A stretch of DNA of 38,318 nt from positions 1 through 38,318 of the forward strand of contig NJBI01000034.1 in the NCBI GenBank assembly GCA_005222975.1. The letters are read 5' to 3'. This DNA is from Promethearchaeota archaeon Loki_b31 (GTDB taxonomy: Archaea; Asgardarchaeota; Lokiarchaeia; Sigyniarchaeales; SOKP01). Below are positions 1 through 38,318 of the stretch, one piece after another; the stretch's first letter is position 1; each line of letters begins with the position of its first letter. The position numbers and the translations under genes were made by a program. The notes beneath the pieces were generated by a model. That model ran no database searches. It had not been told where the DNA came from and was given only the letters and a program-made list of their open reading frames with translations.

Positions 1-237
1 TAAGTGAGTGATTTTTATGATATTTTTTGTCTATTAAAAAGGAAGTGATATCCAGATATGTATCTTCATTTGAAGAACTTTTAATAAATTATACTTAATA
101 TACCGAATTAAGTGAATTATGTACTAGAAGCGATTTTTTTGAATTTTCTTTTCATAATAATATTTCAAAATCGAAAAATTATTTTTGTTAGAATGATTAT
201 TACATTTAGTAGAAAAAGTAAAAAAAGGTAAACTAAA

Positions 238-651
238 ATGGATATAAACAATTATCATGAATTATTAGACAAGGGATATGAAAATATCCCCGACAACGTA
301 AAGAAATTGTCTAGATTTGAAATACCAAAAGTTCAGATAAGAATAGAAGCTAAGAATACCTATATTACAAATTTTAATAAAATTATCAATACTTTAAATC
401 GCGATCGAAAACATTTCATTGTTGAGTTTTTGAAAAAAGTAGGTACAATGGGAGAAATGAGGGGAAAACATCTATTTTTAAAAGGAGTTTATAAAGAGCA
501 AGTTTTAAATCGGTTAATTGAATTATATTCTAAAACATATGTATTATGCAAAATTTGTAATAAACCTGATACAGAAATTCAAAGAGAAGGGAAAAAAAAA
601 TTTCTTAAATGCACCGCTTGCGGAGCACATGAAGAAATAAAAGAAAAATAA
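238..651 (+). CDS. eif2b: translation initiation factor aIF-2 subunit beta
   Basis: RFEIPK...TYITNF..I...LNRD motif and C-terminal C2-C2 zinc ribbon (YVLCKICNKPDT...LKCTACGA) typical of a/eIF2-beta. Confidence 0.95.
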   Translation: MDINNYHELLDKGYENIPDNVKKLSRFEIPKVQIRIEAKNTYITNFNKIINTLNRDRKHFIVEFLKKVGTMGEMRGKHLFLKGVYKEQVLNRLIELYSKTYVLCKICNKPDTEIQREGKKKFLKCTACGAHEEIKEK

Positions 652-672
652 ATATAGTTTAATGATTGCCAG

Positions 673-969
673 ATGAGAGTATATCTTAAAATCCATCGTC
701 GAAATGGTATCGATACGGTTGCATGTTGCGATGAGTTGTTATTAAACCAAATTTTTATTGAGGGCAATTTGAAAATTGAAATTAGTGATCGCTTTTTTGG
801 GGGCGATCTTCTTAGCATAGATAAGGCAGTAGAATTGTTAAAAAATGCGTCGTACTTTAATATAGTGGGTGAAAATATAACCAATAAGGCAATTGCCCTT
901 AAAATCCTTTCTAAAGAAGGAGTTAAAAAAATTAGTAATATTCCAATGGCAATAAAAATGATGTTTTAA
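673..969 (+). CDS. DUF424 family protein
   Basis: VACCDELL...ISDRFFGG...NIVGE motifs; usual neighbour of aIF2-beta in archaea. Confidence 0.85.
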   Translation: MRVYLKIHRRNGIDTVACCDELLLNQIFIEGNLKIEISDRFFGGDLLSIDKAVELLKNASYFNIVGENITNKAIALKILSKEGVKKISNIPMAIKMMF

Positions 970-1886
970 TGCCTCATAGATTTTGTGCAATATGTGGAAC
1001 GGCTCTAGAAGAAAAAGCACCTTATTTTAGTATGTGCCTTAACTGTTTTTTAAAAGAAAATCCATTATTCGAATTACCAAAAAGTATCAGTTTTAAAATG
1101 TGCAGCGATTGCAGGAAATATTCAAAAAAAGAAGAATGGATTGAACCTGCTGAAAATGAGTTATTTCCTATTATAGAAGAGATAATATCTCGATTTTTAT
1201 TAAAATCTTATTTAAAACAAGATTTAATCACCTTTTCATTCTCATTTGAAGAATTAATGTTTACTCAAAAAGATTTGTTATCTTCTTTTGATCTTACAAT
1301 TACAGGAACTTTGAGGGAAGATCATAAAATAACTCATCAACAAACGATAAAAGTCAAAATAAATTACGAATTATGTAAAAATTGCTCTAATTTAAGAGGG
1401 GGGATGTATTTTTTATCAATTATTCAATTACGGGTAAAAAATGAGAATCAATTTGAGATTATTAATAAAGTTTTGGATGATATCCTTTATCTTGTAGAGA
1501 ATATCTTTAAAAAAGACGATAAACAATATATTTCAAAAATGGAAGATCAAAAACTTGGTGTGGATTTGTATTTAAGTACGAATGAGTTAATGAAACACAT
1601 AGTTTCACATTTAAAGTCAAAATATAATTTTATTTTAAAAAGAACAAAAAAGCTAGTAGGGAGAGATACTCAAAAGGGAAGAAATCTCTATAGATTAAAA
1701 ACACTTATAAAATTTTTACCAATTAAAAAAAATGACTATATTTTTATAAACAAATCCAAATATTTTGTAGAGAATATTACCAAAAATAGGGTTTTATTAA
1801 GAGATGAAAACCATGTTAAACTCATAAAAAACTTTTCTTTTTTTGATGATAAAAAATCGTTTAAAAGGATTATGGATGGGGATTAA
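969..1886 (+). CDS. nmd3: NMD3 family ribosome maturation protein
   Basis: FCAICG...CLNCF, CSDC, LCKNCS...YFLSIIQLR, GVDLY, KLVGRD...YR motifs; start overlaps upstream stop (TAATG). Confidence 0.9.
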   Translation: MPHRFCAICGTALEEKAPYFSMCLNCFLKENPLFELPKSISFKMCSDCRKYSKKEEWIEPAENELFPIIEEIISRFLLKSYLKQDLITFSFSFEELMFTQKDLLSSFDLTITGTLREDHKITHQQTIKVKINYELCKNCSNLRGGMYFLSIIQLRVKNENQFEIINKVLDDILYLVENIFKKDDKQYISKMEDQKLGVDLYLSTNELMKHIVSHLKSKYNFILKRTKKLVGRDTQKGRNLYRLKTLIKFLPIKKNDYIFINKSKYFVENITKNRVLLRDENHVKLIKNFSFFDDKKSFKRIMDGD

Positions 1887-2738
1887 GTGGAGAAAAAAAA
1901 CAATGGTTTTATTGATGAAGATGAGGAAGAACTTGAAAGAGAAGTTTCAAATGATGATTTTAATAAAAAATTAGATGATTTGGAAAAAAAGAAGATTGAT
2001 TCAATAAGAATTAAAAAAATTGATCAAACTAAAAAAAGAGCCACTGTAGATTCTGTTTTTGATGAAAGAATGTATTTCCATGTAAATAAATTATTAAAAA
2101 CTGGACGTTTAAACAGAATTGAAGGGATAATTTCCGCAGGTAAGGAAGCAAATGTTTACCTTGCTTACGGTGAAAATAATCGCGAAGTTGCGATAAAGAT
2201 TTATAAGATTGATAGTAATACATCAAGATGGATGAGAAATTATATTATAGGAGATCCTAGATTTAAAAAAATACCACATAACATATCAAAAATTATATTT
2301 TTATGGGCAGGTAAAGAGTTTAAAAATCTTAAAAGGGCTTATAGAGCAGGTTTGAGCGTACCTGAGCCAATCTATATAAAAAATAATATTTTAATCATGG
2401 AATATATTGGTTTTGGATCAATTCCTGCACCAAAACTTAAAGATATAAAGTTTCCAAAGGAACCTATTAAACTATTAAATGAAATTCTTGGTTTTATTAA
2501 AATCTTATATCAAAATGCGAACTTAGTTCATGGTGATTTATCCGAATTTAATATTTTATATCATAATCAAAAACCAATTGTAATTGACATCTCACAAGCA
2601 GTCACTACACATCATCCAAAAGCAGAAGTTTATTTAGTGAGAGATATTAAGAATGTTTTTAATTATTTTGAAAAAATCGGAGTTGAAATTCCTAATCCAG
2701 AGGATTTTTATTACGAAGTTATAAATTTAGATAAATAA
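1887..2738 (+). CDS. rio1: RIO1 atypical serine/threonine kinase
   Basis: ISAGKEANVY, AIKIY, KEFKNL, LVHGDLSEFNIL, IDISQAV motifs; GTG start directly after the nmd3 stop. Confidence 0.95.
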   Translation: MEKKNNGFIDEDEEELEREVSNDDFNKKLDDLEKKKIDSIRIKKIDQTKKRATVDSVFDERMYFHVNKLLKTGRLNRIEGIISAGKEANVYLAYGENNREVAIKIYKIDSNTSRWMRNYIIGDPRFKKIPHNISKIIFLWAGKEFKNLKRAYRAGLSVPEPIYIKNNILIMEYIGFGSIPAPKLKDIKFPKEPIKLLNEILGFIKILYQNANLVHGDLSEFNILYHNQKPIVIDISQAVTTHHPKAEVYLVRDIKNVFNYFEKIGVEIPNPEDFYYEVINLDK

Positions 2739-2784
2739 AAAAATAAACTTTCATTATTGAAGGTACTAAAGTTAAAATAGAATT

Positions 2785-3342
2785 ATGAAAATAGGAAAAA
2801 ATAGAATTGCGGTAATAATTGGAAAAAACGGTGAAACTAAACGAGAAATTGAAGAGTCACTGGGAGTTAAGATTAATTTGGACAGTGAATCTGGAGATTG
2901 CGAAGTGAGACCTGTTATAGGGCACCCAAAATATAATCCCCTTAATATCTTTATTGCTCAAAAAATGATTAATGCTATAAACAGAGGATTTAACCCAATT
3001 AAAGCTATGAAGCTTCTAGACGAAACATATGATATAGAAGTTTTTAATTTGTATAGCATATTAGGAAAATCTGAGAAGAAAATAAAAAGATTAAAGGGGA
3101 GGATTATTGGTAGGAATGGTGAAATGAGAAAAGCAATCGAAAGATTTGCCGAGAGCCATGTATCTGTCTATGGAAAAACAGTCTCAATCATTTCCGATTA
3201 TGAGAATTTACAAATCGCAAGAAAAGCAGTAAGTATGATATTGAGTGGGATGCCTCATCACTCGGTACTAAAGTATTTAGAAAATAAATACAACGATAAA
3301 AAGAAGGAAGAATTTAAAAAATTATATAAGCCTCAATTCTAA
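2785..3342 (+). CDS. KH-domain pre-rRNA processing protein (Dim2/Pno1 family)
   Basis: Two KH GxxG motifs (IIGKNGETK; GRIIGRNGEMR), INAINRGF; follows RIO1 as in other archaea. Confidence 0.92.
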   Translation: MKIGKNRIAVIIGKNGETKREIEESLGVKINLDSESGDCEVRPVIGHPKYNPLNIFIAQKMINAINRGFNPIKAMKLLDETYDIEVFNLYSILGKSEKKIKRLKGRIIGRNGEMRKAIERFAESHVSVYGKTVSIISDYENLQIARKAVSMILSGMPHHSVLKYLENKYNDKKKEEFKKLYKPQF

Positions 3343-3408
3343 CTAACGTTTTTAGCTTTCTTTATATTTGGACATTTGTTTCACATTGAGTTGAAATAGT
3401 TATGAACC

Positions 3409-3762
3409 TTACAACAACAATTTCTTGATATTTCCTAACATATCTTTTCCATATATAATTTGCTTTAATTCACTTAAAAGATTAGAAATAGAGTAAATAC
3501 TTTCATTAACATAAAGCTCCTTATAAGACTCACTTTTGATTTTATCAAAATTTATCTCAAAACTTTTAATCGAAAAACTTTCCTTAGAGTAAGGTTTGAA
3601 AATCACTATACATCGAGGATACATGCTCTTTTCTCTTAGATATACAGCCCATCCTTCAAAAAAATATTTTACCTTGATAGAAAATAAATTTTCCCACTCA
3701 AATAGACTTTTTAAAACTGTACTTACTTCTTTTTGGGTTTTAGAGCAATATTTTGGATCCAT
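3409..3762 (-). CDS. hypothetical protein
   Basis: 117-aa ATG-initiated ORF filling the intergenic space; no recognised motif. Confidence 0.65.
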   Translation of the reverse strand: MDPKYCSKTQKEVSTVLKSLFEWENLFSIKVKYFFEGWAVYLREKSMYPRCIVIFKPYSKESFSIKSFEINFDKIKSESYKELYVNESIYSISNLLSELKQIIYGKDMLGNIKKLLL

Positions 3763-3829
3763 ATAATTAATTAAAGAAATGAATTTAAAAAGGAGTAGTA
3801 AAAATTACATTAATCAAAAGCATACGATT

Positions 3830-6382
3830 TTAACTACTATTATTTTTCCCTTTCTTCTCTTCATTTTTAAAAGTATTGATATAATATTCTAATGATGATT
3901 TATCAGGTTGATATTTTAATATATCCATTATAAGATCGGATTTAGGATTCTTAATATATTCTTCAAGCTTTTTATGTCCGTAATTGTAATTATTCCTAAG
4001 AATCTCTTTATTTTTATCTGCTATTAAGTCCAATCGATCCTTAAGTTTGGGAATATGTGTTGCTGATTTTGCCAAACTTATACAGTCAAAAAAATCTTCT
4101 CTGATTTTTCCTTTATAACCAAAAAAATTTGCAAAACTCACTGGATCTAAAATTTTAACATTTTTTCTAAAAGGAATATTTTCAGGAATGGGGCGTGGTG
4201 AATTTGCATGTGTAGGCATTAACATCAACATCTTATTCCTCCCTTGATAACCTCGTAGACAATGATCTATAGTATAAGTTTCTGAATTCCCAAGGTAATA
4301 GTCTATATTAATGATTTTTATTCTATCATTTTCGTTCCGAAGTAATTGGTTTTCATAGAGTTGTTTGGTTTCAAAAGATAATTCCTTAAATTTTTCATTT
4401 ATATGAATAGTGTTGTCACAATGCTTAAGACCATATTTTTCGTAGAAATCATTAAAACTACTTCTTTCAGTTTTAATATTAGTAAATGGTTCATAAAATG
4501 AGCTGCATCCAATTTCTCTTGTATGTTGCATAAATATTCGCTTATTTAACCAGTGAATATTATCTCCAACTTCATGAGAAATTGAAAGTTCATGAAGAGC
4601 CAATCCCGCTTTTCTAGTAATCTCACTATATCTAATATCATTATATTGCATTGCATTATAGATTTCTTTTTTAATTAAATTATAAGGAGGAGCAATACCT
4701 TCTTTAAAATCATGTTTTTCTTTAAATTCTTTGCTATTAATACATTCCTTTAAACTTTCTGCTAATTTTCCAACTTTTTCCTTATGCGTCAATGGTTCTC
4801 CATTTTCATTAAAATCATAAATGTATCTGACACTTCTATAATGTTTTATGGCTTTTAAGGCCTGATCTCTGCCCAATTCATCAAAAGCATTATTATTTTT
4901 AATACTTTTTTCTAAATTTTGAAGTGAATTCCGTATCACTTGATTGCCAATTCTTAAGGTATCACTAATTTGAATGTATCCGATATTTTGTCCCACTTCC
5001 CTATAAGATACATCCTCTACTCTTTTTCCTAACTTTTCTGCGAGAACATTTCTTAAACTCTCAAAAAGTTCTCTCTCTGGGGCATTTCTAATATTATTTC
5101 GATCGGTATATCCCCTTACCTCCTTGAACTTATTAATAGCCTTTAAGGCAGTTTCCTTGCCTTTTTCACTTAATTCTCTGCCCTCTCTAATTTTTTCTTC
5201 TATTATATTAATAGAATTTAACCTCAACTTGCTATTATTATTTAGAGATGGAGATATTTCCTTATATCCAATATTAAGCCCCAACTCCTTATTAGACACT
5301 TCTTCTGCTCTTTTTCCTAACTTTTCTGCAAGAACATTTCTTAAATTCTCAAAAAGTTCTCTCTCTGGGGCATTCCTATCAATATTTTGATCGGTATATC
5401 CTCTTACCTCCTTGAACTTATTAATAGCCTTTAAGGCAGTTTTGTTGTCCATTTCACTCAATTCTCTGTCATTTCTAATAGTTCTTTCAATTTTGTTAAT
5501 AGAATGTTGCGTCAATCTATAGTGATTTCTTAAAGTACCAGTTATTCCTGTTTTTCCTATGTGTTGTTCTAGTTCTTTATATGACACATCCTCTACTCTT
5601 TTTCCTAACTTTTCTGCGAGATTATTTCTTAAACTCTCGAAAAGCTCTCTCTCTGGGGCACTCCTATCAATATTTTGATCGGTATATCCTCTTACCTCCT
5701 TGAACATATTAATAGCCTTTAAGGCAGTTTGTTTGCCCTTTTCACTTAAAAAAATATCATTTCTTATTGCAGTTTTAATATTTTTTATTGAATTCCGTTT
5801 CAATTTCCTACTATCATTTAAAGTGATGTTAATATTATTATATCCTATATTTTTTCCTAATTTAGTATTACTGATTTGTTTTCCCAACATGCTAGAATAA
5901 ATTTGACGAAGGTTATCGAAGAGTTCTTTCTCTGGTTTAAATACATGTAGTTCAATTTTATTTCTGAGTTTACCTGGTTTAACCTGTGGACATTGGATTT
6001 TATGGTTTGGCTCTTTCTGTATATCTATCTTTCGGGGTTTAATTTTATTCCTGGGCTTACCTGGTTTAAACTGTCGAGGTTCTATTTTATTGATTGGCTC
6101 ACGACCGGGGTCAAATGTAGGGCGTTCAATTTTATTTCTGGGTGGAGTTAGAGGGTTTGATTTTTGACGTTGGATTTTATGTCTTGGTTCTTTCTGTATA
6201 TCTAGCTTTCGGGGTTCAATTTTGTTCTTCGGTTTGTCTCTCGGCTTTTGGCGCGATCCCTCGATTTTTTTATCCTTATAATCAGTTTTATTTTTTTTTG
6301 GCGTGTCGTCTGGTTTTGAAGCGATTTCATCCTTTTCGGCTTTCTCGGTATTAGGTTCCGAATTGGGTGCGTTGAGGTCCAT
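3830..6382 (-). CDS. modular repeat protein: Pro/Lys-rich short repeats, four ~96-aa HTH-like modules, possible C-terminal nuclease domain
   Basis: 850-aa ORF with GGTGTGA SD-like sequence upstream; internal repeats visible at protein and DNA level; function inferred only. Confidence 0.85.
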   Translation of the reverse strand: MDLNAPNSEPNTEKAEKDEIASKPDDTPKKNKTDYKDKKIEGSRQKPRDKPKNKIEPRKLDIQKEPRHKIQRQKSNPLTPPRNKIERPTFDPGREPINKIEPRQFKPGKPRNKIKPRKIDIQKEPNHKIQCPQVKPGKLRNKIELHVFKPEKELFDNLRQIYSSMLGKQISNTKLGKNIGYNNINITLNDSRKLKRNSIKNIKTAIRNDIFLSEKGKQTALKAINMFKEVRGYTDQNIDRSAPERELFESLRNNLAEKLGKRVEDVSYKELEQHIGKTGITGTLRNHYRLTQHSINKIERTIRNDRELSEMDNKTALKAINKFKEVRGYTDQNIDRNAPERELFENLRNVLAEKLGKRAEEVSNKELGLNIGYKEISPSLNNNSKLRLNSINIIEEKIREGRELSEKGKETALKAINKFKEVRGYTDRNNIRNAPERELFESLRNVLAEKLGKRVEDVSYREVGQNIGYIQISDTLRIGNQVIRNSLQNLEKSIKNNNAFDELGRDQALKAIKHYRSVRYIYDFNENGEPLTHKEKVGKLAESLKECINSKEFKEKHDFKEGIAPPYNLIKKEIYNAMQYNDIRYSEITRKAGLALHELSISHEVGDNIHWLNKRIFMQHTREIGCSSFYEPFTNIKTERSSFNDFYEKYGLKHCDNTIHINEKFKELSFETKQLYENQLLRNENDRIKIINIDYYLGNSETYTIDHCLRGYQGRNKMLMLMPTHANSPRPIPENIPFRKNVKILDPVSFANFFGYKGKIREDFFDCISLAKSATHIPKLKDRLDLIADKNKEILRNNYNYGHKKLEEYIKNPKSDLIMDILKYQPDKSSLEYYINTFKNEEKKGKNNSS
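4811..5938 (-). repeat. tandem coding repeat, 4 units, period 288 nt (first unit 279 nt)
   Basis: ctctctctgg anchor at 5071, 5359 and 5647 with a degenerate copy at ~5926; recurring peptides APERELFE.LRN.LAEKLGKR and TALKAINKFKEVRGYTD. Confidence 0.93.
5939..6232 (-). repeat. about seven 14-15-aa P-x-[NH]-K-I-[EQK] repeats
   Basis: PKNKIEPRKLDIQKE / PRHKIQRQKSNPLTP / PRNKIERPTFDPGRE / PINKIEPRQFKPGK / PRNKIKPRKIDIQKE / PNHKIQCPQVKPGK / LRNKIELHVF. Confidence 0.85.
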
Positions 6383-6801
6383 TAGTAATCACACCAGGCT
6401 TTTTTTTTTTAACCTTTTAAAATTTATTAATAAATTTAAAAATTAAAATTATTTAAAGAAAAAATTCAGCGTGAATAAAATTCTATTACTTTTATCACGG
6501 AAAATCAAGAAAACTATACTTAGACTACATAATCCTATTAATATAATTAAATAAATGATGTAAAACTGTGCTGACTCTAAATATCCAATCATTATAATCT
6601 CTTTCGAAAGAAGCTATAAAAACACCTCAATTAAAATTAAAATGATAATTCTTAATTTACCTTCATCGTCAATAATAAAAAGAAAACTAAGGTTAGAAGA
6701 CTTCAAGTCTTTTAGAACCTATTGCGTTCAATCCAGAGTATATCTTAATCTTAAGAATACAATAAAAAAACCCAAACTAATCAATAAAGACAAGATTGGA
6801 T

Positions 6802-7917
6802 TTAAGTTCCATAAGAGATTTCTTTAATATTATAAATATCGCTTGATAATTTATTTCCAATTTTTTTATTAGATATGTTCTTGTTACTAAATGATTGAAC
6901 GGGTGATATATCTTTTCCAAAAATCTGCGGTGATTTAATACCAGTTATAAGGAGCATAACTCTTAAATATCCCTCGTACTCATCGTTTACTCGGGCACCC
7001 CAGATTACCATCGCGTTGTTCACATCCATTTTTTCAGAAATTTTTTTTGCTACAGAATTTGCTTCTGCGAGGGTCATATCGTTTCCTCCACAAATATGAA
7101 TTAAAGCACCCTTTGCGCCGTCAATAGATACATCTAGTAATGGTGAGTTGAGTGCGTCTTCAATAGCCTCTTCCACACGGTTACTTTTATTGCCAGATTC
7201 ACCCACTCCCACAATTGCTACACCTCCCGTACTTAAAATGGTCCTAACATCAGCAAAGTCTAAATTAATTAGTGAAGGTAAAGAAATTGTTTCAGTTATT
7301 CCCTTTACCATCGTTGCTAAAACTTCATCGGCGACGCTAAACGCCTCTATGATCGGTAAATCTGGAGCAATGTCTAAAAGGCGATTATTATCGATTACTA
7401 CTAGTGTATCCGCATATTTCTTTAATTCATTAAGTCCCATTTGAGCTTTTTCTATTCGTCCTATTTCAGTATCAAACGGTAATGTGACTACGCCTACAAC
7501 TATTGCCCCTTCAAGTTTGGCTATTTCAGCTACTATAGGTGCGCTTCCGGTCCCAGTCCCCCCACCTTCTCCACAGGTAATAAAGACTAAATTAGCTTCT
7601 CTTAGTATCTTTGTTAAATCTTCACGTGATTCTTCTGCTGCTGCTCTACCAATGTCTGGATTACCACCTGCACCTAAGCCTCGTGTTAAATTTTTACCTA
7701 TTAACAGTTTTATGTGGGACTCAACGCTTTCTAAATGTTGGAGATCTGTATTTACTGCTACGCATTTTGCTCCCTTTATTCCTATTTTCATTAACCGGTT
7801 AATGGTATTGTTTCCAGCTCCTCCGCATCCAACAATTTTTATATTAGCGTAACCAAAATTTTCGCGAGTTGGTCTGATTACTTCTCTCTTTCGAGCATTT
7901 CTTATTAGAGATTCCAT
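6802..7917 (-). CDS. ftsZ: cell division protein FtsZ
   Basis: GCGGAGNNTINRL, GLGAGGNP, tubulin signature GEGGGTGTG, T7 loop INLDFADVR. Confidence 0.97.
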   Translation of the reverse strand: MESLIRNARKREVIRPTRENFGYANIKIVGCGGAGNNTINRLMKIGIKGAKCVAVNTDLQHLESVESHIKLLIGKNLTRGLGAGGNPDIGRAAAEESREDLTKILREANLVFITCGEGGGTGTGSAPIVAEIAKLEGAIVVGVVTLPFDTEIGRIEKAQMGLNELKKYADTLVVIDNNRLLDIAPDLPIIEAFSVADEVLATMVKGITETISLPSLINLDFADVRTILSTGGVAIVGVGESGNKSNRVEEAIEDALNSPLLDVSIDGAKGALIHICGGNDMTLAEANSVAKKISEKMDVNNAMVIWGARVNDEYEGYLRVMLLITGIKSPQIFGKDISPVQSFSNKNISNKKIGNKLSSDIYNIKEISYGT

Positions 7918-8032
7918 TAAAAAACAACAGATTGTTTTATATGTGTTATAGAAATAATATAAATGAAATTTTAGAATTAATATAATATCCTCATATTATT
8001 TGCAAATTACAAAAAAGAACAATTTTAAATTA

Positions 8033-9262
8033 TTAAGTTAGGGAAAAATCATAATTTCTCAAAGGATCAAAAATTTCGGTAATAGTTCTATTCTTAACAA
8101 GAATTATTTTAGGGAGCGTATATGGAAACCGATTAGAAAAAGTCAGAGTATACGCTCCGACATTAGTAACCATTACAATATCATTTTCTTTTAAATATTT
8201 AGTAAAAAAATAGTTTTTCGCTAATACATCTTGATCAGTAGGCACAATTCCAGCAATTGAAGTTTTAAATTTATGTGGTTCGTTGATTTTTGATGCATTG
8301 TAAAATCTTAAAGAGCACTTTGCGAATTTGGGACAAATGTGATTTCCTATATCTAAAAAAATCCATCTATCTTCAGATACCTTAATAATTTTCGCAAGAA
8401 ATATACCAGCATCTCCAATAAAATAGCGTCCTGGTTCAAAATATATGTTTTTAAAATTGAACTCAGAGTTACTTAAGGTTGAGTTTATATTATTCGCTAT
8501 TTCTCTTAATTGGGTTTCTGGCATTATAACTGCTTCCGGAAAACCGCCTCCTAAATTAATATTTTCTACATTAATCCCAGCATCTGATAAAATTTTAATA
8601 TTTTCTATGAGAGATTCTACATTTTTTTTAAATTGTCCAAAATTATTCATTTGAGTAGAATAATGAGATAAAATCGTTATCAATTTGATGTTTTCACATT
8701 CTTTTACTAAATTTGTTAATTTTGTTAATTTAGATTTGTCTAATACGATTCCTAATTTACTCCCATATTTTTGAGAATTAATTCTAATACATATATTTTG
8801 AATTTTATGATATTTTTTAGCAATCGAGTTAATTTGAATTAAATCGTTTAAGTTATAGACTATAATTTCTTTTATGTTCTCTTGTATGCATTTTTCGATG
8901 AGATCATGTGGTAAATAAGGTCCTCCTACAATAATTTTGTTTGGGAGAAATTGCAATTTTAACGCTAAATTTAATTCAGGTAATCCGATTAATTCAGCAC
9001 CTATACCTTCCGATTGAATAATTTTACAAATTTCTGGGAGAAAATTGGCTTTAAATGAATAAAAACATTGAAAATTTTTAAAAACTGATTTAAATACTCT
9101 ACAAAAGGAGTTAATATTATCTCTAACCCTATTTTCTAAAAAAATCATCAATGGAGTTGTTGAATTACTTAAAATATCGTTGAGTAAAATCGTATCAATT
9201 AATACATTTCCCTCTTTTTTATTTAAATAGGGATTTCCAGATATTTTCTTCAATTTAATCAA
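8033..9262 (-). CDS. PLP-dependent group IV decarboxylase (diaminopimelate decarboxylase LysA-like)
   Basis: FYSFKAN (PLP lysine), SKLGI, INLGGGF, FEPGRY, NVGAY; substrate uncertain. Confidence 0.85.
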   Translation of the reverse strand: MIKLKKISGNPYLNKKEGNVLIDTILLNDILSNSTTPLMIFLENRVRDNINSFCRVFKSVFKNFQCFYSFKANFLPEICKIIQSEGIGAELIGLPELNLALKLQFLPNKIIVGGPYLPHDLIEKCIQENIKEIIVYNLNDLIQINSIAKKYHKIQNICIRINSQKYGSKLGIVLDKSKLTKLTNLVKECENIKLITILSHYSTQMNNFGQFKKNVESLIENIKILSDAGINVENINLGGGFPEAVIMPETQLREIANNINSTLSNSEFNFKNIYFEPGRYFIGDAGIFLAKIIKVSEDRWIFLDIGNHICPKFAKCSLRFYNASKINEPHKFKTSIAGIVPTDQDVLAKNYFFTKYLKENDIVMVTNVGAYTLTFSNRFPYTLPKIILVKNRTITEIFDPLRNYDFSLT

Positions 9263-10559
9263 CTTTTTTTGAAATTAATTCTTGATAAGTTTCATGAGTT
9301 TTTCTAGCTACTATATCCCAAGAAAAATTTTGACGAACTCTAATTTTACCTTCTGATCCTAATTTTTTACTGAAGTTCTTCCTTTTTAGAAGCGTTATAA
9401 CTTTATTAGCTATGTCTAAATAATTATCATATTCAACTAATAAACCATCAATGTTATTCCTAATGACTTCTGGAGTCGCCCCTATGTTTGCACCTATAAC
9501 TGGTTTGCCAGAAGCCCAAGCTTCTAAATATGCAATGCCAAACGCATCGCTTCGGCTTGGCATTAAAAATACATCTGTTTCGTTAAAAGCTGCTATTTTT
9601 TTTTTATCGTAATAGCCTTTTAAATTATCTGGAGTTAAATTAATAACTCGTCGAGTTATCGTTTTTTTAATTTTTGAGAGCTCTAGATTAAACGCAATAG
9701 TGGAAGGTCCAATAAAAACAAAATAAACTTTCTTATATTTCTTAATAATGTAGGGAAGTGCTCGTAAAATAGAAATTGCTCCTTTCTCGTAATTTTTATA
9801 ACCACAAAATAAGATCATTTTATATTTCTTTTCTTTTGGCTTGAAGTACTTTTGTTTAAATTTAAATTTGTTGTTACTTCGACCAGAAGAGAGATCAAAC
9901 TTTTTGTAGTCTACTCCCATCGAAATAACTTTAATTTTATCTTTGAGTAGGTTAAACTTTTCTACCATTACTTTTTTTTCAAGATTCGTACACGCAATGA
10001 TTTGATCAAATTTTTTTAAAGCTTCGAAAAGGTTTTTATTGAGATATCTAGGATTAGAGAAATGAAAAAAAGGCGTACAAACAGTAGTTTTATTGATAAG
10101 TTTTCCAAGTATTAAACTTGTTATAAGATTAAAATATGGAAAGAAGGTTGTATGAATTAAATCAAAGGAAAATTTAGTTGAGTGTGCTATTTTTTCAATT
10201 ATATCTCCTAAATAAGGACCATTTTTTAAAAAATCAATCAAACAATCATCAGAAAGTTTCAAAAGATTGTAGGATGGAAGATTTTTAATTATTTTTAATT
10301 TTTCTTCTAATAAAACATCATAATTTATAGGAAAACGCGTGATTTTTAAATTGTTTACAACATCATAATGTTTATCCCCTATATTTATTATTCTGCCATT
10401 AGATTGTCTTAGGGCTTTAAAATCAATTGCGGTGGAGGTATAGATATCAACTTGGTAATTGTATTTCGAATTTAATATCTCTGCCATCGTTTGGATATAA
10501 AACTCTGCCCCCGAGATTGCGGGGAAATATCTTGTCGGGAGATATAAAATCTTGTTCAA
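9255..10559 (-). CDS. glycosyltransferase family 4 (GT-B fold)
   Basis: YFPAISGAE N-terminal motif; PSRSDAFGIAYLEAWASGKPVIG...GATPEVI. Confidence 0.92.
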   Translation of the reverse strand: MNKILYLPTRYFPAISGAEFYIQTMAEILNSKYNYQVDIYTSTAIDFKALRQSNGRIINIGDKHYDVVNNLKITRFPINYDVLLEEKLKIIKNLPSYNLLKLSDDCLIDFLKNGPYLGDIIEKIAHSTKFSFDLIHTTFFPYFNLITSLILGKLINKTTVCTPFFHFSNPRYLNKNLFEALKKFDQIIACTNLEKKVMVEKFNLLKDKIKVISMGVDYKKFDLSSGRSNNKFKFKQKYFKPKEKKYKMILFCGYKNYEKGAISILRALPYIIKKYKKVYFVFIGPSTIAFNLELSKIKKTITRRVINLTPDNLKGYYDKKKIAAFNETDVFLMPSRSDAFGIAYLEAWASGKPVIGANIGATPEVIRNNIDGLLVEYDNYLDIANKVITLLKRKNFSKKLGSEGKIRVRQNFSWDIVARKTHETYQELISKKVD

Positions 10560-10608
10560 ACTTAATATCCTTTTTATTTATCAATTATAATTATTATATG
10601 ATAACTAA

Positions 10609-11001
10609 ATGTCTAAGGATTTATTATTTGATGTTTATTCAATTGCAAAAAAGAAAGGCGTAATCGATGATGAGTTAATAAATTTCATTGATACGATTTT
10701 TCCTAATAAGGCAGATAAGGTTTTAGATGTTATAAAAAAAGGCATAACAAAATATACTTATAAACCTTCGAATAGAGTTGTTTGGCTCGCTTTAGGAGAA
10801 AATCGCGAATATTTAATATATCCTAAGTTGTATTGTTCATGCCTAAATTTTTATAAGGAGGTTGTAATAAATCAATCCATAGGATATTGTAAACATCTTA
10901 TAACTCAAGTAATATGTGAAGCATTAAATAAACATAAAAAAGTTGAGTTAAAAGATAAAGAATTTGAAGATTTAATTAATAATTTGGAATCAAAATTTTA
11001 A
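10609..11001 (+). CDS. SWIM zinc-finger protein
   Basis: YCSC..F...CKHL pattern (CxC-xn-CxH). Confidence 0.85.
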   Translation: MSKDLLFDVYSIAKKKGVIDDELINFIDTIFPNKADKVLDVIKKGITKYTYKPSNRVVWLALGENREYLIYPKLYCSCLNFYKEVVINQSIGYCKHLITQVICEALNKHKKVELKDKEFEDLINNLESKF

Positions 11002-11625
11002 TACTTCTGCATTTTCTATTGAATTTTCAACTAAATCGAAAATATTGATTTTGGATTCTGAATGCTGTATTTCATGAGGTTTCGCGTGAGTTTCAGGGTA
11101 TTGTGGATTAAATTTACACCCCGCTGATGGGATAGAAGATACTTCATATGAACCAATTTTTTTATTCATATTTATTACTTCTTGTTTATCACATCCTATT
11201 AGCGGTCTTAATACTATAAAATCTTGAATTATATTATTATATGAATATAAATTATCTAAAGTTTGACTGGCTTGTTCTCCCAAAATATCTCCTGTAACAA
11301 TTATATTTGTATTTTCTAAACTTCCTAAACGTTTTGCTGTTCGAAGCATTAGTCGCTTGCATAAAACACAAGTTAATTTTCTGTCGCAAAATTGTTTAAA
11401 AGCTTCCAAGTTGTTATCGTGGTTAATAATATAGATTTTTAATTCGTTATCTGTGTACCTTGATAATAATTTGACAAGATCTATAACTTTATTTTTCATA
11501 GAATGATTTGAATCGTCTGATGTTAAAAATGAGAGAAACACCGGAATAAAACCCCTTTTTATCATTAAATATGCTGCGATTGAGCTGTCTAAACCACCTG
11601 AAAGTAAAGATATAAATTTTCTCAT
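10990..11625 (-). CDS. ThiI-like tRNA sulfurtransferase, PP-loop catalytic domain only
   Basis: LLSGGLDS, CVLCKRLM, VTGDILGEQASQTL.NL, LRPLIG.DKQE; no N-terminal THUMP domain. Confidence 0.85.
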   Translation of the reverse strand: MRKFISLLSGGLDSSIAAYLMIKRGFIPVFLSFLTSDDSNHSMKNKVIDLVKLLSRYTDNELKIYIINHDNNLEAFKQFCDRKLTCVLCKRLMLRTAKRLGSLENTNIIVTGDILGEQASQTLDNLYSYNNIIQDFIVLRPLIGCDKQEVINMNKKIGSYEVSSIPSAGCKFNPQYPETHAKPHEIQHSESKINIFDLVENSIENAEVLKF

Positions 11626-11640
11626 CGTTCAATTCAGATT

Positions 11641-12243
11641 TTAATTTGTAGTTATTTCTTCTCTTTCCCATTCTTTTAAATATTTATTAAAATCCTCAAG
11701 CATAATTTGTCTGGATATTTCAATTTTGTTTTTATATTCGAGTTTTTTAATTTTTAACATAATCTTTTTATTCTTTTCTAAGTGTTCTAGAGCTTTAGGA
11801 TATTCGTCTCTAAAAATCTCTTTAATATCATCAAAATCCGTATTTTTTAGGAAATCGTAATATCTAATTACATAATTACATAATGGATCTATACTTATTT
11901 CAAAATTAAAAGCATCAACTTGTTTTAAAGCCAAGGGGTAAGCCTTGCATGCTAATGGTTTAATTTCTTGTACTGTACAACCATTTTTTTTATCATAAAA
12001 AGGGCATCCTTGAGTTTCGTTGTCCAATCGTATTTTATATGTCACAACAAGTATTTTTTTGTTTAAAATGTCTGGAAATACTAAATCTTCGATAATTTTA
12101 AAGGCAATACCTTTTTTTTTAGCGATTTCTATTAATATATTTGCCTCTTTAGGATATATTGGTATTCTTTTTTTGGAACCAATAATTTCATGACAACACG
12201 TTCCGTATTTTAGACATGTGTATTTTAGCTCAGTCAATTCCAA
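11641..12243 (-). CDS. YkgJ family cysteine-cluster (CxxCxxCC) protein
   Basis: CLKYGTCC...GCPFY...CTV...KPLACKAYP. Confidence 0.85.
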   Translation of the reverse strand: MELTELKYTCLKYGTCCHEIIGSKKRIPIYPKEANILIEIAKKKGIAFKIIEDLVFPDILNKKILVVTYKIRLDNETQGCPFYDKKNGCTVQEIKPLACKAYPLALKQVDAFNFEISIDPLCNYVIRYYDFLKNTDFDDIKEIFRDEYPKALEHLEKNKKIMLKIKKLEYKNKIEISRQIMLEDFNKYLKEWEREEITTN

Positions 12244-12437
12244 AAATTTACCTTCTTCAGATGATATTGATATGAAATCCTCATTATATTTATAGATACC
12301 TTAAAAAATTAATTTATGTGATATTATGAATATATTACTTTAACAGTAAATCATGAGTCTATTAGGATAACACATTGATTTAAAGACATAAAAAAGATTC
12401 TAATTATATCGAATAAACAATACATAAGGTAAAAAAA

Positions 12438-13253
12438 TTGACTGAGTCTGGGATAAGGATAATTAAACATGATGATATTAAAGAAGAAGAATTCAAGGAC
12501 CCTATTTGTATTTTAGGAATGCCAGGTATCGCTGACGTTGGAAAATTCGCTATAGATTCTTTAATTGGACAATTAAATGCCCAAAGTTTTATGGATTTTA
12601 TATTTGATGATTACCCCGCTGGAGCTATAGTTGATGATAGTCTATTATCAGCGCCTAAAGCAGAAATTCTTTTTTGGAAAGATCCAAGTTATCGAAGAGA
12701 TATTATTTTAATTACTGCAGATGCGCAAAGTTTAACACCTAAAGGCATATATAGAATTTCAAATTTTCTTACAGAGATAATTCATCAATGTAAAATTAAG
12801 TTGATAGTTGCTTTGGGAGCGTATCCCGTAAATACTCGCAAGATTGATTCAAAAATTCCAAAAATATATGCAAGTTCAACTAACCGAGAACTGTTAGAGA
12901 ACTTTTTATCAAAAAATAATTGTGAAAAAATCCAAAAAGGGGTTATTATTGGTGCTAATGGGTTAATCCCAACTTTGGCAAAAGCGAGATTTAATATAGA
13001 CGGGATTGTTCTTTTGGCAGAAACGGATAATATTGCGATGCTTAATGAGGATATAACCGATTTAAAAGCTTCAATAACACTCTTAGAAATGATTAAGAAA
13101 TCTTTTATGTTACCAATTAAAAAGAAATATTCCCTTGATAATTTAGAAGATATTACAAAAAGTCTTCAAAGTAAAAGAGAACAATTAGAAAAAGATCTCG
13201 GTACATTTCAATTTGTTGATATTGACGATAAGAGAAAGTCATTATACATTTAA
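12438..13253 (+). CDS. PAC2 family proteasome assembly chaperone
   Basis: GMPGIADVGK, ITADAQ, IVALGAY, IIGANGLI, LLAET motifs. Confidence 0.85.
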   Translation: MTESGIRIIKHDDIKEEEFKDPICILGMPGIADVGKFAIDSLIGQLNAQSFMDFIFDDYPAGAIVDDSLLSAPKAEILFWKDPSYRRDIILITADAQSLTPKGIYRISNFLTEIIHQCKIKLIVALGAYPVNTRKIDSKIPKIYASSTNRELLENFLSKNNCEKIQKGVIIGANGLIPTLAKARFNIDGIVLLAETDNIAMLNEDITDLKASITLLEMIKKSFMLPIKKKYSLDNLEDITKSLQSKREQLEKDLGTFQFVDIDDKRKSLYI

Positions 13254-13352
13254 AATTATTTATTTTTTTACATTATTAATGTTTTTAGGAATTCTACTAA
13301 CAACTTTAATTATTTGCGAAAAATATTTTAACACTAATTCATTTTAAAAGAT

Positions 13353-13502
13353 ATGAAGTATGTTTGCGCTAGAAAAAGTTGTGGGAAAGAAGTCTCTAAA
13401 AAAGAATTAAACGCTCTTCCTGGAATAAAATGTTCCCACTGTGGATTTCGCATCCTATACAAAAAACGCCCTGATGTTATAAAAAGAATTAAAGGGATAT
13501 AG
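13353..13502 (+). CDS. rpoP: DNA-directed RNA polymerase subunit P (Rpo12); absent from the ORF track
   Basis: Translated by hand: MKYVCARKSCGKEVSKKELNALPGIKCSHCGFRILYKKRPDVIKRIKGI*; YxC..CG...IxCxxCGxRILxKxRP signature. Confidence 0.93.
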   Translation: MKYVCARKSCGKEVSKKELNALPGIKCSHCGFRILYKKRPDVIKRIKGI

Positions 13503-13542
13503 AACTTTATTAATTTGAAAGTAAGATTTTTTTAAATGCGAT

Positions 13543-14472
13543 CTATGGATTCAATTCATATCTCATATGATTTACAAGTTCTTTATATCTGTTCCGTATA
13601 GTAGCTTCAGTTACACCTGCGGCTAATGAGATCTCTTTTTGAGTCCGGCGTTCTCCCTCTTGTATCGCCGCTACATATAAAGCAGCACCCGCTAGACCAG
13701 TGGGAGCTTTTCCAGCAGTAATATGATATTTTTTTGCTAATTTTAATAATTCTGCTGCTCGATTCTGAGTTCTTCCTGAAAGTTTTAATTCAGCACAAAA
13801 TCTAGGGATAAAATTTATTGGAGAGGAAACTTGAATATTTATTTTTAATTCGATTAGAATTAACCTATAACAACGAGCAATTTTTTTTTTATCGACTAGG
13901 GCAAATTCGATAAAGTCATCTAAAGTTTTTGGAATATTATTCAACCTGCATGATAAATAAATGGAAGCTATCAACATTGCCTCAATAGATCTTCCTCTTA
14001 TTAGATTTTTATGAGCCATTTTTCTGTATATATGAGCAGCCGATTCTTTTAAGGCTTTGGACAGATTCAATTGAGAAGAAAAGCGATCTAATTCGTTCAT
14101 AGCATAAGCTAAATTTCGATCTATTGATTTATTTGTCCTCGTTCTTACATGCCATTTTCTTAAGCGATATACTTCAGCTTTCATTTTTGGGCTGATACAT
14201 TTACCGAACGCGTCTTTATTTTTCCACCCAATCATAGTGCTTAATCCTTTATCATGGAGTGTCAAAGTTGTTGGCGCTCCTACTCTAACTTTTTTATTGG
14301 CTTCTTCTGAAGAGAAAGCTCTCCATTCAGGACCAGAATCAATGATTTTTTGGCTCAAAACTAAACCACATACATTGCAAATTAACTCACCACGAGTGCT
14401 ATCAGAAATCAGATTTGTATTCCCACATTCTGGGCATAAATTTAAATTATTTTGAAGCATTGAAAGATCCAA
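13543..14472 (-). CDS. tfb: transcription initiation factor IIB (TFB)
   Basis: CPECG zinc ribbon, IDSGPEWRAF B-reader, LHDKGLST, two cyclin repeats, GVTEATIRNRYKEL. Confidence 0.97.
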   Translation of the reverse strand: MDLSMLQNNLNLCPECGNTNLISDSTRGELICNVCGLVLSQKIIDSGPEWRAFSSEEANKKVRVGAPTTLTLHDKGLSTMIGWKNKDAFGKCISPKMKAEVYRLRKWHVRTRTNKSIDRNLAYAMNELDRFSSQLNLSKALKESAAHIYRKMAHKNLIRGRSIEAMLIASIYLSCRLNNIPKTLDDFIEFALVDKKKIARCYRLILIELKINIQVSSPINFIPRFCAELKLSGRTQNRAAELLKLAKKYHITAGKAPTGLAGAALYVAAIQEGERRTQKEISLAAGVTEATIRNRYKELVNHMRYELNP

Positions 14473-14640
14473 TTACTTATACCCACACATATTTCAATTC
14501 CTTAATTTCTATAATTAAAGTCATACATTTAAATGTTTGCGTTTTTAGGATTTATCAGTTAATAAAAATCACATTTTAAAATTTTAGTTTTTAATATTTC
14601 ACCGAAAAATTTTAATAAGTTATATTTTTCTGATTACATA

Positions 14641-15108
14641 ATGCGACATTTTTATAAAAGTCACGGTAAGCATTGTTATCTTCGATCTTTTCAGACATCT
14701 TGCAGAAAGTGTGGTGCAGATGTGTTATATTGGGAATGCACTCATGGAAGTAAAATCTTTTTTGAGTACCCACCTTATGGAAAATTGCAAAGACATTATT
14801 GTCGGAACCTTAATGGAATATCACATAAAAGAAAAATTTTTCCAGTTGTTGTTAAAAAACCTAAAGGTCTTTTAGAAAACCCATATTTCAGTTGCCCAGT
14901 GTGTGGGAAATTGTTTAGAAAAGAAATATATTTAAAAGATCATCTAAATGAACTAAAAAAAAATGATTCCAAGCATAAATTATTTTTTCAAAATAAAATA
15001 ATATTTAATTATAAATTTAACGATATGAATAAATTAAAATCTGAAAAGAATAAATTTCAAGATAAACCTAGGTTTGGGAGAATTAATATAAGGGCAGCAA
15101 AAAAATAA
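14641..15108 (+). CDS. hypothetical zinc-finger protein
   Basis: CRKC...HYC module plus C2H2-like CPVCGKLF.....LKDH...H. Confidence 0.7.
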   Translation: MRHFYKSHGKHCYLRSFQTSCRKCGADVLYWECTHGSKIFFEYPPYGKLQRHYCRNLNGISHKRKIFPVVVKKPKGLLENPYFSCPVCGKLFRKEIYLKDHLNELKKNDSKHKLFFQNKIIFNYKFNDMNKLKSEKNKFQDKPRFGRINIRAAKK

Positions 15109-15215
15109 TATACAAACCCATAACATTTTAATAAAAATTTTATAATTATATTTATACTAATATATTATTATTAATTCTTCACTAGGATATATAAATCTAA
15201 AAAATTGAGGAAAAA

Positions 15216-15824
15216 ATGACAACTGATCCTGCAACTGTTATTTATAATTTATTGCAAAAAGATCCCAGTATTATTGCTGCTGCTGTAATTCAAGGAAGAG
15301 ATAACATTCTTTACTCAACAGATAACTGGGACATTAGCCCTGATATTGCTAAAGTTAGTTCAAGTTGGAGCAGCTTAAACGCTCCATTTATCATGATTTC
15401 TGGTGTGAAATATTCTGTGCTTCAATGCACATCAGAAAGGATGGTAGCTACTTCAATTCGGGGTGAAGGACACATAATTGGAGCAAAAGATGAAGAACAC
15501 AAAATACTAATATACCTTGAACCAGATGGTGAACCTATGGGAGCAACGATGGATACAGCAAGAGCAGTTTCAGAGTTAAGTACAAAGCAAGCTTATGTGG
15601 GGGCTAATAGTCAATTTAGTGGAAGCAGTGTAACCCCTGCGCCTGTTGCAGGAAAAAGTATAGATCCTCAATTAAAAGGGGAAATTCAGTCTTTCTTAGA
15701 ATGGATTAAAGATGGCGAGGGGCTTTCAGGATATATTAATTATTATCTTCAACAAAATAACGCCCATATCATATCCGAACTTTCAAAAATATATAACGAG
15801 TTAAGGCAAATATTTGGAGTGTAA
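15216..15824 (+). CDS. profilin-domain protein with C-terminal extension
   Basis: First ~122 aa follow the Loki profilin pattern (AAAVI..., STDNWDIS, ISGVKYSVLQCTSERMVATSIRGEGHIIG, LIYLEP); extra ~80 aa. Confidence 0.8.
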   Translation: MTTDPATVIYNLLQKDPSIIAAAVIQGRDNILYSTDNWDISPDIAKVSSSWSSLNAPFIMISGVKYSVLQCTSERMVATSIRGEGHIIGAKDEEHKILIYLEPDGEPMGATMDTARAVSELSTKQAYVGANSQFSGSSVTPAPVAGKSIDPQLKGEIQSFLEWIKDGEGLSGYINYYLQQNNAHIISELSKIYNELRQIFGV

Positions 15825-15975
15825 TTTGACTTTTAATTATAGTCATATTATTGGAAAGTTCTCAGAAAAAACATAAAAACAATCAAAAATCTTCAAAAAG
15901 TAATGACAAATACCTCTCTCCAACAATTTACCTTCCAAAAATTAAAATTCTCAAAATAGCAACGAGCGAAGAAAA

Positions 15976-16365
15976 GTGGTTAAACAACCAAAAAAAAAGT
16001 TAGAAAAAAGAAAAGCAGTGTATATAACAGATGAGGATTTAGAAATGGATATTCCCTTAGTTCCTGAAGCACCAAAAAAGTTAACGGTTAATTCTCGAGG
16101 TCTTTCTACTGACTTGCTTATTGAAATGAAAAAACTTGAATCGGAAAAAGTAAAAGTAGTTTTAGTTAATTGTGAACGGTGTAAAAAAATAATCCCCGTG
16201 CCAATTCCAAAGAATTTTATATCAAAATCAAAGCTACCTGTTGTTCCCATAAGTTATATTCACAAAAACCCTCAAAATAAAGATCAACATTGTATCACTC
16301 TTCATGTTGATCATGATTTTGATATACGCCGGCAACGTATATCAGATGTTGTTTTTTCTCCTTAG
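15976..16365 (+). CDS. hypothetical metal-binding protein
   Basis: CERC...YIH...DQH..TLHVDHDF.IR; GTG start. Confidence 0.7.
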   Translation: MVKQPKKKLEKRKAVYITDEDLEMDIPLVPEAPKKLTVNSRGLSTDLLIEMKKLESEKVKVVLVNCERCKKIIPVPIPKNFISKSKLPVVPISYIHKNPQNKDQHCITLHVDHDFDIRRQRISDVVFSP

Positions 16366-16374
16366 TAATTATAT

Positions 16375-16596
16375 TCACATTAAATTAGTAACGACCACGA
16401 TAATAAAAGGAATTAAACATAATAAACAAATAAAAGCAATAAAACTATTTCTCCACTTCAAATCGTTAGGATTAAGAATTGCATTGCAGCTTTCACAATA
16501 TTTCTGATTTGGGTCAATTATTTCACTATCACAGTTATAACATCGTGTTAGCGCATTATTCTTTTTAATAGTAGAATTGTGTTTAGACCTAGACAT
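16375..16596 (-). CDS. small zinc-ribbon membrane protein
   Basis: CYNC...YCESC followed by a C-terminal hydrophobic helix. Confidence 0.7.
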   Translation of the reverse strand: MSRSKHNSTIKKNNALTRCYNCDSEIIDPNQKYCESCNAILNPNDLKWRNSFIAFICLLCLIPFIIVVVTNLM

Positions 16597-16712
16597 TAGA
16601 ATTCAAAGACTTATATAATTTAATAGAATTAAAAAAATGCTGTAAACTATATATTATATAATTCTCAATTTAAATAAAATTATAAAATCATTGTTTAATT
16701 GGTGAATAATCG

Positions 16713-17526
16713 ATTTCTGGTTATATAGGCAAAAGAATTAGATTAGAACGAATTTTTAATAGGGAAACAAATAAGACGATTATAGTTCCTATGGACCATG
16801 GATTAGCTGTAGGTCCTATTAAAGGAATTAAAAGAAGTTTAGGAGAAATGGTAAACAAAATAGCTTTAGGGGGCGCAAATGCCGTTTTAGGGCATGTAGG
16901 GATTCCATTATACGCCCATAGAGGATATGGTCCAGATATCGGCTTAATTTTACATTTATCTGGTTCAACCTCTCTAAGTCCCAAGTCAAATTATAAAGTT
17001 TTAGTAAATAATTTATTAGACGCAGTAAAATTAGGAGCCGATGGTGTATCTTTGCATATTAATATTGGAACAAAGGCAGATCCAGAAATGCTAGAAATTC
17101 TAGGAGTAGTTTCATGTGAATGCCGAGAGTTTGGAATGCCCCTTTTGGCTATGATGTATCCTAGAGGGGAAAATATCGAAAACGAACACGATGTTGAGGT
17201 CGTTAAAATAGCAGTAAGAGTCGCTGCGGAACTAGGAGCAGATGTTGTGAAAACTAATTGGACAGGAGACCCTGATTCTTTTAGTGAAGTAGTTGAGGGG
17301 TGCATGGCACCAGTAATTATCGCGGGAGGGGGTTAAGGCGGGGATTAAAGAACTTTTGGAAATAACTAAGCAATCTATAGATGTTGGAGGCGCTGGAGTT
17401 GCCTATGGAAGAAATGTATTTCAAGCGGATAATCCTACAAAAGTTGTGAAAGCGCTTTATCTAATTGTTCACAAAAATTATGAAGTAGAACAAGCCATTA
17501 CAGAAACAAACATAAAAGGTCTATAA
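16713..17526 (+). pseudogene. aroA': class I aldolase, 2-amino-3,7-dideoxy-D-threo-hept-6-ulosonate synthase-like; ATT start and +1 frameshift at the G5 run 17328-17332
   Basis: In-frame extension [47 protein letters not shown]; the C-terminus ELLEITKQSIDVGGAGVAYGRNVFQ...IKGL* lies in the +1 frame up to TAA at 17524-17526; may be a sequencing error. Confidence 0.8.
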
Positions 17527-17565
17527 AGCGCAAATTTATTAAATCAATAATAGTATTTATAAGAA

Positions 17566-17934
17566 ATGAGACCCATAATCGAAAAAACTAAAGAGATTGG
17601 TAAGATTAAGATTTATTTATCGCTTTTTAAATTGCAAAAAAGTTATCTCTTGCTTATCTCTGATCAGGAAAACAGAGGTATCGGAAATGTAACTTTAGGA
17701 AGCCCATCAACAATTGAAGGAATGAAGGCCTCATCAGTTACACATCAGCTATTCGGAGTCCAAAGAAAATTATTAAGTAAAATTATTGTTGAAAAGACAT
17801 CTTCTTATCTTAATGCCCCAGTATTATTATTATTGTTTTTAAAATCAGTAGAAAACGAAAGTGAGATCGTAAAAACGCTGATCTTATTTTTAAATGCAGC
17901 GTTAAATGAAATCTCTAACAATACTGATAAATAA
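17566..17934 (+). CDS. putative proteasome assembly chaperone 4 (PAC4/PSMG4)-like protein
   Basis: Size and motif order (SYLLLISD...IGNVTLGSP...THQLFG...LSKII......APVLL) recall PAC4; pattern-level recognition only. Confidence 0.55.
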   Translation: MRPIIEKTKEIGKIKIYLSLFKLQKSYLLLISDQENRGIGNVTLGSPSTIEGMKASSVTHQLFGVQRKLLSKIIVEKTSSYLNAPVLLLLFLKSVENESEIVKTLILFLNAALNEISNNTDK

Positions 17935-17974
17935 TTTAAGAGGTTGAAATAAAGCCTATTTTGAAGAGAAAAAA

Positions 17975-18140
17975 TGCAGAGAAGGGGATTTGAACCCCTG
18001 TAGACCTATGTCAATGGATCTTGAGTGTGGTTCAAAAACGCAAAAGATTACGGTTTTTGAAAATGTCCATCACCGGTTGCCGCTTTATTATTCCTTATTT
18101 AGAAATAATTCTTGCTTTGACCTGGCTTGGTTATCTCTGC
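17975..18140 (-). tRNA. tRNA-Leu(CAA) with two introns (21/22: 18076-18116, 41 nt; 32/33: 18025-18064, 40 nt)
   Basis: Acceptor GCAGAGA/TCTCTGC+A, T-arm AGGGG-TTCAAAT-CCCCT, long variable arm; removing both introns gives an 85-nt tRNA with ATGGA-CTCAAGA-TCCAT, colinear with the intronless tRNA-Leu at 34135. Confidence 0.9.
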
Positions 18141-18226
18141 TCTATTTTAATTCTTTATTATCTCTTATATATTTTGTAATAATAAGTATAAATTAATAAT
18201 TTTTTAAAGATGAGGTGATATTCGCA

Positions 18227-18454
18227 TTAAGTCATAAAGAACATAAATACAAAAAGGACCGCCATCATCCCGAACATAAAAATCATTTGAATTCTTCCTT
18301 TTTTCTTTTTCTTTTTTTCATGGGTGAAGTAATTATCTCGACAAGTTTGACTGCAAAACTGTTTATCCGTTGGCATTGCCTTTCCGCATATTGGGCAATG
18401 ACCATGTGGCCCCCATTTCTTTTTAATTTGGTCTTTCCATGAAGCTTGAGACAT
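18227..18454 (-). CDS. DUF2116 family zinc-ribbon membrane protein
   Basis: PHGHCPICGKAMP....FCS..C, lysine run and C-terminal TM helix; start moved to ATG at 18454 (MSQASW). Confidence 0.82.
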   Translation of the reverse strand: MSQASWKDQIKKKWGPHGHCPICGKAMPTDKQFCSQTCRDNYFTHEKKKKKKGRIQMIFMFGMMAVLFVFMFFMT

Positions 18455-18535
18455 TTTTATTTCATCTATATATTGACTGTTTAGAACTATGTTAGTAAAA
18501 TGTTGCAAATTAAAATAATTTATTATAAAAAAATC

Positions 18536-19243
18536 TTAGTTTGATATAGTAGTACCAATAATCTCTTTTTCATTATCCCAAAATTTTTTAAATTGAATTA
18601 ACTTTTTTCCTGAAATTACCATTATTGTAATTTTACTTCTTTTTAATATTTGTAAAGAAACTGCATCAAAAATCCTATACTCTCCCGCAGCTGCTTGCTT
18701 ATCTCCTGATGAATGTAAAATTATATCTCGTAATTTATCATAAGAAAGATTTTTAATCAATTTTGCATCTTTAAAGAGTTTTGGATCTTTATCAAATATA
18801 CCTTCTACATCTGTGAGGATTATTAACTTGTTTGCATTTATATATTCTGCAACTTCGATAGCTACGGAAGTTGTCGATTGACCCAGTTGTAAACCACCCA
18901 TTACTACAATTTTATGAGTTAGAATCGCAATTGATAACTCTTCAATTGATTTTGGTACTTGGGGGTAAGCAAATTCTTTCAAATTGGAAATAATTAATCG
19001 AGAATTTATACGCGAAATATCAATTCCAATCAAATCACATAAAGCTTCATTCTGAGTAAAATCTCTTATAACATCAATGTATTCCCTCGCTATTATTCCT
19101 CCTCCACATACAATAACAATGGAATCGTATTCTTTATCATTTTTAACTATATTACAAAATTCAGTAATTCTTTTAGAATTTATCGTTTTCCCTTCAGAAA
19201 ATAAAAGAGAACCCCCAATCTTTATCACAATATTCTTATTCAT
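18536..19243 (-). CDS. pyrH: uridylate kinase
   Basis: VIKIGGS, VCGGGIIAREYI, D.IGI..SR.N, GQSTTSVA, TDVEGIFDKDP. Confidence 0.93.
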   Translation of the reverse strand: MNKNIVIKIGGSLLFSEGKTINSKRITEFCNIVKNDKEYDSIVIVCGGGIIAREYIDVIRDFTQNEALCDLIGIDISRINSRLIISNLKEFAYPQVPKSIEELSIAILTHKIVVMGGLQLGQSTTSVAIEVAEYINANKLIILTDVEGIFDKDPKLFKDAKLIKNLSYDKLRDIILHSSGDKQAAAGEYRIFDAVSLQILKRSKITIMVISGKKLIQFKKFWDNEKEIIGTTISN

Positions 19244-19318
19244 AATAAAATATAATTGATTTTTATTTTTTAATAATATATATATAATTGAATTGATAAA
19301 TTTGATTATTCAAGGAAC

Positions 19319-20272
19319 ATGGCTAATACGACAAATAAAATTACAGTTGAAGTTCCACATCGTATTTCTGGCTTTTTTGAGATTGTAGATAAAAAAAATG
19401 GCAATATAATTAACAACCCTGAACAAATTGGTTCTCGAGGAGCCGGATTTAACGTAAGTGGGAAAGGAAGAACAGATTTATCATTTGAAAACTTAGAAAA
19501 GGGTAAAGAAAGTTGTTGTACAATTTATATTAATGAAGAAAAGTTTGATAAAAAAGCAGAAACAACATGTTTTATCTTTGATTATGTTAAAAAATTGATA
19601 AAAGTTCCCGTTAAAGTTAAAATTGAACATTTTTTCGATTTACCCGTTGGATGCGGATATGGCGCAAGTGGTTCAGGTGCATTAGGAACGATTTTTGGGT
19701 TGAACAAACTATTTAATCTACACTTAGACGATTTAGAAAACGGAAAGATTGCCCATATTGCAGAAGTTGTAAAAAAAACAGGATTAGGAACCGTTTGTGG
19801 TCAATTAGGAAGAGGTCTATGTATATTAAAGGAACCGGGTTATCCTTGCACCTATGAGCGCTTAAAAAGTCCTAATGATCTTTTAGTGATTTGTGGTTCT
19901 TTTGGAACGATACTTACAAAATCAATCTTATCAGATGCAAGTTTGAGTTCAAAAATAAAACGAGCTGGTAAGATTGCCTTAAATAAATTAATGTTAGAGC
20001 CTAATTATAGAAATTTTATTAAGGTTTCATTTCAATTTGTAGAAGAGTCAGAGATATTGAATATTTTACATTTAGATAGAATTAGGGAATTATTAAATGA
20101 TTTACATAAATTAAATATCATAGGTGCCAGTATGAATCAATTAGGACGCTCAATTTATATATTTTGCAAAAAAGGAAAAGAAAACGAGGTTCTTGAAGTT
20201 TTAAATACATATAAACCAGAAATATTAATATTTAAATTAACTATTAATAACAGAAATACAATCTCTTTTTAA
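19319..20272 (+). CDS. pantoate kinase (GHMP family)
   Basis: VPHRISGFF, GSRGAG, LPVGCGYGASGSGALG, AHIAEV..KTGLGTV, ASMNQLG. Confidence 0.88.
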   Translation: MANTTNKITVEVPHRISGFFEIVDKKNGNIINNPEQIGSRGAGFNVSGKGRTDLSFENLEKGKESCCTIYINEEKFDKKAETTCFIFDYVKKLIKVPVKVKIEHFFDLPVGCGYGASGSGALGTIFGLNKLFNLHLDDLENGKIAHIAEVVKKTGLGTVCGQLGRGLCILKEPGYPCTYERLKSPNDLLVICGSFGTILTKSILSDASLSSKIKRAGKIALNKLMLEPNYRNFIKVSFQFVEESEILNILHLDRIRELLNDLHKLNIIGASMNQLGRSIYIFCKKGKENEVLEVLNTYKPEILIFKLTINNRNTISF

Positions 20273-20277
20273 AACAA

Positions 20278-21102
20278 TTAATTTTTATTTTTTGCAGAAT
20301 TTAATGATTTTGATTTTATTGTAGCTGATTCTACTGCTCTAATCATGGTTGCTCTCAATTTAGCTGATTCAATTTCATGTATTGCAGTGATCGTCGTTCC
20401 TCCAGGAGTGGCTACCATATCTTTCAGTTCCCCGGGGTGTTTACTTGTTTCTAATAATAATTTTGCAGAACCTAAAACAGTTTGAGCAGCTAATTTTAGA
20501 GATACGGCTCTAGGTAAGCCCATTTTCACGCCACCATCAGCTAGTGCTTCAATAATAATAAAAATATAAGCGGGACCGCTTCCAGATAGTCCTGTAACCG
20601 CATCTAAATGAGTTTCATCTAATTCTACTACTATACCAACAGCATTAAAAAGTTTTTTAACAAAGTCTATTTGGTATTCTTTGATGTTTTCGTTGTATGC
20701 TATTGCCGTTGCTGCAGCACCTATAAGTGCTGGAGTGTTTGTCATAATTCTTATTAATCCTATTGGATTATTAATAAATTTATTAATGTGAGTAAGAGAA
20801 ATTCCCGCTGCTATAGAAATAATTGTTTGTTGTTCTGTAATTATTGGCCCAATTTCACGCAAAACGGTATCTATTACTTGAGGAATAACAGCAATTAAAA
20901 CATATTTGGATGAGCACACTAAATCCGCATTACTTTCAGCAATCTCAACATTAAATTCCTTAGAGCGTATATTTCTTTTGTCTTCATCTATATCAAAAAT
21001 AATAATTTCATTTTTATCAAGAGTATTCGTAGAAATTAATCTCTTTAATAAGGCAGAACCGATTTTTCCAATACCGATAATTCCTAATTCTTTATTGTAC
21101 AT
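20278..21102 (-). CDS. proC: pyrroline-5-carboxylate reductase
   Basis: GIIGIGKIG, ISIAAG, TGLSGSGPAY, LKDMVATPGGTTI. Confidence 0.96.
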   Translation of the reverse strand: MYNKELGIIGIGKIGSALLKRLISTNTLDKNEIIIFDIDEDKRNIRSKEFNVEIAESNADLVCSSKYVLIAVIPQVIDTVLREIGPIITEQQTIISIAAGISLTHINKFINNPIGLIRIMTNTPALIGAAATAIAYNENIKEYQIDFVKKLFNAVGIVVELDETHLDAVTGLSGSGPAYIFIIIEALADGGVKMGLPRAVSLKLAAQTVLGSAKLLLETSKHPGELKDMVATPGGTTITAIHEIESAKLRATMIRAVESATIKSKSLNSAKNKN

Positions 21103-21188
21103 AAATTTAGTTTATTAATGTAACCAAAATAATATTATTAAATAGAACGATTATTTAAAAAATTTAAAAGGCGTTTCTCAGATAATAT

Positions 21189-21713
21189 TCAATTAAATAC
21201 GTCATTAAGATTATTTGCTATAAATTCAGAGGATCTAATTCCGAAATCGTTCCATAAATTAATTTCTAAAATAATTTTATCTTTCACTTTATTAATTTGA
21301 TGAAACTTATTATATTGAAAAAATTGAATCCCTTTTTTATATTTATGAGGTAATTCTACAAAAATAGAAGCAATTCCTTTTTTTTTTTGAATGGTTAAGT
21401 AGTTTATTAATATTTTTTTTCCAATATGGTTTTTCCTGAAATTTGGATTTACATATATTAAATAGAGATTCGTTTTAGGCACAATTTTTTCTAATGAATC
21501 AACCTTGTGATTTTTTTCTTCCGCAACTAAAATTCCCACTAAAAGTTTCTTATAATATGCCGTTAATGTAAAATATTTGCGATTTAAAAAATTGATTTTA
21601 AAATCTTCAATTAGTTGTAAAAATTCTTTAGCACACAGATTCAAGTCAATTAAATCTTCTTTATTTGCTTCTTTTATACTGATATCTGAATCGTCTATTT
21701 GAAATTCTCTCAT
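21189..21713 (-). CDS. GNAT family N-acetyltransferase
   Basis: Motif A IYVNPNFRKNHIGKKIL and motif B GIQFFQYNKF. Confidence 0.75.
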   Translation of the reverse strand: MREFQIDDSDISIKEANKEDLIDLNLCAKEFLQLIEDFKINFLNRKYFTLTAYYKKLLVGILVAEEKNHKVDSLEKIVPKTNLYLIYVNPNFRKNHIGKKILINYLTIQKKKGIASIFVELPHKYKKGIQFFQYNKFHQINKVKDKIILEINLWNDFGIRSSEFIANNLNDVFN

Positions 21714-21720
21714 AAACGGC

Positions 21721-22461
21721 TTAATTGTATAATTCCGATTTTAATTCTTCAATAAGATAACCTTTAATCATTCCATGATTTCTGTCATATCCTTCACAAA
21801 CCACGCTCCTAACGCCAATTAAATCGGGTGAGATCTCTTTTATTTTAGGGATTGAATCTTTCAATAAGTTTCCAGCAAGAGCAACTTCAAGGTTTAACTC
21901 TTTTGATTTATCTCTAAACTGTTTTAATTGTTTAACATTTAAAAAATCGAACAAATTTTTTCCATCTTTGATGTATGTATCAAGCATTGCAATATCAGAA
22001 CCAGATTTTTCTGCGATAGTGGGGATGGATAAAAAATCTGGTGATGAATTCATCCGTATTCTATCAGCATAACCCGCTACGACGATCTTTATATCCATAT
22101 CATAATCTTTTACAGCTTTTACAACTTTAGTCATTAAATTAATGCCTTCTTTTTCGGTATTTGGACCTTTAAGCCCCACTTTAATAATATCTGCCCCCGA
22201 TACTGCAGCACCTAGAGCAGCTAACGAAGCTGAACCAGGTAAATTAGGAAAATCTCCAATAGTTGCGCTCAATAATTGAGAGCTATTAGGAGGAATTAGG
22301 CTTTTCATTTTTTTTATAATCCAAGGAAAATTTGCTCCAAGAGAACCTTCGCTTGGATTTTTGCAATCGATATAATTCACATCTTTATATTGAACTATAA
22401 CCTTTGCTTCCTCAATATCTTTAGGGCTTATCAACAATTTGATTCTTTTTTGCATAATCAC
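21721..22461 (-). CDS. mfnB: (5-formylfuran-3-yl)methyl phosphate synthase (methanofuran biosynthesis)
   Basis: LLISP...EA, IDCKNPSEGSLGANFPW, SATIGD, IKVGL, AGYAD, MLDTYIKDG, ALAG, IGVRSVVC. Confidence 0.93.
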   Translation of the reverse strand: MIMQKRIKLLISPKDIEEAKVIVQYKDVNYIDCKNPSEGSLGANFPWIIKKMKSLIPPNSSQLLSATIGDFPNLPGSASLAALGAAVSGADIIKVGLKGPNTEKEGINLMTKVVKAVKDYDMDIKIVVAGYADRIRMNSSPDFLSIPTIAEKSGSDIAMLDTYIKDGKNLFDFLNVKQLKQFRDKSKELNLEVALAGNLLKDSIPKIKEISPDLIGVRSVVCEGYDRNHGMIKGYLIEELKSELYN

Positions 22462-22630
22462 TCAAATTTAAATGTAATTTTGAATGGAACGATTAGAATT
22501 TACTTATTTAATAAATAAATGCGTTTAATAATAGATCTTTTATATTATCAAGCTAAAATATTTTTTTATTTTTAGATATTTGGAATTAAATTAAAACATA
22601 TAAAGAACAAATGATATAAAAATTTAAATT

Positions 22631-24661
22631 CTTAAGTTCATAAGTTATTCTTTTTTTTAATAATTTTATTCTTTTTTCTTTAAGCTTTCATTCGACATAA
22701 TTCTATTTTATTAACGTATTAAATTCTACATAAAGGCTGCTTCCATTGTAGTATTACTGTTTCATATTACGGAAATAGGTGTCTTTATATTTCTTTCACG
22801 ATGTATACACTAACTATTATAATTAACTAAAAACAATTGCCTCAGTAAAAACACTTTATTTCGCTAAATTTAAATAATTGTATACACTAATATATATTAT
22901 ATGGTTCATTTAGTAAAAAAAAGAATTAAAGGCAATATATATCTTTATCTCGAGGAGACTGCTCGGATCAATGGGAAACCAACACGTGTTTGGCAAAAAT
23001 ATTTAGGTCCTGAAGCAAAAATGAAGGAACAGACGGAATTCCAATTAAAACCGGAATTCACGGTTGCAACTCTCGATTTTGGATTTCCACTAGTTCTAAT
23101 CCAACTCATAAAACAACTCGAACTTATCGAAATAATCAACGATTGCACGGGAAAACGAGAACAAGGGTTATCTATTGGACACTACATCGCGTTGGCGGTC
23201 ATAAATCGCTGTGTAAAGCCCACTTCTAAGGCGAAAATCCGCCGCTGGTTTGAAAATACGGTACTTTTCAAGGAATTCCCGCCCATTGAGACTTATTTAG
23301 ATTCGATGGCGTATACTAACCATTTCAAATATTTAACACCGGACGTCATTGATAAGATCGAAACACGAATCCATTTAAAACTTTTAAAAGATTTTGGGGT
23401 GGACATGAAGACTTTGTTCTACGATCCTACCAATTTCTTCACGTACATCAATCCTAAGCCCGGTATGAAACTTCCCAGGCACGGTCATTCTAAAGAAGGG
23501 CGAAATACGCTCAATCTTGTCGGGCTGACGCTTTTTTGTACTAAAGATGGTGCTTTACCCGTGATGCACGAGGTTTATCCTGGAAACGTTCAGGACGCCC
23601 GACTATTTCGTGAAGAAATATCTCGATTACTTGAAAGACTTAAACGCATTGGTGTGAACGCTCAGGAATTGTGCTTGGTGTTTGACAAGGGAAATATCTC
23701 TGAAGATGCGTTTGAGCAAATAAACAAATCTGGCATTCGCTTTGTTGCGTCAATCCGTCCCAGCACGCAAAAAGACCTCGTTGCTTTAACGCCTATAGAT
23801 TTCACGTTGGAAGAATTACCTAACGGAAAGGAAGTAGGCGTGCTTGAGTACGATCGCACGATTTACGGTCCAAACGACAGGCTCCTTGTAGTGTATAACC
23901 CGCGGCGGAGGGAATGGCAAGAAAAAAACCTTAAAGCGAAGCTTGAGAAACGCATTTCCGACGTTAACACCTTTTTTAAAGAGCGGCTAAACGTTAAGAA
24001 ATGGAGAGACCTGAATGCTGTTGAAAAAAAGATTCGGAATATTATTAAGACTAAGAAATACCTCAATTTGCTTAATTATTCGGTTTCTGGTACACACGCT
24101 AATGTTAAATACTCGATTAAAATAAACAAAAAAGCCTTAAACGCCCATTTAGATACTCTTGGTAAGAGTTTTCTTCTTTCGAATCATCCTGACATGATGC
24201 CTCTCGAAATAGTTTGGCTATATCGGCAGCAATACACAGTGGAGCGGGCGTTTAAGTATATAAAAACACCATCCATGCTCTCTGTCAAGCCCATGTTCCA
24301 TCGAACGGACGATAGTATAAGAGGTCATTTATTCACTTGCGTTCTTGGCCTATTACTCTTGACTCTTCTAGCTCGAAAGGTTCAGAACGAATTCAAGAAA
24401 ATAAGCCTTCCGAAAATTGTAGAAACACTCTCAGAACTCGAATTAGCCGTAATAAAGTACGAGGGATCCAAGCAAACTATTAAAAAAATTGTCGATGTAT
24501 CAAAAGAAGCAGAAGAATTGTCCAAATTTTTGGAGCTCGAAGCTTACATCTAAATTAGATTTTTGTACCCCCTAACTTTTTTGTCACTCCTTTAAAGGAT
24601 GACATCTTTTATAGCTACAGAGAGAAAAAGTTATGAAGAAGTAATAACTTATAAACTCAAG
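22631..24661 (+). mobile_element. complete IS1634-family insertion sequence
   Basis: Imperfect terminal inverted repeats CTTAAGTTCATAAGTTATT (22631-22649) and AATAACTTATAAACTCAAG (24643-24661), 17/19 match; flanking 5-bp direct repeat AAATT (22626-22630, 24662-24666). Confidence 0.92.
22901..24553 (+). CDS. IS1634-family DDE transposase
   Basis: KKRIKGNIYLYL..TARINGKP...WQKYLG, FYDPTNF, GHSKEGR, VFDKG, YRQQYTVERAFKYIK, IRGHLFTCVLGL; more GC-rich than its flanks. Confidence 0.95.
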   Translation: MVHLVKKRIKGNIYLYLEETARINGKPTRVWQKYLGPEAKMKEQTEFQLKPEFTVATLDFGFPLVLIQLIKQLELIEIINDCTGKREQGLSIGHYIALAVINRCVKPTSKAKIRRWFENTVLFKEFPPIETYLDSMAYTNHFKYLTPDVIDKIETRIHLKLLKDFGVDMKTLFYDPTNFFTYINPKPGMKLPRHGHSKEGRNTLNLVGLTLFCTKDGALPVMHEVYPGNVQDARLFREEISRLLERLKRIGVNAQELCLVFDKGNISEDAFEQINKSGIRFVASIRPSTQKDLVALTPIDFTLEELPNGKEVGVLEYDRTIYGPNDRLLVVYNPRRREWQEKNLKAKLEKRISDVNTFFKERLNVKKWRDLNAVEKKIRNIIKTKKYLNLLNYSVSGTHANVKYSIKINKKALNAHLDTLGKSFLLSNHPDMMPLEIVWLYRQQYTVERAFKYIKTPSMLSVKPMFHRTDDSIRGHLFTCVLGLLLLTLLARKVQNEFKKISLPKIVETLSELELAVIKYEGSKQTIKKIVDVSKEAEELSKFLELEAYI

Positions 24662-24707
24662 AAATTAAATAATTATTATTAAATATCAAAAAAATCATGA
24701 ATTTATT

Positions 24708-25238
24708 ATGTCCCCAAAAGAAATCACAAAAGTAGACATAACAAACGAAGTATTTAGAGAGCCATTTGAAGTTATTAAACAAATATCCTTAAATTTAGAC
24801 TGGTTAAAATATACTAAAGTTATTCAAACATTTGTAATGGAAGATCGAAGATTGAACCTCTCTTTAGAAAATCAAGGATCCAGTTATTTCAAGGGCAAGG
24901 TTGTTTGGATTGGCAATAAAAAGGATGATAGCGAAGGAACTATCTTTTGCGTTGATACTAAAACGGAATTAAAACAGATTAATCCTACTGCCGAAAATAC
25001 TGAAAACGTTGTGCTTGATATAAAAAAGGAAATTATTAGAATATCTACTGCATCCAAAACGAAATGTACAGTTTGTGGAAAGAACATTGAAATTTTCGAT
25101 GAAGTGACTGGTTGTCCAATTTGTGAAGCGAGAGCCCATAAAGGACATTTCATAGATTGGGTTAGAATGAAACATGCTTGTCCAGTTTGTAAAAAGTCTT
25201 TAAATGTATCAAGTTCTGGTGTGATTTTTATTGATTAA
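24708..25238 (+). CDS. protein with C-terminal RING-H2-like zinc finger
   Basis: CTVC-x12-CPIC-x4-HKGH...W...CPVC. Confidence 0.75.
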   Translation: MSPKEITKVDITNEVFREPFEVIKQISLNLDWLKYTKVIQTFVMEDRRLNLSLENQGSSYFKGKVVWIGNKKDDSEGTIFCVDTKTELKQINPTAENTENVVLDIKKEIIRISTASKTKCTVCGKNIEIFDEVTGCPICEARAHKGHFIDWVRMKHACPVCKKSLNVSSSGVIFID

Positions 25239-25978
25239 CTTAGATTAAACTTTCTTATTTTATCAATATTAATAGTTCCATCGTGTAAAGCGGTCCCTAT
25301 TAGAACTCCTGAGAAATTATGCTTATTATATAATTTGATATCATCCATATCCTTAATTCCTCCTCCAACTATAATATTTCCCTTAAATTCATCCCTTATT
25401 TCTTGATATAACTGCGGGATTCCACCTAACTTTTGTCCTACTTTATAAAGATCAAGTAGAATTATTTTTTCAACACCTAAATTTTCAATCTTCTTTATAA
25501 TATCAATTAGTTTCTGGTTTTGTAATTCTTTTATATTGGTTTGAATCAGTTCGTTGTACATATCTATACTTACAATGGTTTTATTCTTACCATAAACTTT
25601 TAAACATTTAGAAATAACTTTTAAATTTTTTATCGTCTCTAATCCTAAAATTAATGTATCTATGTTATATTTGGAATATATTTTAACATTCTTTATAGAC
25701 AAAATTCCTGGATCAATAATGATTTTAACATTTGGTATGGTTAAAATTTTTTCTAATAACTTAAAATTAGGCTCTTTTTTGATTATTGCATCTAAATCGG
25801 CAATATATATATCATTGATTTCATAATCATCTTTCAATTTTTTAATTATTTTTATTGGATCACAGTTATTTATCCAAACTGCCTTTAACGGTTTATATTT
25901 CTCTCGTTCTCCTTTTATGGCATGGACTGCTTCAGAATTTAACACATCAATTACGGGTATGATCTTAAAACTACTCAT
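25235..25978 (-). CDS. HisA/HisF-related TIM-barrel protein
   Basis: IIPVIDV....VHAIKGEREKYKP, YIADLDAI, LGLET, VSIDM, LLDL.KVG, VGGGI, LIGTALH. Confidence 0.88.
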   Translation of the reverse strand: MSSFKIIPVIDVLNSEAVHAIKGEREKYKPLKAVWINNCDPIKIIKKLKDDYEINDIYIADLDAIIKKEPNFKLLEKILTIPNVKIIIDPGILSIKNVKIYSKYNIDTLILGLETIKNLKVISKCLKVYGKNKTIVSIDMYNELIQTNIKELQNQKLIDIIKKIENLGVEKIILLDLYKVGQKLGGIPQLYQEIRDEFKGNIIVGGGIKDMDDIKLYNKHNFSGVLIGTALHDGTINIDKIRKFNLS

Positions 25979-26142
25979 CTTTTCGACTTACAATTTTTAT
26001 TTTTTCTAAGACAAAATCAACAAATTACCAATATGAAATACCCTTTTTTTTTTTAAATAGTGATTAATTAATTATTAAATAGTTTTATTTTTATAGTATT
26101 AATTCTAAAATTATCTTTGAATAAACAAACCTTTTTAAAATA

Positions 26143-27867
26143 GTGAAAGAAATGAAAACGGAAGCATATATTAATAAAATTATTGAGGATACTGGTCTAT
26201 CTAGAACTGATATTCAAAGCTTAGTAGAAGAGAAAAAAGAAGAATTAAAGGGTTTAATCTCAGACGAAGGAGCTTTGTTTGTAATCGCTAAAGAGTTAGG
26301 TGTAGATGTGACGAGTGAAAGTAAGGAACTCTTGAATGAAATTGAGTTAAATATCTCAGATATTATATTAAATATGAAAAATATAGTGATAGTCGGTAGA
26401 ATTAAGGATATATTTCATGTTAATAGTTTCAAAAAAAGCAGCGGAGAAACTGGACATGTAGGATCGTTTTTGTTGCATGATAATACAGGGGATATCCGAA
26501 TTGTTTTATGGGATGAGCAAGTGAGCATTTTTAAAGATGAACGCTTTGAAAAAAATGAGATTGTTAAAATCCTTAATGGTACCGCGAAAAATGGAAGAAA
26601 TGGTGGAATTGAAATTCATGTTGGAGGATTTAGCAAAATTGATTTGGCTCCTGAGGATGTTGATTATAAAAAATACCCAAAAATTAAAGAACAATTCGTA
26701 AAAATACAAGATATCAATGAAAATTTAGGATCTATATCGACTGAGGGAAAGGTAATGAACCGTTTCCCCGTAAAAGATTTCATTAGAAAAGATGGTCAAA
26801 ACGGTAGGGTAAGTTCTATAATACTGAGAGATTCGACGGGAAAAGTAAGAATTACTTTTTGGAACGAAGATATCGAAAAAATCGAAAATCTTGAAGTTGG
26901 TGATTTTATTTCGCTGACTAACCTAAATCCTAGAAAAAGCAACTATGCAGAAAACAGAATCGATGTGCACGCAAATTCGTGGACGAAAATAACTAAAAAA
27001 GATAAAGAATTGAATTTAGATGCAAAATTTATTGATAAAATCGTAAAACTTCAACAGGAGAAGGGTTACACTTCATTTCAAGGCGTTATTACTACAGTAG
27101 AAGACTTAAGAAAGATAACGCTAAAATCAGGAGACGAGGTATCTCTATTAAGTTTTATGGTAAGTGACGATACCGATAGCATAAGAATTACTGCATGGCG
27201 GGAAAAAGCAGATGAATTATCGAAGTCTCTAAAGATTGGAGAGGGCATTTCGTTAAAAAATGTTGAATTAAGATTTAGTAATTATTGGGAAAAAAATGAA
27301 GCAACAATTTCATTTGATTCAAGTTTAGATAAAATAGATTTAAAAATCTCAAATTTAAAAATTGCTAAAATCCCTACTAAAGAGAAAACTAGTTCTTTTT
27401 CGAAAAATTTCACAGAAATAAATTCGATTCAATCGTCTGGCTTTTTTGAAATTAAAGGTTTTATTTCAAATGAATTAAAGAACATCAGGTTCTATGAAGC
27501 ATGTACAAATTGTAGAAAAAAGATTGATAATTGTACTTGTGATAAAAAGGGAGATAGTAAAATGACAATGATAATCAATCATATCGTCGAGGATGAAAGC
27601 GGTAAGATTAGGGCTACTTTTATTGGAGAAGCTGCAGAGAAATTAGTTGGTACTAAGGCTGATTTAATTGTTAAAGTGAAAGATACTCCGGATTACGATA
27701 AATTGTTAGAGAAATTCTCCTCAGAACTCGTTGGAAGAGATATTATGATTAAAGGAAAAGTTAAATTTAATGATTATAGCGATTCATACGAATTAGTTGC
27801 TTCAAATTTCCAAGATATTAATGTAGAGGAAGAGTTAGAAAATAGAATAAATGAAATAATAAGTTAA
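26143..27867 (+). CDS. rpa: replication protein A (multi-OB-fold ssDNA-binding protein)
   Basis: GLISDEGALFVIAKELGV N-terminus; repeated D.TG.IR...W OB motifs; zinc-containing last OB fold (YEACTNC...C.C, DESGKIRATF). Confidence 0.92.
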   Translation: MKEMKTEAYINKIIEDTGLSRTDIQSLVEEKKEELKGLISDEGALFVIAKELGVDVTSESKELLNEIELNISDIILNMKNIVIVGRIKDIFHVNSFKKSSGETGHVGSFLLHDNTGDIRIVLWDEQVSIFKDERFEKNEIVKILNGTAKNGRNGGIEIHVGGFSKIDLAPEDVDYKKYPKIKEQFVKIQDINENLGSISTEGKVMNRFPVKDFIRKDGQNGRVSSIILRDSTGKVRITFWNEDIEKIENLEVGDFISLTNLNPRKSNYAENRIDVHANSWTKITKKDKELNLDAKFIDKIVKLQQEKGYTSFQGVITTVEDLRKITLKSGDEVSLLSFMVSDDTDSIRITAWREKADELSKSLKIGEGISLKNVELRFSNYWEKNEATISFDSSLDKIDLKISNLKIAKIPTKEKTSSFSKNFTEINSIQSSGFFEIKGFISNELKNIRFYEACTNCRKKIDNCTCDKKGDSKMTMIINHIVEDESGKIRATFIGEAAEKLVGTKADLIVKVKDTPDYDKLLEKFSSELVGRDIMIKGKVKFNDYSDSYELVASNFQDINVEEELENRINEIIS

Positions 27868-27950
27868 ATAAAACTTCTTCTAAGATATCTTTTATAATAA
27901 TTTTGGTTTCTAATTCATAATTAGATAAATTTAATTTATAAAAAGAAACA

Positions 27951-28886
27951 ATGAGACAAGTTGACATTGTCGGATTAGGGGAAATTGTTTTAGATTGGGT
28001 TACTGAAATACCACACTTTCCAAAACCTGACGAGAAAATTGATGCATTAAGCGAGAATTATTTCCCGGGTGGAGTTACAGCAAATTATTTGGTAGCTACT
28101 GCAAGATTAGGTGGTAAAAGTGGATTTATAGGTGCAGTTGGAGATGATTCTTACGGCGATTATTTAATTGAAGACTTTGTTAAAGAACATGTAGATACGA
28201 CCTATATTAAAAAAATAGTAGACAAGAAAACACCAGTCAATTTCATATTTGTTGCTAAAGGAGAAAAGACTATAATCCAATCACCTCATATGCAAACTAC
28301 TAAAATAGAGGGTAATGATTTAAATGAAGCTTACATAGCAAATTCTACACTTTTACATACTACAATTATTCATCAAAAAGTCACAGAAAAAGCCATCGAA
28401 ATTGCTAAAAAAAATAATGTTAAAATTAGCATAGATCTAGAATCCCAAATTGCCCTAAGAGGTTGGAATAATTTGAAAAAAGTGCTTTTAAAAGCTGATA
28501 TATTGCTTCCAAATAAGGAAGGAGCAAAGTCAATAACAAACAGTAATAAACCTGAAAAAGCGGCTGAAATTTTAGTGAAAAAAGGGATACCAATTGTTAT
28601 TATTACGTTAGGAAGTAATGGCGTATTAATAACTACCAACGAATTTCAAAAAAGGATACCTACATATGATATAAACAATATAATTGACACTGCTGGGGCT
28701 GGAGATACGTTCAACGGTGCATTTTCTTTAGCTTATTGGATAAAAGGTTGGGATTTGAAAAAATCCTGTAAATACGGTAATGCTGCAGCTTCTTTGAAGA
28801 TCCAAAAATTAGGTGCGAGAACTGGCATGCCTAAAGAAAAAGAGTTGCTAGATTTCTTAAAGAAGAATGATGATACTTTCTTATAA
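27951..28886 (+). CDS. PfkB family carbohydrate kinase
   Basis: PGGVTAN...ARLG...GAVGDD..G, PNKE, ITLGSNG, DTAGAGDTFNGAF. Confidence 0.93.
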   Translation: MRQVDIVGLGEIVLDWVTEIPHFPKPDEKIDALSENYFPGGVTANYLVATARLGGKSGFIGAVGDDSYGDYLIEDFVKEHVDTTYIKKIVDKKTPVNFIFVAKGEKTIIQSPHMQTTKIEGNDLNEAYIANSTLLHTTIIHQKVTEKAIEIAKKNNVKISIDLESQIALRGWNNLKKVLLKADILLPNKEGAKSITNSNKPEKAAEILVKKGIPIVIITLGSNGVLITTNEFQKRIPTYDINNIIDTAGAGDTFNGAFSLAYWIKGWDLKKSCKYGNAAASLKIQKLGARTGMPKEKELLDFLKKNDDTFL

Positions 28887-28913
28887 AGTTTATAGGTTTA
28901 ATAGTAGATTTCT

Positions 28914-29351
28914 TTATGAATAAATAACACTTATATTTTTAAAATTTTCGCTACTGATTAGAACATCTAACTTTTCTAAAATCATATCTGAGGTAAGTTG
29001 AGTATTCGGTTGATTAAATGGCCAAATACCAATTAAAATATCTCCTAGTTTTTTTACATTCCCAATTAAAAAACCTTCCTTTTTTCCATCTAATAAAGAT
29101 GTGTAGAGAATAACGATATAATAATTAAAATTATAATTTATAGCTACATCTCCACTTTTTATTACTTCTCGAATGTTTTGAAAATTTATTACATTTTGAC
29201 GCTTTTGACTTAATATTTTTAGAGACGAAAAATATTGAGAAGGAATATTAATCGGTTTATCAGAGATTATGCTTTTAAAAGTTAATGAATACGATTCATT
29301 TTTATCTCCTTTAGTCCCCTTAAAAATTACATTATAAAATATTGCACTCAT
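28914..29351 (-). CDS. hypothetical protein
   Basis: 145-aa ATG-initiated ORF; no recognised motif. Confidence 0.65.
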   Translation of the reverse strand: MSAIFYNVIFKGTKGDKNESYSLTFKSIISDKPINIPSQYFSSLKILSQKRQNVINFQNIREVIKSGDVAINYNFNYYIVILYTSLLDGKKEGFLIGNVKKLGDILIGIWPFNQPNTQLTSDMILEKLDVLISSENFKNISVIYS

Positions 29352-29420
29352 TATCTCTTTTTTAATATTAAAATAAAATAAAAAAAATGCAAATGAACTA
29401 TCGTTACTATTATTATTTTA

Positions 29421-29765
29421 TCATTTTTTATATGGTTTCTTCATCATCCCTTGTTGAATGATAATATTTTCTTCAGGGAAGCCCAAGTCAATTAAAAATT
29501 TTTTCAACTTGAACTTGTGGTCGCCTTGAAGTTCGATTAAATTTTCTCTAACAGTTCCTCCAGAAGCACATTTCTTTTTGGCTTGCGTAAGGATATCCTT
29601 TAAGTTTGCGTCTATATTTCCTTCGAAGGTGATAACTGTAACCACACGCCCCCATTTCCTTCGATCGTTAGAGATAATAATTTGTTGTTCATCTGCGCTT
29701 AAACTATCGCATATACATAGGTCTTTCGGAAAACTACATACCGGACAAATGTCTTCTTCTTTAAT
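29421..29765 (-). CDS. sui1: translation initiation factor aIF-1 (SUI1), probable ATT start
   Basis: Frame extends upstream of the track ORF: (I)KEEDICPVCSFPKDLCICDSLSADEQQIIISNDRRKWGRVVTVI...KKKCASGGTV....IELQGDH; an in-frame TGA lies four codons above ATT at 29765. Confidence 0.9.
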   Translation of the reverse strand: MKEEDICPVCSFPKDLCICDSLSADEQQIIISNDRRKWGRVVTVITFEGNIDANLKDILTQAKKKCASGGTVRENLIELQGDHKFKLKKFLIDLGFPEENIIIQQGMMKKPYKK

Positions 29766-29992
29766 ACTCCTTTTTCACAACCTTTATTATTGAAACTTAT
29801 TAAAATACAGTACTAAAAAATAATAGAACTAAATCTTATAAAAACCTTTTTTTATTTTGTTTTTGTATAATTTTAAAAATGTTAAGTTTTTATAAGGAGT
29901 TGATTAATTTGGTTTTTAGGTTTTATTATTAACAACACTATAAAAATAAATTCTTATTTAATATAATTAAAAAAAATAATTCATGAAAAAAA

Positions 29993-30517
29993 ATGATGAG
30001 TTCATGGATTTTTAAAGTGATCGTAGCAGGAGCAGGTGGTGTGGGAAAAACTGCTATGGTGACTCGATATTGTACAGGAAAATTTGAAGAAGGCTATAAG
30101 ATGACTATAGGTGCGGGATTTCACACAAAGTCAGAAGTCCTTGACACAGGAGAGTCCGTAAAAATGCAATTATGGGACTTCGCAGGAGAAAAACGCTTCC
30201 GAGAGCTTTTACCAGACTATTGTAAGGGTGCTAGTGGAGCTTTTATTTGCTTTGATATAACGGATTACGACACTTTCAGAGAAATTCAAGGTTGGCTAAA
30301 AATTATTCGCAAAAAAGCAGGTTTTGTACCTATTATTCTTATGGGTATGAAGTGGGATTTATCGAACCACGAAGTGGATTTCGAAATCGCAAATGAATAC
30401 TCCCAAAATGCTAAATGCAATCAATGCGTTTTCACTTCTTCAAAAGAAAATATAAACATAAACGAATCGTTTCAAGCCATGGCAAAGTGGCTTATATTTT
30501 ATGCAAGTCAAGCGTAA
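29993..30517 (+). CDS. Rab/Ras-like small GTPase
   Basis: G1 GAGGVGKT, G2 YKMTIGAGF, G3 WDFAGE, G4 variant MKWD, G5 TSSK; no CAAX motif. Confidence 0.92.
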   Translation: MMSSWIFKVIVAGAGGVGKTAMVTRYCTGKFEEGYKMTIGAGFHTKSEVLDTGESVKMQLWDFAGEKRFRELLPDYCKGASGAFICFDITDYDTFREIQGWLKIIRKKAGFVPIILMGMKWDLSNHEVDFEIANEYSQNAKCNQCVFTSSKENININESFQAMAKWLIFYASQA

Positions 30518-30831
30518 TTTACCCTATTTTTAGAAATTGCCATTTTCCCGTCAAAATAAGAAGTAGAGCCGTTTGATGACGGCTTTAGATTATAAGAAGA
30601 TTTACTCTCTCAGAAATATGCCAATTGAGTCAATATACCCGAGAATAATAAGTAAATAAAGAAAAAATAATTAAGGAGTCAATTTCTTAGTTTTAATGCA
30701 TTCTTAAAAAACATTTTCACTAAGGAAATTTGAAAGAATTCATATTCGTAAACTTTTTTAATTTTATGACTTAGAGATCATTATATATGATAAAAAAGTT
30801 TAATATAAAATTAAATGGAGATTAGAGATAT

Positions 30832-32439
30832 ATGTGTGCTCAGTTAAGTGGCGTCCCTATAATTATTTTAAAAGAAGGTACAGAAAGAAAACAAGGAAAG
30901 GACGCCCAAAAAAATAATATAGCTGCAGCTAAAGCGGTAGCAGAAGCAGTAAGAACAACACTTGGGCCTAAAGGTATGGATAAAATGCTTGTTGATTCTT
31001 TAGGAGATGTAACAATAACGAACGATGGTGCAACGATCTTAGACACTATTGATATTGAACATCCAGCGGCTAAAATGATAGTCGAAGTTGCTAAAACGCA
31101 AGATGATAAAGTTGGTGATGGAACTACTACGAGCGTTATCATTTCTGGAGAATTATTGAACCTTGCCCAAGAGTTAATGGACCAATCAGTTCACCCGACG
31201 ATAATAATCAGAGGTTATAGAAAAGCTTTAGTAAAGTCTAAGGAAATATTGAAAGAACTAGCTACTAAAATTGATATTAACGATAAAGAGACTTTATTGA
31301 AAGTTGCAGGAACTTCAATGAATAGTAAATTAATTACGGGAGTTAAAAGTCATTTTGCAGATATTGCTGTTAAAGCGGTAAACCAAATAAAAGAAAAACG
31401 TGGAGAACGTATTTTAATCGATTTGGATCAAATTCAAATGATAAAAAAAGAGGGAAAAAGTCTAATAGATACAAAAATCATAGATGGAATTATAGTGGAT
31501 AAGGAAATTGTACATCCTATGATGCCAAAATCTCTCAAGGATGCAAAAGTTGCATTAATTAACTCCTCTCTTGAAGTTCAGAAAACTGAATTTGATGCCG
31601 AGATTAGAATTCAAACACCTGATCAAATCAATAAATTCCTTGAAGAAGAAGCGAAAATGCTTAAATCCCGCGTTAACAAATTAAAAGAAGTTGGAGTCAA
31701 TGTTGTGTTTTGTCAGAAGGGTGTTGATGACAAGGCACAAAACTTTCTTGCCCAAGAAAACATCATAACGATTCGTAGAGTTAAGAGATCTGATATGGAA
31801 AAACTTGCTCGAGCTACAAATGCAAAAATAGTCAACAACATCTTCGATATTTCAGCTGCGGACTTAGGTAAAGCAGGAAAAGTAGAAGAAAAGAAAATTG
31901 GGGATGAAAATATGATTTTTGTATCAGAGTGTATTGATCCTAAGGCTGTGAGTATATTAATAAGGGCTGGGATTGAACATGTTGTAGATGAAGCTGAAAG
32001 AATGTTCGATGATGCATTATCTGTAGTAAAAGCAGTAATTGAATTGCCTTACATTTTACCGGGGGGTGGAGCCTCTGAAATTGAGTTAGCTAAACGATTA
32101 AGAGCTTATGCCCGTTCAATAGGAGGTAGAGAACAATTAGCAATTGAAATCTATGCTACCGCCCTAGAGATAATTCCTAAAACATTGGTTGAAAATGCGG
32201 GGTATAATCCTGTTGATTTGATTGTAGAATTACGCTCAAAACATGAATCAGATGAAGGAAACGCGTACGGTATTAATATTGATACTGGTAAACCTGATGA
32301 TATGATGAAATTGGGTGTTATTGAACCATTAATGGTATTAACTCAAGCTATTCAATCAGCAACCGAAGTTGCTTCTATGATTTTAAAAATTGACGATGTA
32401 ATTGCTGCTTCAGGACTTTCGAAACACTCTGAAGATTAA
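30832..32439 (+). CDS. ths: thermosome (group II chaperonin) subunit
   Basis: [43 protein letters not shown]. Confidence 0.97.
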
Positions 32440-32482
32440 TTTTTATTAATTTTTTATTTTTATTAGATCATCTATATTTTTG

Positions 32483-32944
32483 TTAAAATTTATTCAATTT
32501 TTTAAATTCAACTCCCCATGAAAATTTTGAGAGTATTAAATCAGCGTAAGTATGAAATTTTGTAATATAAAGCGCTGCCGCTAATGCCTCAACAGAGCTC
32601 AATTTTTCCCATTTGCCATAATTTACTGGGTTTGTGGCGATAAGTGGCGGTAATCTTCTACTGTTTTTTAAGTTAAAGTTTTTCAAATTGAAAATTTTTT
32701 TCCAAGAGCAATCCACGACAATAAGACCGTACTTCAAAATAAGCTCCCTATCATTATCATTTATTACTTTTTTAGAAAAGGGATTTAAAAAAATAGCATT
32801 ATAGTTTCTTCCTTTAATTTTAGACACGATTTTTAGCAAATTGAACCTTGCTAATTTTAAGGCTGTGCATTTTTTCTTATCACATTCATTAAAATGGAGA
32901 CAAAACAGTTTTGGAATAGATTCTTCCAAATTAGATTTAATCAT
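32483..32944 (-). CDS. tsr3: SSU rRNA aminocarboxypropyltransferase Tsr3 (DUF367)
   Basis: ECDKKKCTALKL, VVDCSW, RRLPPLIATNPVNYG...LSSVEALAAAL, FSWG.EF. Confidence 0.93.
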   Translation of the reverse strand: MIKSNLEESIPKLFCLHFNECDKKKCTALKLARFNLLKIVSKIKGRNYNAIFLNPFSKKVINDNDRELILKYGLIVVDCSWKKIFNLKNFNLKNSRRLPPLIATNPVNYGKWEKLSSVEALAAALYITKFHTYADLILSKFSWGVEFKKLNKF

Positions 32945-33935
32945 ATTTAAAACTAGTTAATACATTTACCGATTTTATAAAGTTTTCAGTAGTTCGCTCA
33001 GTCCCAATTATTTTCATTATTGAAAATATGATATTTCGGGATTCACACATAATTGGAATTCCCCCGTATGTCAATGTGAAGAGACCTATAAAAGAAATCT
33101 CTTCCATGTTTAAAGTCCCTTTCACTTCAGAAAACTTTAATTTTCCAGAAGGACAAGTAATAATTCCGTAAAAATTTTCAGGATCTTGCCCAGAAATTGC
33201 TACATAACATAATAACTCACCGATTGAACTGCTTTCAGATTCTTCTTTCATTTTTTGAAAAGCAACATTAGCACTGGCTGAAAATGCCTCAACCGAAATT
33301 GGTAAATTTCGGCCACTAACTTCCCTAGCATCTAAAGTTAAGCCTGTTGAGCATACAAGACTATACCTTATATATATAGGGTTTTGTATTGAGTCCAAAA
33401 CATAACTTATTGCTGGCAATAGATTAGTAGAATCAAATTTTTCTGGAGAATAAGATGCGAAAGGAACTTCAGACCCCATACCAAAGAGGTAAATCGCACT
33501 TCGTACTTTGTTTGAAAAATATTCAAGATCTCTCTCAGTTTCATTACTACTACCAAAAAAATCTCCTAATTTCTGTTTTATATAGTACATAGAACTTGCT
33601 AAATTATCTGCATCTAATGGCCATTCTTTGTGATAATCATGAACAATTGTTAAGAGAGTTTGATTTATCCTAATCGTTATTAAACAAACCTTATCAAAGA
33701 ATGAAAACGAAATAACTTGATCCTTAATATTCATATCTTCCCAACTCTCTTCGCTCGCAGAAAACGCTGCTGAAGCTAAACTAGTAATACGATTAGGATT
33801 TATCTCAATATCACTTTTCCTTCCAATTTTAGCTATAGAAAGCCCATTCAAATCACATAAGATTACCAAAATTGTACCTTGAGATGCCCTCAAGATTGAA
33901 GTCAAATATTTTATTAACGAATCTCTTACACTCAT
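32937..33935 (-). CDS. tandem roadblock/LC7-domain protein
   Basis: Two copies of the roadblock pattern (ILCDLNGLSIA...ITSLASAAFSASE; LVCSTGLTLDA...AFSASANVAFQ). Confidence 0.7.
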   Translation of the reverse strand: MSVRDSLIKYLTSILRASQGTILVILCDLNGLSIAKIGRKSDIEINPNRITSLASAAFSASEESWEDMNIKDQVISFSFFDKVCLITIRINQTLLTIVHDYHKEWPLDADNLASSMYYIKQKLGDFFGSSNETERDLEYFSNKVRSAIYLFGMGSEVPFASYSPEKFDSTNLLPAISYVLDSIQNPIYIRYSLVCSTGLTLDAREVSGRNLPISVEAFSASANVAFQKMKEESESSSIGELLCYVAISGQDPENFYGIITCPSGKLKFSEVKGTLNMEEISFIGLFTLTYGGIPIMCESRNIIFSIMKIIGTERTTENFIKSVNVLTSFKYD

Positions 33936-34134
33936 AAAAAAACCTAACTTTTTTATCTAACCTTATAATTCTATCTGCTTTAATAACAATAATCTTAATT
34001 CTTAAATATTTCTTACTTTTATTTTCAACTATCGATTTAATCGCAAATAAAATTCCTCCTTTAATTAACTAAAAAATTTATTTACTTTTTCGCATTTTAA
34101 ATACTAAAATAACTACAATATTTGTTATTTTAAT

Positions 34135-34219
34135 GCGGGAATTGCCAAGCCTGGTCTACGGCGCTGGACTTAGAATCCAGTCTCAGAGGAGTTCGAGGGT
34201 TCAAATCCCTCTTCCCGCA
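34135..34219 (+). tRNA. tRNA-Leu(TAG), intronless
   Basis: GCGGGAA/TTCCCGC+A acceptor, anticodon arm CTGGA-CTTAGAA-TCCAG, long variable arm, GAGGG-TTCAAAT-CCCTC. Confidence 0.97.
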
Positions 34220-34297
34220 TTTGTTGTATTATTCTTTAGATAATTTTTATATTTATAAATGACTCTCTTGGTAAAATAAAAAAAGAAATATGGGTAA

Positions 34298-36544
34298 TTA
34301 CTTCTTAAGTTTCCTTTTGACAAGGATTAAAGTTACAGCGAGAGTTACTCCGATTAGAGCGATTAAGTTATATCCAGGGATTCTAGGAGGGATTGGTGGT
34401 TCACTCGATATTTGTTTGATCACCTGCACTTGAGCATTTCCCATCCCTGCGGTACTATTCACATAGAATATGATGGTCACGATGCCATCCGTAAGTTTAT
34501 CCCATTCGTTTTGATCGATAGTTCCCGTAAGACCGCCCGCGGTGATGTTCGTTGCCCCACCATCAAGCGTATACCAAATAGTATCATAAAGCCCCGTAAT
34601 TGAGATATCATACTCAGGAGCTGATGTTCCGAAAATGTCACTGTCGGAAGGTGAACTAATGGTAATCTCTGGAGGAGCAGTGTTTACCGAGAAATATCTT
34701 AGATTCGATTCGTACATCGTTCCTAGTGTATCATTTCCAAACACTTGAATCGAGTATACTCCATCTGAAGGCATTGGAACGGTTGTATTTCCTAAAATTG
34801 TTCTATTATTTGCGCCATTTAATGAATATCCTTTCCAATCTAAATTAGTTGTATTAGCATAACTCAATAGTAATCCCTCGTTCAAATTATCCCCGATATT
34901 GTAGTCTGGATCCCATGAATAGCCCACAGCATCAACATAACATGAACCAATGTTAGCCCAGTCTGCATTTATATTCATGGTTCCAATGTTACTTACAGCA
35001 GTTGTAAAATTACCATCGTCCACTCGTAAAACTCCATCAATGTACCAGTCATAGGTATCTGTAACAGCATCGAAAATCATTTTATGATGATACCACTGGT
35101 TAGCGACATAGGATTGAACGATATTATCTTGCATGTCTAAATAATCACCATCTTGCATTTTAAGCTTGCCAACACCAGTTCCTAAAGTTCCTTCATAAAA
35201 TAAATAATCAATCATATTAGATCCTGATGCAGAAGTACTCCACCACCATTCAATCGTACCAGATTGTTGCGGTGAAGTAAAATGATTACGTGCTTCAGCA
35301 TTGCCAGCCGTATTTGCATCATAGATGCGTAGAACTTTATTATGCCCCTGGAAATTGTTGACAATATCCACATAACAATTACTCTGAATACTGTTTGTAG
35401 AGTCGACATATGCAATATCTGTTCTTGAAGTCCCATCCATTTCATTTTCAAATCCATATGTCGCGGGATAATAGCCACTCATCGGTTCCGTGTACGTTTT
35501 ATTTTCAGGAGTTACAATATTAAGGTAGGGATTTGTATCCACTGTAAAGTATCTTAGATTTGATTCGTACATTGTGCCCATCGAATCGTTTCCGAACATA
35601 TGAATCGAGTGGAGTCCATCATCAAGCACCGGGATGGTAGTATTTCCCATAATAGTCTTATTAGTTTGCCCATCTAAGGAATATCCTTTCCAATCCAAAT
35701 TGGTTGTGTTTTCATAGCTAAATAAAATTCCCTCATTCAAATTATCTCCAACATTATAATTTGAATCCCAAGAGTACCCAACAGCATCCGTATACATATG
35801 AAAATTATCATATCGCCAATTTTGATGAATAATAATATGTGAAACATTGGAGTGTGATGAGATCATCTGAAAATCGCCAAATTGAACACCATTTACGAAA
35901 AATCTCCATTTATACTGAGCTAAACCATAGTGATTGCCAGTCCCACATTCAAATTGAATCCTTAGGTGATACCATTGATTGTTATTTGCGGTATAGGAAA
36001 CTGGATACCACTCCGTACTATTCATGAATTGAAATGTATTATCCATCATCCGAACTCCTGCGATTGCGTATTGATTAAAAGTGCCACTTTTCAGATGCCA
36101 TGCACTTTCTTGACTAACATCTGTAGTTCTTGCCCAAAATTCGATGGTTCCATATTCTTGAACGGACTTAAAATATTGATTGATGTTATTATTATCTCCA
36201 TAAGTATTTCCTTTATCCATATGAAGCACTTTCTTATGGCCGTCCAATTCGGTAATTATCTCATTAAACATAATTGGATCACCTTTTACTTCCTCCCATT
36301 CTTCTGGTATTGTGCCATCTTCATCATTTTCAAATCCATATGTTGCAGGGTAGTAACCGCTCATTGGCTCGGTATATGTTTTATTTTCAGGAGTGACGAT
36401 GGTTATTTCATCAGCGCTCGATTTTGGAGTCTCAAGCTTATATTGAGGTGTAAAACTTTGATTTAGCGTCCCAGCTACCGTAAGCGAAAGAATTAGGATA
36501 AGAAGGCTGATATTAATATTAGCATGTGACTTTTTTATTTTCAT
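34298..36544 (-). CDS. secreted/surface protein with two tandem ~294-aa beta-rich (LamG/ConA-like plus Ig-like) units and a Loki-CTERM-like sorting tail
   Basis: N-terminal signal/TM segment; PENKTYTEPMSGYYPATYGFEN repeated 882 nt apart; GTIE.W and NQWYH motifs; C-terminal IPGYNL-TM-KRKLKK. Confidence 0.88.
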   Translation of the reverse strand: MKIKKSHANINISLLILILSLTVAGTLNQSFTPQYKLETPKSSADEITIVTPENKTYTEPMSGYYPATYGFENDEDGTIPEEWEEVKGDPIMFNEIITELDGHKKVLHMDKGNTYGDNNNINQYFKSVQEYGTIEFWARTTDVSQESAWHLKSGTFNQYAIAGVRMMDNTFQFMNSTEWYPVSYTANNNQWYHLRIQFECGTGNHYGLAQYKWRFFVNGVQFGDFQMISSHSNVSHIIIHQNWRYDNFHMYTDAVGYSWDSNYNVGDNLNEGILFSYENTTNLDWKGYSLDGQTNKTIMGNTTIPVLDDGLHSIHMFGNDSMGTMYESNLRYFTVDTNPYLNIVTPENKTYTEPMSGYYPATYGFENEMDGTSRTDIAYVDSTNSIQSNCYVDIVNNFQGHNKVLRIYDANTAGNAEARNHFTSPQQSGTIEWWWSTSASGSNMIDYLFYEGTLGTGVGKLKMQDGDYLDMQDNIVQSYVANQWYHHKMIFDAVTDTYDWYIDGVLRVDDGNFTTAVSNIGTMNINADWANIGSCYVDAVGYSWDPDYNIGDNLNEGLLLSYANTTNLDWKGYSLNGANNRTILGNTTVPMPSDGVYSIQVFGNDTLGTMYESNLRYFSVNTAPPEITISSPSDSDIFGTSAPEYDISITGLYDTIWYTLDGGATNITAGGLTGTIDQNEWDKLTDGIVTIIFYVNSTAGMGNAQVQVIKQISSEPPIPPRIPGYNLIALIGVTLAVTLILVKRKLKK

Positions 36545-36915
36545 TTTAGTTCACGCTTCAAAATTTTTGTCTTAAATGAATTAAAGTATATCTAGATAAG
36601 GCTATATTTATACTTGACTCTCCTAATAAAACCCCTCGTTGTTGTTGAAAAACTAAATAAGGAGCTAAGAAGGTAGAAAGGGGATTCCAAAGATAGATTA
36701 AGAGATTAATATTATCGAAAATTAACTTCAGCGAAAATTCAAAATGCACAAATTAATATTAATATCCAAAATTTTTAGCAATATACAATCCCCCTCCTTT
36801 TCGCAATTTATATTATAAAAAAATTTAAAATCAAGCGTTAATTAGAAAAATATATTTAGAATCGTTTTTGTTCAATTTTAAGAATTAGTTTGATATAAAC
36901 GAAAATAAAAAGTAG

Positions 36916-37047
36916 GCCTTCGTAGTGTAGTACGGCCAAGCTTTCCTTAAAGGAAAGGGCTTCGCATGCTAGGCTTTCACCCTGGTGACAATACGGACCA
37001 AATCGGATCGCATCATTAGCCGGGTTCGAATCCCGGCGAAGGCACCA
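36916..37047 (+). tRNA. tRNA-Glu(TTC) with two introns (21/22: 36940-36963, 24 nt; 48/49: 36990-37019, 30 nt); CCA encoded
   Basis: GCCTTCG/CGAAGGC-ACCA, CTAGG-CTTTCAC-CCTGG, CCGGG-TTCGAAT-CCCGG; both inserts fold as bulge-helix-bulge motifs. Confidence 0.92.
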
Positions 37048-37088
37048 TCAGAAATTGGTGGAAAGCATTGGAAATCAACCAAATCTGT

Positions 37089-37249
37089 GCCTCCGTAGCT
37101 CAGCTAGCAAGTACAGAGCACTGTTTCGGTGTGCTTGGCTAAGTAGAACAATGTAAAATTGTATCAAAAGCACTCGGCTAAACGGTGATTTATCACTGTT
37201 CCGAAAGTTAACCGAGCGGTCCCATGTTCGATCCATGGCGGGGGCGCCA
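37089..37249 (+). tRNA. tRNA-Asn(GTT) with three introns (18/19: 37108-37142; 22/23: 37147-37168; 33/34: 37180-37206); CCA encoded
   Basis: Predicted spliced product GCCTCCG TA GCTC AGCTAGGTA GAGC A CTCGG CTGTTAA CCGAG CGGTC CCATG TTCGATC CATGG CGGGGGC G CCA (77 nt). Confidence 0.9.
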
Positions 37250-37264
37250 AATCTCTCTCTTTAT

Positions 37265-37447
37265 TTACTTTCCTTTTAATTCTTTTATTTTGTGAAGTTC
37301 TTCAAGACCTAAATCGCTTATTAAGATGTGTCTATCGTTATGCTCACTTGAGACGATAATAAGTTCTTTATTAACAAGCTTTACGAGATTTTTTCTAACA
37401 TTTTGCGTAATTACTCCAACGCTCTCAGCTATATCTTTTGTTCTCAT
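37265..37447 (-). CDS. short winged-HTH protein or gene fragment
   Basis: TKDIAESVGVITQNVRKNLVKL...LI......R...ISDLG pattern; probably N-terminally truncated. Confidence 0.55.
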   Translation of the reverse strand: MRTKDIAESVGVITQNVRKNLVKLVNKELIIVSSEHNDRHILISDLGLEELHKIKELKGK

Positions 37448-37449
37448 TC

Positions 37450-37862
37450 AGATCTTTACGGACATATATTCAATTGCCGATTTAGGCGGCCATTCATTCC
37501 TTAATATAAAAATAGGGAATGTCGAATTTTTAATTACCGATCCCATTAATATATTTCCATTATTTATGATTACTTTCGAATTGGGCAGGATTTCCCTGAG
37601 AAAAACTAAAGGGGATGACTTATTGTTTAAGGATATCATACTAATATCCCTTGTGGTATCGTTTTTCGGTTTCTGTTTTCAGCCTATAATCGACTTTACG
37701 GCAGCAGCAGTAGGTTTTTATTATTATAGGACACCTCCCGAATTAAATATATTCGGCTTTCCCATAATTTTCCTCTTTGCGTTTTCTATTTATGGATTGT
37801 TTGCTTTCATTTTCCTGCTAATCGAATCTCATTACAAAAAAATGAATCAAGAGATAAATTAA
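37450..37862 (+). pseudogene. C-terminal part of a multi-pass membrane protein (weakly CruF/DUF422-like); start unclear
   Basis: Several TM segments; QPIIDFTAAAVGFYYY...IFGFPI; the 5' part of the track ORF is antisense to the wHTH ORF. Confidence 0.45.
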
Positions 37863-38065
37863 CCTAAATTTTATGATTTCTCCCGTTTTATGATTCCAAA
37901 CAATTAGAGAATAGCATGTTAAAGAGAGAAGTCTTCGCCTATCTTTTGAAAAAAGTTTTGATCGCAATTTGAAGAAAATTTGGTTTTCTTTTTTTAAGAA
38001 TCCTAGAAATTACATAGGTAAATTAATCTGTAGAATTTAAATAGGTGATTTTAAATAAAATATAG

Positions 38066-38318
38066 ATGATCACCTATGTAAAATTTTTTAGTATAATTGA
38101 CCAATTTTTACCCAACTTTGACGAGCTGTTTATCGAGATTAATTCATTTATAGAATTGGTATTTGGGTATTTGAAATACGTTTTTTTTGGTATACTTCTC
38201 ATTATCGGAATCTTAACCTTATTAAGTTTAAGAGGTAAATACTTTTTAGAAAGAATAAGATACAGCGAGGAAAAAAAATTAGCAGATAATCCTATGACGA
38301 AGCCTCGTTTGATTCTGG
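38066..38318 (+). CDS. partial membrane protein running off the window end
   Basis: Open frame from ATG 38066: MITYVKFFSIIDQFLPNFDELFIEINSFIELVFGYLKYVFFGILLIIGILTLLSLRGKYFLERIRY... Confidence 0.6.
   Translation, partial: MITYVKFFSIIDQFLPNFDELFIEINSFIELVFGYLKYVFFGILLIIGILTLLSLRGKYFLERIRYSEEKKLADNPMTKPRLIL

Follow-up and report, generated by a model that had tools for sequence, protein, structure and literature searches.

A modular protein gene inserted at the end of ftsZ in a lokiarchaeon seems to encode a novel free-standing endonuclease of the homing type

An inserted gene at the end of ftsZ

The window analyzed here comprises 38,318 nucleotides of the genome of Promethearchaeota archaeon Loki_b31 (contig NJBI01000034.1) and carries, downstream of ftsZ, a gene for a protein of 850 amino acids, P0001, whose reading frame contains no internal stops (Table 1). 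The initial annotation had described this gene as an open reading frame with four tandem modules of about 96 residues, and reading frame, repeat finding, and a module-built HMM all agree: The HMM places four copies at residues 150-242, 243-338, 339-434, and 435-530, and at 4977-5749 Tandem Repeats Finder detects 2.7 copies of a 288-nt repeat unit, with 82% matches. The peptides quoted at the time are found in the protein, and the neighboring genes confirm its placement beside ftsZ. The label "orphan" holds insofar as no Pfam, NCBIfam, PADLOC, or PHROG family accounts for P0001, but not beyond that, as about 100 cluster representatives, from Asgard genomes wherever their taxonomy could be checked, share its C-terminal domain and about ten proteins share its module. 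Two database matches were discarded: A Pfam hit to RhaA (E = 4e-7) is a false positive summed over the repeats, because three short module-junction stretches hit one 55-residue piece of a 417-position profile, and a PADLOC match to a "Type I specificity subunit" (E = 2e-4) spans only about 40 residues and was judged not meaningful.

Table 1. Features of the P0001 locus (positions in the window; residues, aa, refer to P0001).
Feature	Position	Strand	Remarks
P0001, 850-aa ORF	3830..6382	-	intact; SD-like GGTG and AT-rich TATA-like boxes upstream of the ATG
N-terminal region, aa 1-146	5945..6382	-	basic (pI 10.1), Pro-rich
Module 1, aa 147-242	5657..5944	-	from module comparison and HMM
Module 2, aa 243-338	5369..5656	-	five helices modeled: H1 2-17, H2 26-33, H3 38-44, H4 50-62, H5 68-85
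Module 3, aa 339-434	5081..5368	-	modeled with the same five helices as module 2
Module 4, aa 435-530	4793..5080	-	most divergent; C-flank not homogenized
Single helical unit, aa 531-597	4592..4792	-	aligns with ~87-aa tandem repeats of homologues
Conserved C-terminal domain, putative nuclease, aa 598-850	3833..4591	-	from family alignment
Foreign segment relative to same-genus genomes	3823..6856	.	left joint after ...AAAAGCA (3822); near-identity on the right resumes at ~6827-6856 inside ftsZ
Diverged replacement of the ftsZ 3' end	6802-6856		from comparison with same-genus genomes
Orphaned remnant of the original ftsZ end	3810..3822	-	stop codon, D and F codons, and start of an Ala codon, at the left joint
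AT-rich non-coding spacer carried by the insert	6383..6801	.	from gene start to new ftsZ stop codon

The synteny comparison at ftsZ that had been proposed identifies the gene as an insertion: The segment of about 3 kb is absent from all 24 genomes of the same genus in which the locus spans orf117 as well as ftsZ, and in these genomes the two genes are adjacent. On its right side the insert ends in a diverged ftsZ 3' end (the last ~50 nt) with in-frame indels and a new stop, and ftsZ identity of 96.5% resumes further into the gene. No target-site duplication and no intron or intein context were found at the insert, and an Rfam search of the spacer gave no match. While this is the one insertion event that we mapped exactly, 11 of 36 genomes of the genus carry the C-terminal domain at other loci, with stops in some copies. 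A further view of the history of the gene comes from the homologue in genome G005, which is missing at the syntenic site of the Loki_b31 genome: The DNA encoding the N-terminus of P0001 is 88% identical to that of this otherwise very different gene, whereas the C-terminal domains share only 32% protein identity, which makes the gene a mosaic. The N-terminal region itself consists of about three repeats of 29-30 residues around a [K/R]NKI motif (KNKIEP, RNKIER, RNKIKP, RNKIEL).

Architecture and evolution of the modules

The initial annotation had emphasized nearly identical flanks and hypervariable centers in all four modules. At the DNA level, the N-flank (codons 1-24) is indeed 88-92% identical among modules 2-4 and the C-flank (codons 73-90) about 96-100% identical among modules 1-3, but neither similarity extends to all four modules. 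These blocks are the three inter-module junctions, apparently homogenized by gene conversion, which would explain why the flanks appear conserved. The module centers share 50-75% DNA identity, and here the per-site check contradicted hypervariability: Synonymous sites are saturated and dN/dS is below 1, so that the variation between modules is, judged from the substitution pattern, ancient and not diversifying. In related proteins, moreover, every position of the array retains its own sequence from protein to protein.

As MAFFT alignments that joined the modules with the C-terminal domain misplaced distant module rows, modules were folded on their own. For two modules, AlphaFold gives a confident model (pLDDT 85) with five helices per module and a helix-turn-helix (HTH) at helices 2-3; the variable stretch covers the turn, helix 3, the subsequent loop, and the very beginning of helix 4. 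Within helix 2, the spacing S-x3-L-x3-[IV]-G agrees with that of XRE domains; the modeled module thus shares its five helices, the arrangement of helices 2 and 3, and this motif with the lambda-repressor-like domains of the Cro/C1 type (XRE, Pfam HTH_3). Lambda-repressor/XRE-type proteins recur in four fold searches, with C.AhdI, C.BclI, lambda cI, HigA, PlcR, and Stl among the fold matches, but never rise above the helical-bundle background: The top matches are unrelated helical bundles with Z-scores equal to those of the HTH proteins. Foldseek searches of PDB and BFVD gave no match with an E-value of 0.001 or better. HTH family profiles matched neither the whole of P0001 nor any of 14 single modules, and hhalign aligned the module with a profile built on 22 XRE domains of related genomes at a probability of 1.3%, over only 12 columns at helix 2. 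Of the HTH assignment made initially, the predicted fold and the position of the variable stretch over helix 3 therefore stand, while a link to an HTH family, by sequence or profile-profile comparison, does not; because fold matches stay at background and none of the HTH families is recovered by sequence profiles, we regard the HTH reading of the modeled modules as plausible but not proven. An analysis of whether specificity-determining positions are enriched in helix 3 across related arrays met one class whose members are too closely related; in the other class the signals were scattered and lay mostly where helix 4 begins.

The array is followed by a single helical unit, whose BLAST match begins in the tail of module 4 at residue 528 and which aligns to the repeats of the homologue P0003 with E-values of 1e-4 to 6e-4. 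These P0003 repeats match Pfam DUF7677 (34.9 bits, cut-off 26) and, weakly, HNH_repeat, the homing endonuclease associated repeat (HEAR; E = 0.009); P0001 itself matches neither family. Module 4 could also be aligned to the one helical element at the N-terminus of P0003, but the module HMM did not confirm this match, which was dropped.

The C-terminal domain and the fusion partners of the module

In the family alignment, conserved positions of the C-terminal domain are G606, H610, 614, E631, D656, D694, Y712, and Q713, and H610, E631, D656, D694, Y712, and Q713 are conserved to 91-100% in 56 diverse sequences. The acidic motifs to which the initial annotation had drawn attention (FYE, CDN, and IDYY) fall on the best-conserved columns in the family: E631 (93%), D656 (98%), and D694 (91% Asp, the rest Glu). 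As in PD-(D/E)XK nucleases of the RecB/Cas4-like type, these acidic residues stand in the expected order and in hydrophobic, strand-like contexts and are followed by a YQ helix motif. In the proposed enzyme, E631, D656, and D694 would be the probable metal ligands of an active site resembling that of PD-(D/E)XK nucleases. In contrast to these nucleases, the second and third motifs are about 38 residues apart and the lysine of the third, (D/E)xK, motif is absent, the +2 position after D694 being Tyr or Phe. No nuclease family in Pfam, NCBIfam, PADLOC, or PHROGs matched the domain, neither a PDB profile search nor a Pfam scan of the 56 members linked it to a known PD-(D/E)XK member, and no sequence or profile link to these nucleases was found. 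Profiles of the module, the C-terminal domain, and the class A domain (see below) retrieved nothing meaningful from PDB, and single-domain PDB searches were empty. Structure prediction was of limited help: The single-sequence AlphaFold model of residues 535-850 is unusable (pLDDT 37), and an ESM Atlas model of the C-terminal part hits only Rossmann-like folds at a TM of ~0.3. A nuclease fold and nuclease activity of the domain, like DNA binding by the modules and homing, are inferences.

The gathering of Asgard homologues, as had been suggested, revealed a module family that is repeatedly joined to nuclease-type domains. The module is present in 12 of 161 genomes of the class, in arrays of 1-5 copies of 92-96 residues each, and has to date turned up in a single family of Asgard archaea only. 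Its fusion partners are three different C-terminal domains and a treble-clef zinc finger. The class B partner matches the PHROG families phrog_559 "HNH endonuclease" (E = 2e-25), phrog_9084 "homing endonuclease" (E = 1.3e-9), and phrog_7140 "intron encoded nuclease" (E = 2.4e-8), and on these profile matches is homologous to phage homing endonucleases. The class A partner carries the canonical RecB-like PD-(D/E)XK motif set GHPD...DYK...QxxxY and repeated sub-threshold matches to PDDEXK_1; an hhalign comparison of this domain with the C-terminal family of P0001 was not significant. The third partner is the C-terminal domain of the P0001 type, which recurs with the module in two other genera. 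Class A relatives occupy a conserved position beside a PCMT-type methyltransferase gene on two metagenome contigs and are not obviously mobile.

A proposed homing-type endonuclease and its alternatives

Taken as a whole, P0001 gives the impression of a novel free-standing endonuclease of the homing type, not of a programmable DNA reader; that it is a mobile single-gene element encoding such an enzyme, of an uncharacterized Asgard family, has in our view about an even chance of being correct. The N-terminus would then form a basic, disordered part of the protein, the four HTH-like five-helix modules and the one DUF7677/HEAR-like unit would bind a long DNA site, and the conserved C-terminal domain would cut the DNA. 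The gene may have been acquired through recombination, the donor being a relative in which it already lay downstream of ftsZ, with the 3' end of the donor ftsZ being converted together with the gene, while gene conversion would keep the three junction blocks alike and let the old, diverged module centers persist. Two features of free-standing homing genes are found at the locus, namely presence/absence polymorphism at a conserved site and a co-converted or altered flank; membership of the nuclease-like domain in a recognized homing endonuclease family is not, and only the sister architecture, class B, matches homing PHROGs. The patchy distribution of the family, the mosaic gene, the other nuclease-type fusion partners of the module, the module model, and the conserved C-terminal residues also count in favor of this reading. 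Against it speak the failure of the C-terminal domain to match any nuclease family, the absent lysine of the (D/E)xK motif, the Lys at position 614, the statistically unsupported HTH assignment, the lack of a target-site duplication and of an intron or intein context, and the conserved location of the class A relatives.

Patchy, strain-specific occurrence with degraded copies and an architecture that combines a modular binder with a putative nuclease would also befit a stand-alone restriction-like defense nuclease, horizontally acquired, whose array targets foreign DNA and whose distribution reflects turnover of defense genes instead of homing. We consider this unlikely: PADLOC gives no convincing match, no methyltransferase, immunity gene, or other defense gene lies beside P0001, and the insert consists of one gene plus a converted ftsZ flank, an arrangement more in keeping with spread by recombination. 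Position 614 raises a different doubt, as it is Glu in 93% of the C-terminal family but Lys in P0001, which may therefore be inactive. A domesticated or decaying member whose modules bind DNA while the C-terminal domain no longer cuts would be in line with this exchange and with a still intact reading frame that retains its expression signals; every other near-invariant residue is retained, however, and the exchange may be tolerated since 3 of the 56 family members likewise have Lys there, so that a non-catalytic protein seems improbable to us. Doubt can also be extended to the modules, which might be ordinary helical-bundle repeats that bind protein or RNA, joined to an enzyme other than a nuclease, their HTH likeness being a common helical arrangement. 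The bundle-level fold matches, the non-significant comparison with XRE domains, and the Rossmann-like hits of the C-terminal model point in this direction, whereas the fusion to three nuclease-type domains and a treble-clef zinc finger, the basic character of modules 1-3 (pI 9.3-10.1), and the helix 2 spacing point away from it and leave it quite unlikely. A similarly small probability attaches to the proposal that the modules are naturally occurring, portable DNA readers, each recognizing its own subsite via helix 3 and the next loop, with arrays of 1-5 modules directing different nuclease domains to long sites. Like TALE and zinc-finger arrays, P0001 has tandem modules whose differences are greatest on the surface that putatively faces the nucleic acid; unlike them, it has few modules, its variation is apparently ancient instead of diversifying, and in related proteins array positions keep their own sequence. 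A one-module-one-subsite code as in TALE or zinc-finger proteins would be pure conjecture.

The homing-type reading finds its closest parallel among NUMOD-bearing homing endonucleases (I-TevI, I-HmuI, and I-Bth0305I of the EDxHD family), which likewise carry small HTH-like modules, often in tandem, on interchangeable nuclease domains and are encoded by mobile genes in or beside conserved genes; in I-Bth0305I, a Vsr-like nuclease is joined to two NUMOD2 motifs (PMC3239194). In contrast to these enzymes, the modules of P0001 are large (92-96 residues, five helices), occur in 1-5 copies, and are known so far from one Asgard family, and its nuclease-like domain lies outside every described homing endonuclease family; NUMOD families were absent from Pfam matches with E-values up to 10 for P0001 or 1 for single modules. 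Phages and organelles are well-known sources of free-standing homing-type nuclease genes and of their DNA-binding modules. To our knowledge, based on a brief literature search, neither has been described for Asgard archaea, and a search of the literature for the repeat name and for tandem-HTH nucleases found nothing specific.

The locus provides a worked example of how gene conversion can give old repeats the look of "hypervariable cassettes". Should each module bind DNA on its own, engineered DNA targeting would be a candidate use, and if they were indeed portable readers, P0001 would represent an archaeal equivalent, based on HTH modules, of zinc-finger or TALE nucleases, and its specificity could be re-assorted by module. 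The locus yields two new families, one of nuclease-associated modules and one of conserved C-terminal domains, both outside Pfam. Moreover, since the insertion into the end of ftsZ is cleanly mapped and close relatives carry the empty-site allele, the homing hypothesis is directly testable in vitro.

Locus and protein layout

The reading frame of P0001, the protein under study, is intact, and its four 96-aa modules, noticed in the initial annotation, are real: TRF reports a period of 288, and HMM matches fall at aa 150-242, 243-338, 339-434 and 435-530. The gene resides in a 3.5-Mb assembly that is 92% complete and has ~30% G+C, and beyond its neighbor orf117 lies the gene cluster NMD3-RIO1-KH/Dim2. 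The orf117 product has no family match, yet the frame is kept at the same position across the genus with 45-95% identity. This genuine gene has no connection to the insertion.

Features of the locus and of P0001 (window positions in nucleotides, protein positions in aa)
Feature	Position	Strand	Remarks
ORF of P0001	3830-6382	minus	intact, codes for 850 aa
ftsZ	6802-7917	minus	P0001 gene lies downstream
orf117	3409-3762	minus	conserved 117-aa ORF on the other side of the P0001 gene
N-terminal region	aa 1-146 (window 5945-6382)		basic, Pro-rich; ~three 29-30-aa repeats around a [K/R]NKI motif
Module array	aa 147-530		four 96-aa modules
Helical unit	aa 531-597		aligns with ~87-aa tandem repeats of homologues
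C-terminal domain	aa 598-850		conserved

None of Pfam, NCBIfam, PADLOC and PHROG accounts for any part of P0001. The Pfam match to RhaA (PF06134, L-rhamnose isomerase) is spurious, as it is summed over repeats: the junction peptide places three short repeats onto one helix region of the profile (window 4799-5935). Public precomputed annotation names P0001 as PF06134. The ~87-aa repeats of the homologues match Pfam DUF7677 above the cut-off and HNH_repeat weakly.

Fold and divergence of the modules

Modules of 92-96 aa were found in ~10 metagenomic proteins and in 12 of 161 same-class genomes, all of one family; the copy number varies from one to five in tandem. An AlphaFold model of modules 2-3, computed from an alignment of 23 rows, is confident (mean pLDDT 85) and contains five helices per module: H1 (2-17, long), H2 (26-33), H3 (38-44), H4 (50-62) and H5 (68-85, long), with a short turn between H2 and H3 and an inter-module linker of ~10 residues. 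The variable 20-mer comprises module residues 33-52. It begins in the last part of H2, runs through the turn, H3 and the loop, and reaches into the start of H4; it therefore lies where a recognition helix would be expected, as had been proposed. The columns conserved among 30 modules are core hydrophobics. The S-x3-L-x3-[IV]-G spacing equals that of XRE helix 2, and in hhalign this segment alone aligns to the XRE profile (P = 0.04).

The proposal that the recognition helices are hypervariable did not hold. In a Nei-Gojobori count on module pairs, synonymous sites in the centers (codons 25-72) are at or close to saturation in every pair (dS 0.6 to undefined) and dN is 0.36-0.60, with dN/dS <1. 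The C-flank is near-identical in modules 1-3 (dS 0-0.09) and the N-flank in modules 2-4 (dS 0.23-0.34); together these blocks constitute the three inter-module junctions, whereas homogenization does not extend to the two outer ends of the array. The simplest reading of this pattern is that four old, diverged modules had their junctions recently homogenized by gene conversion, rather than accelerated change in a recognition helix. In related four-module proteins the sequence of each array position is preserved from protein to protein, which fits position-specific roles of the modules and shows no code.

Two very large ORFs, of 2010 aa at locus L107 (G146:C23, 293-6322) and 1593 aa at locus L108 (G086:C117, 1-4779), have no Pfam match and carry 2-3 module copies near their C-terminal third. 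In a same-genus genome, locus L103 (G023:C208, 3513-5060) encodes a five-module array whose frame stops shortly after entering a class B-type nuclease region, probably as a result of truncation or a frameshift in this copy.

C-terminal domain and fusions of the module to nuclease-type domains

The C-terminal domain is common to ~100 representatives of 50%-identity clusters, most of which have arrays of DUF7677-like repeats in place of modules; named relatives are Promethearchaeota, Promethearchaeia and Hermodarchaeota MAGs, which bears out the assignment of the DNA to the Asgard archaea. Over 56 sequences, G606 and Y712 are conserved to 100%, H610 and D656 to 98%, Q713 to 96%, E631 and position 614 (Glu; Lys in P0001) to 93%, and D694 to 91% as Asp, the remainder being Glu. 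The elements follow one another as a helix with H...E, a strand ending in FYE, CDN, a ~38-residue insert, IDY[YF] and a GYQ-bearing helix, an order that a PD-(D/E)XK core would allow. However, the Lys of the third PD-(D/E)XK motif is missing, and no sequence or profile link of this domain to any nuclease was found. We predict that the domain is probably a nuclease of some kind, with a slight leaning towards PD-(D/E)XK.

Three distinct C-terminal domains occur in fusion with the module array. Class A (P0063, P0069, P0104, P0105, G095) has an invariant E...GHPD...DYKPS...QxxxY set and gives PDDEXK_1 matches that stay below the threshold but recur at the same positions of the profile. Class B (P0106, P0107, G063) has a nuclease-type domain with PHROG matches to 'HNH endonuclease' (E = 2e-25), 'homing endonuclease' (E = 1.3e-9) and 'intron encoded nuclease' (E = 2.4e-8); in front of it lies a treble-clef zinc finger of the DUF4379 family, which is visible in the G063 protein. 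The P0001-type domain recurs in G083 behind a zinc finger and three modules, and in G104 in a frameshifted copy with modules. The logic is that of the NUMODs, nuclease-associated modular DNA-binding domains, of I-TevI, I-HmuI and I-Bth0305I (PMC3239194), and the fusion context supports a nuclease-targeting role for the array. In two metagenome samples (L086 5640-8202 and the P0109 contig), class A genes, with four modules and a RecB-like domain, and a PCMT/GCD14-type methyltransferase gene point towards each other; on one of the contigs the class A gene seems split into ORFs of 331 aa and 315 aa.

Insertion at the ftsZ-orf117 junction

The synteny comparison suggested for the ftsZ-dim2 locus bore out an insertion: in 24 same-genus genomes in which the locus covers both genes, orf117 and ftsZ are adjacent with ~50 nt between them (in three of these, Dim2 is 97-98% identical), and the extra ~3 kb occurs in the source genome only. 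At the left joint (3822/3823), the former stop of ftsZ and its final codons stay behind. On the right side, the 3' end of ftsZ encodes a diverged version of the C-terminal peptide; it carries in-frame indels and closes with a new stop (6802-6804), so that FtsZ terminates in ...NIKEISYGT versus ...NIGELAFD in relatives (window 6802-6856: ...SSDIYNIKEISYGT versus ...SNDIFNIGELAFD in all close relatives), and 96.5% identity resumes at 6827-6856 within ftsZ. This diverged 3' end indicates that the P0001 gene came with a piece of diverged ftsZ; its source was most likely a lineage already carrying it downstream of ftsZ, with transfer by recombination. The FtsZ tail is usually a partner-binding peptide, and since the insertion altered it, contacts of the division protein may be touched.

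Other family members occupy other loci in 11 of 36 same-genus genomes, and some copies in the genus are broken by stops. The copy of G005, a same-genus genome, is missing from the syntenic site of the source genome. The N-terminus of P0001 has 88% DNA identity to L018, the corresponding G005 locus (G005:C24, 366-687), whereas the two proteins differ strongly over their middle and C-terminal portions (32% protein identity), which points to recent recombination between family members.

The outline of the initial annotation, an HTH-like array, a probable nuclease and an inserted gene, thus stands, and its HTH family, PD-(D/E)XK fold and modular code are unproven. As the best explanation we propose that a mobile nuclease gene of the homing type encodes P0001 and that the modules of this protein form a new modular binding domain, a putative assignment that we regard as evenly poised; such a gene would have spread by recombination into the ftsZ-orf117 junction together with a converted ftsZ flank. 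Mobile genes of this kind are already known elsewhere; the module would be a new, putative modular binding domain tied to nuclease-type domains.

Follow-up and report, generated by a model that had tools for sequence, protein, structure and literature searches.

Seven tRNA introns at non-canonical positions on a contig of a Loki-type archaeon

Richness in tRNA introns across the Asgard archaea, their repeated gain and the presence of a two-subunit tRNA-splicing endonuclease (EndA) have already been published (PMC5829648; PMC11291895; bioRxiv 10.64898/2026.10.13.758758), and according to the last of these sources the substrate range of Asgard EndA has never been measured. In Aeropyrum pernix EndA, roles have been described for K44 and R46 of the Crenarchaea-specific (L1) loop (Hirata, 2011; PMC3241643). 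The window considered here, the whole 38,318-nt stretch of DNA that was analysed, comes from a Promethearchaeota genome of the Loki type and carries four tRNA genes, three of them interrupted (Table 1). The seven intervening segments are, with high confidence, genuine archaeal tRNA introns of the bulge-helix-bulge (BHB) type with relaxed HBh' motifs, spliced by proteins: an (alpha-beta)2 EndA would cut them and the ligase RtcB would join the exons.

The tRNA-Leu(CAA), tRNA-Glu(UUC) and tRNA-Asn(GUU) genes were recovered by hand reading and by a brute-force search combining BHB splicing with ARAGORN, and all seven junctions were set from uninterrupted orthologues in related genomes, without use of the splicing motif. 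The positions obtained match exactly those of an earlier sequence-only reading, which had listed seven off-position introns in three of the four tRNAs and none at 37/38. Some brute-force placements were rejected: the solver put the Asn 22/23 junction 2 nt away from the position given by the orthologues, and it split the Leu 21/22 intron into two introns flanking a 2-nt exon, which the orthologues rule out. Acceptor-stem 'introns' returned by a free-ended form of the tRNA search were likewise spurious, the loci concerned reading as simple T-loop introns.

Table 1. Features of the window, with splicing-motif helices (central, out of four pairs; h', intron side; h, exon side)
Feature	Position	Strand	Length and exons	Motif
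tRNA-Leu(CAA) gene	17975-18140	-	166 nt; exons 18117-18140, 18065-18075, 17975-18024	
Intron 21/22 (D-loop)	18076-18116	-	41 nt	relaxed BHB; central 3/4; h' 2 bp; h none
Intron 32/33 (anticodon loop, not 37/38)	18025-18064	-	40 nt	central 3/4; h' 3 bp; h 2 bp
tRNA-Leu(UAG)	34135-34219	+	85 nt, intronless	
748-aa ORF, within ~2.5 kb insertion (34.2-36.8 kb) between tRNA-Leu(UAG) and tRNA-Glu	34298-36544	-		
tRNA-Glu(UUC) gene	36916-37044, to 37047 with encoded CCA	+	exons 36916-36939, 36964-36989, 37020-37044	
Intron 21/22	36940-36963	+	24 nt	central 4/4; h' 7 bp; h none
Intron 48/49 (variable loop/T-stem junction)	36990-37019	+	30 nt	central 4/4; h' 6 bp including one A.C mismatch
tRNA-Asn(GUU) gene	37089-37246, to 37249 with encoded CCA	+	exons 37089-37107, 37143-37146, 37169-37179, 37207-37246	
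Intron 18/19 (D-loop)	37108-37142	+	35 nt	central 4/4; h' 7 bp
Intron 22/23 (D-stem)	37147-37168	+	22 nt	h' 5 bp
Intron 33/34 (anticodon loop)	37180-37206	+	27 nt	central 4/4; h' 8 bp

In the raw precursor, six of the seven motif-free junctions fall on BHB geometry; only 2.7% of randomly placed junctions do so (P ~2.5e-9), and shifting the real ones by 1-5 nt leaves at most one in seven at any shift. Four introns have all four central pairs and three have 3/4, in keeping with the earlier remark that several central helices are mismatched. The strict hBHBh' form is absent: the intron-side helix spans 2-8 bp, but the exon-side helix only 0-2 bp in all seven. Since there is no real exon-side outer helix, the introns belong to the relaxed HBh' class, the weakest motif being that of Leu 21/22.

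Once spliced, the three tRNAs adopt full cloverleaves, with ARAGORN scores of 116.5 for tRNA-Leu(CAA) (85 nt, discriminator A73, CCA not encoded), 123.3 for tRNA-Glu(UUC) and 120.9 for tRNA-Asn(GUU); this range of 116-123 lies within that of the intronless tRNAs of the genome (~111-124). The spliced products align gaplessly to contiguous orthologues, which for tRNA-Asn includes a gene from another genus (77/77 nt, 92% identity). Across genera the exons are conserved but the introns differ in sequence, and the interrupted architecture is common to at least four independently assembled metagenome-assembled genomes (MAGs). As the sequence-only reading had supposed, the seven introns look unrelated, with no cross-matches among them and each unique in the genome. 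Group I and group II self-splicing introns are built around a ribozyme core hundreds of nucleotides long; the introns here measure 22-41 nt, and the window has no match to any Rfam intron family.

Across 12 orthologous tRNA-Glu genes, pairing in the four BHB helices amounts to 84-100%, and intron-helix pairing holds in 90.8% of cells compared with 34-51% in slid controls. Double changes in these helices are no commoner among the 12 orthologues than in shuffles; the intron helices are thus conserved, but not demonstrably compensated.

Presence and absence of the introns differ even among near-identical relatives, and, judged against outgroups, the introns seem to have been gained within the genus, in line with the extensive gain proposed earlier for this lineage. 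The Leu 21/22 intron is restricted to the closest clade and is missing, with the D-arm unbroken, from six more distant congeners (G023, G001, G006, G004, G002 and G016), while the Leu 32/33 position is occupied in eleven congeners by a different intron sequence and is empty in G022 and G019, in which the BLAST pieces meet directly. All 12 aligned congeners share the Glu 21/22 intron, the uninterrupted D-arm string being found in only 11 of the 151 genomes of the order, and the Glu 48/49 intron forms a clean 30-column indel against G002, G023 and G006. Close relatives G021 and G005 lack the Asn 22/23 intron; the exact spliced 31-mer predicted for tRNA-Asn occurs unbroken in relatives and its compact pattern (covering 18/19, 22/23 and 33/34) in 37 of the 151 genomes. 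The intron content of tRNA-Asn ranges from none to four among congeners whose flanking proteins are 92-97% identical.

The tRNA-Asn gene is divided into four exons, the second only 4 nt long. The central helix of its 22/23 intron has 2/4 pairs in the raw precursor and reaches 3/4 only once the 18/19 intron has been removed. Because the 22/23 motif needs the junction between exon 1 and this very short exon 2, the 18/19 intron would have to be excised, and its flanking exons ligated, first. The 4-nt exon offers a concrete substrate for testing ordered splicing and the range of the enzyme.

Exactly two EndA loci were found in the genome, on different contigs, encoding proteins of 200 and 201 residues that both match the N- and C-terminal EndA domains (PF02778 and PF01974). 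EndA alpha aligns over its full length with the A. pernix chain 3P1Z_B (E 3e-34), including the catalytic Tyr/His/Lys triad, the His of which is the residue mutated in 3AJV; its segment 'GISKPRLEYF' aligns without gaps to 'DVEKPRGADF' of A. pernix, 'SKPR' corresponding to 'EKPR' (K44/R46). EndA beta has an Asp at the position of the catalytic His of Methanocaldococcus jannaschii EndA and its triad is incomplete. The enzyme is thus a two-subunit type with a specificity loop rather than a strict homomer, and is predicted from its sequence to form an (alpha-beta)2 heterotetramer and to have the broad substrate range that the sequence-only reading had anticipated. An RtcB ligase is also encoded in the genome.

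These components suggest how splicing may proceed. The precursor tRNA would be transcribed with its introns in place, and four exon nucleotides upstream of each 5' junction would pair with four intron nucleotides upstream of the 3' junction, leaving two bulges of 3 nt each, with an intron hairpin behind them. Both bulges would then be cut by the heterotetrameric EndA, with the Lys/Arg specificity loop of EndA alpha, the feature that allows crenarchaeal enzymes to cut at any position, probably conferring the same freedom here, and RtcB would join the exons.

A census of the genome recovered 37 tRNA genes, 9 intronless and 28 interrupted. They hold ~37 introns (~1.0 per gene), of which ~30 (~80%) are non-canonical, and ten of these lie in the T-loop with a uniform length of 29-31 nt. 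A genome of mostly intronless or canonical tRNAs would have spoken against the earlier reading; the opposite was found, with about three-quarters of the recoverable genes interrupted. ARAGORN with its default settings reports 12 genes and Rfam 22 above threshold, compared with the 37 recovered. Within the window, both ARAGORN and Rfam (at the gathering threshold and at E<=10) detect only tRNA-Leu(UAG), the other three being visible only as isolated T-arm matches (17983-18000, minus strand; 37020-37036, plus strand). Standard annotators overlook 15 to 25 of the 37 genes, and the apparently missing tRNAs of such MAGs, to which the sequence-only reading had drawn attention, are therefore annotation artefacts. 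Most tRNA genes of a Loki-type Asgard genome thus escape the standard tools, a result obtained with junctions set independently of the splicing motif.

The three interrupted loci might instead be decaying pseudogenes with random insertions, the functional copies lying in the 8% of the genome that was not assembled; the MAG is 92% complete and ~9 expected anticodons are not among the recovered genes. This is very improbable given that the exons are intact and yield full cloverleaves, that the insertions coincide exactly with BHB geometry and that the interrupted genes are kept in synteny in many congeners, some with 98-100% complete genomes; moreover, for Asn(GUU), Glu(UUC) and Leu(CAA) the interrupted genes are the only copies found. 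Slightly less remote, though still improbable, is the suggestion that the intervening sequences are real but that some, chiefly Leu 21/22 and Asn 22/23, are retained as an enlarged D-loop or leave by a route other than EndA. Both have only 3/4 central pairs in a motif that is short or conditional, and it has been noted that a minority of Asgard D-arm insertions, in which the canonical motif is lacking, may be something other than introns (bioRxiv 10.64898/2026.10.13.758758). On the other hand, the conserved geometry of G18/G19 and the D-stem would not survive 22-41 extra nucleotides in the D-loop, (alpha-beta)2 enzymes are known to act on relaxed HBh' motifs (PMC5829648) and the junctions outscore every shifted register. 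Removal of all seven introns by EndA is accordingly preferred.

It had also been proposed that such introns persist by protecting tRNA genes from integrase-mediated insertion, as illustrated by an accessory-looking gene beside the one intronless tRNA. That gene, the 748-aa ORF, belongs to a large multi-copy repeat-protein family, has no Pfam match and is the only long ORF of an inserted segment: the spacer between tRNA-Leu(UAG) and tRNA-Glu measures ~145-245 nt in relatives (~160 nt in three that were aligned), and in two other congeners this spot is occupied by different insertions, each of ~1.1 kb. tRNA-Leu(UAG) is intronless at 11/11 relatives' loci as well. The insertion is therefore real, but it immediately precedes the interrupted tRNA-Glu too, it contains no integrase, and its flanks show no duplicated tRNA 3' end that could serve as an att repeat, only an imperfect 29-nt spacer repeat (24/29 identical). 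The single tyrosine recombinase of the genome is on a contig where no tRNA was found, and one case is in any event no test. Protection from integrases is thus an unlikely reason for the persistence of the introns, and the 748-aa ORF is context, outside the intron system. This part of the sequence-only interpretation finds no support, whereas intron richness, gains within the genus, the type of EndA and the overlooked tRNAs all held up.

Origin of the introns by copying receives no backing from similarity searches: neither the seven introns nor the ten T-loop introns resemble one another or any other part of the genome. The 8 nt that the Asn 18/19 intron has in common with its own exon are equalled in 20 of 500 shuffles and are not significant over seven tests. 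When the window was scanned for mRNA mini-introns with strict hBHBh' motifs, the two strands yielded 77 and 91 strong matches, compared with 40-69 in shuffled sequence, so that the scan is uninformative in such AT-rich DNA; adjacent same-strand ORF pairs considered as genes split by mini-introns proved from Pfam to be separate complete genes. We tentatively raise the idea, which we hold to be rather doubtful, that intron turnover has been caught in the act in this genus, that the T-loop and Glu 48/49 introns belong to the same class as the ~30-nt mini-introns reported for protein genes of this genome and that a single insertion mechanism serves both tRNAs and mRNAs.

Compared with known systems, the genome resembles those of the Asgard preprint (bioRxiv 10.64898/2026.10.13.758758) in its multiple short, mostly non-canonical introns per gene, many of them in the D-arm and overlooked by standard annotators, and in repeated gains, unrelated intron sequences, BHB motifs at the junctions and two EndA paralogues. 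It differs in being of the Loki type, in standing at the level of the 'other Asgard families' of that study (0.91 introns per gene) rather than at that of its focal families (2.2), and in its ten T-loop introns of uniform 29-31-nt length; the words Lokiarchaeia and Promethearchaeota are absent from the main text of the preprint. As in the Thermoproteales (Sugahara, 2008, and Fujishima, 2010, as cited in later work), up to three introns per gene are spread over the D-arm, anticodon arm, variable region and T-arm; the BHB motifs are relaxed, and the EndA is an (alpha-beta)2 enzyme with a specific loop, here predicted from the sequence. Related introns recur across genes in the Thermoproteales and have been read as signs of transposition, whereas here neither the seven introns nor the ten T-loop introns show any shared sequence. 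The catalytic triad, the K44/R46 equivalents and a second, non-catalytic paralogue recall the A. pernix enzyme (PDB code 3P1Z; PMC3241643) and the Asgard survey (Kaneta, 2018; PMC5829648), the Asgard enzymes being known from sequence alone. Unlike in the A. pernix system, the second paralogue has its best matches in M. jannaschii and other catalytic-type chains, and its PDB matches include no separately deposited beta chain besides the fused Methanopyrus kandleri construct (PDB code 5x89). The result does not alter the present picture of how the eukaryotic enzyme arose. The contig, with its seven introns pinned down, is a solid new example that fits the published Asgard picture rather than a new kind of system, and adds a well-resolved case to the repeated gain of introns in Asgard archaea under what is probably a permissive two-subunit EndA.

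Standard searches recover just one of the four tRNA genes of the window: tRNA-Leu(UAG) is the sole tRNA reported by ARAGORN (34134-34220) and, at the gathering threshold, by Rfam (34135-34219), and relaxing the latter to E<=10 adds just lone matches to T-arms, on the minus strand at 17983-18000 and on the plus strand at 37020-37036. Reading of the window sequence identified 7-nt complementary acceptor strands spaced 166, 129 and 158 nt apart, each with an intact T-arm beside it. Enumeration of candidate bulge-helix-bulge (BHB) deletions, with every spliced product scored by ARAGORN, yielded tRNA-Leu(CAA), tRNA-Glu(UUC) and tRNA-Asn(GUU). As this search uses the motif itself and mis-set two junctions, the junctions were taken from relatives (n = 40 searched for tRNA orthologues). 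The spliced products form canonical cloverleaves with ARAGORN scores of 116.5, 123.3 and 120.9, respectively, and spliced tRNA-Asn aligns without gaps (77/77 nt) to the contiguous gene of another genus. Position 17975 is the 3' end of the minus-strand tRNA-Leu(CAA) gene and 37249 is the last nucleotide of the CCA encoded by the plus-strand tRNA-Asn gene. A CCA is encoded after both tRNA-Glu (37045-37047) and tRNA-Asn (37247-37249), and, outside the window, also after the Asp and Val-UAC genes; neither window Leu gene (CAA, UAG) is followed by one.

The seven off-position introns claimed by the sequence-only reading were confirmed exactly by coordinates from uninterrupted orthologues. The Leu(CAA) D-arm (...GGTCAA/CGGCG..., the slash marking the junction) is uninterrupted in six congeners, which places the 41-nt intron uniquely at 21/22; all six retain a 32/33 intron of different sequence, and it is at 32/33 that two BLAST pieces abut in the relatives G022 and G019. 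For Glu(UUC), a contiguous D-arm (...GGCCAA/GCATGC...) in 11/151 genomes of the order fixes 21/22, and in the relatives G002, G023 and G006 precisely the 30 nt that separate GTGAC from CCGGG are missing, at 48/49. The compact tRNA-Asn pattern is matched in 37/151 genomes of the order, and the predicted 31-mer of the four Asn exons is present exactly in several of the compact genomes, fixing 18/19, 22/23 and 33/34. An alternative placement at 23/24 instead of 22/23 gives the same spliced product with a poorer motif.

Introns and intron-bearing tRNA loci in the window, the genome and its relatives (G, relatives' genomes; C, contigs of this genome; L, relatives' loci)
Feature	Location	Strand	Basis or remark
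Leu(CAA) intron 21/22	18076-18116	-	contiguous D-arm in relatives
Leu(CAA) intron 32/33	18025-18064	-	abutting BLAST pieces in G022, G019
Glu(UUC) intron 21/22	36940-36963	+	contiguous D-arm in relatives
Glu(UUC) intron 48/49	36990-37019	+	30-nt absence in relatives
Asn(GUU) intron 18/19	37108-37142	+	compact relatives
Asn(GUU) intron 22/23	37147-37168	+	compact relatives
Asn(GUU) intron 33/34	37180-37206	+	compact relatives
T-loop-intron genes: Gln-UUG, Arg-GCG, Ala-GGC, Asp, initiator Met, Val-CAC, Arg-CCU, Lys-UUU, Lys-CUU, Val-UAC	contigs C2, C36, C42, C52, C55, C75, C83, C84, C94 (twice); e.g. C94:30066-30169(+)		
tRNA-Ile(UAU) candidate	C59 reverse-complement 16401-16580 (ARAGORN plus-strand 34501-34681)	-	180 nt
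Extra Asn introns	L016 (G008), L017 (G021), L019 (G017)		downstream of respective tRNA-Glu genes

Because the junctions were derived from comparison, the fit to the BHB motif constitutes an independent test. In the standard geometry, the exon end contributes four helix and two bulge nucleotides and the intron end likewise. The central helix is a perfect 4 bp in four of the seven introns and 3/4 in the other three, the intron-side helix (h') spans 2-8 bp and an exon-side helix is missing or no longer than 2 bp, which places the introns in the relaxed HBh' class. Scored on the raw precursor, a central helix of at least 3 of 4 with h' of at least 2 is found at 6/7 junctions, all but Asn 22/23, versus 2.7% when 178,582 placements were drawn at random (P about 2.5e-9), and the number drops to zero or one at each shift of 1 to 5 nt. 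Across 12 orthologous Glu genes, 90.8% of cells in the four BHB helices are paired versus 34-51% in slid registers; compensatory changes in these helices show no excess over shuffles. The second exon of tRNA-Asn comprises just 4 nt (G19-G22, 37143-37146) between two introns, and the helix of the 22/23 intron reaches 3/4 only after removal of the 18/19 intron, since its exon strand spans the 18/19 junction. Structural and practical requirements thus both point to an obligatory order in the splicing of tRNA-Asn, in which the 18/19 intron would leave before that at 22/23.

The census covered the whole metagenome-assembled genome (3.5 Mb, 92% complete). ARAGORN found 12 genes by default and 22 with its intron option, and Rfam placed 22 above threshold. 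Anchoring on an intact T-arm and acceptor closure gave 27 genes, and permitting one T-arm insertion added ten more, each with a single 29-31-nt intron in the T-loop (58/59-59/60) and a strong motif. In all ten the central helix is perfect and the outer helix is the T-stem; no sequence is shared among these ten introns. After uncertain precursors had been read by hand, the total stood at 37 tRNA genes, 9 of them intronless, with about 37 introns. Seven introns map to the anticodon loop, either at the canonical 37/38 site or at positions compatible with it. Some 30 others are non-canonical: the T-loop holds ten and position 21/22 four, with the remainder at 7/8, 15/16, 22/23, 25/26, 28/29, 44-47 and further sites. 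The figures are approximate, as several junctions could be placed only to within 1-3 nt, and exclude a Cys(GCA)-like gene (C87:100983-101099, plus strand) in which about 45 nt are inserted into the D-region, the variable region measures 11 nt and the T-loop (TGCAAAT) is atypical. No gene was recovered for about nine anticodons in this 92%-complete genome. A tRNA-SeC with a 90-nt intron reported by ARAGORN on the minus strand of contig C59 is fitted better by a tRNA-Ile(UAU) with three introns (119 versus 100); as an anticodon for Ile, UAU is unusual.

The genome contains exactly two EndA loci, on contigs C13 (predicted alpha subunit) and C79 (predicted beta subunit), whose products measure 200 and 201 aa and each have an N-terminal and a C-terminal EndA domain. 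The first can be aligned from end to end with the Aeropyrum pernix catalytic subunit (3P1Z_B, E 3e-34), retains the Tyr, His and Lys, and has SKPR opposite the EKPR of the A. pernix enzyme; the second has Asp at the catalytic His position. K44 and R46 of the EKPR motif belong to the Crenarchaea-specific loop. Cleavage at sites other than the standard one depends on K44, and a strict enzyme onto which the loop is grafted gains a wider range (Hirata et al., 2011; PMC3241643). By its sequence, the enzyme of this genome is predicted to belong to the (alpha-beta)2 type with an L1 loop, which has already been assigned to Asgard archaea (Kaneta et al., 2018; PMC5829648). Its gene shares 97-99% identity with those of genomes labelled Promethearchaeota or Promethearchaeia, and a full-length RtcB ligase is also encoded. 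The earlier proposal of an intron-rich lineage with a permissive endonuclease is supported at the genome scale: 28/37 genes are interrupted, most introns are non-canonical and EndA occurs as two paralogues, rather than a mostly intronless or canonical tRNA set accompanied by a strictly homomeric enzyme.

Relatives were ordered by how closely their flanking amino-acid kinase gene matches that of this genome, the closest being G017, G009, G021 and G005 (96-97% identity), followed by G002 and G004 (73%) and then by G016, G001, G023 and G006 (58-64%). The Asn 22/23 intron is missing from G021 and G005, within the closest clade, and intron absences may reflect loss via copying of spliced RNA. The Leu 21/22 intron is confined to the closest clade and absent in all six readable outgroups, so that gain appears the simplest reading for it. 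Five congeners have the compact Asn form, as do seven other genera, of which one belongs to a second family; this argues that the three Asn introns are derived. Unlike these introns, Glu 21/22 is nearly universal in the family. Further Asn introns, read from alignments and unscored, occur in congeners and are absent from this genome: a 30-nt intron at 59/60 in G008 and G021 and an intron at 63/64 in G021 and G017.

It had also been suggested that such introns shield tRNA genes from integrases, an accessory-looking gene lying beside the one intronless tRNA. Leu(UAG) and the Glu gene downstream of it are separated by about 145-245 nt in nine relatives (about 160 nt in three aligned) and by about 1.1 kb in two other congeners, through different insertions in the same spacer; in the window they are 2.7 kb apart, with an inserted segment of about 2.5 kb (34240-36770). 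Its 748-aa repeat protein, whose ORF contains internal repeats 855-882 nt in length, matches no Pfam family and belongs to a large multi-copy family (as many as 44 hits in a single genome, with 48% identity for the best match), none of whose members lies at this locus in relatives. The segment is flanked by an imperfect 29-nt direct repeat of the spacer (34248-34276 and 36603-36631); it carries no duplicated tRNA part and no integrase, and the sole tyrosine recombinase of the genome sits on another contig. The insertion is real and is evidence neither for nor against integrase protection. Just downstream of tRNA-Asn, a 178-aa ORF (37326-37862) has no Pfam match and no tblastn counterpart at eleven relatives' loci, so synteny is likewise lost at that flank of the cluster; position 38318 is the end of the contig. 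Elsewhere in the window, a ThiI PP-loop domain protein of 211 aa that lacks the customary N-terminal THUMP part (10990-11625, minus strand) is encoded immediately downstream of a protein with a CxxCxxCC zinc/iron-chelating domain (11641-12243, minus strand).

Undetected disrupted tRNA genes were already suspected when the Asgard EndA type was described (Kaneta et al., 2018), and introns were later reported in 92-95% of the tRNA genes of three Asgard genomes (Valentin-Alvarado et al., 2024; PMC11291895). An October 2026 preprint (bioRxiv 10.64898/2026.10.13.758758) presents a motif-free tRNA intron census of 90 Asgard genomes with D-arm introns missed by tRNAscan-SE, 129 gains, BHB enrichment and two EndA paralogues, the arrival route of the introns not being identified; its figure for non-focal families is 0.91 intervening sequences per gene. 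The roughly 1.0 intron per gene of this genome agrees with that figure, and its tRNA intron richness is therefore a well-documented further instance of the published Asgard phenomenon.

Follow-up and report, generated by a model that had tools for sequence, protein, structure and literature searches.

A probable AUU start codon fixed on the aIF1/SUI1 gene across a family of Asgard archaea, a candidate for feedback on start-codon stringency

The gene for the initiation factor aIF1/SUI1 of Promethearchaeota archaeon Loki_b31 very probably starts translation at an AUU codon (ATT, positions 29763 through 29765, minus strand), which is kept throughout the family of this organism without ever being exchanged for AUG, and which NCBI PGAP also takes as the start in relatives. 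The gene lies in a stretch of 38,318 nucleotides, herein called the window. The explanation that best accounts for the findings overall, to which we give a probability of about 0.5, combines a start at AUU 29765, an SD-like box upstream of it, selection that retains a near-cognate codon, and negative feedback of aIF1 on its own synthesis.

The coding sequence (29421..29765, minus strand) comprises 114 codons from the ATT at 29765, followed by a TGA stop (29423..29421). Its 114-residue product contains a Pfam SUI1 domain (PF01253; 7.7e-15; 55.6 bits versus a cut-off of 25.5) and scores 108.7 bits against NCBIfam NF002096 (curated cut-off, 98), with profile position 2 falling on residue 4; that profile is labeled YciH, as the family is called in bacteria. 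Residues 5 through 103 align with residues 3 through 101 of M. jannaschii aIF1 (PDB: 4MO0; 3e-23), and the predicted N terminus lies within two residues of those of other aIF1 proteins. The N-terminal zinc knuckle (CPVCSFPKDLCIC, translation; CPVC...CIC; 29709..29747, minus strand) keeps all four Cys in every homologue used. With a domain above its curated threshold, a knuckle of the archaeal type (CxxC...CxC), and a full-length alignment to a solved aIF1, the product belongs to the SUI1 family, and the earlier note had correctly recognized an Asgard aIF1/SUI1 gene with its knuckle in frame. A search of the 3.52-Mb, 92%-complete assembly shows that the gene is single-copy. It is separated from an adjoining small GTPase gene by a 227-bp divergent intergenic region and is the first gene of its own transcription unit; therefore, no coupling to an upstream gene is available. 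Some other genomes of the family carry a second aIF1-like match with 55 to 63% identity (G005:C60:41202-41516, G007:C23:10882-11211, G121:C252, G060:C2, and G128:C101), which may reflect either a paralogue or contamination, the bins concerned being rated 4 to 9% contaminated.

Read on the minus strand, the frame runs TTG(29780) TGA(29777) AAA AGG AGT ATT(29765) AAA GAA GAA GAC ATT(29750) TGT CCG GTA TGT. From the TGA at 29777 to the zinc knuckle there is no in-frame ATG, GTG, or TTG; the earlier note had read these codons exactly so. The first canonical codon after the stop is a GTG (29643..29645, minus strand), 43 codons in and past the four knuckle Cys (29747..29709). Given the codon usage of this genome, 43 codons without a canonical start arise by chance with P of about 0.19, and the gap by itself is weak evidence for a non-canonical start. 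It matters because the conserved N-terminal knuckle lies inside it and because every relative examined has the same arrangement; this recurrence also rules out a read or assembly error.

The family comparison drew on 5' ends from 18 species of the genus, 60 loci from 12 genera of the family, and 68 loci from a pattern scan, which after removal of duplicates gave 84 distinct 90-nt contexts covering 11 or more genera. In 69 contexts an ATT occupies the same position behind an upstream in-frame stop, without a canonical start, and in three an ATC does so; a further four have the ATT one codon further from the Cys, also without a canonical start. ATT or ATC is required in these 76 of the 84. One context needs ATA, one has a GTG start, and six are ambiguous, with an in-frame GTG within the SD-like box (two genera with an 8-nt spacer; another with an ATA CCT type). 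Counted at the homologous position, there are 71 ATT and 3 ATC codons, 72 of these 74 without an in-frame canonical start. An ATG in close relatives, which the earlier note had named as the finding that would overturn the ATT start, occurs in 0 of the 84 contexts. The in-frame stop before the ATT is TGA, TAA, or TAG depending on the species; readthrough, stop-codon reassignment, and sequencing error are therefore excluded. Initiation at TTG 29780 with readthrough of the TGA, or with TGA as Trp, was rejected, many relatives having TAA or TAG between the box and the ATT. The family consensus reads AAAGGTTGTGA, nine variable bases, and then ATT AAA GAC GAC GAN ATT TGT.

The choice between the two ATT codons, which the earlier note had given as the only plausible starts, is informed by the codons between them. 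Codons 2 through 6 (K E E D I; 29748..29762, minus strand) show the conservation pattern of coding sequence in the family: their first and second positions are at least 90% conserved and the third varies (GAN GAN GAN). This 3-base periodic variation starts directly after the ATT and is missing from the spacer. Other Asgard aIF1 proteins whose starts are clear also have acidic residues before the Ile-Cys pair (VSDDEIC, VTDDEIC, MEEDIC, and MAEDIC). From the shared acidic stretch and the type of codon variation it follows that codons 2 through 5 are translated, and the start is almost certainly at 29765 rather than 29750.

The SD-like box AAAGGTTGTGA (29775..29785, minus strand) is about 90 to 100% conserved in the family, and its own TGA (29777..29775) is the in-frame stop. 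Between it and the ATT lies the spacer AAAAGGAGT (29766..29774, minus strand), which is 9 nt long in nearly all family members and 8 nt in two genera; its sequence is variable, lacks 3-base periodicity, and contains an in-frame TAA or TAG in many species. As 16S rRNA was not found in the assembly, the 3' end (...GGAUCACCUCCU) was read from three related genomes, two belonging to the genus and one to the order of this organism, which agree exactly. The box pairs with it as AGG..GUGA with a dG of -7.9 kcal/mol, which beats 85% of confident ATG genes (median, -4.0) and is near the value for confident AUH-start genes (those starting with ATT, ATA, or ATC; median, -7.6). The usual SD of the genome, as learned by a start-site model from 2,974 ORFs, is GGAGGTGA at -14 to -7; the aIF1 box is 3 to 4 nt further from its start, and only about 12% of strong-SD genes have spacing as long. 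This EM model of our own chose AGG 29771 by spacing and not the ATT, preferring the non-conserved AGG and AGT codons; the RBS score of the ATT was only 0.64. It passed over ATT 29765 because the box is 3 to 4 nt too far upstream.

Another signal had been proposed in the earlier note, namely the purine-rich AAAAAGGAGT with its GGAG. This part of the proposal did not hold up: the GGAG is not conserved, and the conserved element is AAAGGTTGTGA. As an SD, the GGAG (29770..29767) was rejected; it is present in a few species only (most relatives have AAAAAAGAGT) and lies 1 nt from the ATT. A riboswitch-like leader was likewise rejected, no conserved structure having been found: between -40 and +50, the RNAalifold prediction for 24 sequences contained 0 pairs, and the sequence of this genome gave z = -0.03. 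The regions upstream of 652 confident ATG genes have an A-rich tract (-24 to -14), the SD (-14 to -7), and an A-rich spacer, with no TATA peak at a fixed distance that would predict a transcription start; leaderless mRNAs therefore do not look prevalent in this genome.

Near-cognate starts extend beyond aIF1. In the start-site model, ATT, ATA, and ATC starts account for 1.7 to 6.3% of genes depending on the posterior cut-off (roughly 2 to 5%), and together they outnumber the other 58 non-canonical codons combined. They lie 5 to 7 nt behind strong GGTGA-type SDs, and when 19 candidates were compared with Pfam, the domain in at least 11 began well before the first canonical codon. The candidates include a DsrE protein and an AMP-binding enzyme, together with genes for rpS11 (ATT, C17:19811), rpS4 (ATC, C17:20504), a Ras-type GTPase (ATA, C35:4005), an IF-2B-family protein (ATA, C44:2457), a dCTP-deaminase-like protein (ATA, C75:16820), an altronate/galactarate dehydratase (ATA, C23:16237), and a cytidylyltransferase (ATC, C74:23275). 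The ATC or ATA of rpS4 matches the ATG of relatives' ATG GGA GAT CCA codon for codon. These genes indicate that the organism really does use AUH starts. The window contains a second non-canonical start of its own (16707-16795, plus strand), where TAA TCG ATT(16713) TCT GGT stands 7 nt behind TTGGTGA and the first ATG follows 26 codons later at 16791; the N terminus of the product (...IIVPMDHG) resembles that of a DhnA-type aldolase/ADH synthase. Among other initiation factors, aIF1A starts with GTG (G000:C53:2279) and aIF2-beta with ATG (window position 238); eIF2-alpha (PF07541) had no match in this 92%-complete assembly. ARAGORN reported only 14 tRNA genes genome-wide, none of them tRNA-Met, which fits tRNA genes that are heavily split by introns in this genome.

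Four of the AUH-start genes served as controls. The rpS11 gene has ATT here; within the genus, two genomes have ATT and a third has ATG, and elsewhere ATG is found in 10 other genera and GTG in one genus; rpS4 has ATC here, ATC or ATA in three genomes, and ATG in seven genera. The IF-2B-family gene, ATA here, varies among ATA, ATT, and ATG within the genus and is ATG throughout the 11 genomes that represent the 10 other genera of the family sampled, and the cytidylyltransferase, ATC here, switches among ATC, ATA, ATT, and ATG in relatives. In total the controls have ATG in about 40 of 60 family copies and flip within the genus or family, versus 0 of 84 for aIF1; they were picked for their AUH starts in this genome, and the comparison is not tree-corrected, species not being independent samples. 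Over the same divergence, the third bases of neighboring aIF1 codons have undergone many changes. That no T-to-G change has occurred at the ATT points to selection against AUG, and the aIF1 ATT is likely to be selectively maintained. The earlier note had held that sui1 would not be special if ATT starts were too common genome-wide. Such starts do occur in roughly 2 to 5% of genes, yet the controls flip to ATG and the aIF1 ATT is fixed family-wide; as far as these alignments reach, aIF1 stands apart in having a non-AUG start that is fixed, even though AUH codons are used genome-wide.

Outside the family the start is more varied. In the sister family of the same order it is TTG in two genera, GTG in one, ATA in two, and ATG in one; one of the ATA genera has an alternative in-frame GTG inside an AGGTGA box. 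The ATT of the family aligns with ATA CCA AAA GAC (a variant found in two sister genera), TTG CCA AAA GAT, GTG CCA AAA, and ATG CCC AAG. A third family of the order, sampled with two genomes, has ATG in both. Beyond the order, 40 Asgard genomes from 20 families, with starts assigned by reading the sequences and not by the model, gave 21 with ATG, 9 with GTG, 8 with no canonical start, and 2 that are ambiguous; in the eight, the candidates positioned by an SD are CTG (two families) and ATA (three families). Weak aIF1 starts (AUU, AUA, CUG, GUG, and UUG) thus appear in about half of the Asgard families sampled. The alignment of sui1 5' ends across Asgard genomes that the earlier note had proposed bears out a non-AUG start at the level of the family, where it is fixed, but not for the phylum at large: with plain ATG in 21 of 40 genomes outside the order, a weak aIF1 start is not universal in Asgard archaea.

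From their position beside the P site, both eIF1 and aIF1 destabilize complexes that lack a perfect codon-anticodon match. The fidelity role of aIF1 and its binding to the 30S subunit are documented for the Sulfolobus and Pyrococcus proteins (PMC6237735, PMC4705826), and in vitro an AUU mRNA is rejected by the 30S complex under the action of Sulfolobus aIF1 (Hasenoehrl et al., summarized in PMC4705826). In the mechanism we propose, AUU 29765 would be the first codon translated, read as Met by initiator tRNA, and the bipartite SD-like box (AAAGGUUGUGA), 9 nt upstream and 3 to 4 nt beyond the usual distance, would position the ribosome; selection would retain the near-cognate start and exclude AUG. 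When aIF1 is abundant its own AUU would be used less and when it is scarce more, so that stringency would be held steady. If the rejection of AUU seen in Sulfolobus holds in Lokiarchaeia, an AUU-started aIF1 mRNA would be translated less at high aIF1. As autoregulation would lead one to expect, the start of the factor's own gene is near-cognate, and its weakness is conserved beyond that of other genes (a comparison not tree-corrected). We take negative feedback of aIF1 on its own AUU start to be the likeliest reason for this selection, and put it at close to an even chance. More speculatively, aIF1 might act as the sensor of a start-codon stringency homeostat that also sets the output of the other AUA-, AUU-, and AUC-start genes, a stringency regulon; we regard this extension as doubtful.

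The main rival to feedback is that the start at AUU 29765 is real while the weak codon and the long SD spacing only set a low, fixed output of a factor that is abundant enough, with no sensing of aIF1, a possibility that we take seriously but think unlikely. In this genome, an AUH start compensated by its SD is nothing out of the ordinary, aIF1 could be just one of the roughly 2 to 5% of genes that use them, and the initiation factors share no common start pattern (aIF1A, GTG; aIF2-beta, ATG). However, an ATG combined with a weaker SD could tune output equally well, yet ATG is found in none of the 84 contexts while the controls switch freely. Moreover, the gene affected encodes the very factor reported (PMC4705826) to discriminate against AUU; if that discrimination holds here, any AUU-started aIF1 mRNA would be sensitive to the level of aIF1. 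The remaining rivals question the start itself. Among these, initiation at an out-of-frame GTG at 29778 (GTG AAA AAG GAG TAT TAA), followed by a +1 frameshift or by termination and reinitiation at AUUAA, appears improbable. An NTG does overlap the in-frame TGA, the TAA of the resulting five-codon frame overlaps the ATT in most family members, and in two genera the 8-nt spacer puts the GTG in frame. The first overlap is expected about three times in four for an NTG before a TGA, however, and the second is an automatic result of the conserved ATT AAA. The GTG stands 2 nt behind the only G-rich stretch and has no usable SD (dG, -3.8; spacing, 0); the GTG is missing altogether from one genus (AAGGAAGGA...ATT) and is replaced by GGG in one species of another. 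Nor is a slippery site conserved, with AAAAAAG in the genus and TAAGACAGC or TAATAGAGT in others, and where a frame-0 TAG immediately precedes AGT ATT, as it does in some species, the shift window contains no slippery homopolymer run. With neither a shift site nor an SD, a +1 frameshift or uORF reinitiation from GTG 29778 was rejected as the main route.

Initiation at ATT 29750, the codon that adjoins the first Cys, possibly on a short-leader transcript from near 29760, is very improbable. The A/T-rich AATAATAAA at 29791..29783 could serve as a TATA box for such a transcript, and ATT 29750 is invariant in the genus. Ile or Val precedes the first Cys even in homologues with a clear upstream ATG, however, and the conservation of ATT 29750 is therefore uninformative about initiation; the third-position variation of codons 2 through 5, and the acidic stretch that they encode in common with other Asgard aIF1 genes, also speak against this start. 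No SD precedes it, the only pairing stretch (the non-conserved GGAG; dG, -6.6) ending 15 nt upstream, and no TATA peak of the leaderless type is seen genome-wide, the usual layout being an A-rich tract ahead of the SD. That a normal start is provided by way of a small intron or a missing 5' exon, or that the gene is an assembly error or a pseudogene, is scarcely credible. The genome does have intron-like inserts in protein genes, such as one of 29 nt in the P-loop of aIF2-gamma. Against these possibilities stand the lack of predicted conserved structure between -40 and +50 (0 pairs in 24 sequences; z = -0.03); the poor conservation upstream of the box, where there is no conserved ORF; an N terminus that already lies within two residues of other aIF1; the same arrangement in dozens of independent assemblies; purifying selection; and this being the only copy. 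The aIF2-gamma insert is a separate observation: on the minus strand of C32 in this genome (G000), at about 7215-7243, 29 nt split the P-loop into NIGLVGHVDHG and, in another frame, KTTLVKTLTG. It looks like a mini-intron in a protein-coding gene, and its MFE fold shows flanking exon pairing (CUAGUG/CACUAG) with no clean bulge-helix-bulge.

The start at AUU 29765 has been handled unevenly in annotation. PGAP proteins of relatives begin at the same ATT (MKDDDIC, named YciH), whereas Prodigal-type calls from JGI, ENA, and Logan begin at internal sites like GTG 29645 and give products of 69 to 90 aa without the knuckle; one ENA call reads through TTG TGA with TGA as Trp (MWKKSIKDDD). Prodigal-type calling shortens aIF1 and several percent of other proteins, and the truncated forms stand in public databases. 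Only AUG, GUG, and UUG are given as archaeal starts in reviews (PMC7531240), aIF1 autoregulation is absent from the reviews PMC7531240 and PMC4705826, and the eIF1 loop figures in PMC6237735 only as a eukaryotic parallel. Our literature search found no report of a non-AUG start or of autoregulation for an archaeal aIF1, which does not prove that none exists. The AUU start of aIF1 appears to be a new, archaeal variant of a regulatory theme known from IF3 and eIF1, with autoregulation itself plausible. IF3 in bacteria and eIF1 in eukaryotes limit their own synthesis via a weak start; the AUU of aIF1 is a testable candidate for a third case, located in the archaeal group closest to eukaryotes and tied to a lineage-wide use of near-cognate starts. 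If the more speculative homeostat reading is right, self-limitation of a SUI1 factor via its own initiation site would have arisen in archaea before eukaryotes and been inherited as the poor-context loop of eIF1.

Several known systems resemble this arrangement. The +1 frameshift of prfB (RF2) likewise concerns the gene of a translation factor in which an in-frame stop comes early and is overlapped by a start-like codon upstream; a shift of this type was rejected for aIF1, which has no conserved shift site, a variable spacer, and an upstream GTG without an SD. The characterized aIF1 proteins of M. jannaschii (4MO0), P. abyssi (5ZCY and 5JB3), and S. solfataricus are of the same family and length and share the basic-loop region, and the zinc knuckle found here is of the M. 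jannaschii type; the literature searched contained no mention of a non-AUG start or autoregulation of their genes. In E. coli, infC (IF3) has an AUU start with translational autorepression (summarized in PMC4705826). As with aIF1, the gene of a start-codon fidelity factor begins with AUU, a codon of the kind that the factor rejects, initiation is led by an SD, and the atypical codon is conserved among relatives. The folds of IF3 and aIF1 are unrelated, however, and the infC loop is proven genetically whereas that of aIF1 is only inferred; this archaeon uses AUH starts for a few percent of its other genes as well, and the aIF1 SD, a bipartite one, is unusually distant. Eukaryotic eIF1 (SUI1) negatively regulates its own synthesis through a conserved poor-context AUG (Ivanov et al. 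2010, PMC2964218, cited in PMC6237735). Here the protein is homologous, a weak initiation site is conserved on its own mRNA, and the proposed logic of stringency homeostasis is the same. The two differ in the form that the weakness takes: for eIF1 it is the poor Kozak context of an AUG reached by scanning, whereas aIF1 in this family would use a near-cognate AUU behind an SD, and other Asgard aIF1 lineages have AUC, AUA, CUG, GUG, or UUG in its place.

Follow-up and report, generated by a model that had tools for sequence, protein, structure and literature searches.

The window analysed here, a stretch of 38,318 nucleotides covering contig NJBI01000034.1 of the Promethearchaeota archaeon Loki_b31 genome, very probably contains a functional tRNA-Asn(GUU) gene, apparently the only one in its genome, that is interrupted by three BHB introns (A, B and C), with A likely leaving the precursor before B. 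A three-intron tRNA-Asn(GTT) had been proposed at this place in a first-pass annotation, whose coordinates and motif strings all proved exact when the sequence was read again; the gene itself is borne out by a spliced 77-nt product that ARAGORN accepts and by the agreement of its orthologues. The anatomy of the sequence, the orthology, the covariation and the encoded enzymes are read directly, and it is from these that we infer the splicing, its order and the co-transcription with a neighbouring gene.

Joining positions 37089-37107, 37143-37146, 37169-37179 and 37207-37249 of the + strand yields a 77-nt tRNA-Asn(gtt) in ARAGORN, built from exons of 19, 4, 11 and 43 nt, the last 3 nt being a genomic CCA. 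Exon 1 (37089..37107; 19 nt) provides the 5' strand of the acceptor stem, U8-A9, the 5' strand of the D-stem and the D-loop up to G18; it is followed by intron A (37108..37142; 35 nt, at 18/19), by the 4-nt micro-exon GTAG (37143..37146), which supplies G19, U20, A21 and G22, and by intron B (37147..37168; 22 nt, at 22/23). Exon 3 (37169..37179; 11 nt) holds the 3' strand of the D-stem from A23, A26, the 5' strand of the anticodon stem, C32 and U33. Intron C (37180..37206; 27 nt, at 33/34) abuts the anticodon on its 5' side, and exon 4 (37207..37246; 40 nt without CCA) carries GTT, the 3' strand of the anticodon stem, the variable loop, the T-arm, the 3' strand of the acceptor stem and G73. 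The genomic CCA (37247..37249) is not conserved, the relatives L002 and L007 having other bases there. Beyond it lies a T-rich trailer (37250..37297, read by eye), the first part of which is kept in relatives and which likely serves as an archaeal transcription stop. According to ARAGORN, the spliced product forms a standard cloverleaf with a 9-nt D-loop containing G18-G19, a 5-nt variable loop, a TTCGATC T-loop and the discriminator G73. Its identity as tRNA-Asn(GUU) is given by GUU in a 7-nt loop, U33, a purine at position 37, the cloverleaf and orthology to annotated tRNA-Asn. Excision of the three introns at their bulges thus yields a canonical tRNA in ARAGORN, and intronless orthologues match it. 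The unspliced gene escapes both ARAGORN and the Rfam tRNA model, in keeping with the earlier expectation that standard scanners often miss such genes; the intronless tRNA-Leu 2.9 kb upstream is found by both.

The intron boundaries were assessed by scoring every pair of 5' and 3' cuts for a central helix of 4 bp, 3-nt bulges on both strands and a helix within the intron, with the cut placed after the second base of each bulge. Intron A has a complete (4/4) central helix, AGCT/GGCT (37102-37105 with 37137-37140), the bulges AGC (37106-37108) and AAG (37141-37143) and an intron helix of 7 bp (37109-37115 with 37130-37136). Similarly, intron C has a 4/4 central helix, TCGG/CCGA (37174-37177 with 37201-37204), the bulges CTA and AAG and an intron helix of 8 bp (37181-37188 with 37193-37200). 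Intron B has an intron helix of 5 bp (37148-37152 with 37158-37162) and a central helix that reads AAGT/ATCA (2/4) in the unspliced RNA and AGGT/ATCA (3/4, with one A-A mismatch) after removal of A, its pairs then being formed by 37107, 37143 and 37144 with 37165-37163. An outer exon helix is absent from all three introns, so that A and C are HBh' motifs, and B, whose central helix only moves from 2/4 to 3/4 in the register consistent with the product, is a relaxed member of the BHB class. Central helices, relaxed in B, are combined with inner helices of 7, 5 and 8 bp in A, B and C, respectively.

Introns C and A take first and second place among the 679 relaxed candidates scored in the unspliced gene, and dinucleotide shuffles (20,000 per intron) gave motifs at least as good in 0.015% of cases for A, 0.145% for B and 0.005% for C. 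In ViennaRNA, the central pairs of C have a probability above 0.9 in every context and the hairpin of B is stable in all contexts (0.9-1.0); the central helix of A reaches only 0.13-0.17, since the exon motif AGCU is present twice and its copies compete. The sites 18/19, 22/23 and 33/34 and the 4-nt micro-exon, as originally assigned, agree with both the motif scoring and the orthologues. Two other partitions were considered and rejected. A single large intron reaching from 18/19 to 22/23 and skipping the micro-exon has 2/4 central pairs (scored by hand) and leaves a product without G19-G22. An alternative register for A, with cuts two bases earlier on each side (A18), has 4/4 central pairs (by hand), three of which are G-U or U-G, together with only three inner pairs, and loses G18. 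A fusion of A, micro-exon and B into one insert was also returned by the spliced-alignment dynamic programming under a high intron penalty, and a lower penalty was used.

When many splice combinations are offered, ARAGORN accepts spurious products (a false 'tRNA-Tyr' and a false 'tRNA-Leu' among them), so that a clean cloverleaf alone is weak evidence and it is the intronless orthologues that carry weight. A search of 40 related genomes found the tRNA-Asn locus in 12 genomes of the same genus, and a pattern scan of GTDB species genomes added 76 further Asgard tRNA-Asn loci. In one member of the same genus (G003), the tRNA-Asn gene has no introns and is called by ARAGORN as it stands; of 74 positions, 4 differ from the spliced product, and two of these four make up a compensating pair in the anticodon stem. 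Likewise, the intronless gene L035 matches the spliced product throughout the D-arm, and two compensating stem pairs are all that separates the two; exon 1 of the window is identical to the 5' part of such intronless Asgard tRNA-Asn genes (L035). In orthologues that do not have intron B, the micro-exon GTAG is joined directly to the downstream AGCAC.

Across Asgard genomes, the number of introns in this tRNA-Asn gene ranges from 0 to at least 4. Intron C is present in 39 distinct Asgard tRNA-Asn genes and forms all four central pairs in each, with C-G, T-A (in this window and in L002) or T-G as the first pair; over the first six positions of its intron helix, 215 of 234 cells are paired, compared with 146.5 +/- 5 when the 3' partners are permuted. 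Introns of the A type show compensatory changes in the central helix in L004 and L056. Intron B is limited to this genome (G000), G008 and G017, with one compensatory pair change in its intron-helix hairpin in L002. At window position 37151, in the 5' arm of this hairpin, contigs of two metagenomes carry A>C, the same change as in the G008 orthologue, whose partner base also differs. The G008 gene (locus L002, same genus) shares introns A, B and C and the 4-nt exon with the window, from which it differs by a fourth intron in the T-loop and by the lack of an encoded CCA. In eight other loci (L017, L024, L031, L042, L048, L052, L053 and L089), 60-nt inserts lie at about 63/64 of tRNA-Asn, and their outer boundaries are poor motifs with 2-3/4 central pairs.

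The genome encodes two EndA paralogues of ~200 aa each. The first (C13; G000:C13:36068-36670) matches, along its entire length, the Aeropyrum pernix catalytic alpha subunit (3P1Z_B, E 3e-34), part of an (alpha-beta)2 enzyme, has the Tyr/His/Lys active site in place and carries a lysine aligned with K44 of the specific loop, a loop that confers a broad substrate range (PMC5829648). A need for an EndA of relaxed specificity had been anticipated for this gene, and the loop lysine of C13 fits that expectation. The second paralogue (G000:C79:4939-5544) retains the Tyr and the Lys and has an Asp where the catalytic His should be, for which reason it looks like a structural subunit; it is a candidate beta-like subunit of full alpha length. 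By sequence, what characterizes a broad-specificity (alpha-beta)2 system is found here, namely a catalytic alpha subunit with the loop lysine and a second, non-catalytic subunit, and the two proteins would presumably form a heterotetramer. These findings agree with the EndA of (alpha-beta)2 type, bearing the L1 loop, described for Asgard archaea (PMC5829648). One of the two paralogues may be foreign, contamination of the MAG being about 6%. RtcB is also encoded in the genome.

Taken as a pathway, a precursor of ~160 nt would be transcribed, possibly together with the tRNA-Glu located 41 nt upstream; a heteromeric (alpha-beta)2-type endonuclease with a broad-specificity loop would cut out the three BHB introns, and RtcB would join the exons. 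Introns A and C, being complete HBh' motifs by themselves, could be removed in any order. Completion of B's motif would have to wait until A is out and the 4-nt exon has been ligated to exon 1, and an A-first order would avoid the release of this exon as a free tetranucleotide.

The proposed order follows from the way in which the two D-arm introns are interlocked. Intron A sits between G18 and G19, inside the 5' strand of B's central helix (A17a, G18, G19, U20), and it splits this exon strand in all three B-bearing species. Its removal adds a G18:C pair to B, raising the central helix from 2/4 to 3/4 in G000 and G008 and from 3/4 to 4/4 in G017; the suggestion that B gains a G-C pair only after A is gone thus extends to three species. 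In ViennaRNA, the probability of B's central pairs moves from 0.00-0.02 to 0.20-0.22 once A is removed, a tenfold gain, and if B is removed first, the central helix of A is lost to a competing fold. Because A interrupts the exon side of B's central helix, the likeliest order appears to be A first and B second, an in silico prediction that we hold with somewhat better than even confidence. After removal of A, B's central helix is still predicted to be imperfect, with 3/4 pairs and a probability of ~0.2.

The rival account that fares best accepts the same gene and introns and dispenses with an obligatory order, so that a broad-specificity endonuclease would cut A, B and C independently. It is unlikely, yet there are points in its favour: (alpha-beta)2 enzymes with the specific loop cut relaxed motifs (PMC5829648), the hairpin of B is stable in every context (0.9-1.0), and register R2 of B has 3/4 central pairs already in the unspliced precursor. 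Additionally, at least seven other Asgard tRNA-Asn genes with a CCAT micro-exon have a downstream intron helix that is better in the unspliced RNA. In these genes (L020, L027, L028, L061, L071, L080 and L082, from other Asgard MAGs), the 4-nt exon CCAT is bordered by a T-loop intron on its upstream side and a 63/64 intron downstream, and the central helix of the downstream intron uses the last two bases of the upstream one, so that it falls from 3-4/4 to 1-3/4 if the upstream intron goes first, a dependency opposite to that of the window. Dependence on prior splicing is therefore not general. Against independent cutting in the window stand the register of B consistent with the product, which has only 2/4 central pairs before A is removed, and the predicted probability of those pairs (0.00-0.02); moreover, if both A and B were cut first and ligation followed, a 4-nt exon with just two base pairs to hold it would be freed. 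Excision of A before B thus remains the preferred reading.

A further alternative, overlooked in the first-pass annotation, concerns the cuts of B. In a second register, with each of the two cuts moved by one base (to after 37147 and after 37167), 20 nt would be taken out, leaving a tRNA of 79 nt whose D-arm holds two additional A. With A gone, all four central pairs (GGTA/TATC) form in this register, alongside 3-nt bulges and an intron helix of 4 bp, and ARAGORN still accepts its product. However, the 79-nt product loses the G22-C13 pair of the D-stem, and none of the compact orthologues looks like it, each having GGTAGAGCAC instead; in G017, it is the 22/23 register that gives the homologous intron a 4/4 central helix, and in folding U37162 lies within the intron hairpin of the 22-nt register (0.88). 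Given the compact orthologues and the helix of G017, the second register is rejected as quite improbable, and B is taken as the 22-nt intron at 22/23.

The genome, that of an uncultured sediment Asgard archaeon, is a MAG of 3.52 Mb with 31.5% G+C, 92% completeness and about 6% contamination. A blastn-short search with the mature sequence found no second tRNA-Asn-like sequence in this 92%-complete assembly, and a BHB-guided search of all G+C-rich islands, which is only partly sensitive, likewise found no second tRNA-Asn; with just part of the hidden tRNAs recovered, that census offers little protection against overlooking a second copy interrupted in a different way. A 16-nt identity to the T-arm and acceptor at G000:C58:40812-40827 lies inside a protein-coding frame and was set aside as a chance match. 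In the near-complete relatives G008 and G017, the intron-laden locus is the only tRNA-Asn found. A check for other tRNA-Asn genes, proposed at the outset, thus turned up none in the assembly, and by sequence the gene is apparently a single copy. The incompleteness of the assembly (92%) would leave room for a decaying pseudogene, with inserts that stay unspliced and a tRNA-Asn supplied by an unassembled locus. This is very improbable, as the exons are intact with their stem changes compensated, all three inserts have BHB-type boundaries, intron C covaries across 39 genes, and G008 and G017, in which no other copy was found, have retained the same architecture. An assembly artefact or strain chimaera, conceivable for a window taken from a metagenome bin, has a negligible chance, because 37016-37350 is spanned, with 0-2 differences in sequence, by contigs of three other, independent metagenome studies (subsurface, cold seep and sediment). 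The one candidate RNA run (X20) contributed no sequence over this part of the window.

The comparison of orthologues also bears on how the interlocked pair of introns arose. Intron A shares its core hairpin with the 22/23 intron that many Asgard lineages have (alignment A1). In this alignment, the orthologues form an unpolarised series that comprises genes with no intron, genes with a 22/23 intron, a gene in which both copies of GTAGAGCAC are intact (L010), and genes in which the first copy has decayed, the last state being that with B at 22/23 of the surviving GTAGAGCAC copy. In L010 (positions 1501-1564; same genus, genome G012), the D-arm segment GTAGAGCAC occurs twice, intact on either side of the intron core, and the two choices of exon lead to nearly the same tRNA (G18 or A18). 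We tentatively propose, while regarding it as somewhat short of an even chance, that intron A is the widespread Asgard 22/23 D-arm intron shifted to 18/19, the shift having occurred through duplication of GTAGAGCAC downstream and decay of the upstream copy, and that B then took the regenerated 22/23 site in the ancestor of the three species. If this is true, local exon duplication beside an existing intron would be a route to new intron positions in Asgard tRNA genes, the origin of which is left as a question in a recent preprint (bioRxiv 10.64898/2026.10.13.758758), and interlocked motifs around 4-nt exons (GTAG here, CCAT elsewhere) would impose lineage-specific splicing orders. The introns have no related copies elsewhere in the genome, where only short AT-rich chance matches were found; the best of these (C71, 17 nt) lies within coding sequence and was rejected.

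Heavily interrupted tRNA genes are already documented in Asgard archaea. In three Asgard genomes, 92-95% of the tRNA genes bear introns, often several and often at non-canonical sites (Valentin-Alvarado et al., 2024; PMC11291895), and up to five intervening sequences per gene, with D-arm introns that are often missed by tRNAscan-SE, have been reported (Goswami et al., 2026 preprint; bioRxiv 10.64898/2026.10.13.758758). The locus described here has the same properties, i.e., an Asgard host and several non-canonical BHB introns in one gene, D-arm introns included. The published cases centre on Atabeyarchaeia and Jordi/Freyarchaeia, whereas the genome of the window belongs to another Asgard genus, and neither of the two reports (PMC11291895; 10.64898/2026.10.13.758758) mentions 4-nt exons or splicing order. 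Multi-intron tRNA genes were initially described here as best known from Thermoproteales. Such genes do occur there (Sugahara 2007/2008; Fujishima 2010; reviewed in PMC4090602) and share with the present gene two or three BHB introns at non-canonical sites and an (alpha-beta)2 EndA with the specific loop; however, Thermoproteales are a different phylum from the Asgard host of the window, and Asgard cases are already in print. Moreover, in contrast with Thermoproteales, this genome gives no sign of related intron copies spread among its tRNA genes.

Order-dependent processing likewise has precedents. In 'nested' archaeal introns, the last motif forms only after the other introns are gone (PMC3728597), and ordered BHB processing of three-intron pre-tRNAs, with the weakest BHB processed last, was shown experimentally in the red alga Cyanidioschyzon merolae (Soma et al., 2013; PMC3728597). 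In C. merolae, each motif folds independently and the order follows motif stability, whereas in the window one intron physically interrupts a strand of its neighbour's central helix. As heavily interrupted Asgard tRNA genes and order-dependent BHB introns have both been published, the locus is a clean and fairly ordinary example that leaves the general picture for Asgard archaea unchanged, and its added value, which is modest, consists in the interlocked A/B pair and the series of intron shifts. Asparagine codons are very common in this genome of 31% G+C; if the gene is the sole tRNA-Asn, translation requires that three splicing events go right, including one across a 4-nt exon. It offers a compact natural test case for how a broad-specificity archaeal endonuclease deals with closely packed, interlocked motifs, and for shifts of intron position among close relatives, since 0, 3 and 4 introns occur in the same gene within one genus.

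Other tRNA genes of this host are interrupted in a similar way. ARAGORN and Rfam together detect only ~22 tRNAs in the 92%-complete genome, and several of the ARAGORN calls are implausible. A BHB-guided census of the whole genome recovered the tRNA-Asn gene and about ten other intron-bearing tRNAs, including Trp-CCA, Pro-GGG, Lys-TTT, Lys-CTT, Ser-GCT, Ser-TGA and Met; the census was partial, as it missed the known tRNA-Glu and tRNA-Leu-CAA. The host is therefore an Asgard archaeon with many multi-intron tRNA genes that escape ARAGORN and Rfam. Two further candidates with three predicted introns each were returned by the census, Arg-TCG on C52 and Leu-TAA on C18.

The nearest neighbour of tRNA-Asn, 41 nt upstream, is a tRNA-Glu(TTC) gene (36916-37047) with two non-canonical introns. 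The first (24 nt; 36940-36963) has a 4/4 central helix, GGCC/GGCT, and a 7-bp hairpin, the second (30 nt; 36990-37019) lies at the junction of variable loop and T-stem, and the spliced tRNA-Glu(TTC) is accepted by ARAGORN. A TATA-like TTTGATATAAA stands before tRNA-Glu at 36889-36899, with none as good before tRNA-Asn, for which reason both tRNAs may share one precursor with five introns. The spacer between the two genes (37043-37088) contains a AAAGCATTGGAA motif that is conserved in relatives, and a TGGTG in the spacer is able to pair with CACCA, the 3' end of tRNA-Glu; a processing signal is conceivable here, as is a weak internal promoter. Farther upstream, a gene for a surface protein of 748 aa with a signal peptide, repeats and a C-terminal membrane anchor (34298-36544, - strand) lies between tRNA-Leu(TAG) (34134-34220) and tRNA-Glu. 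In the relatives L007 and L002, tRNA-Leu(TAG) is only ~330-420 bp upstream of tRNA-Asn, so that the surface protein gene looks like an insertion into a tRNA cluster. Additionally, an ORF of 53 codons runs antisense through the tRNA-Asn gene (37075-37236, - strand), where a protein mis-call is possible.
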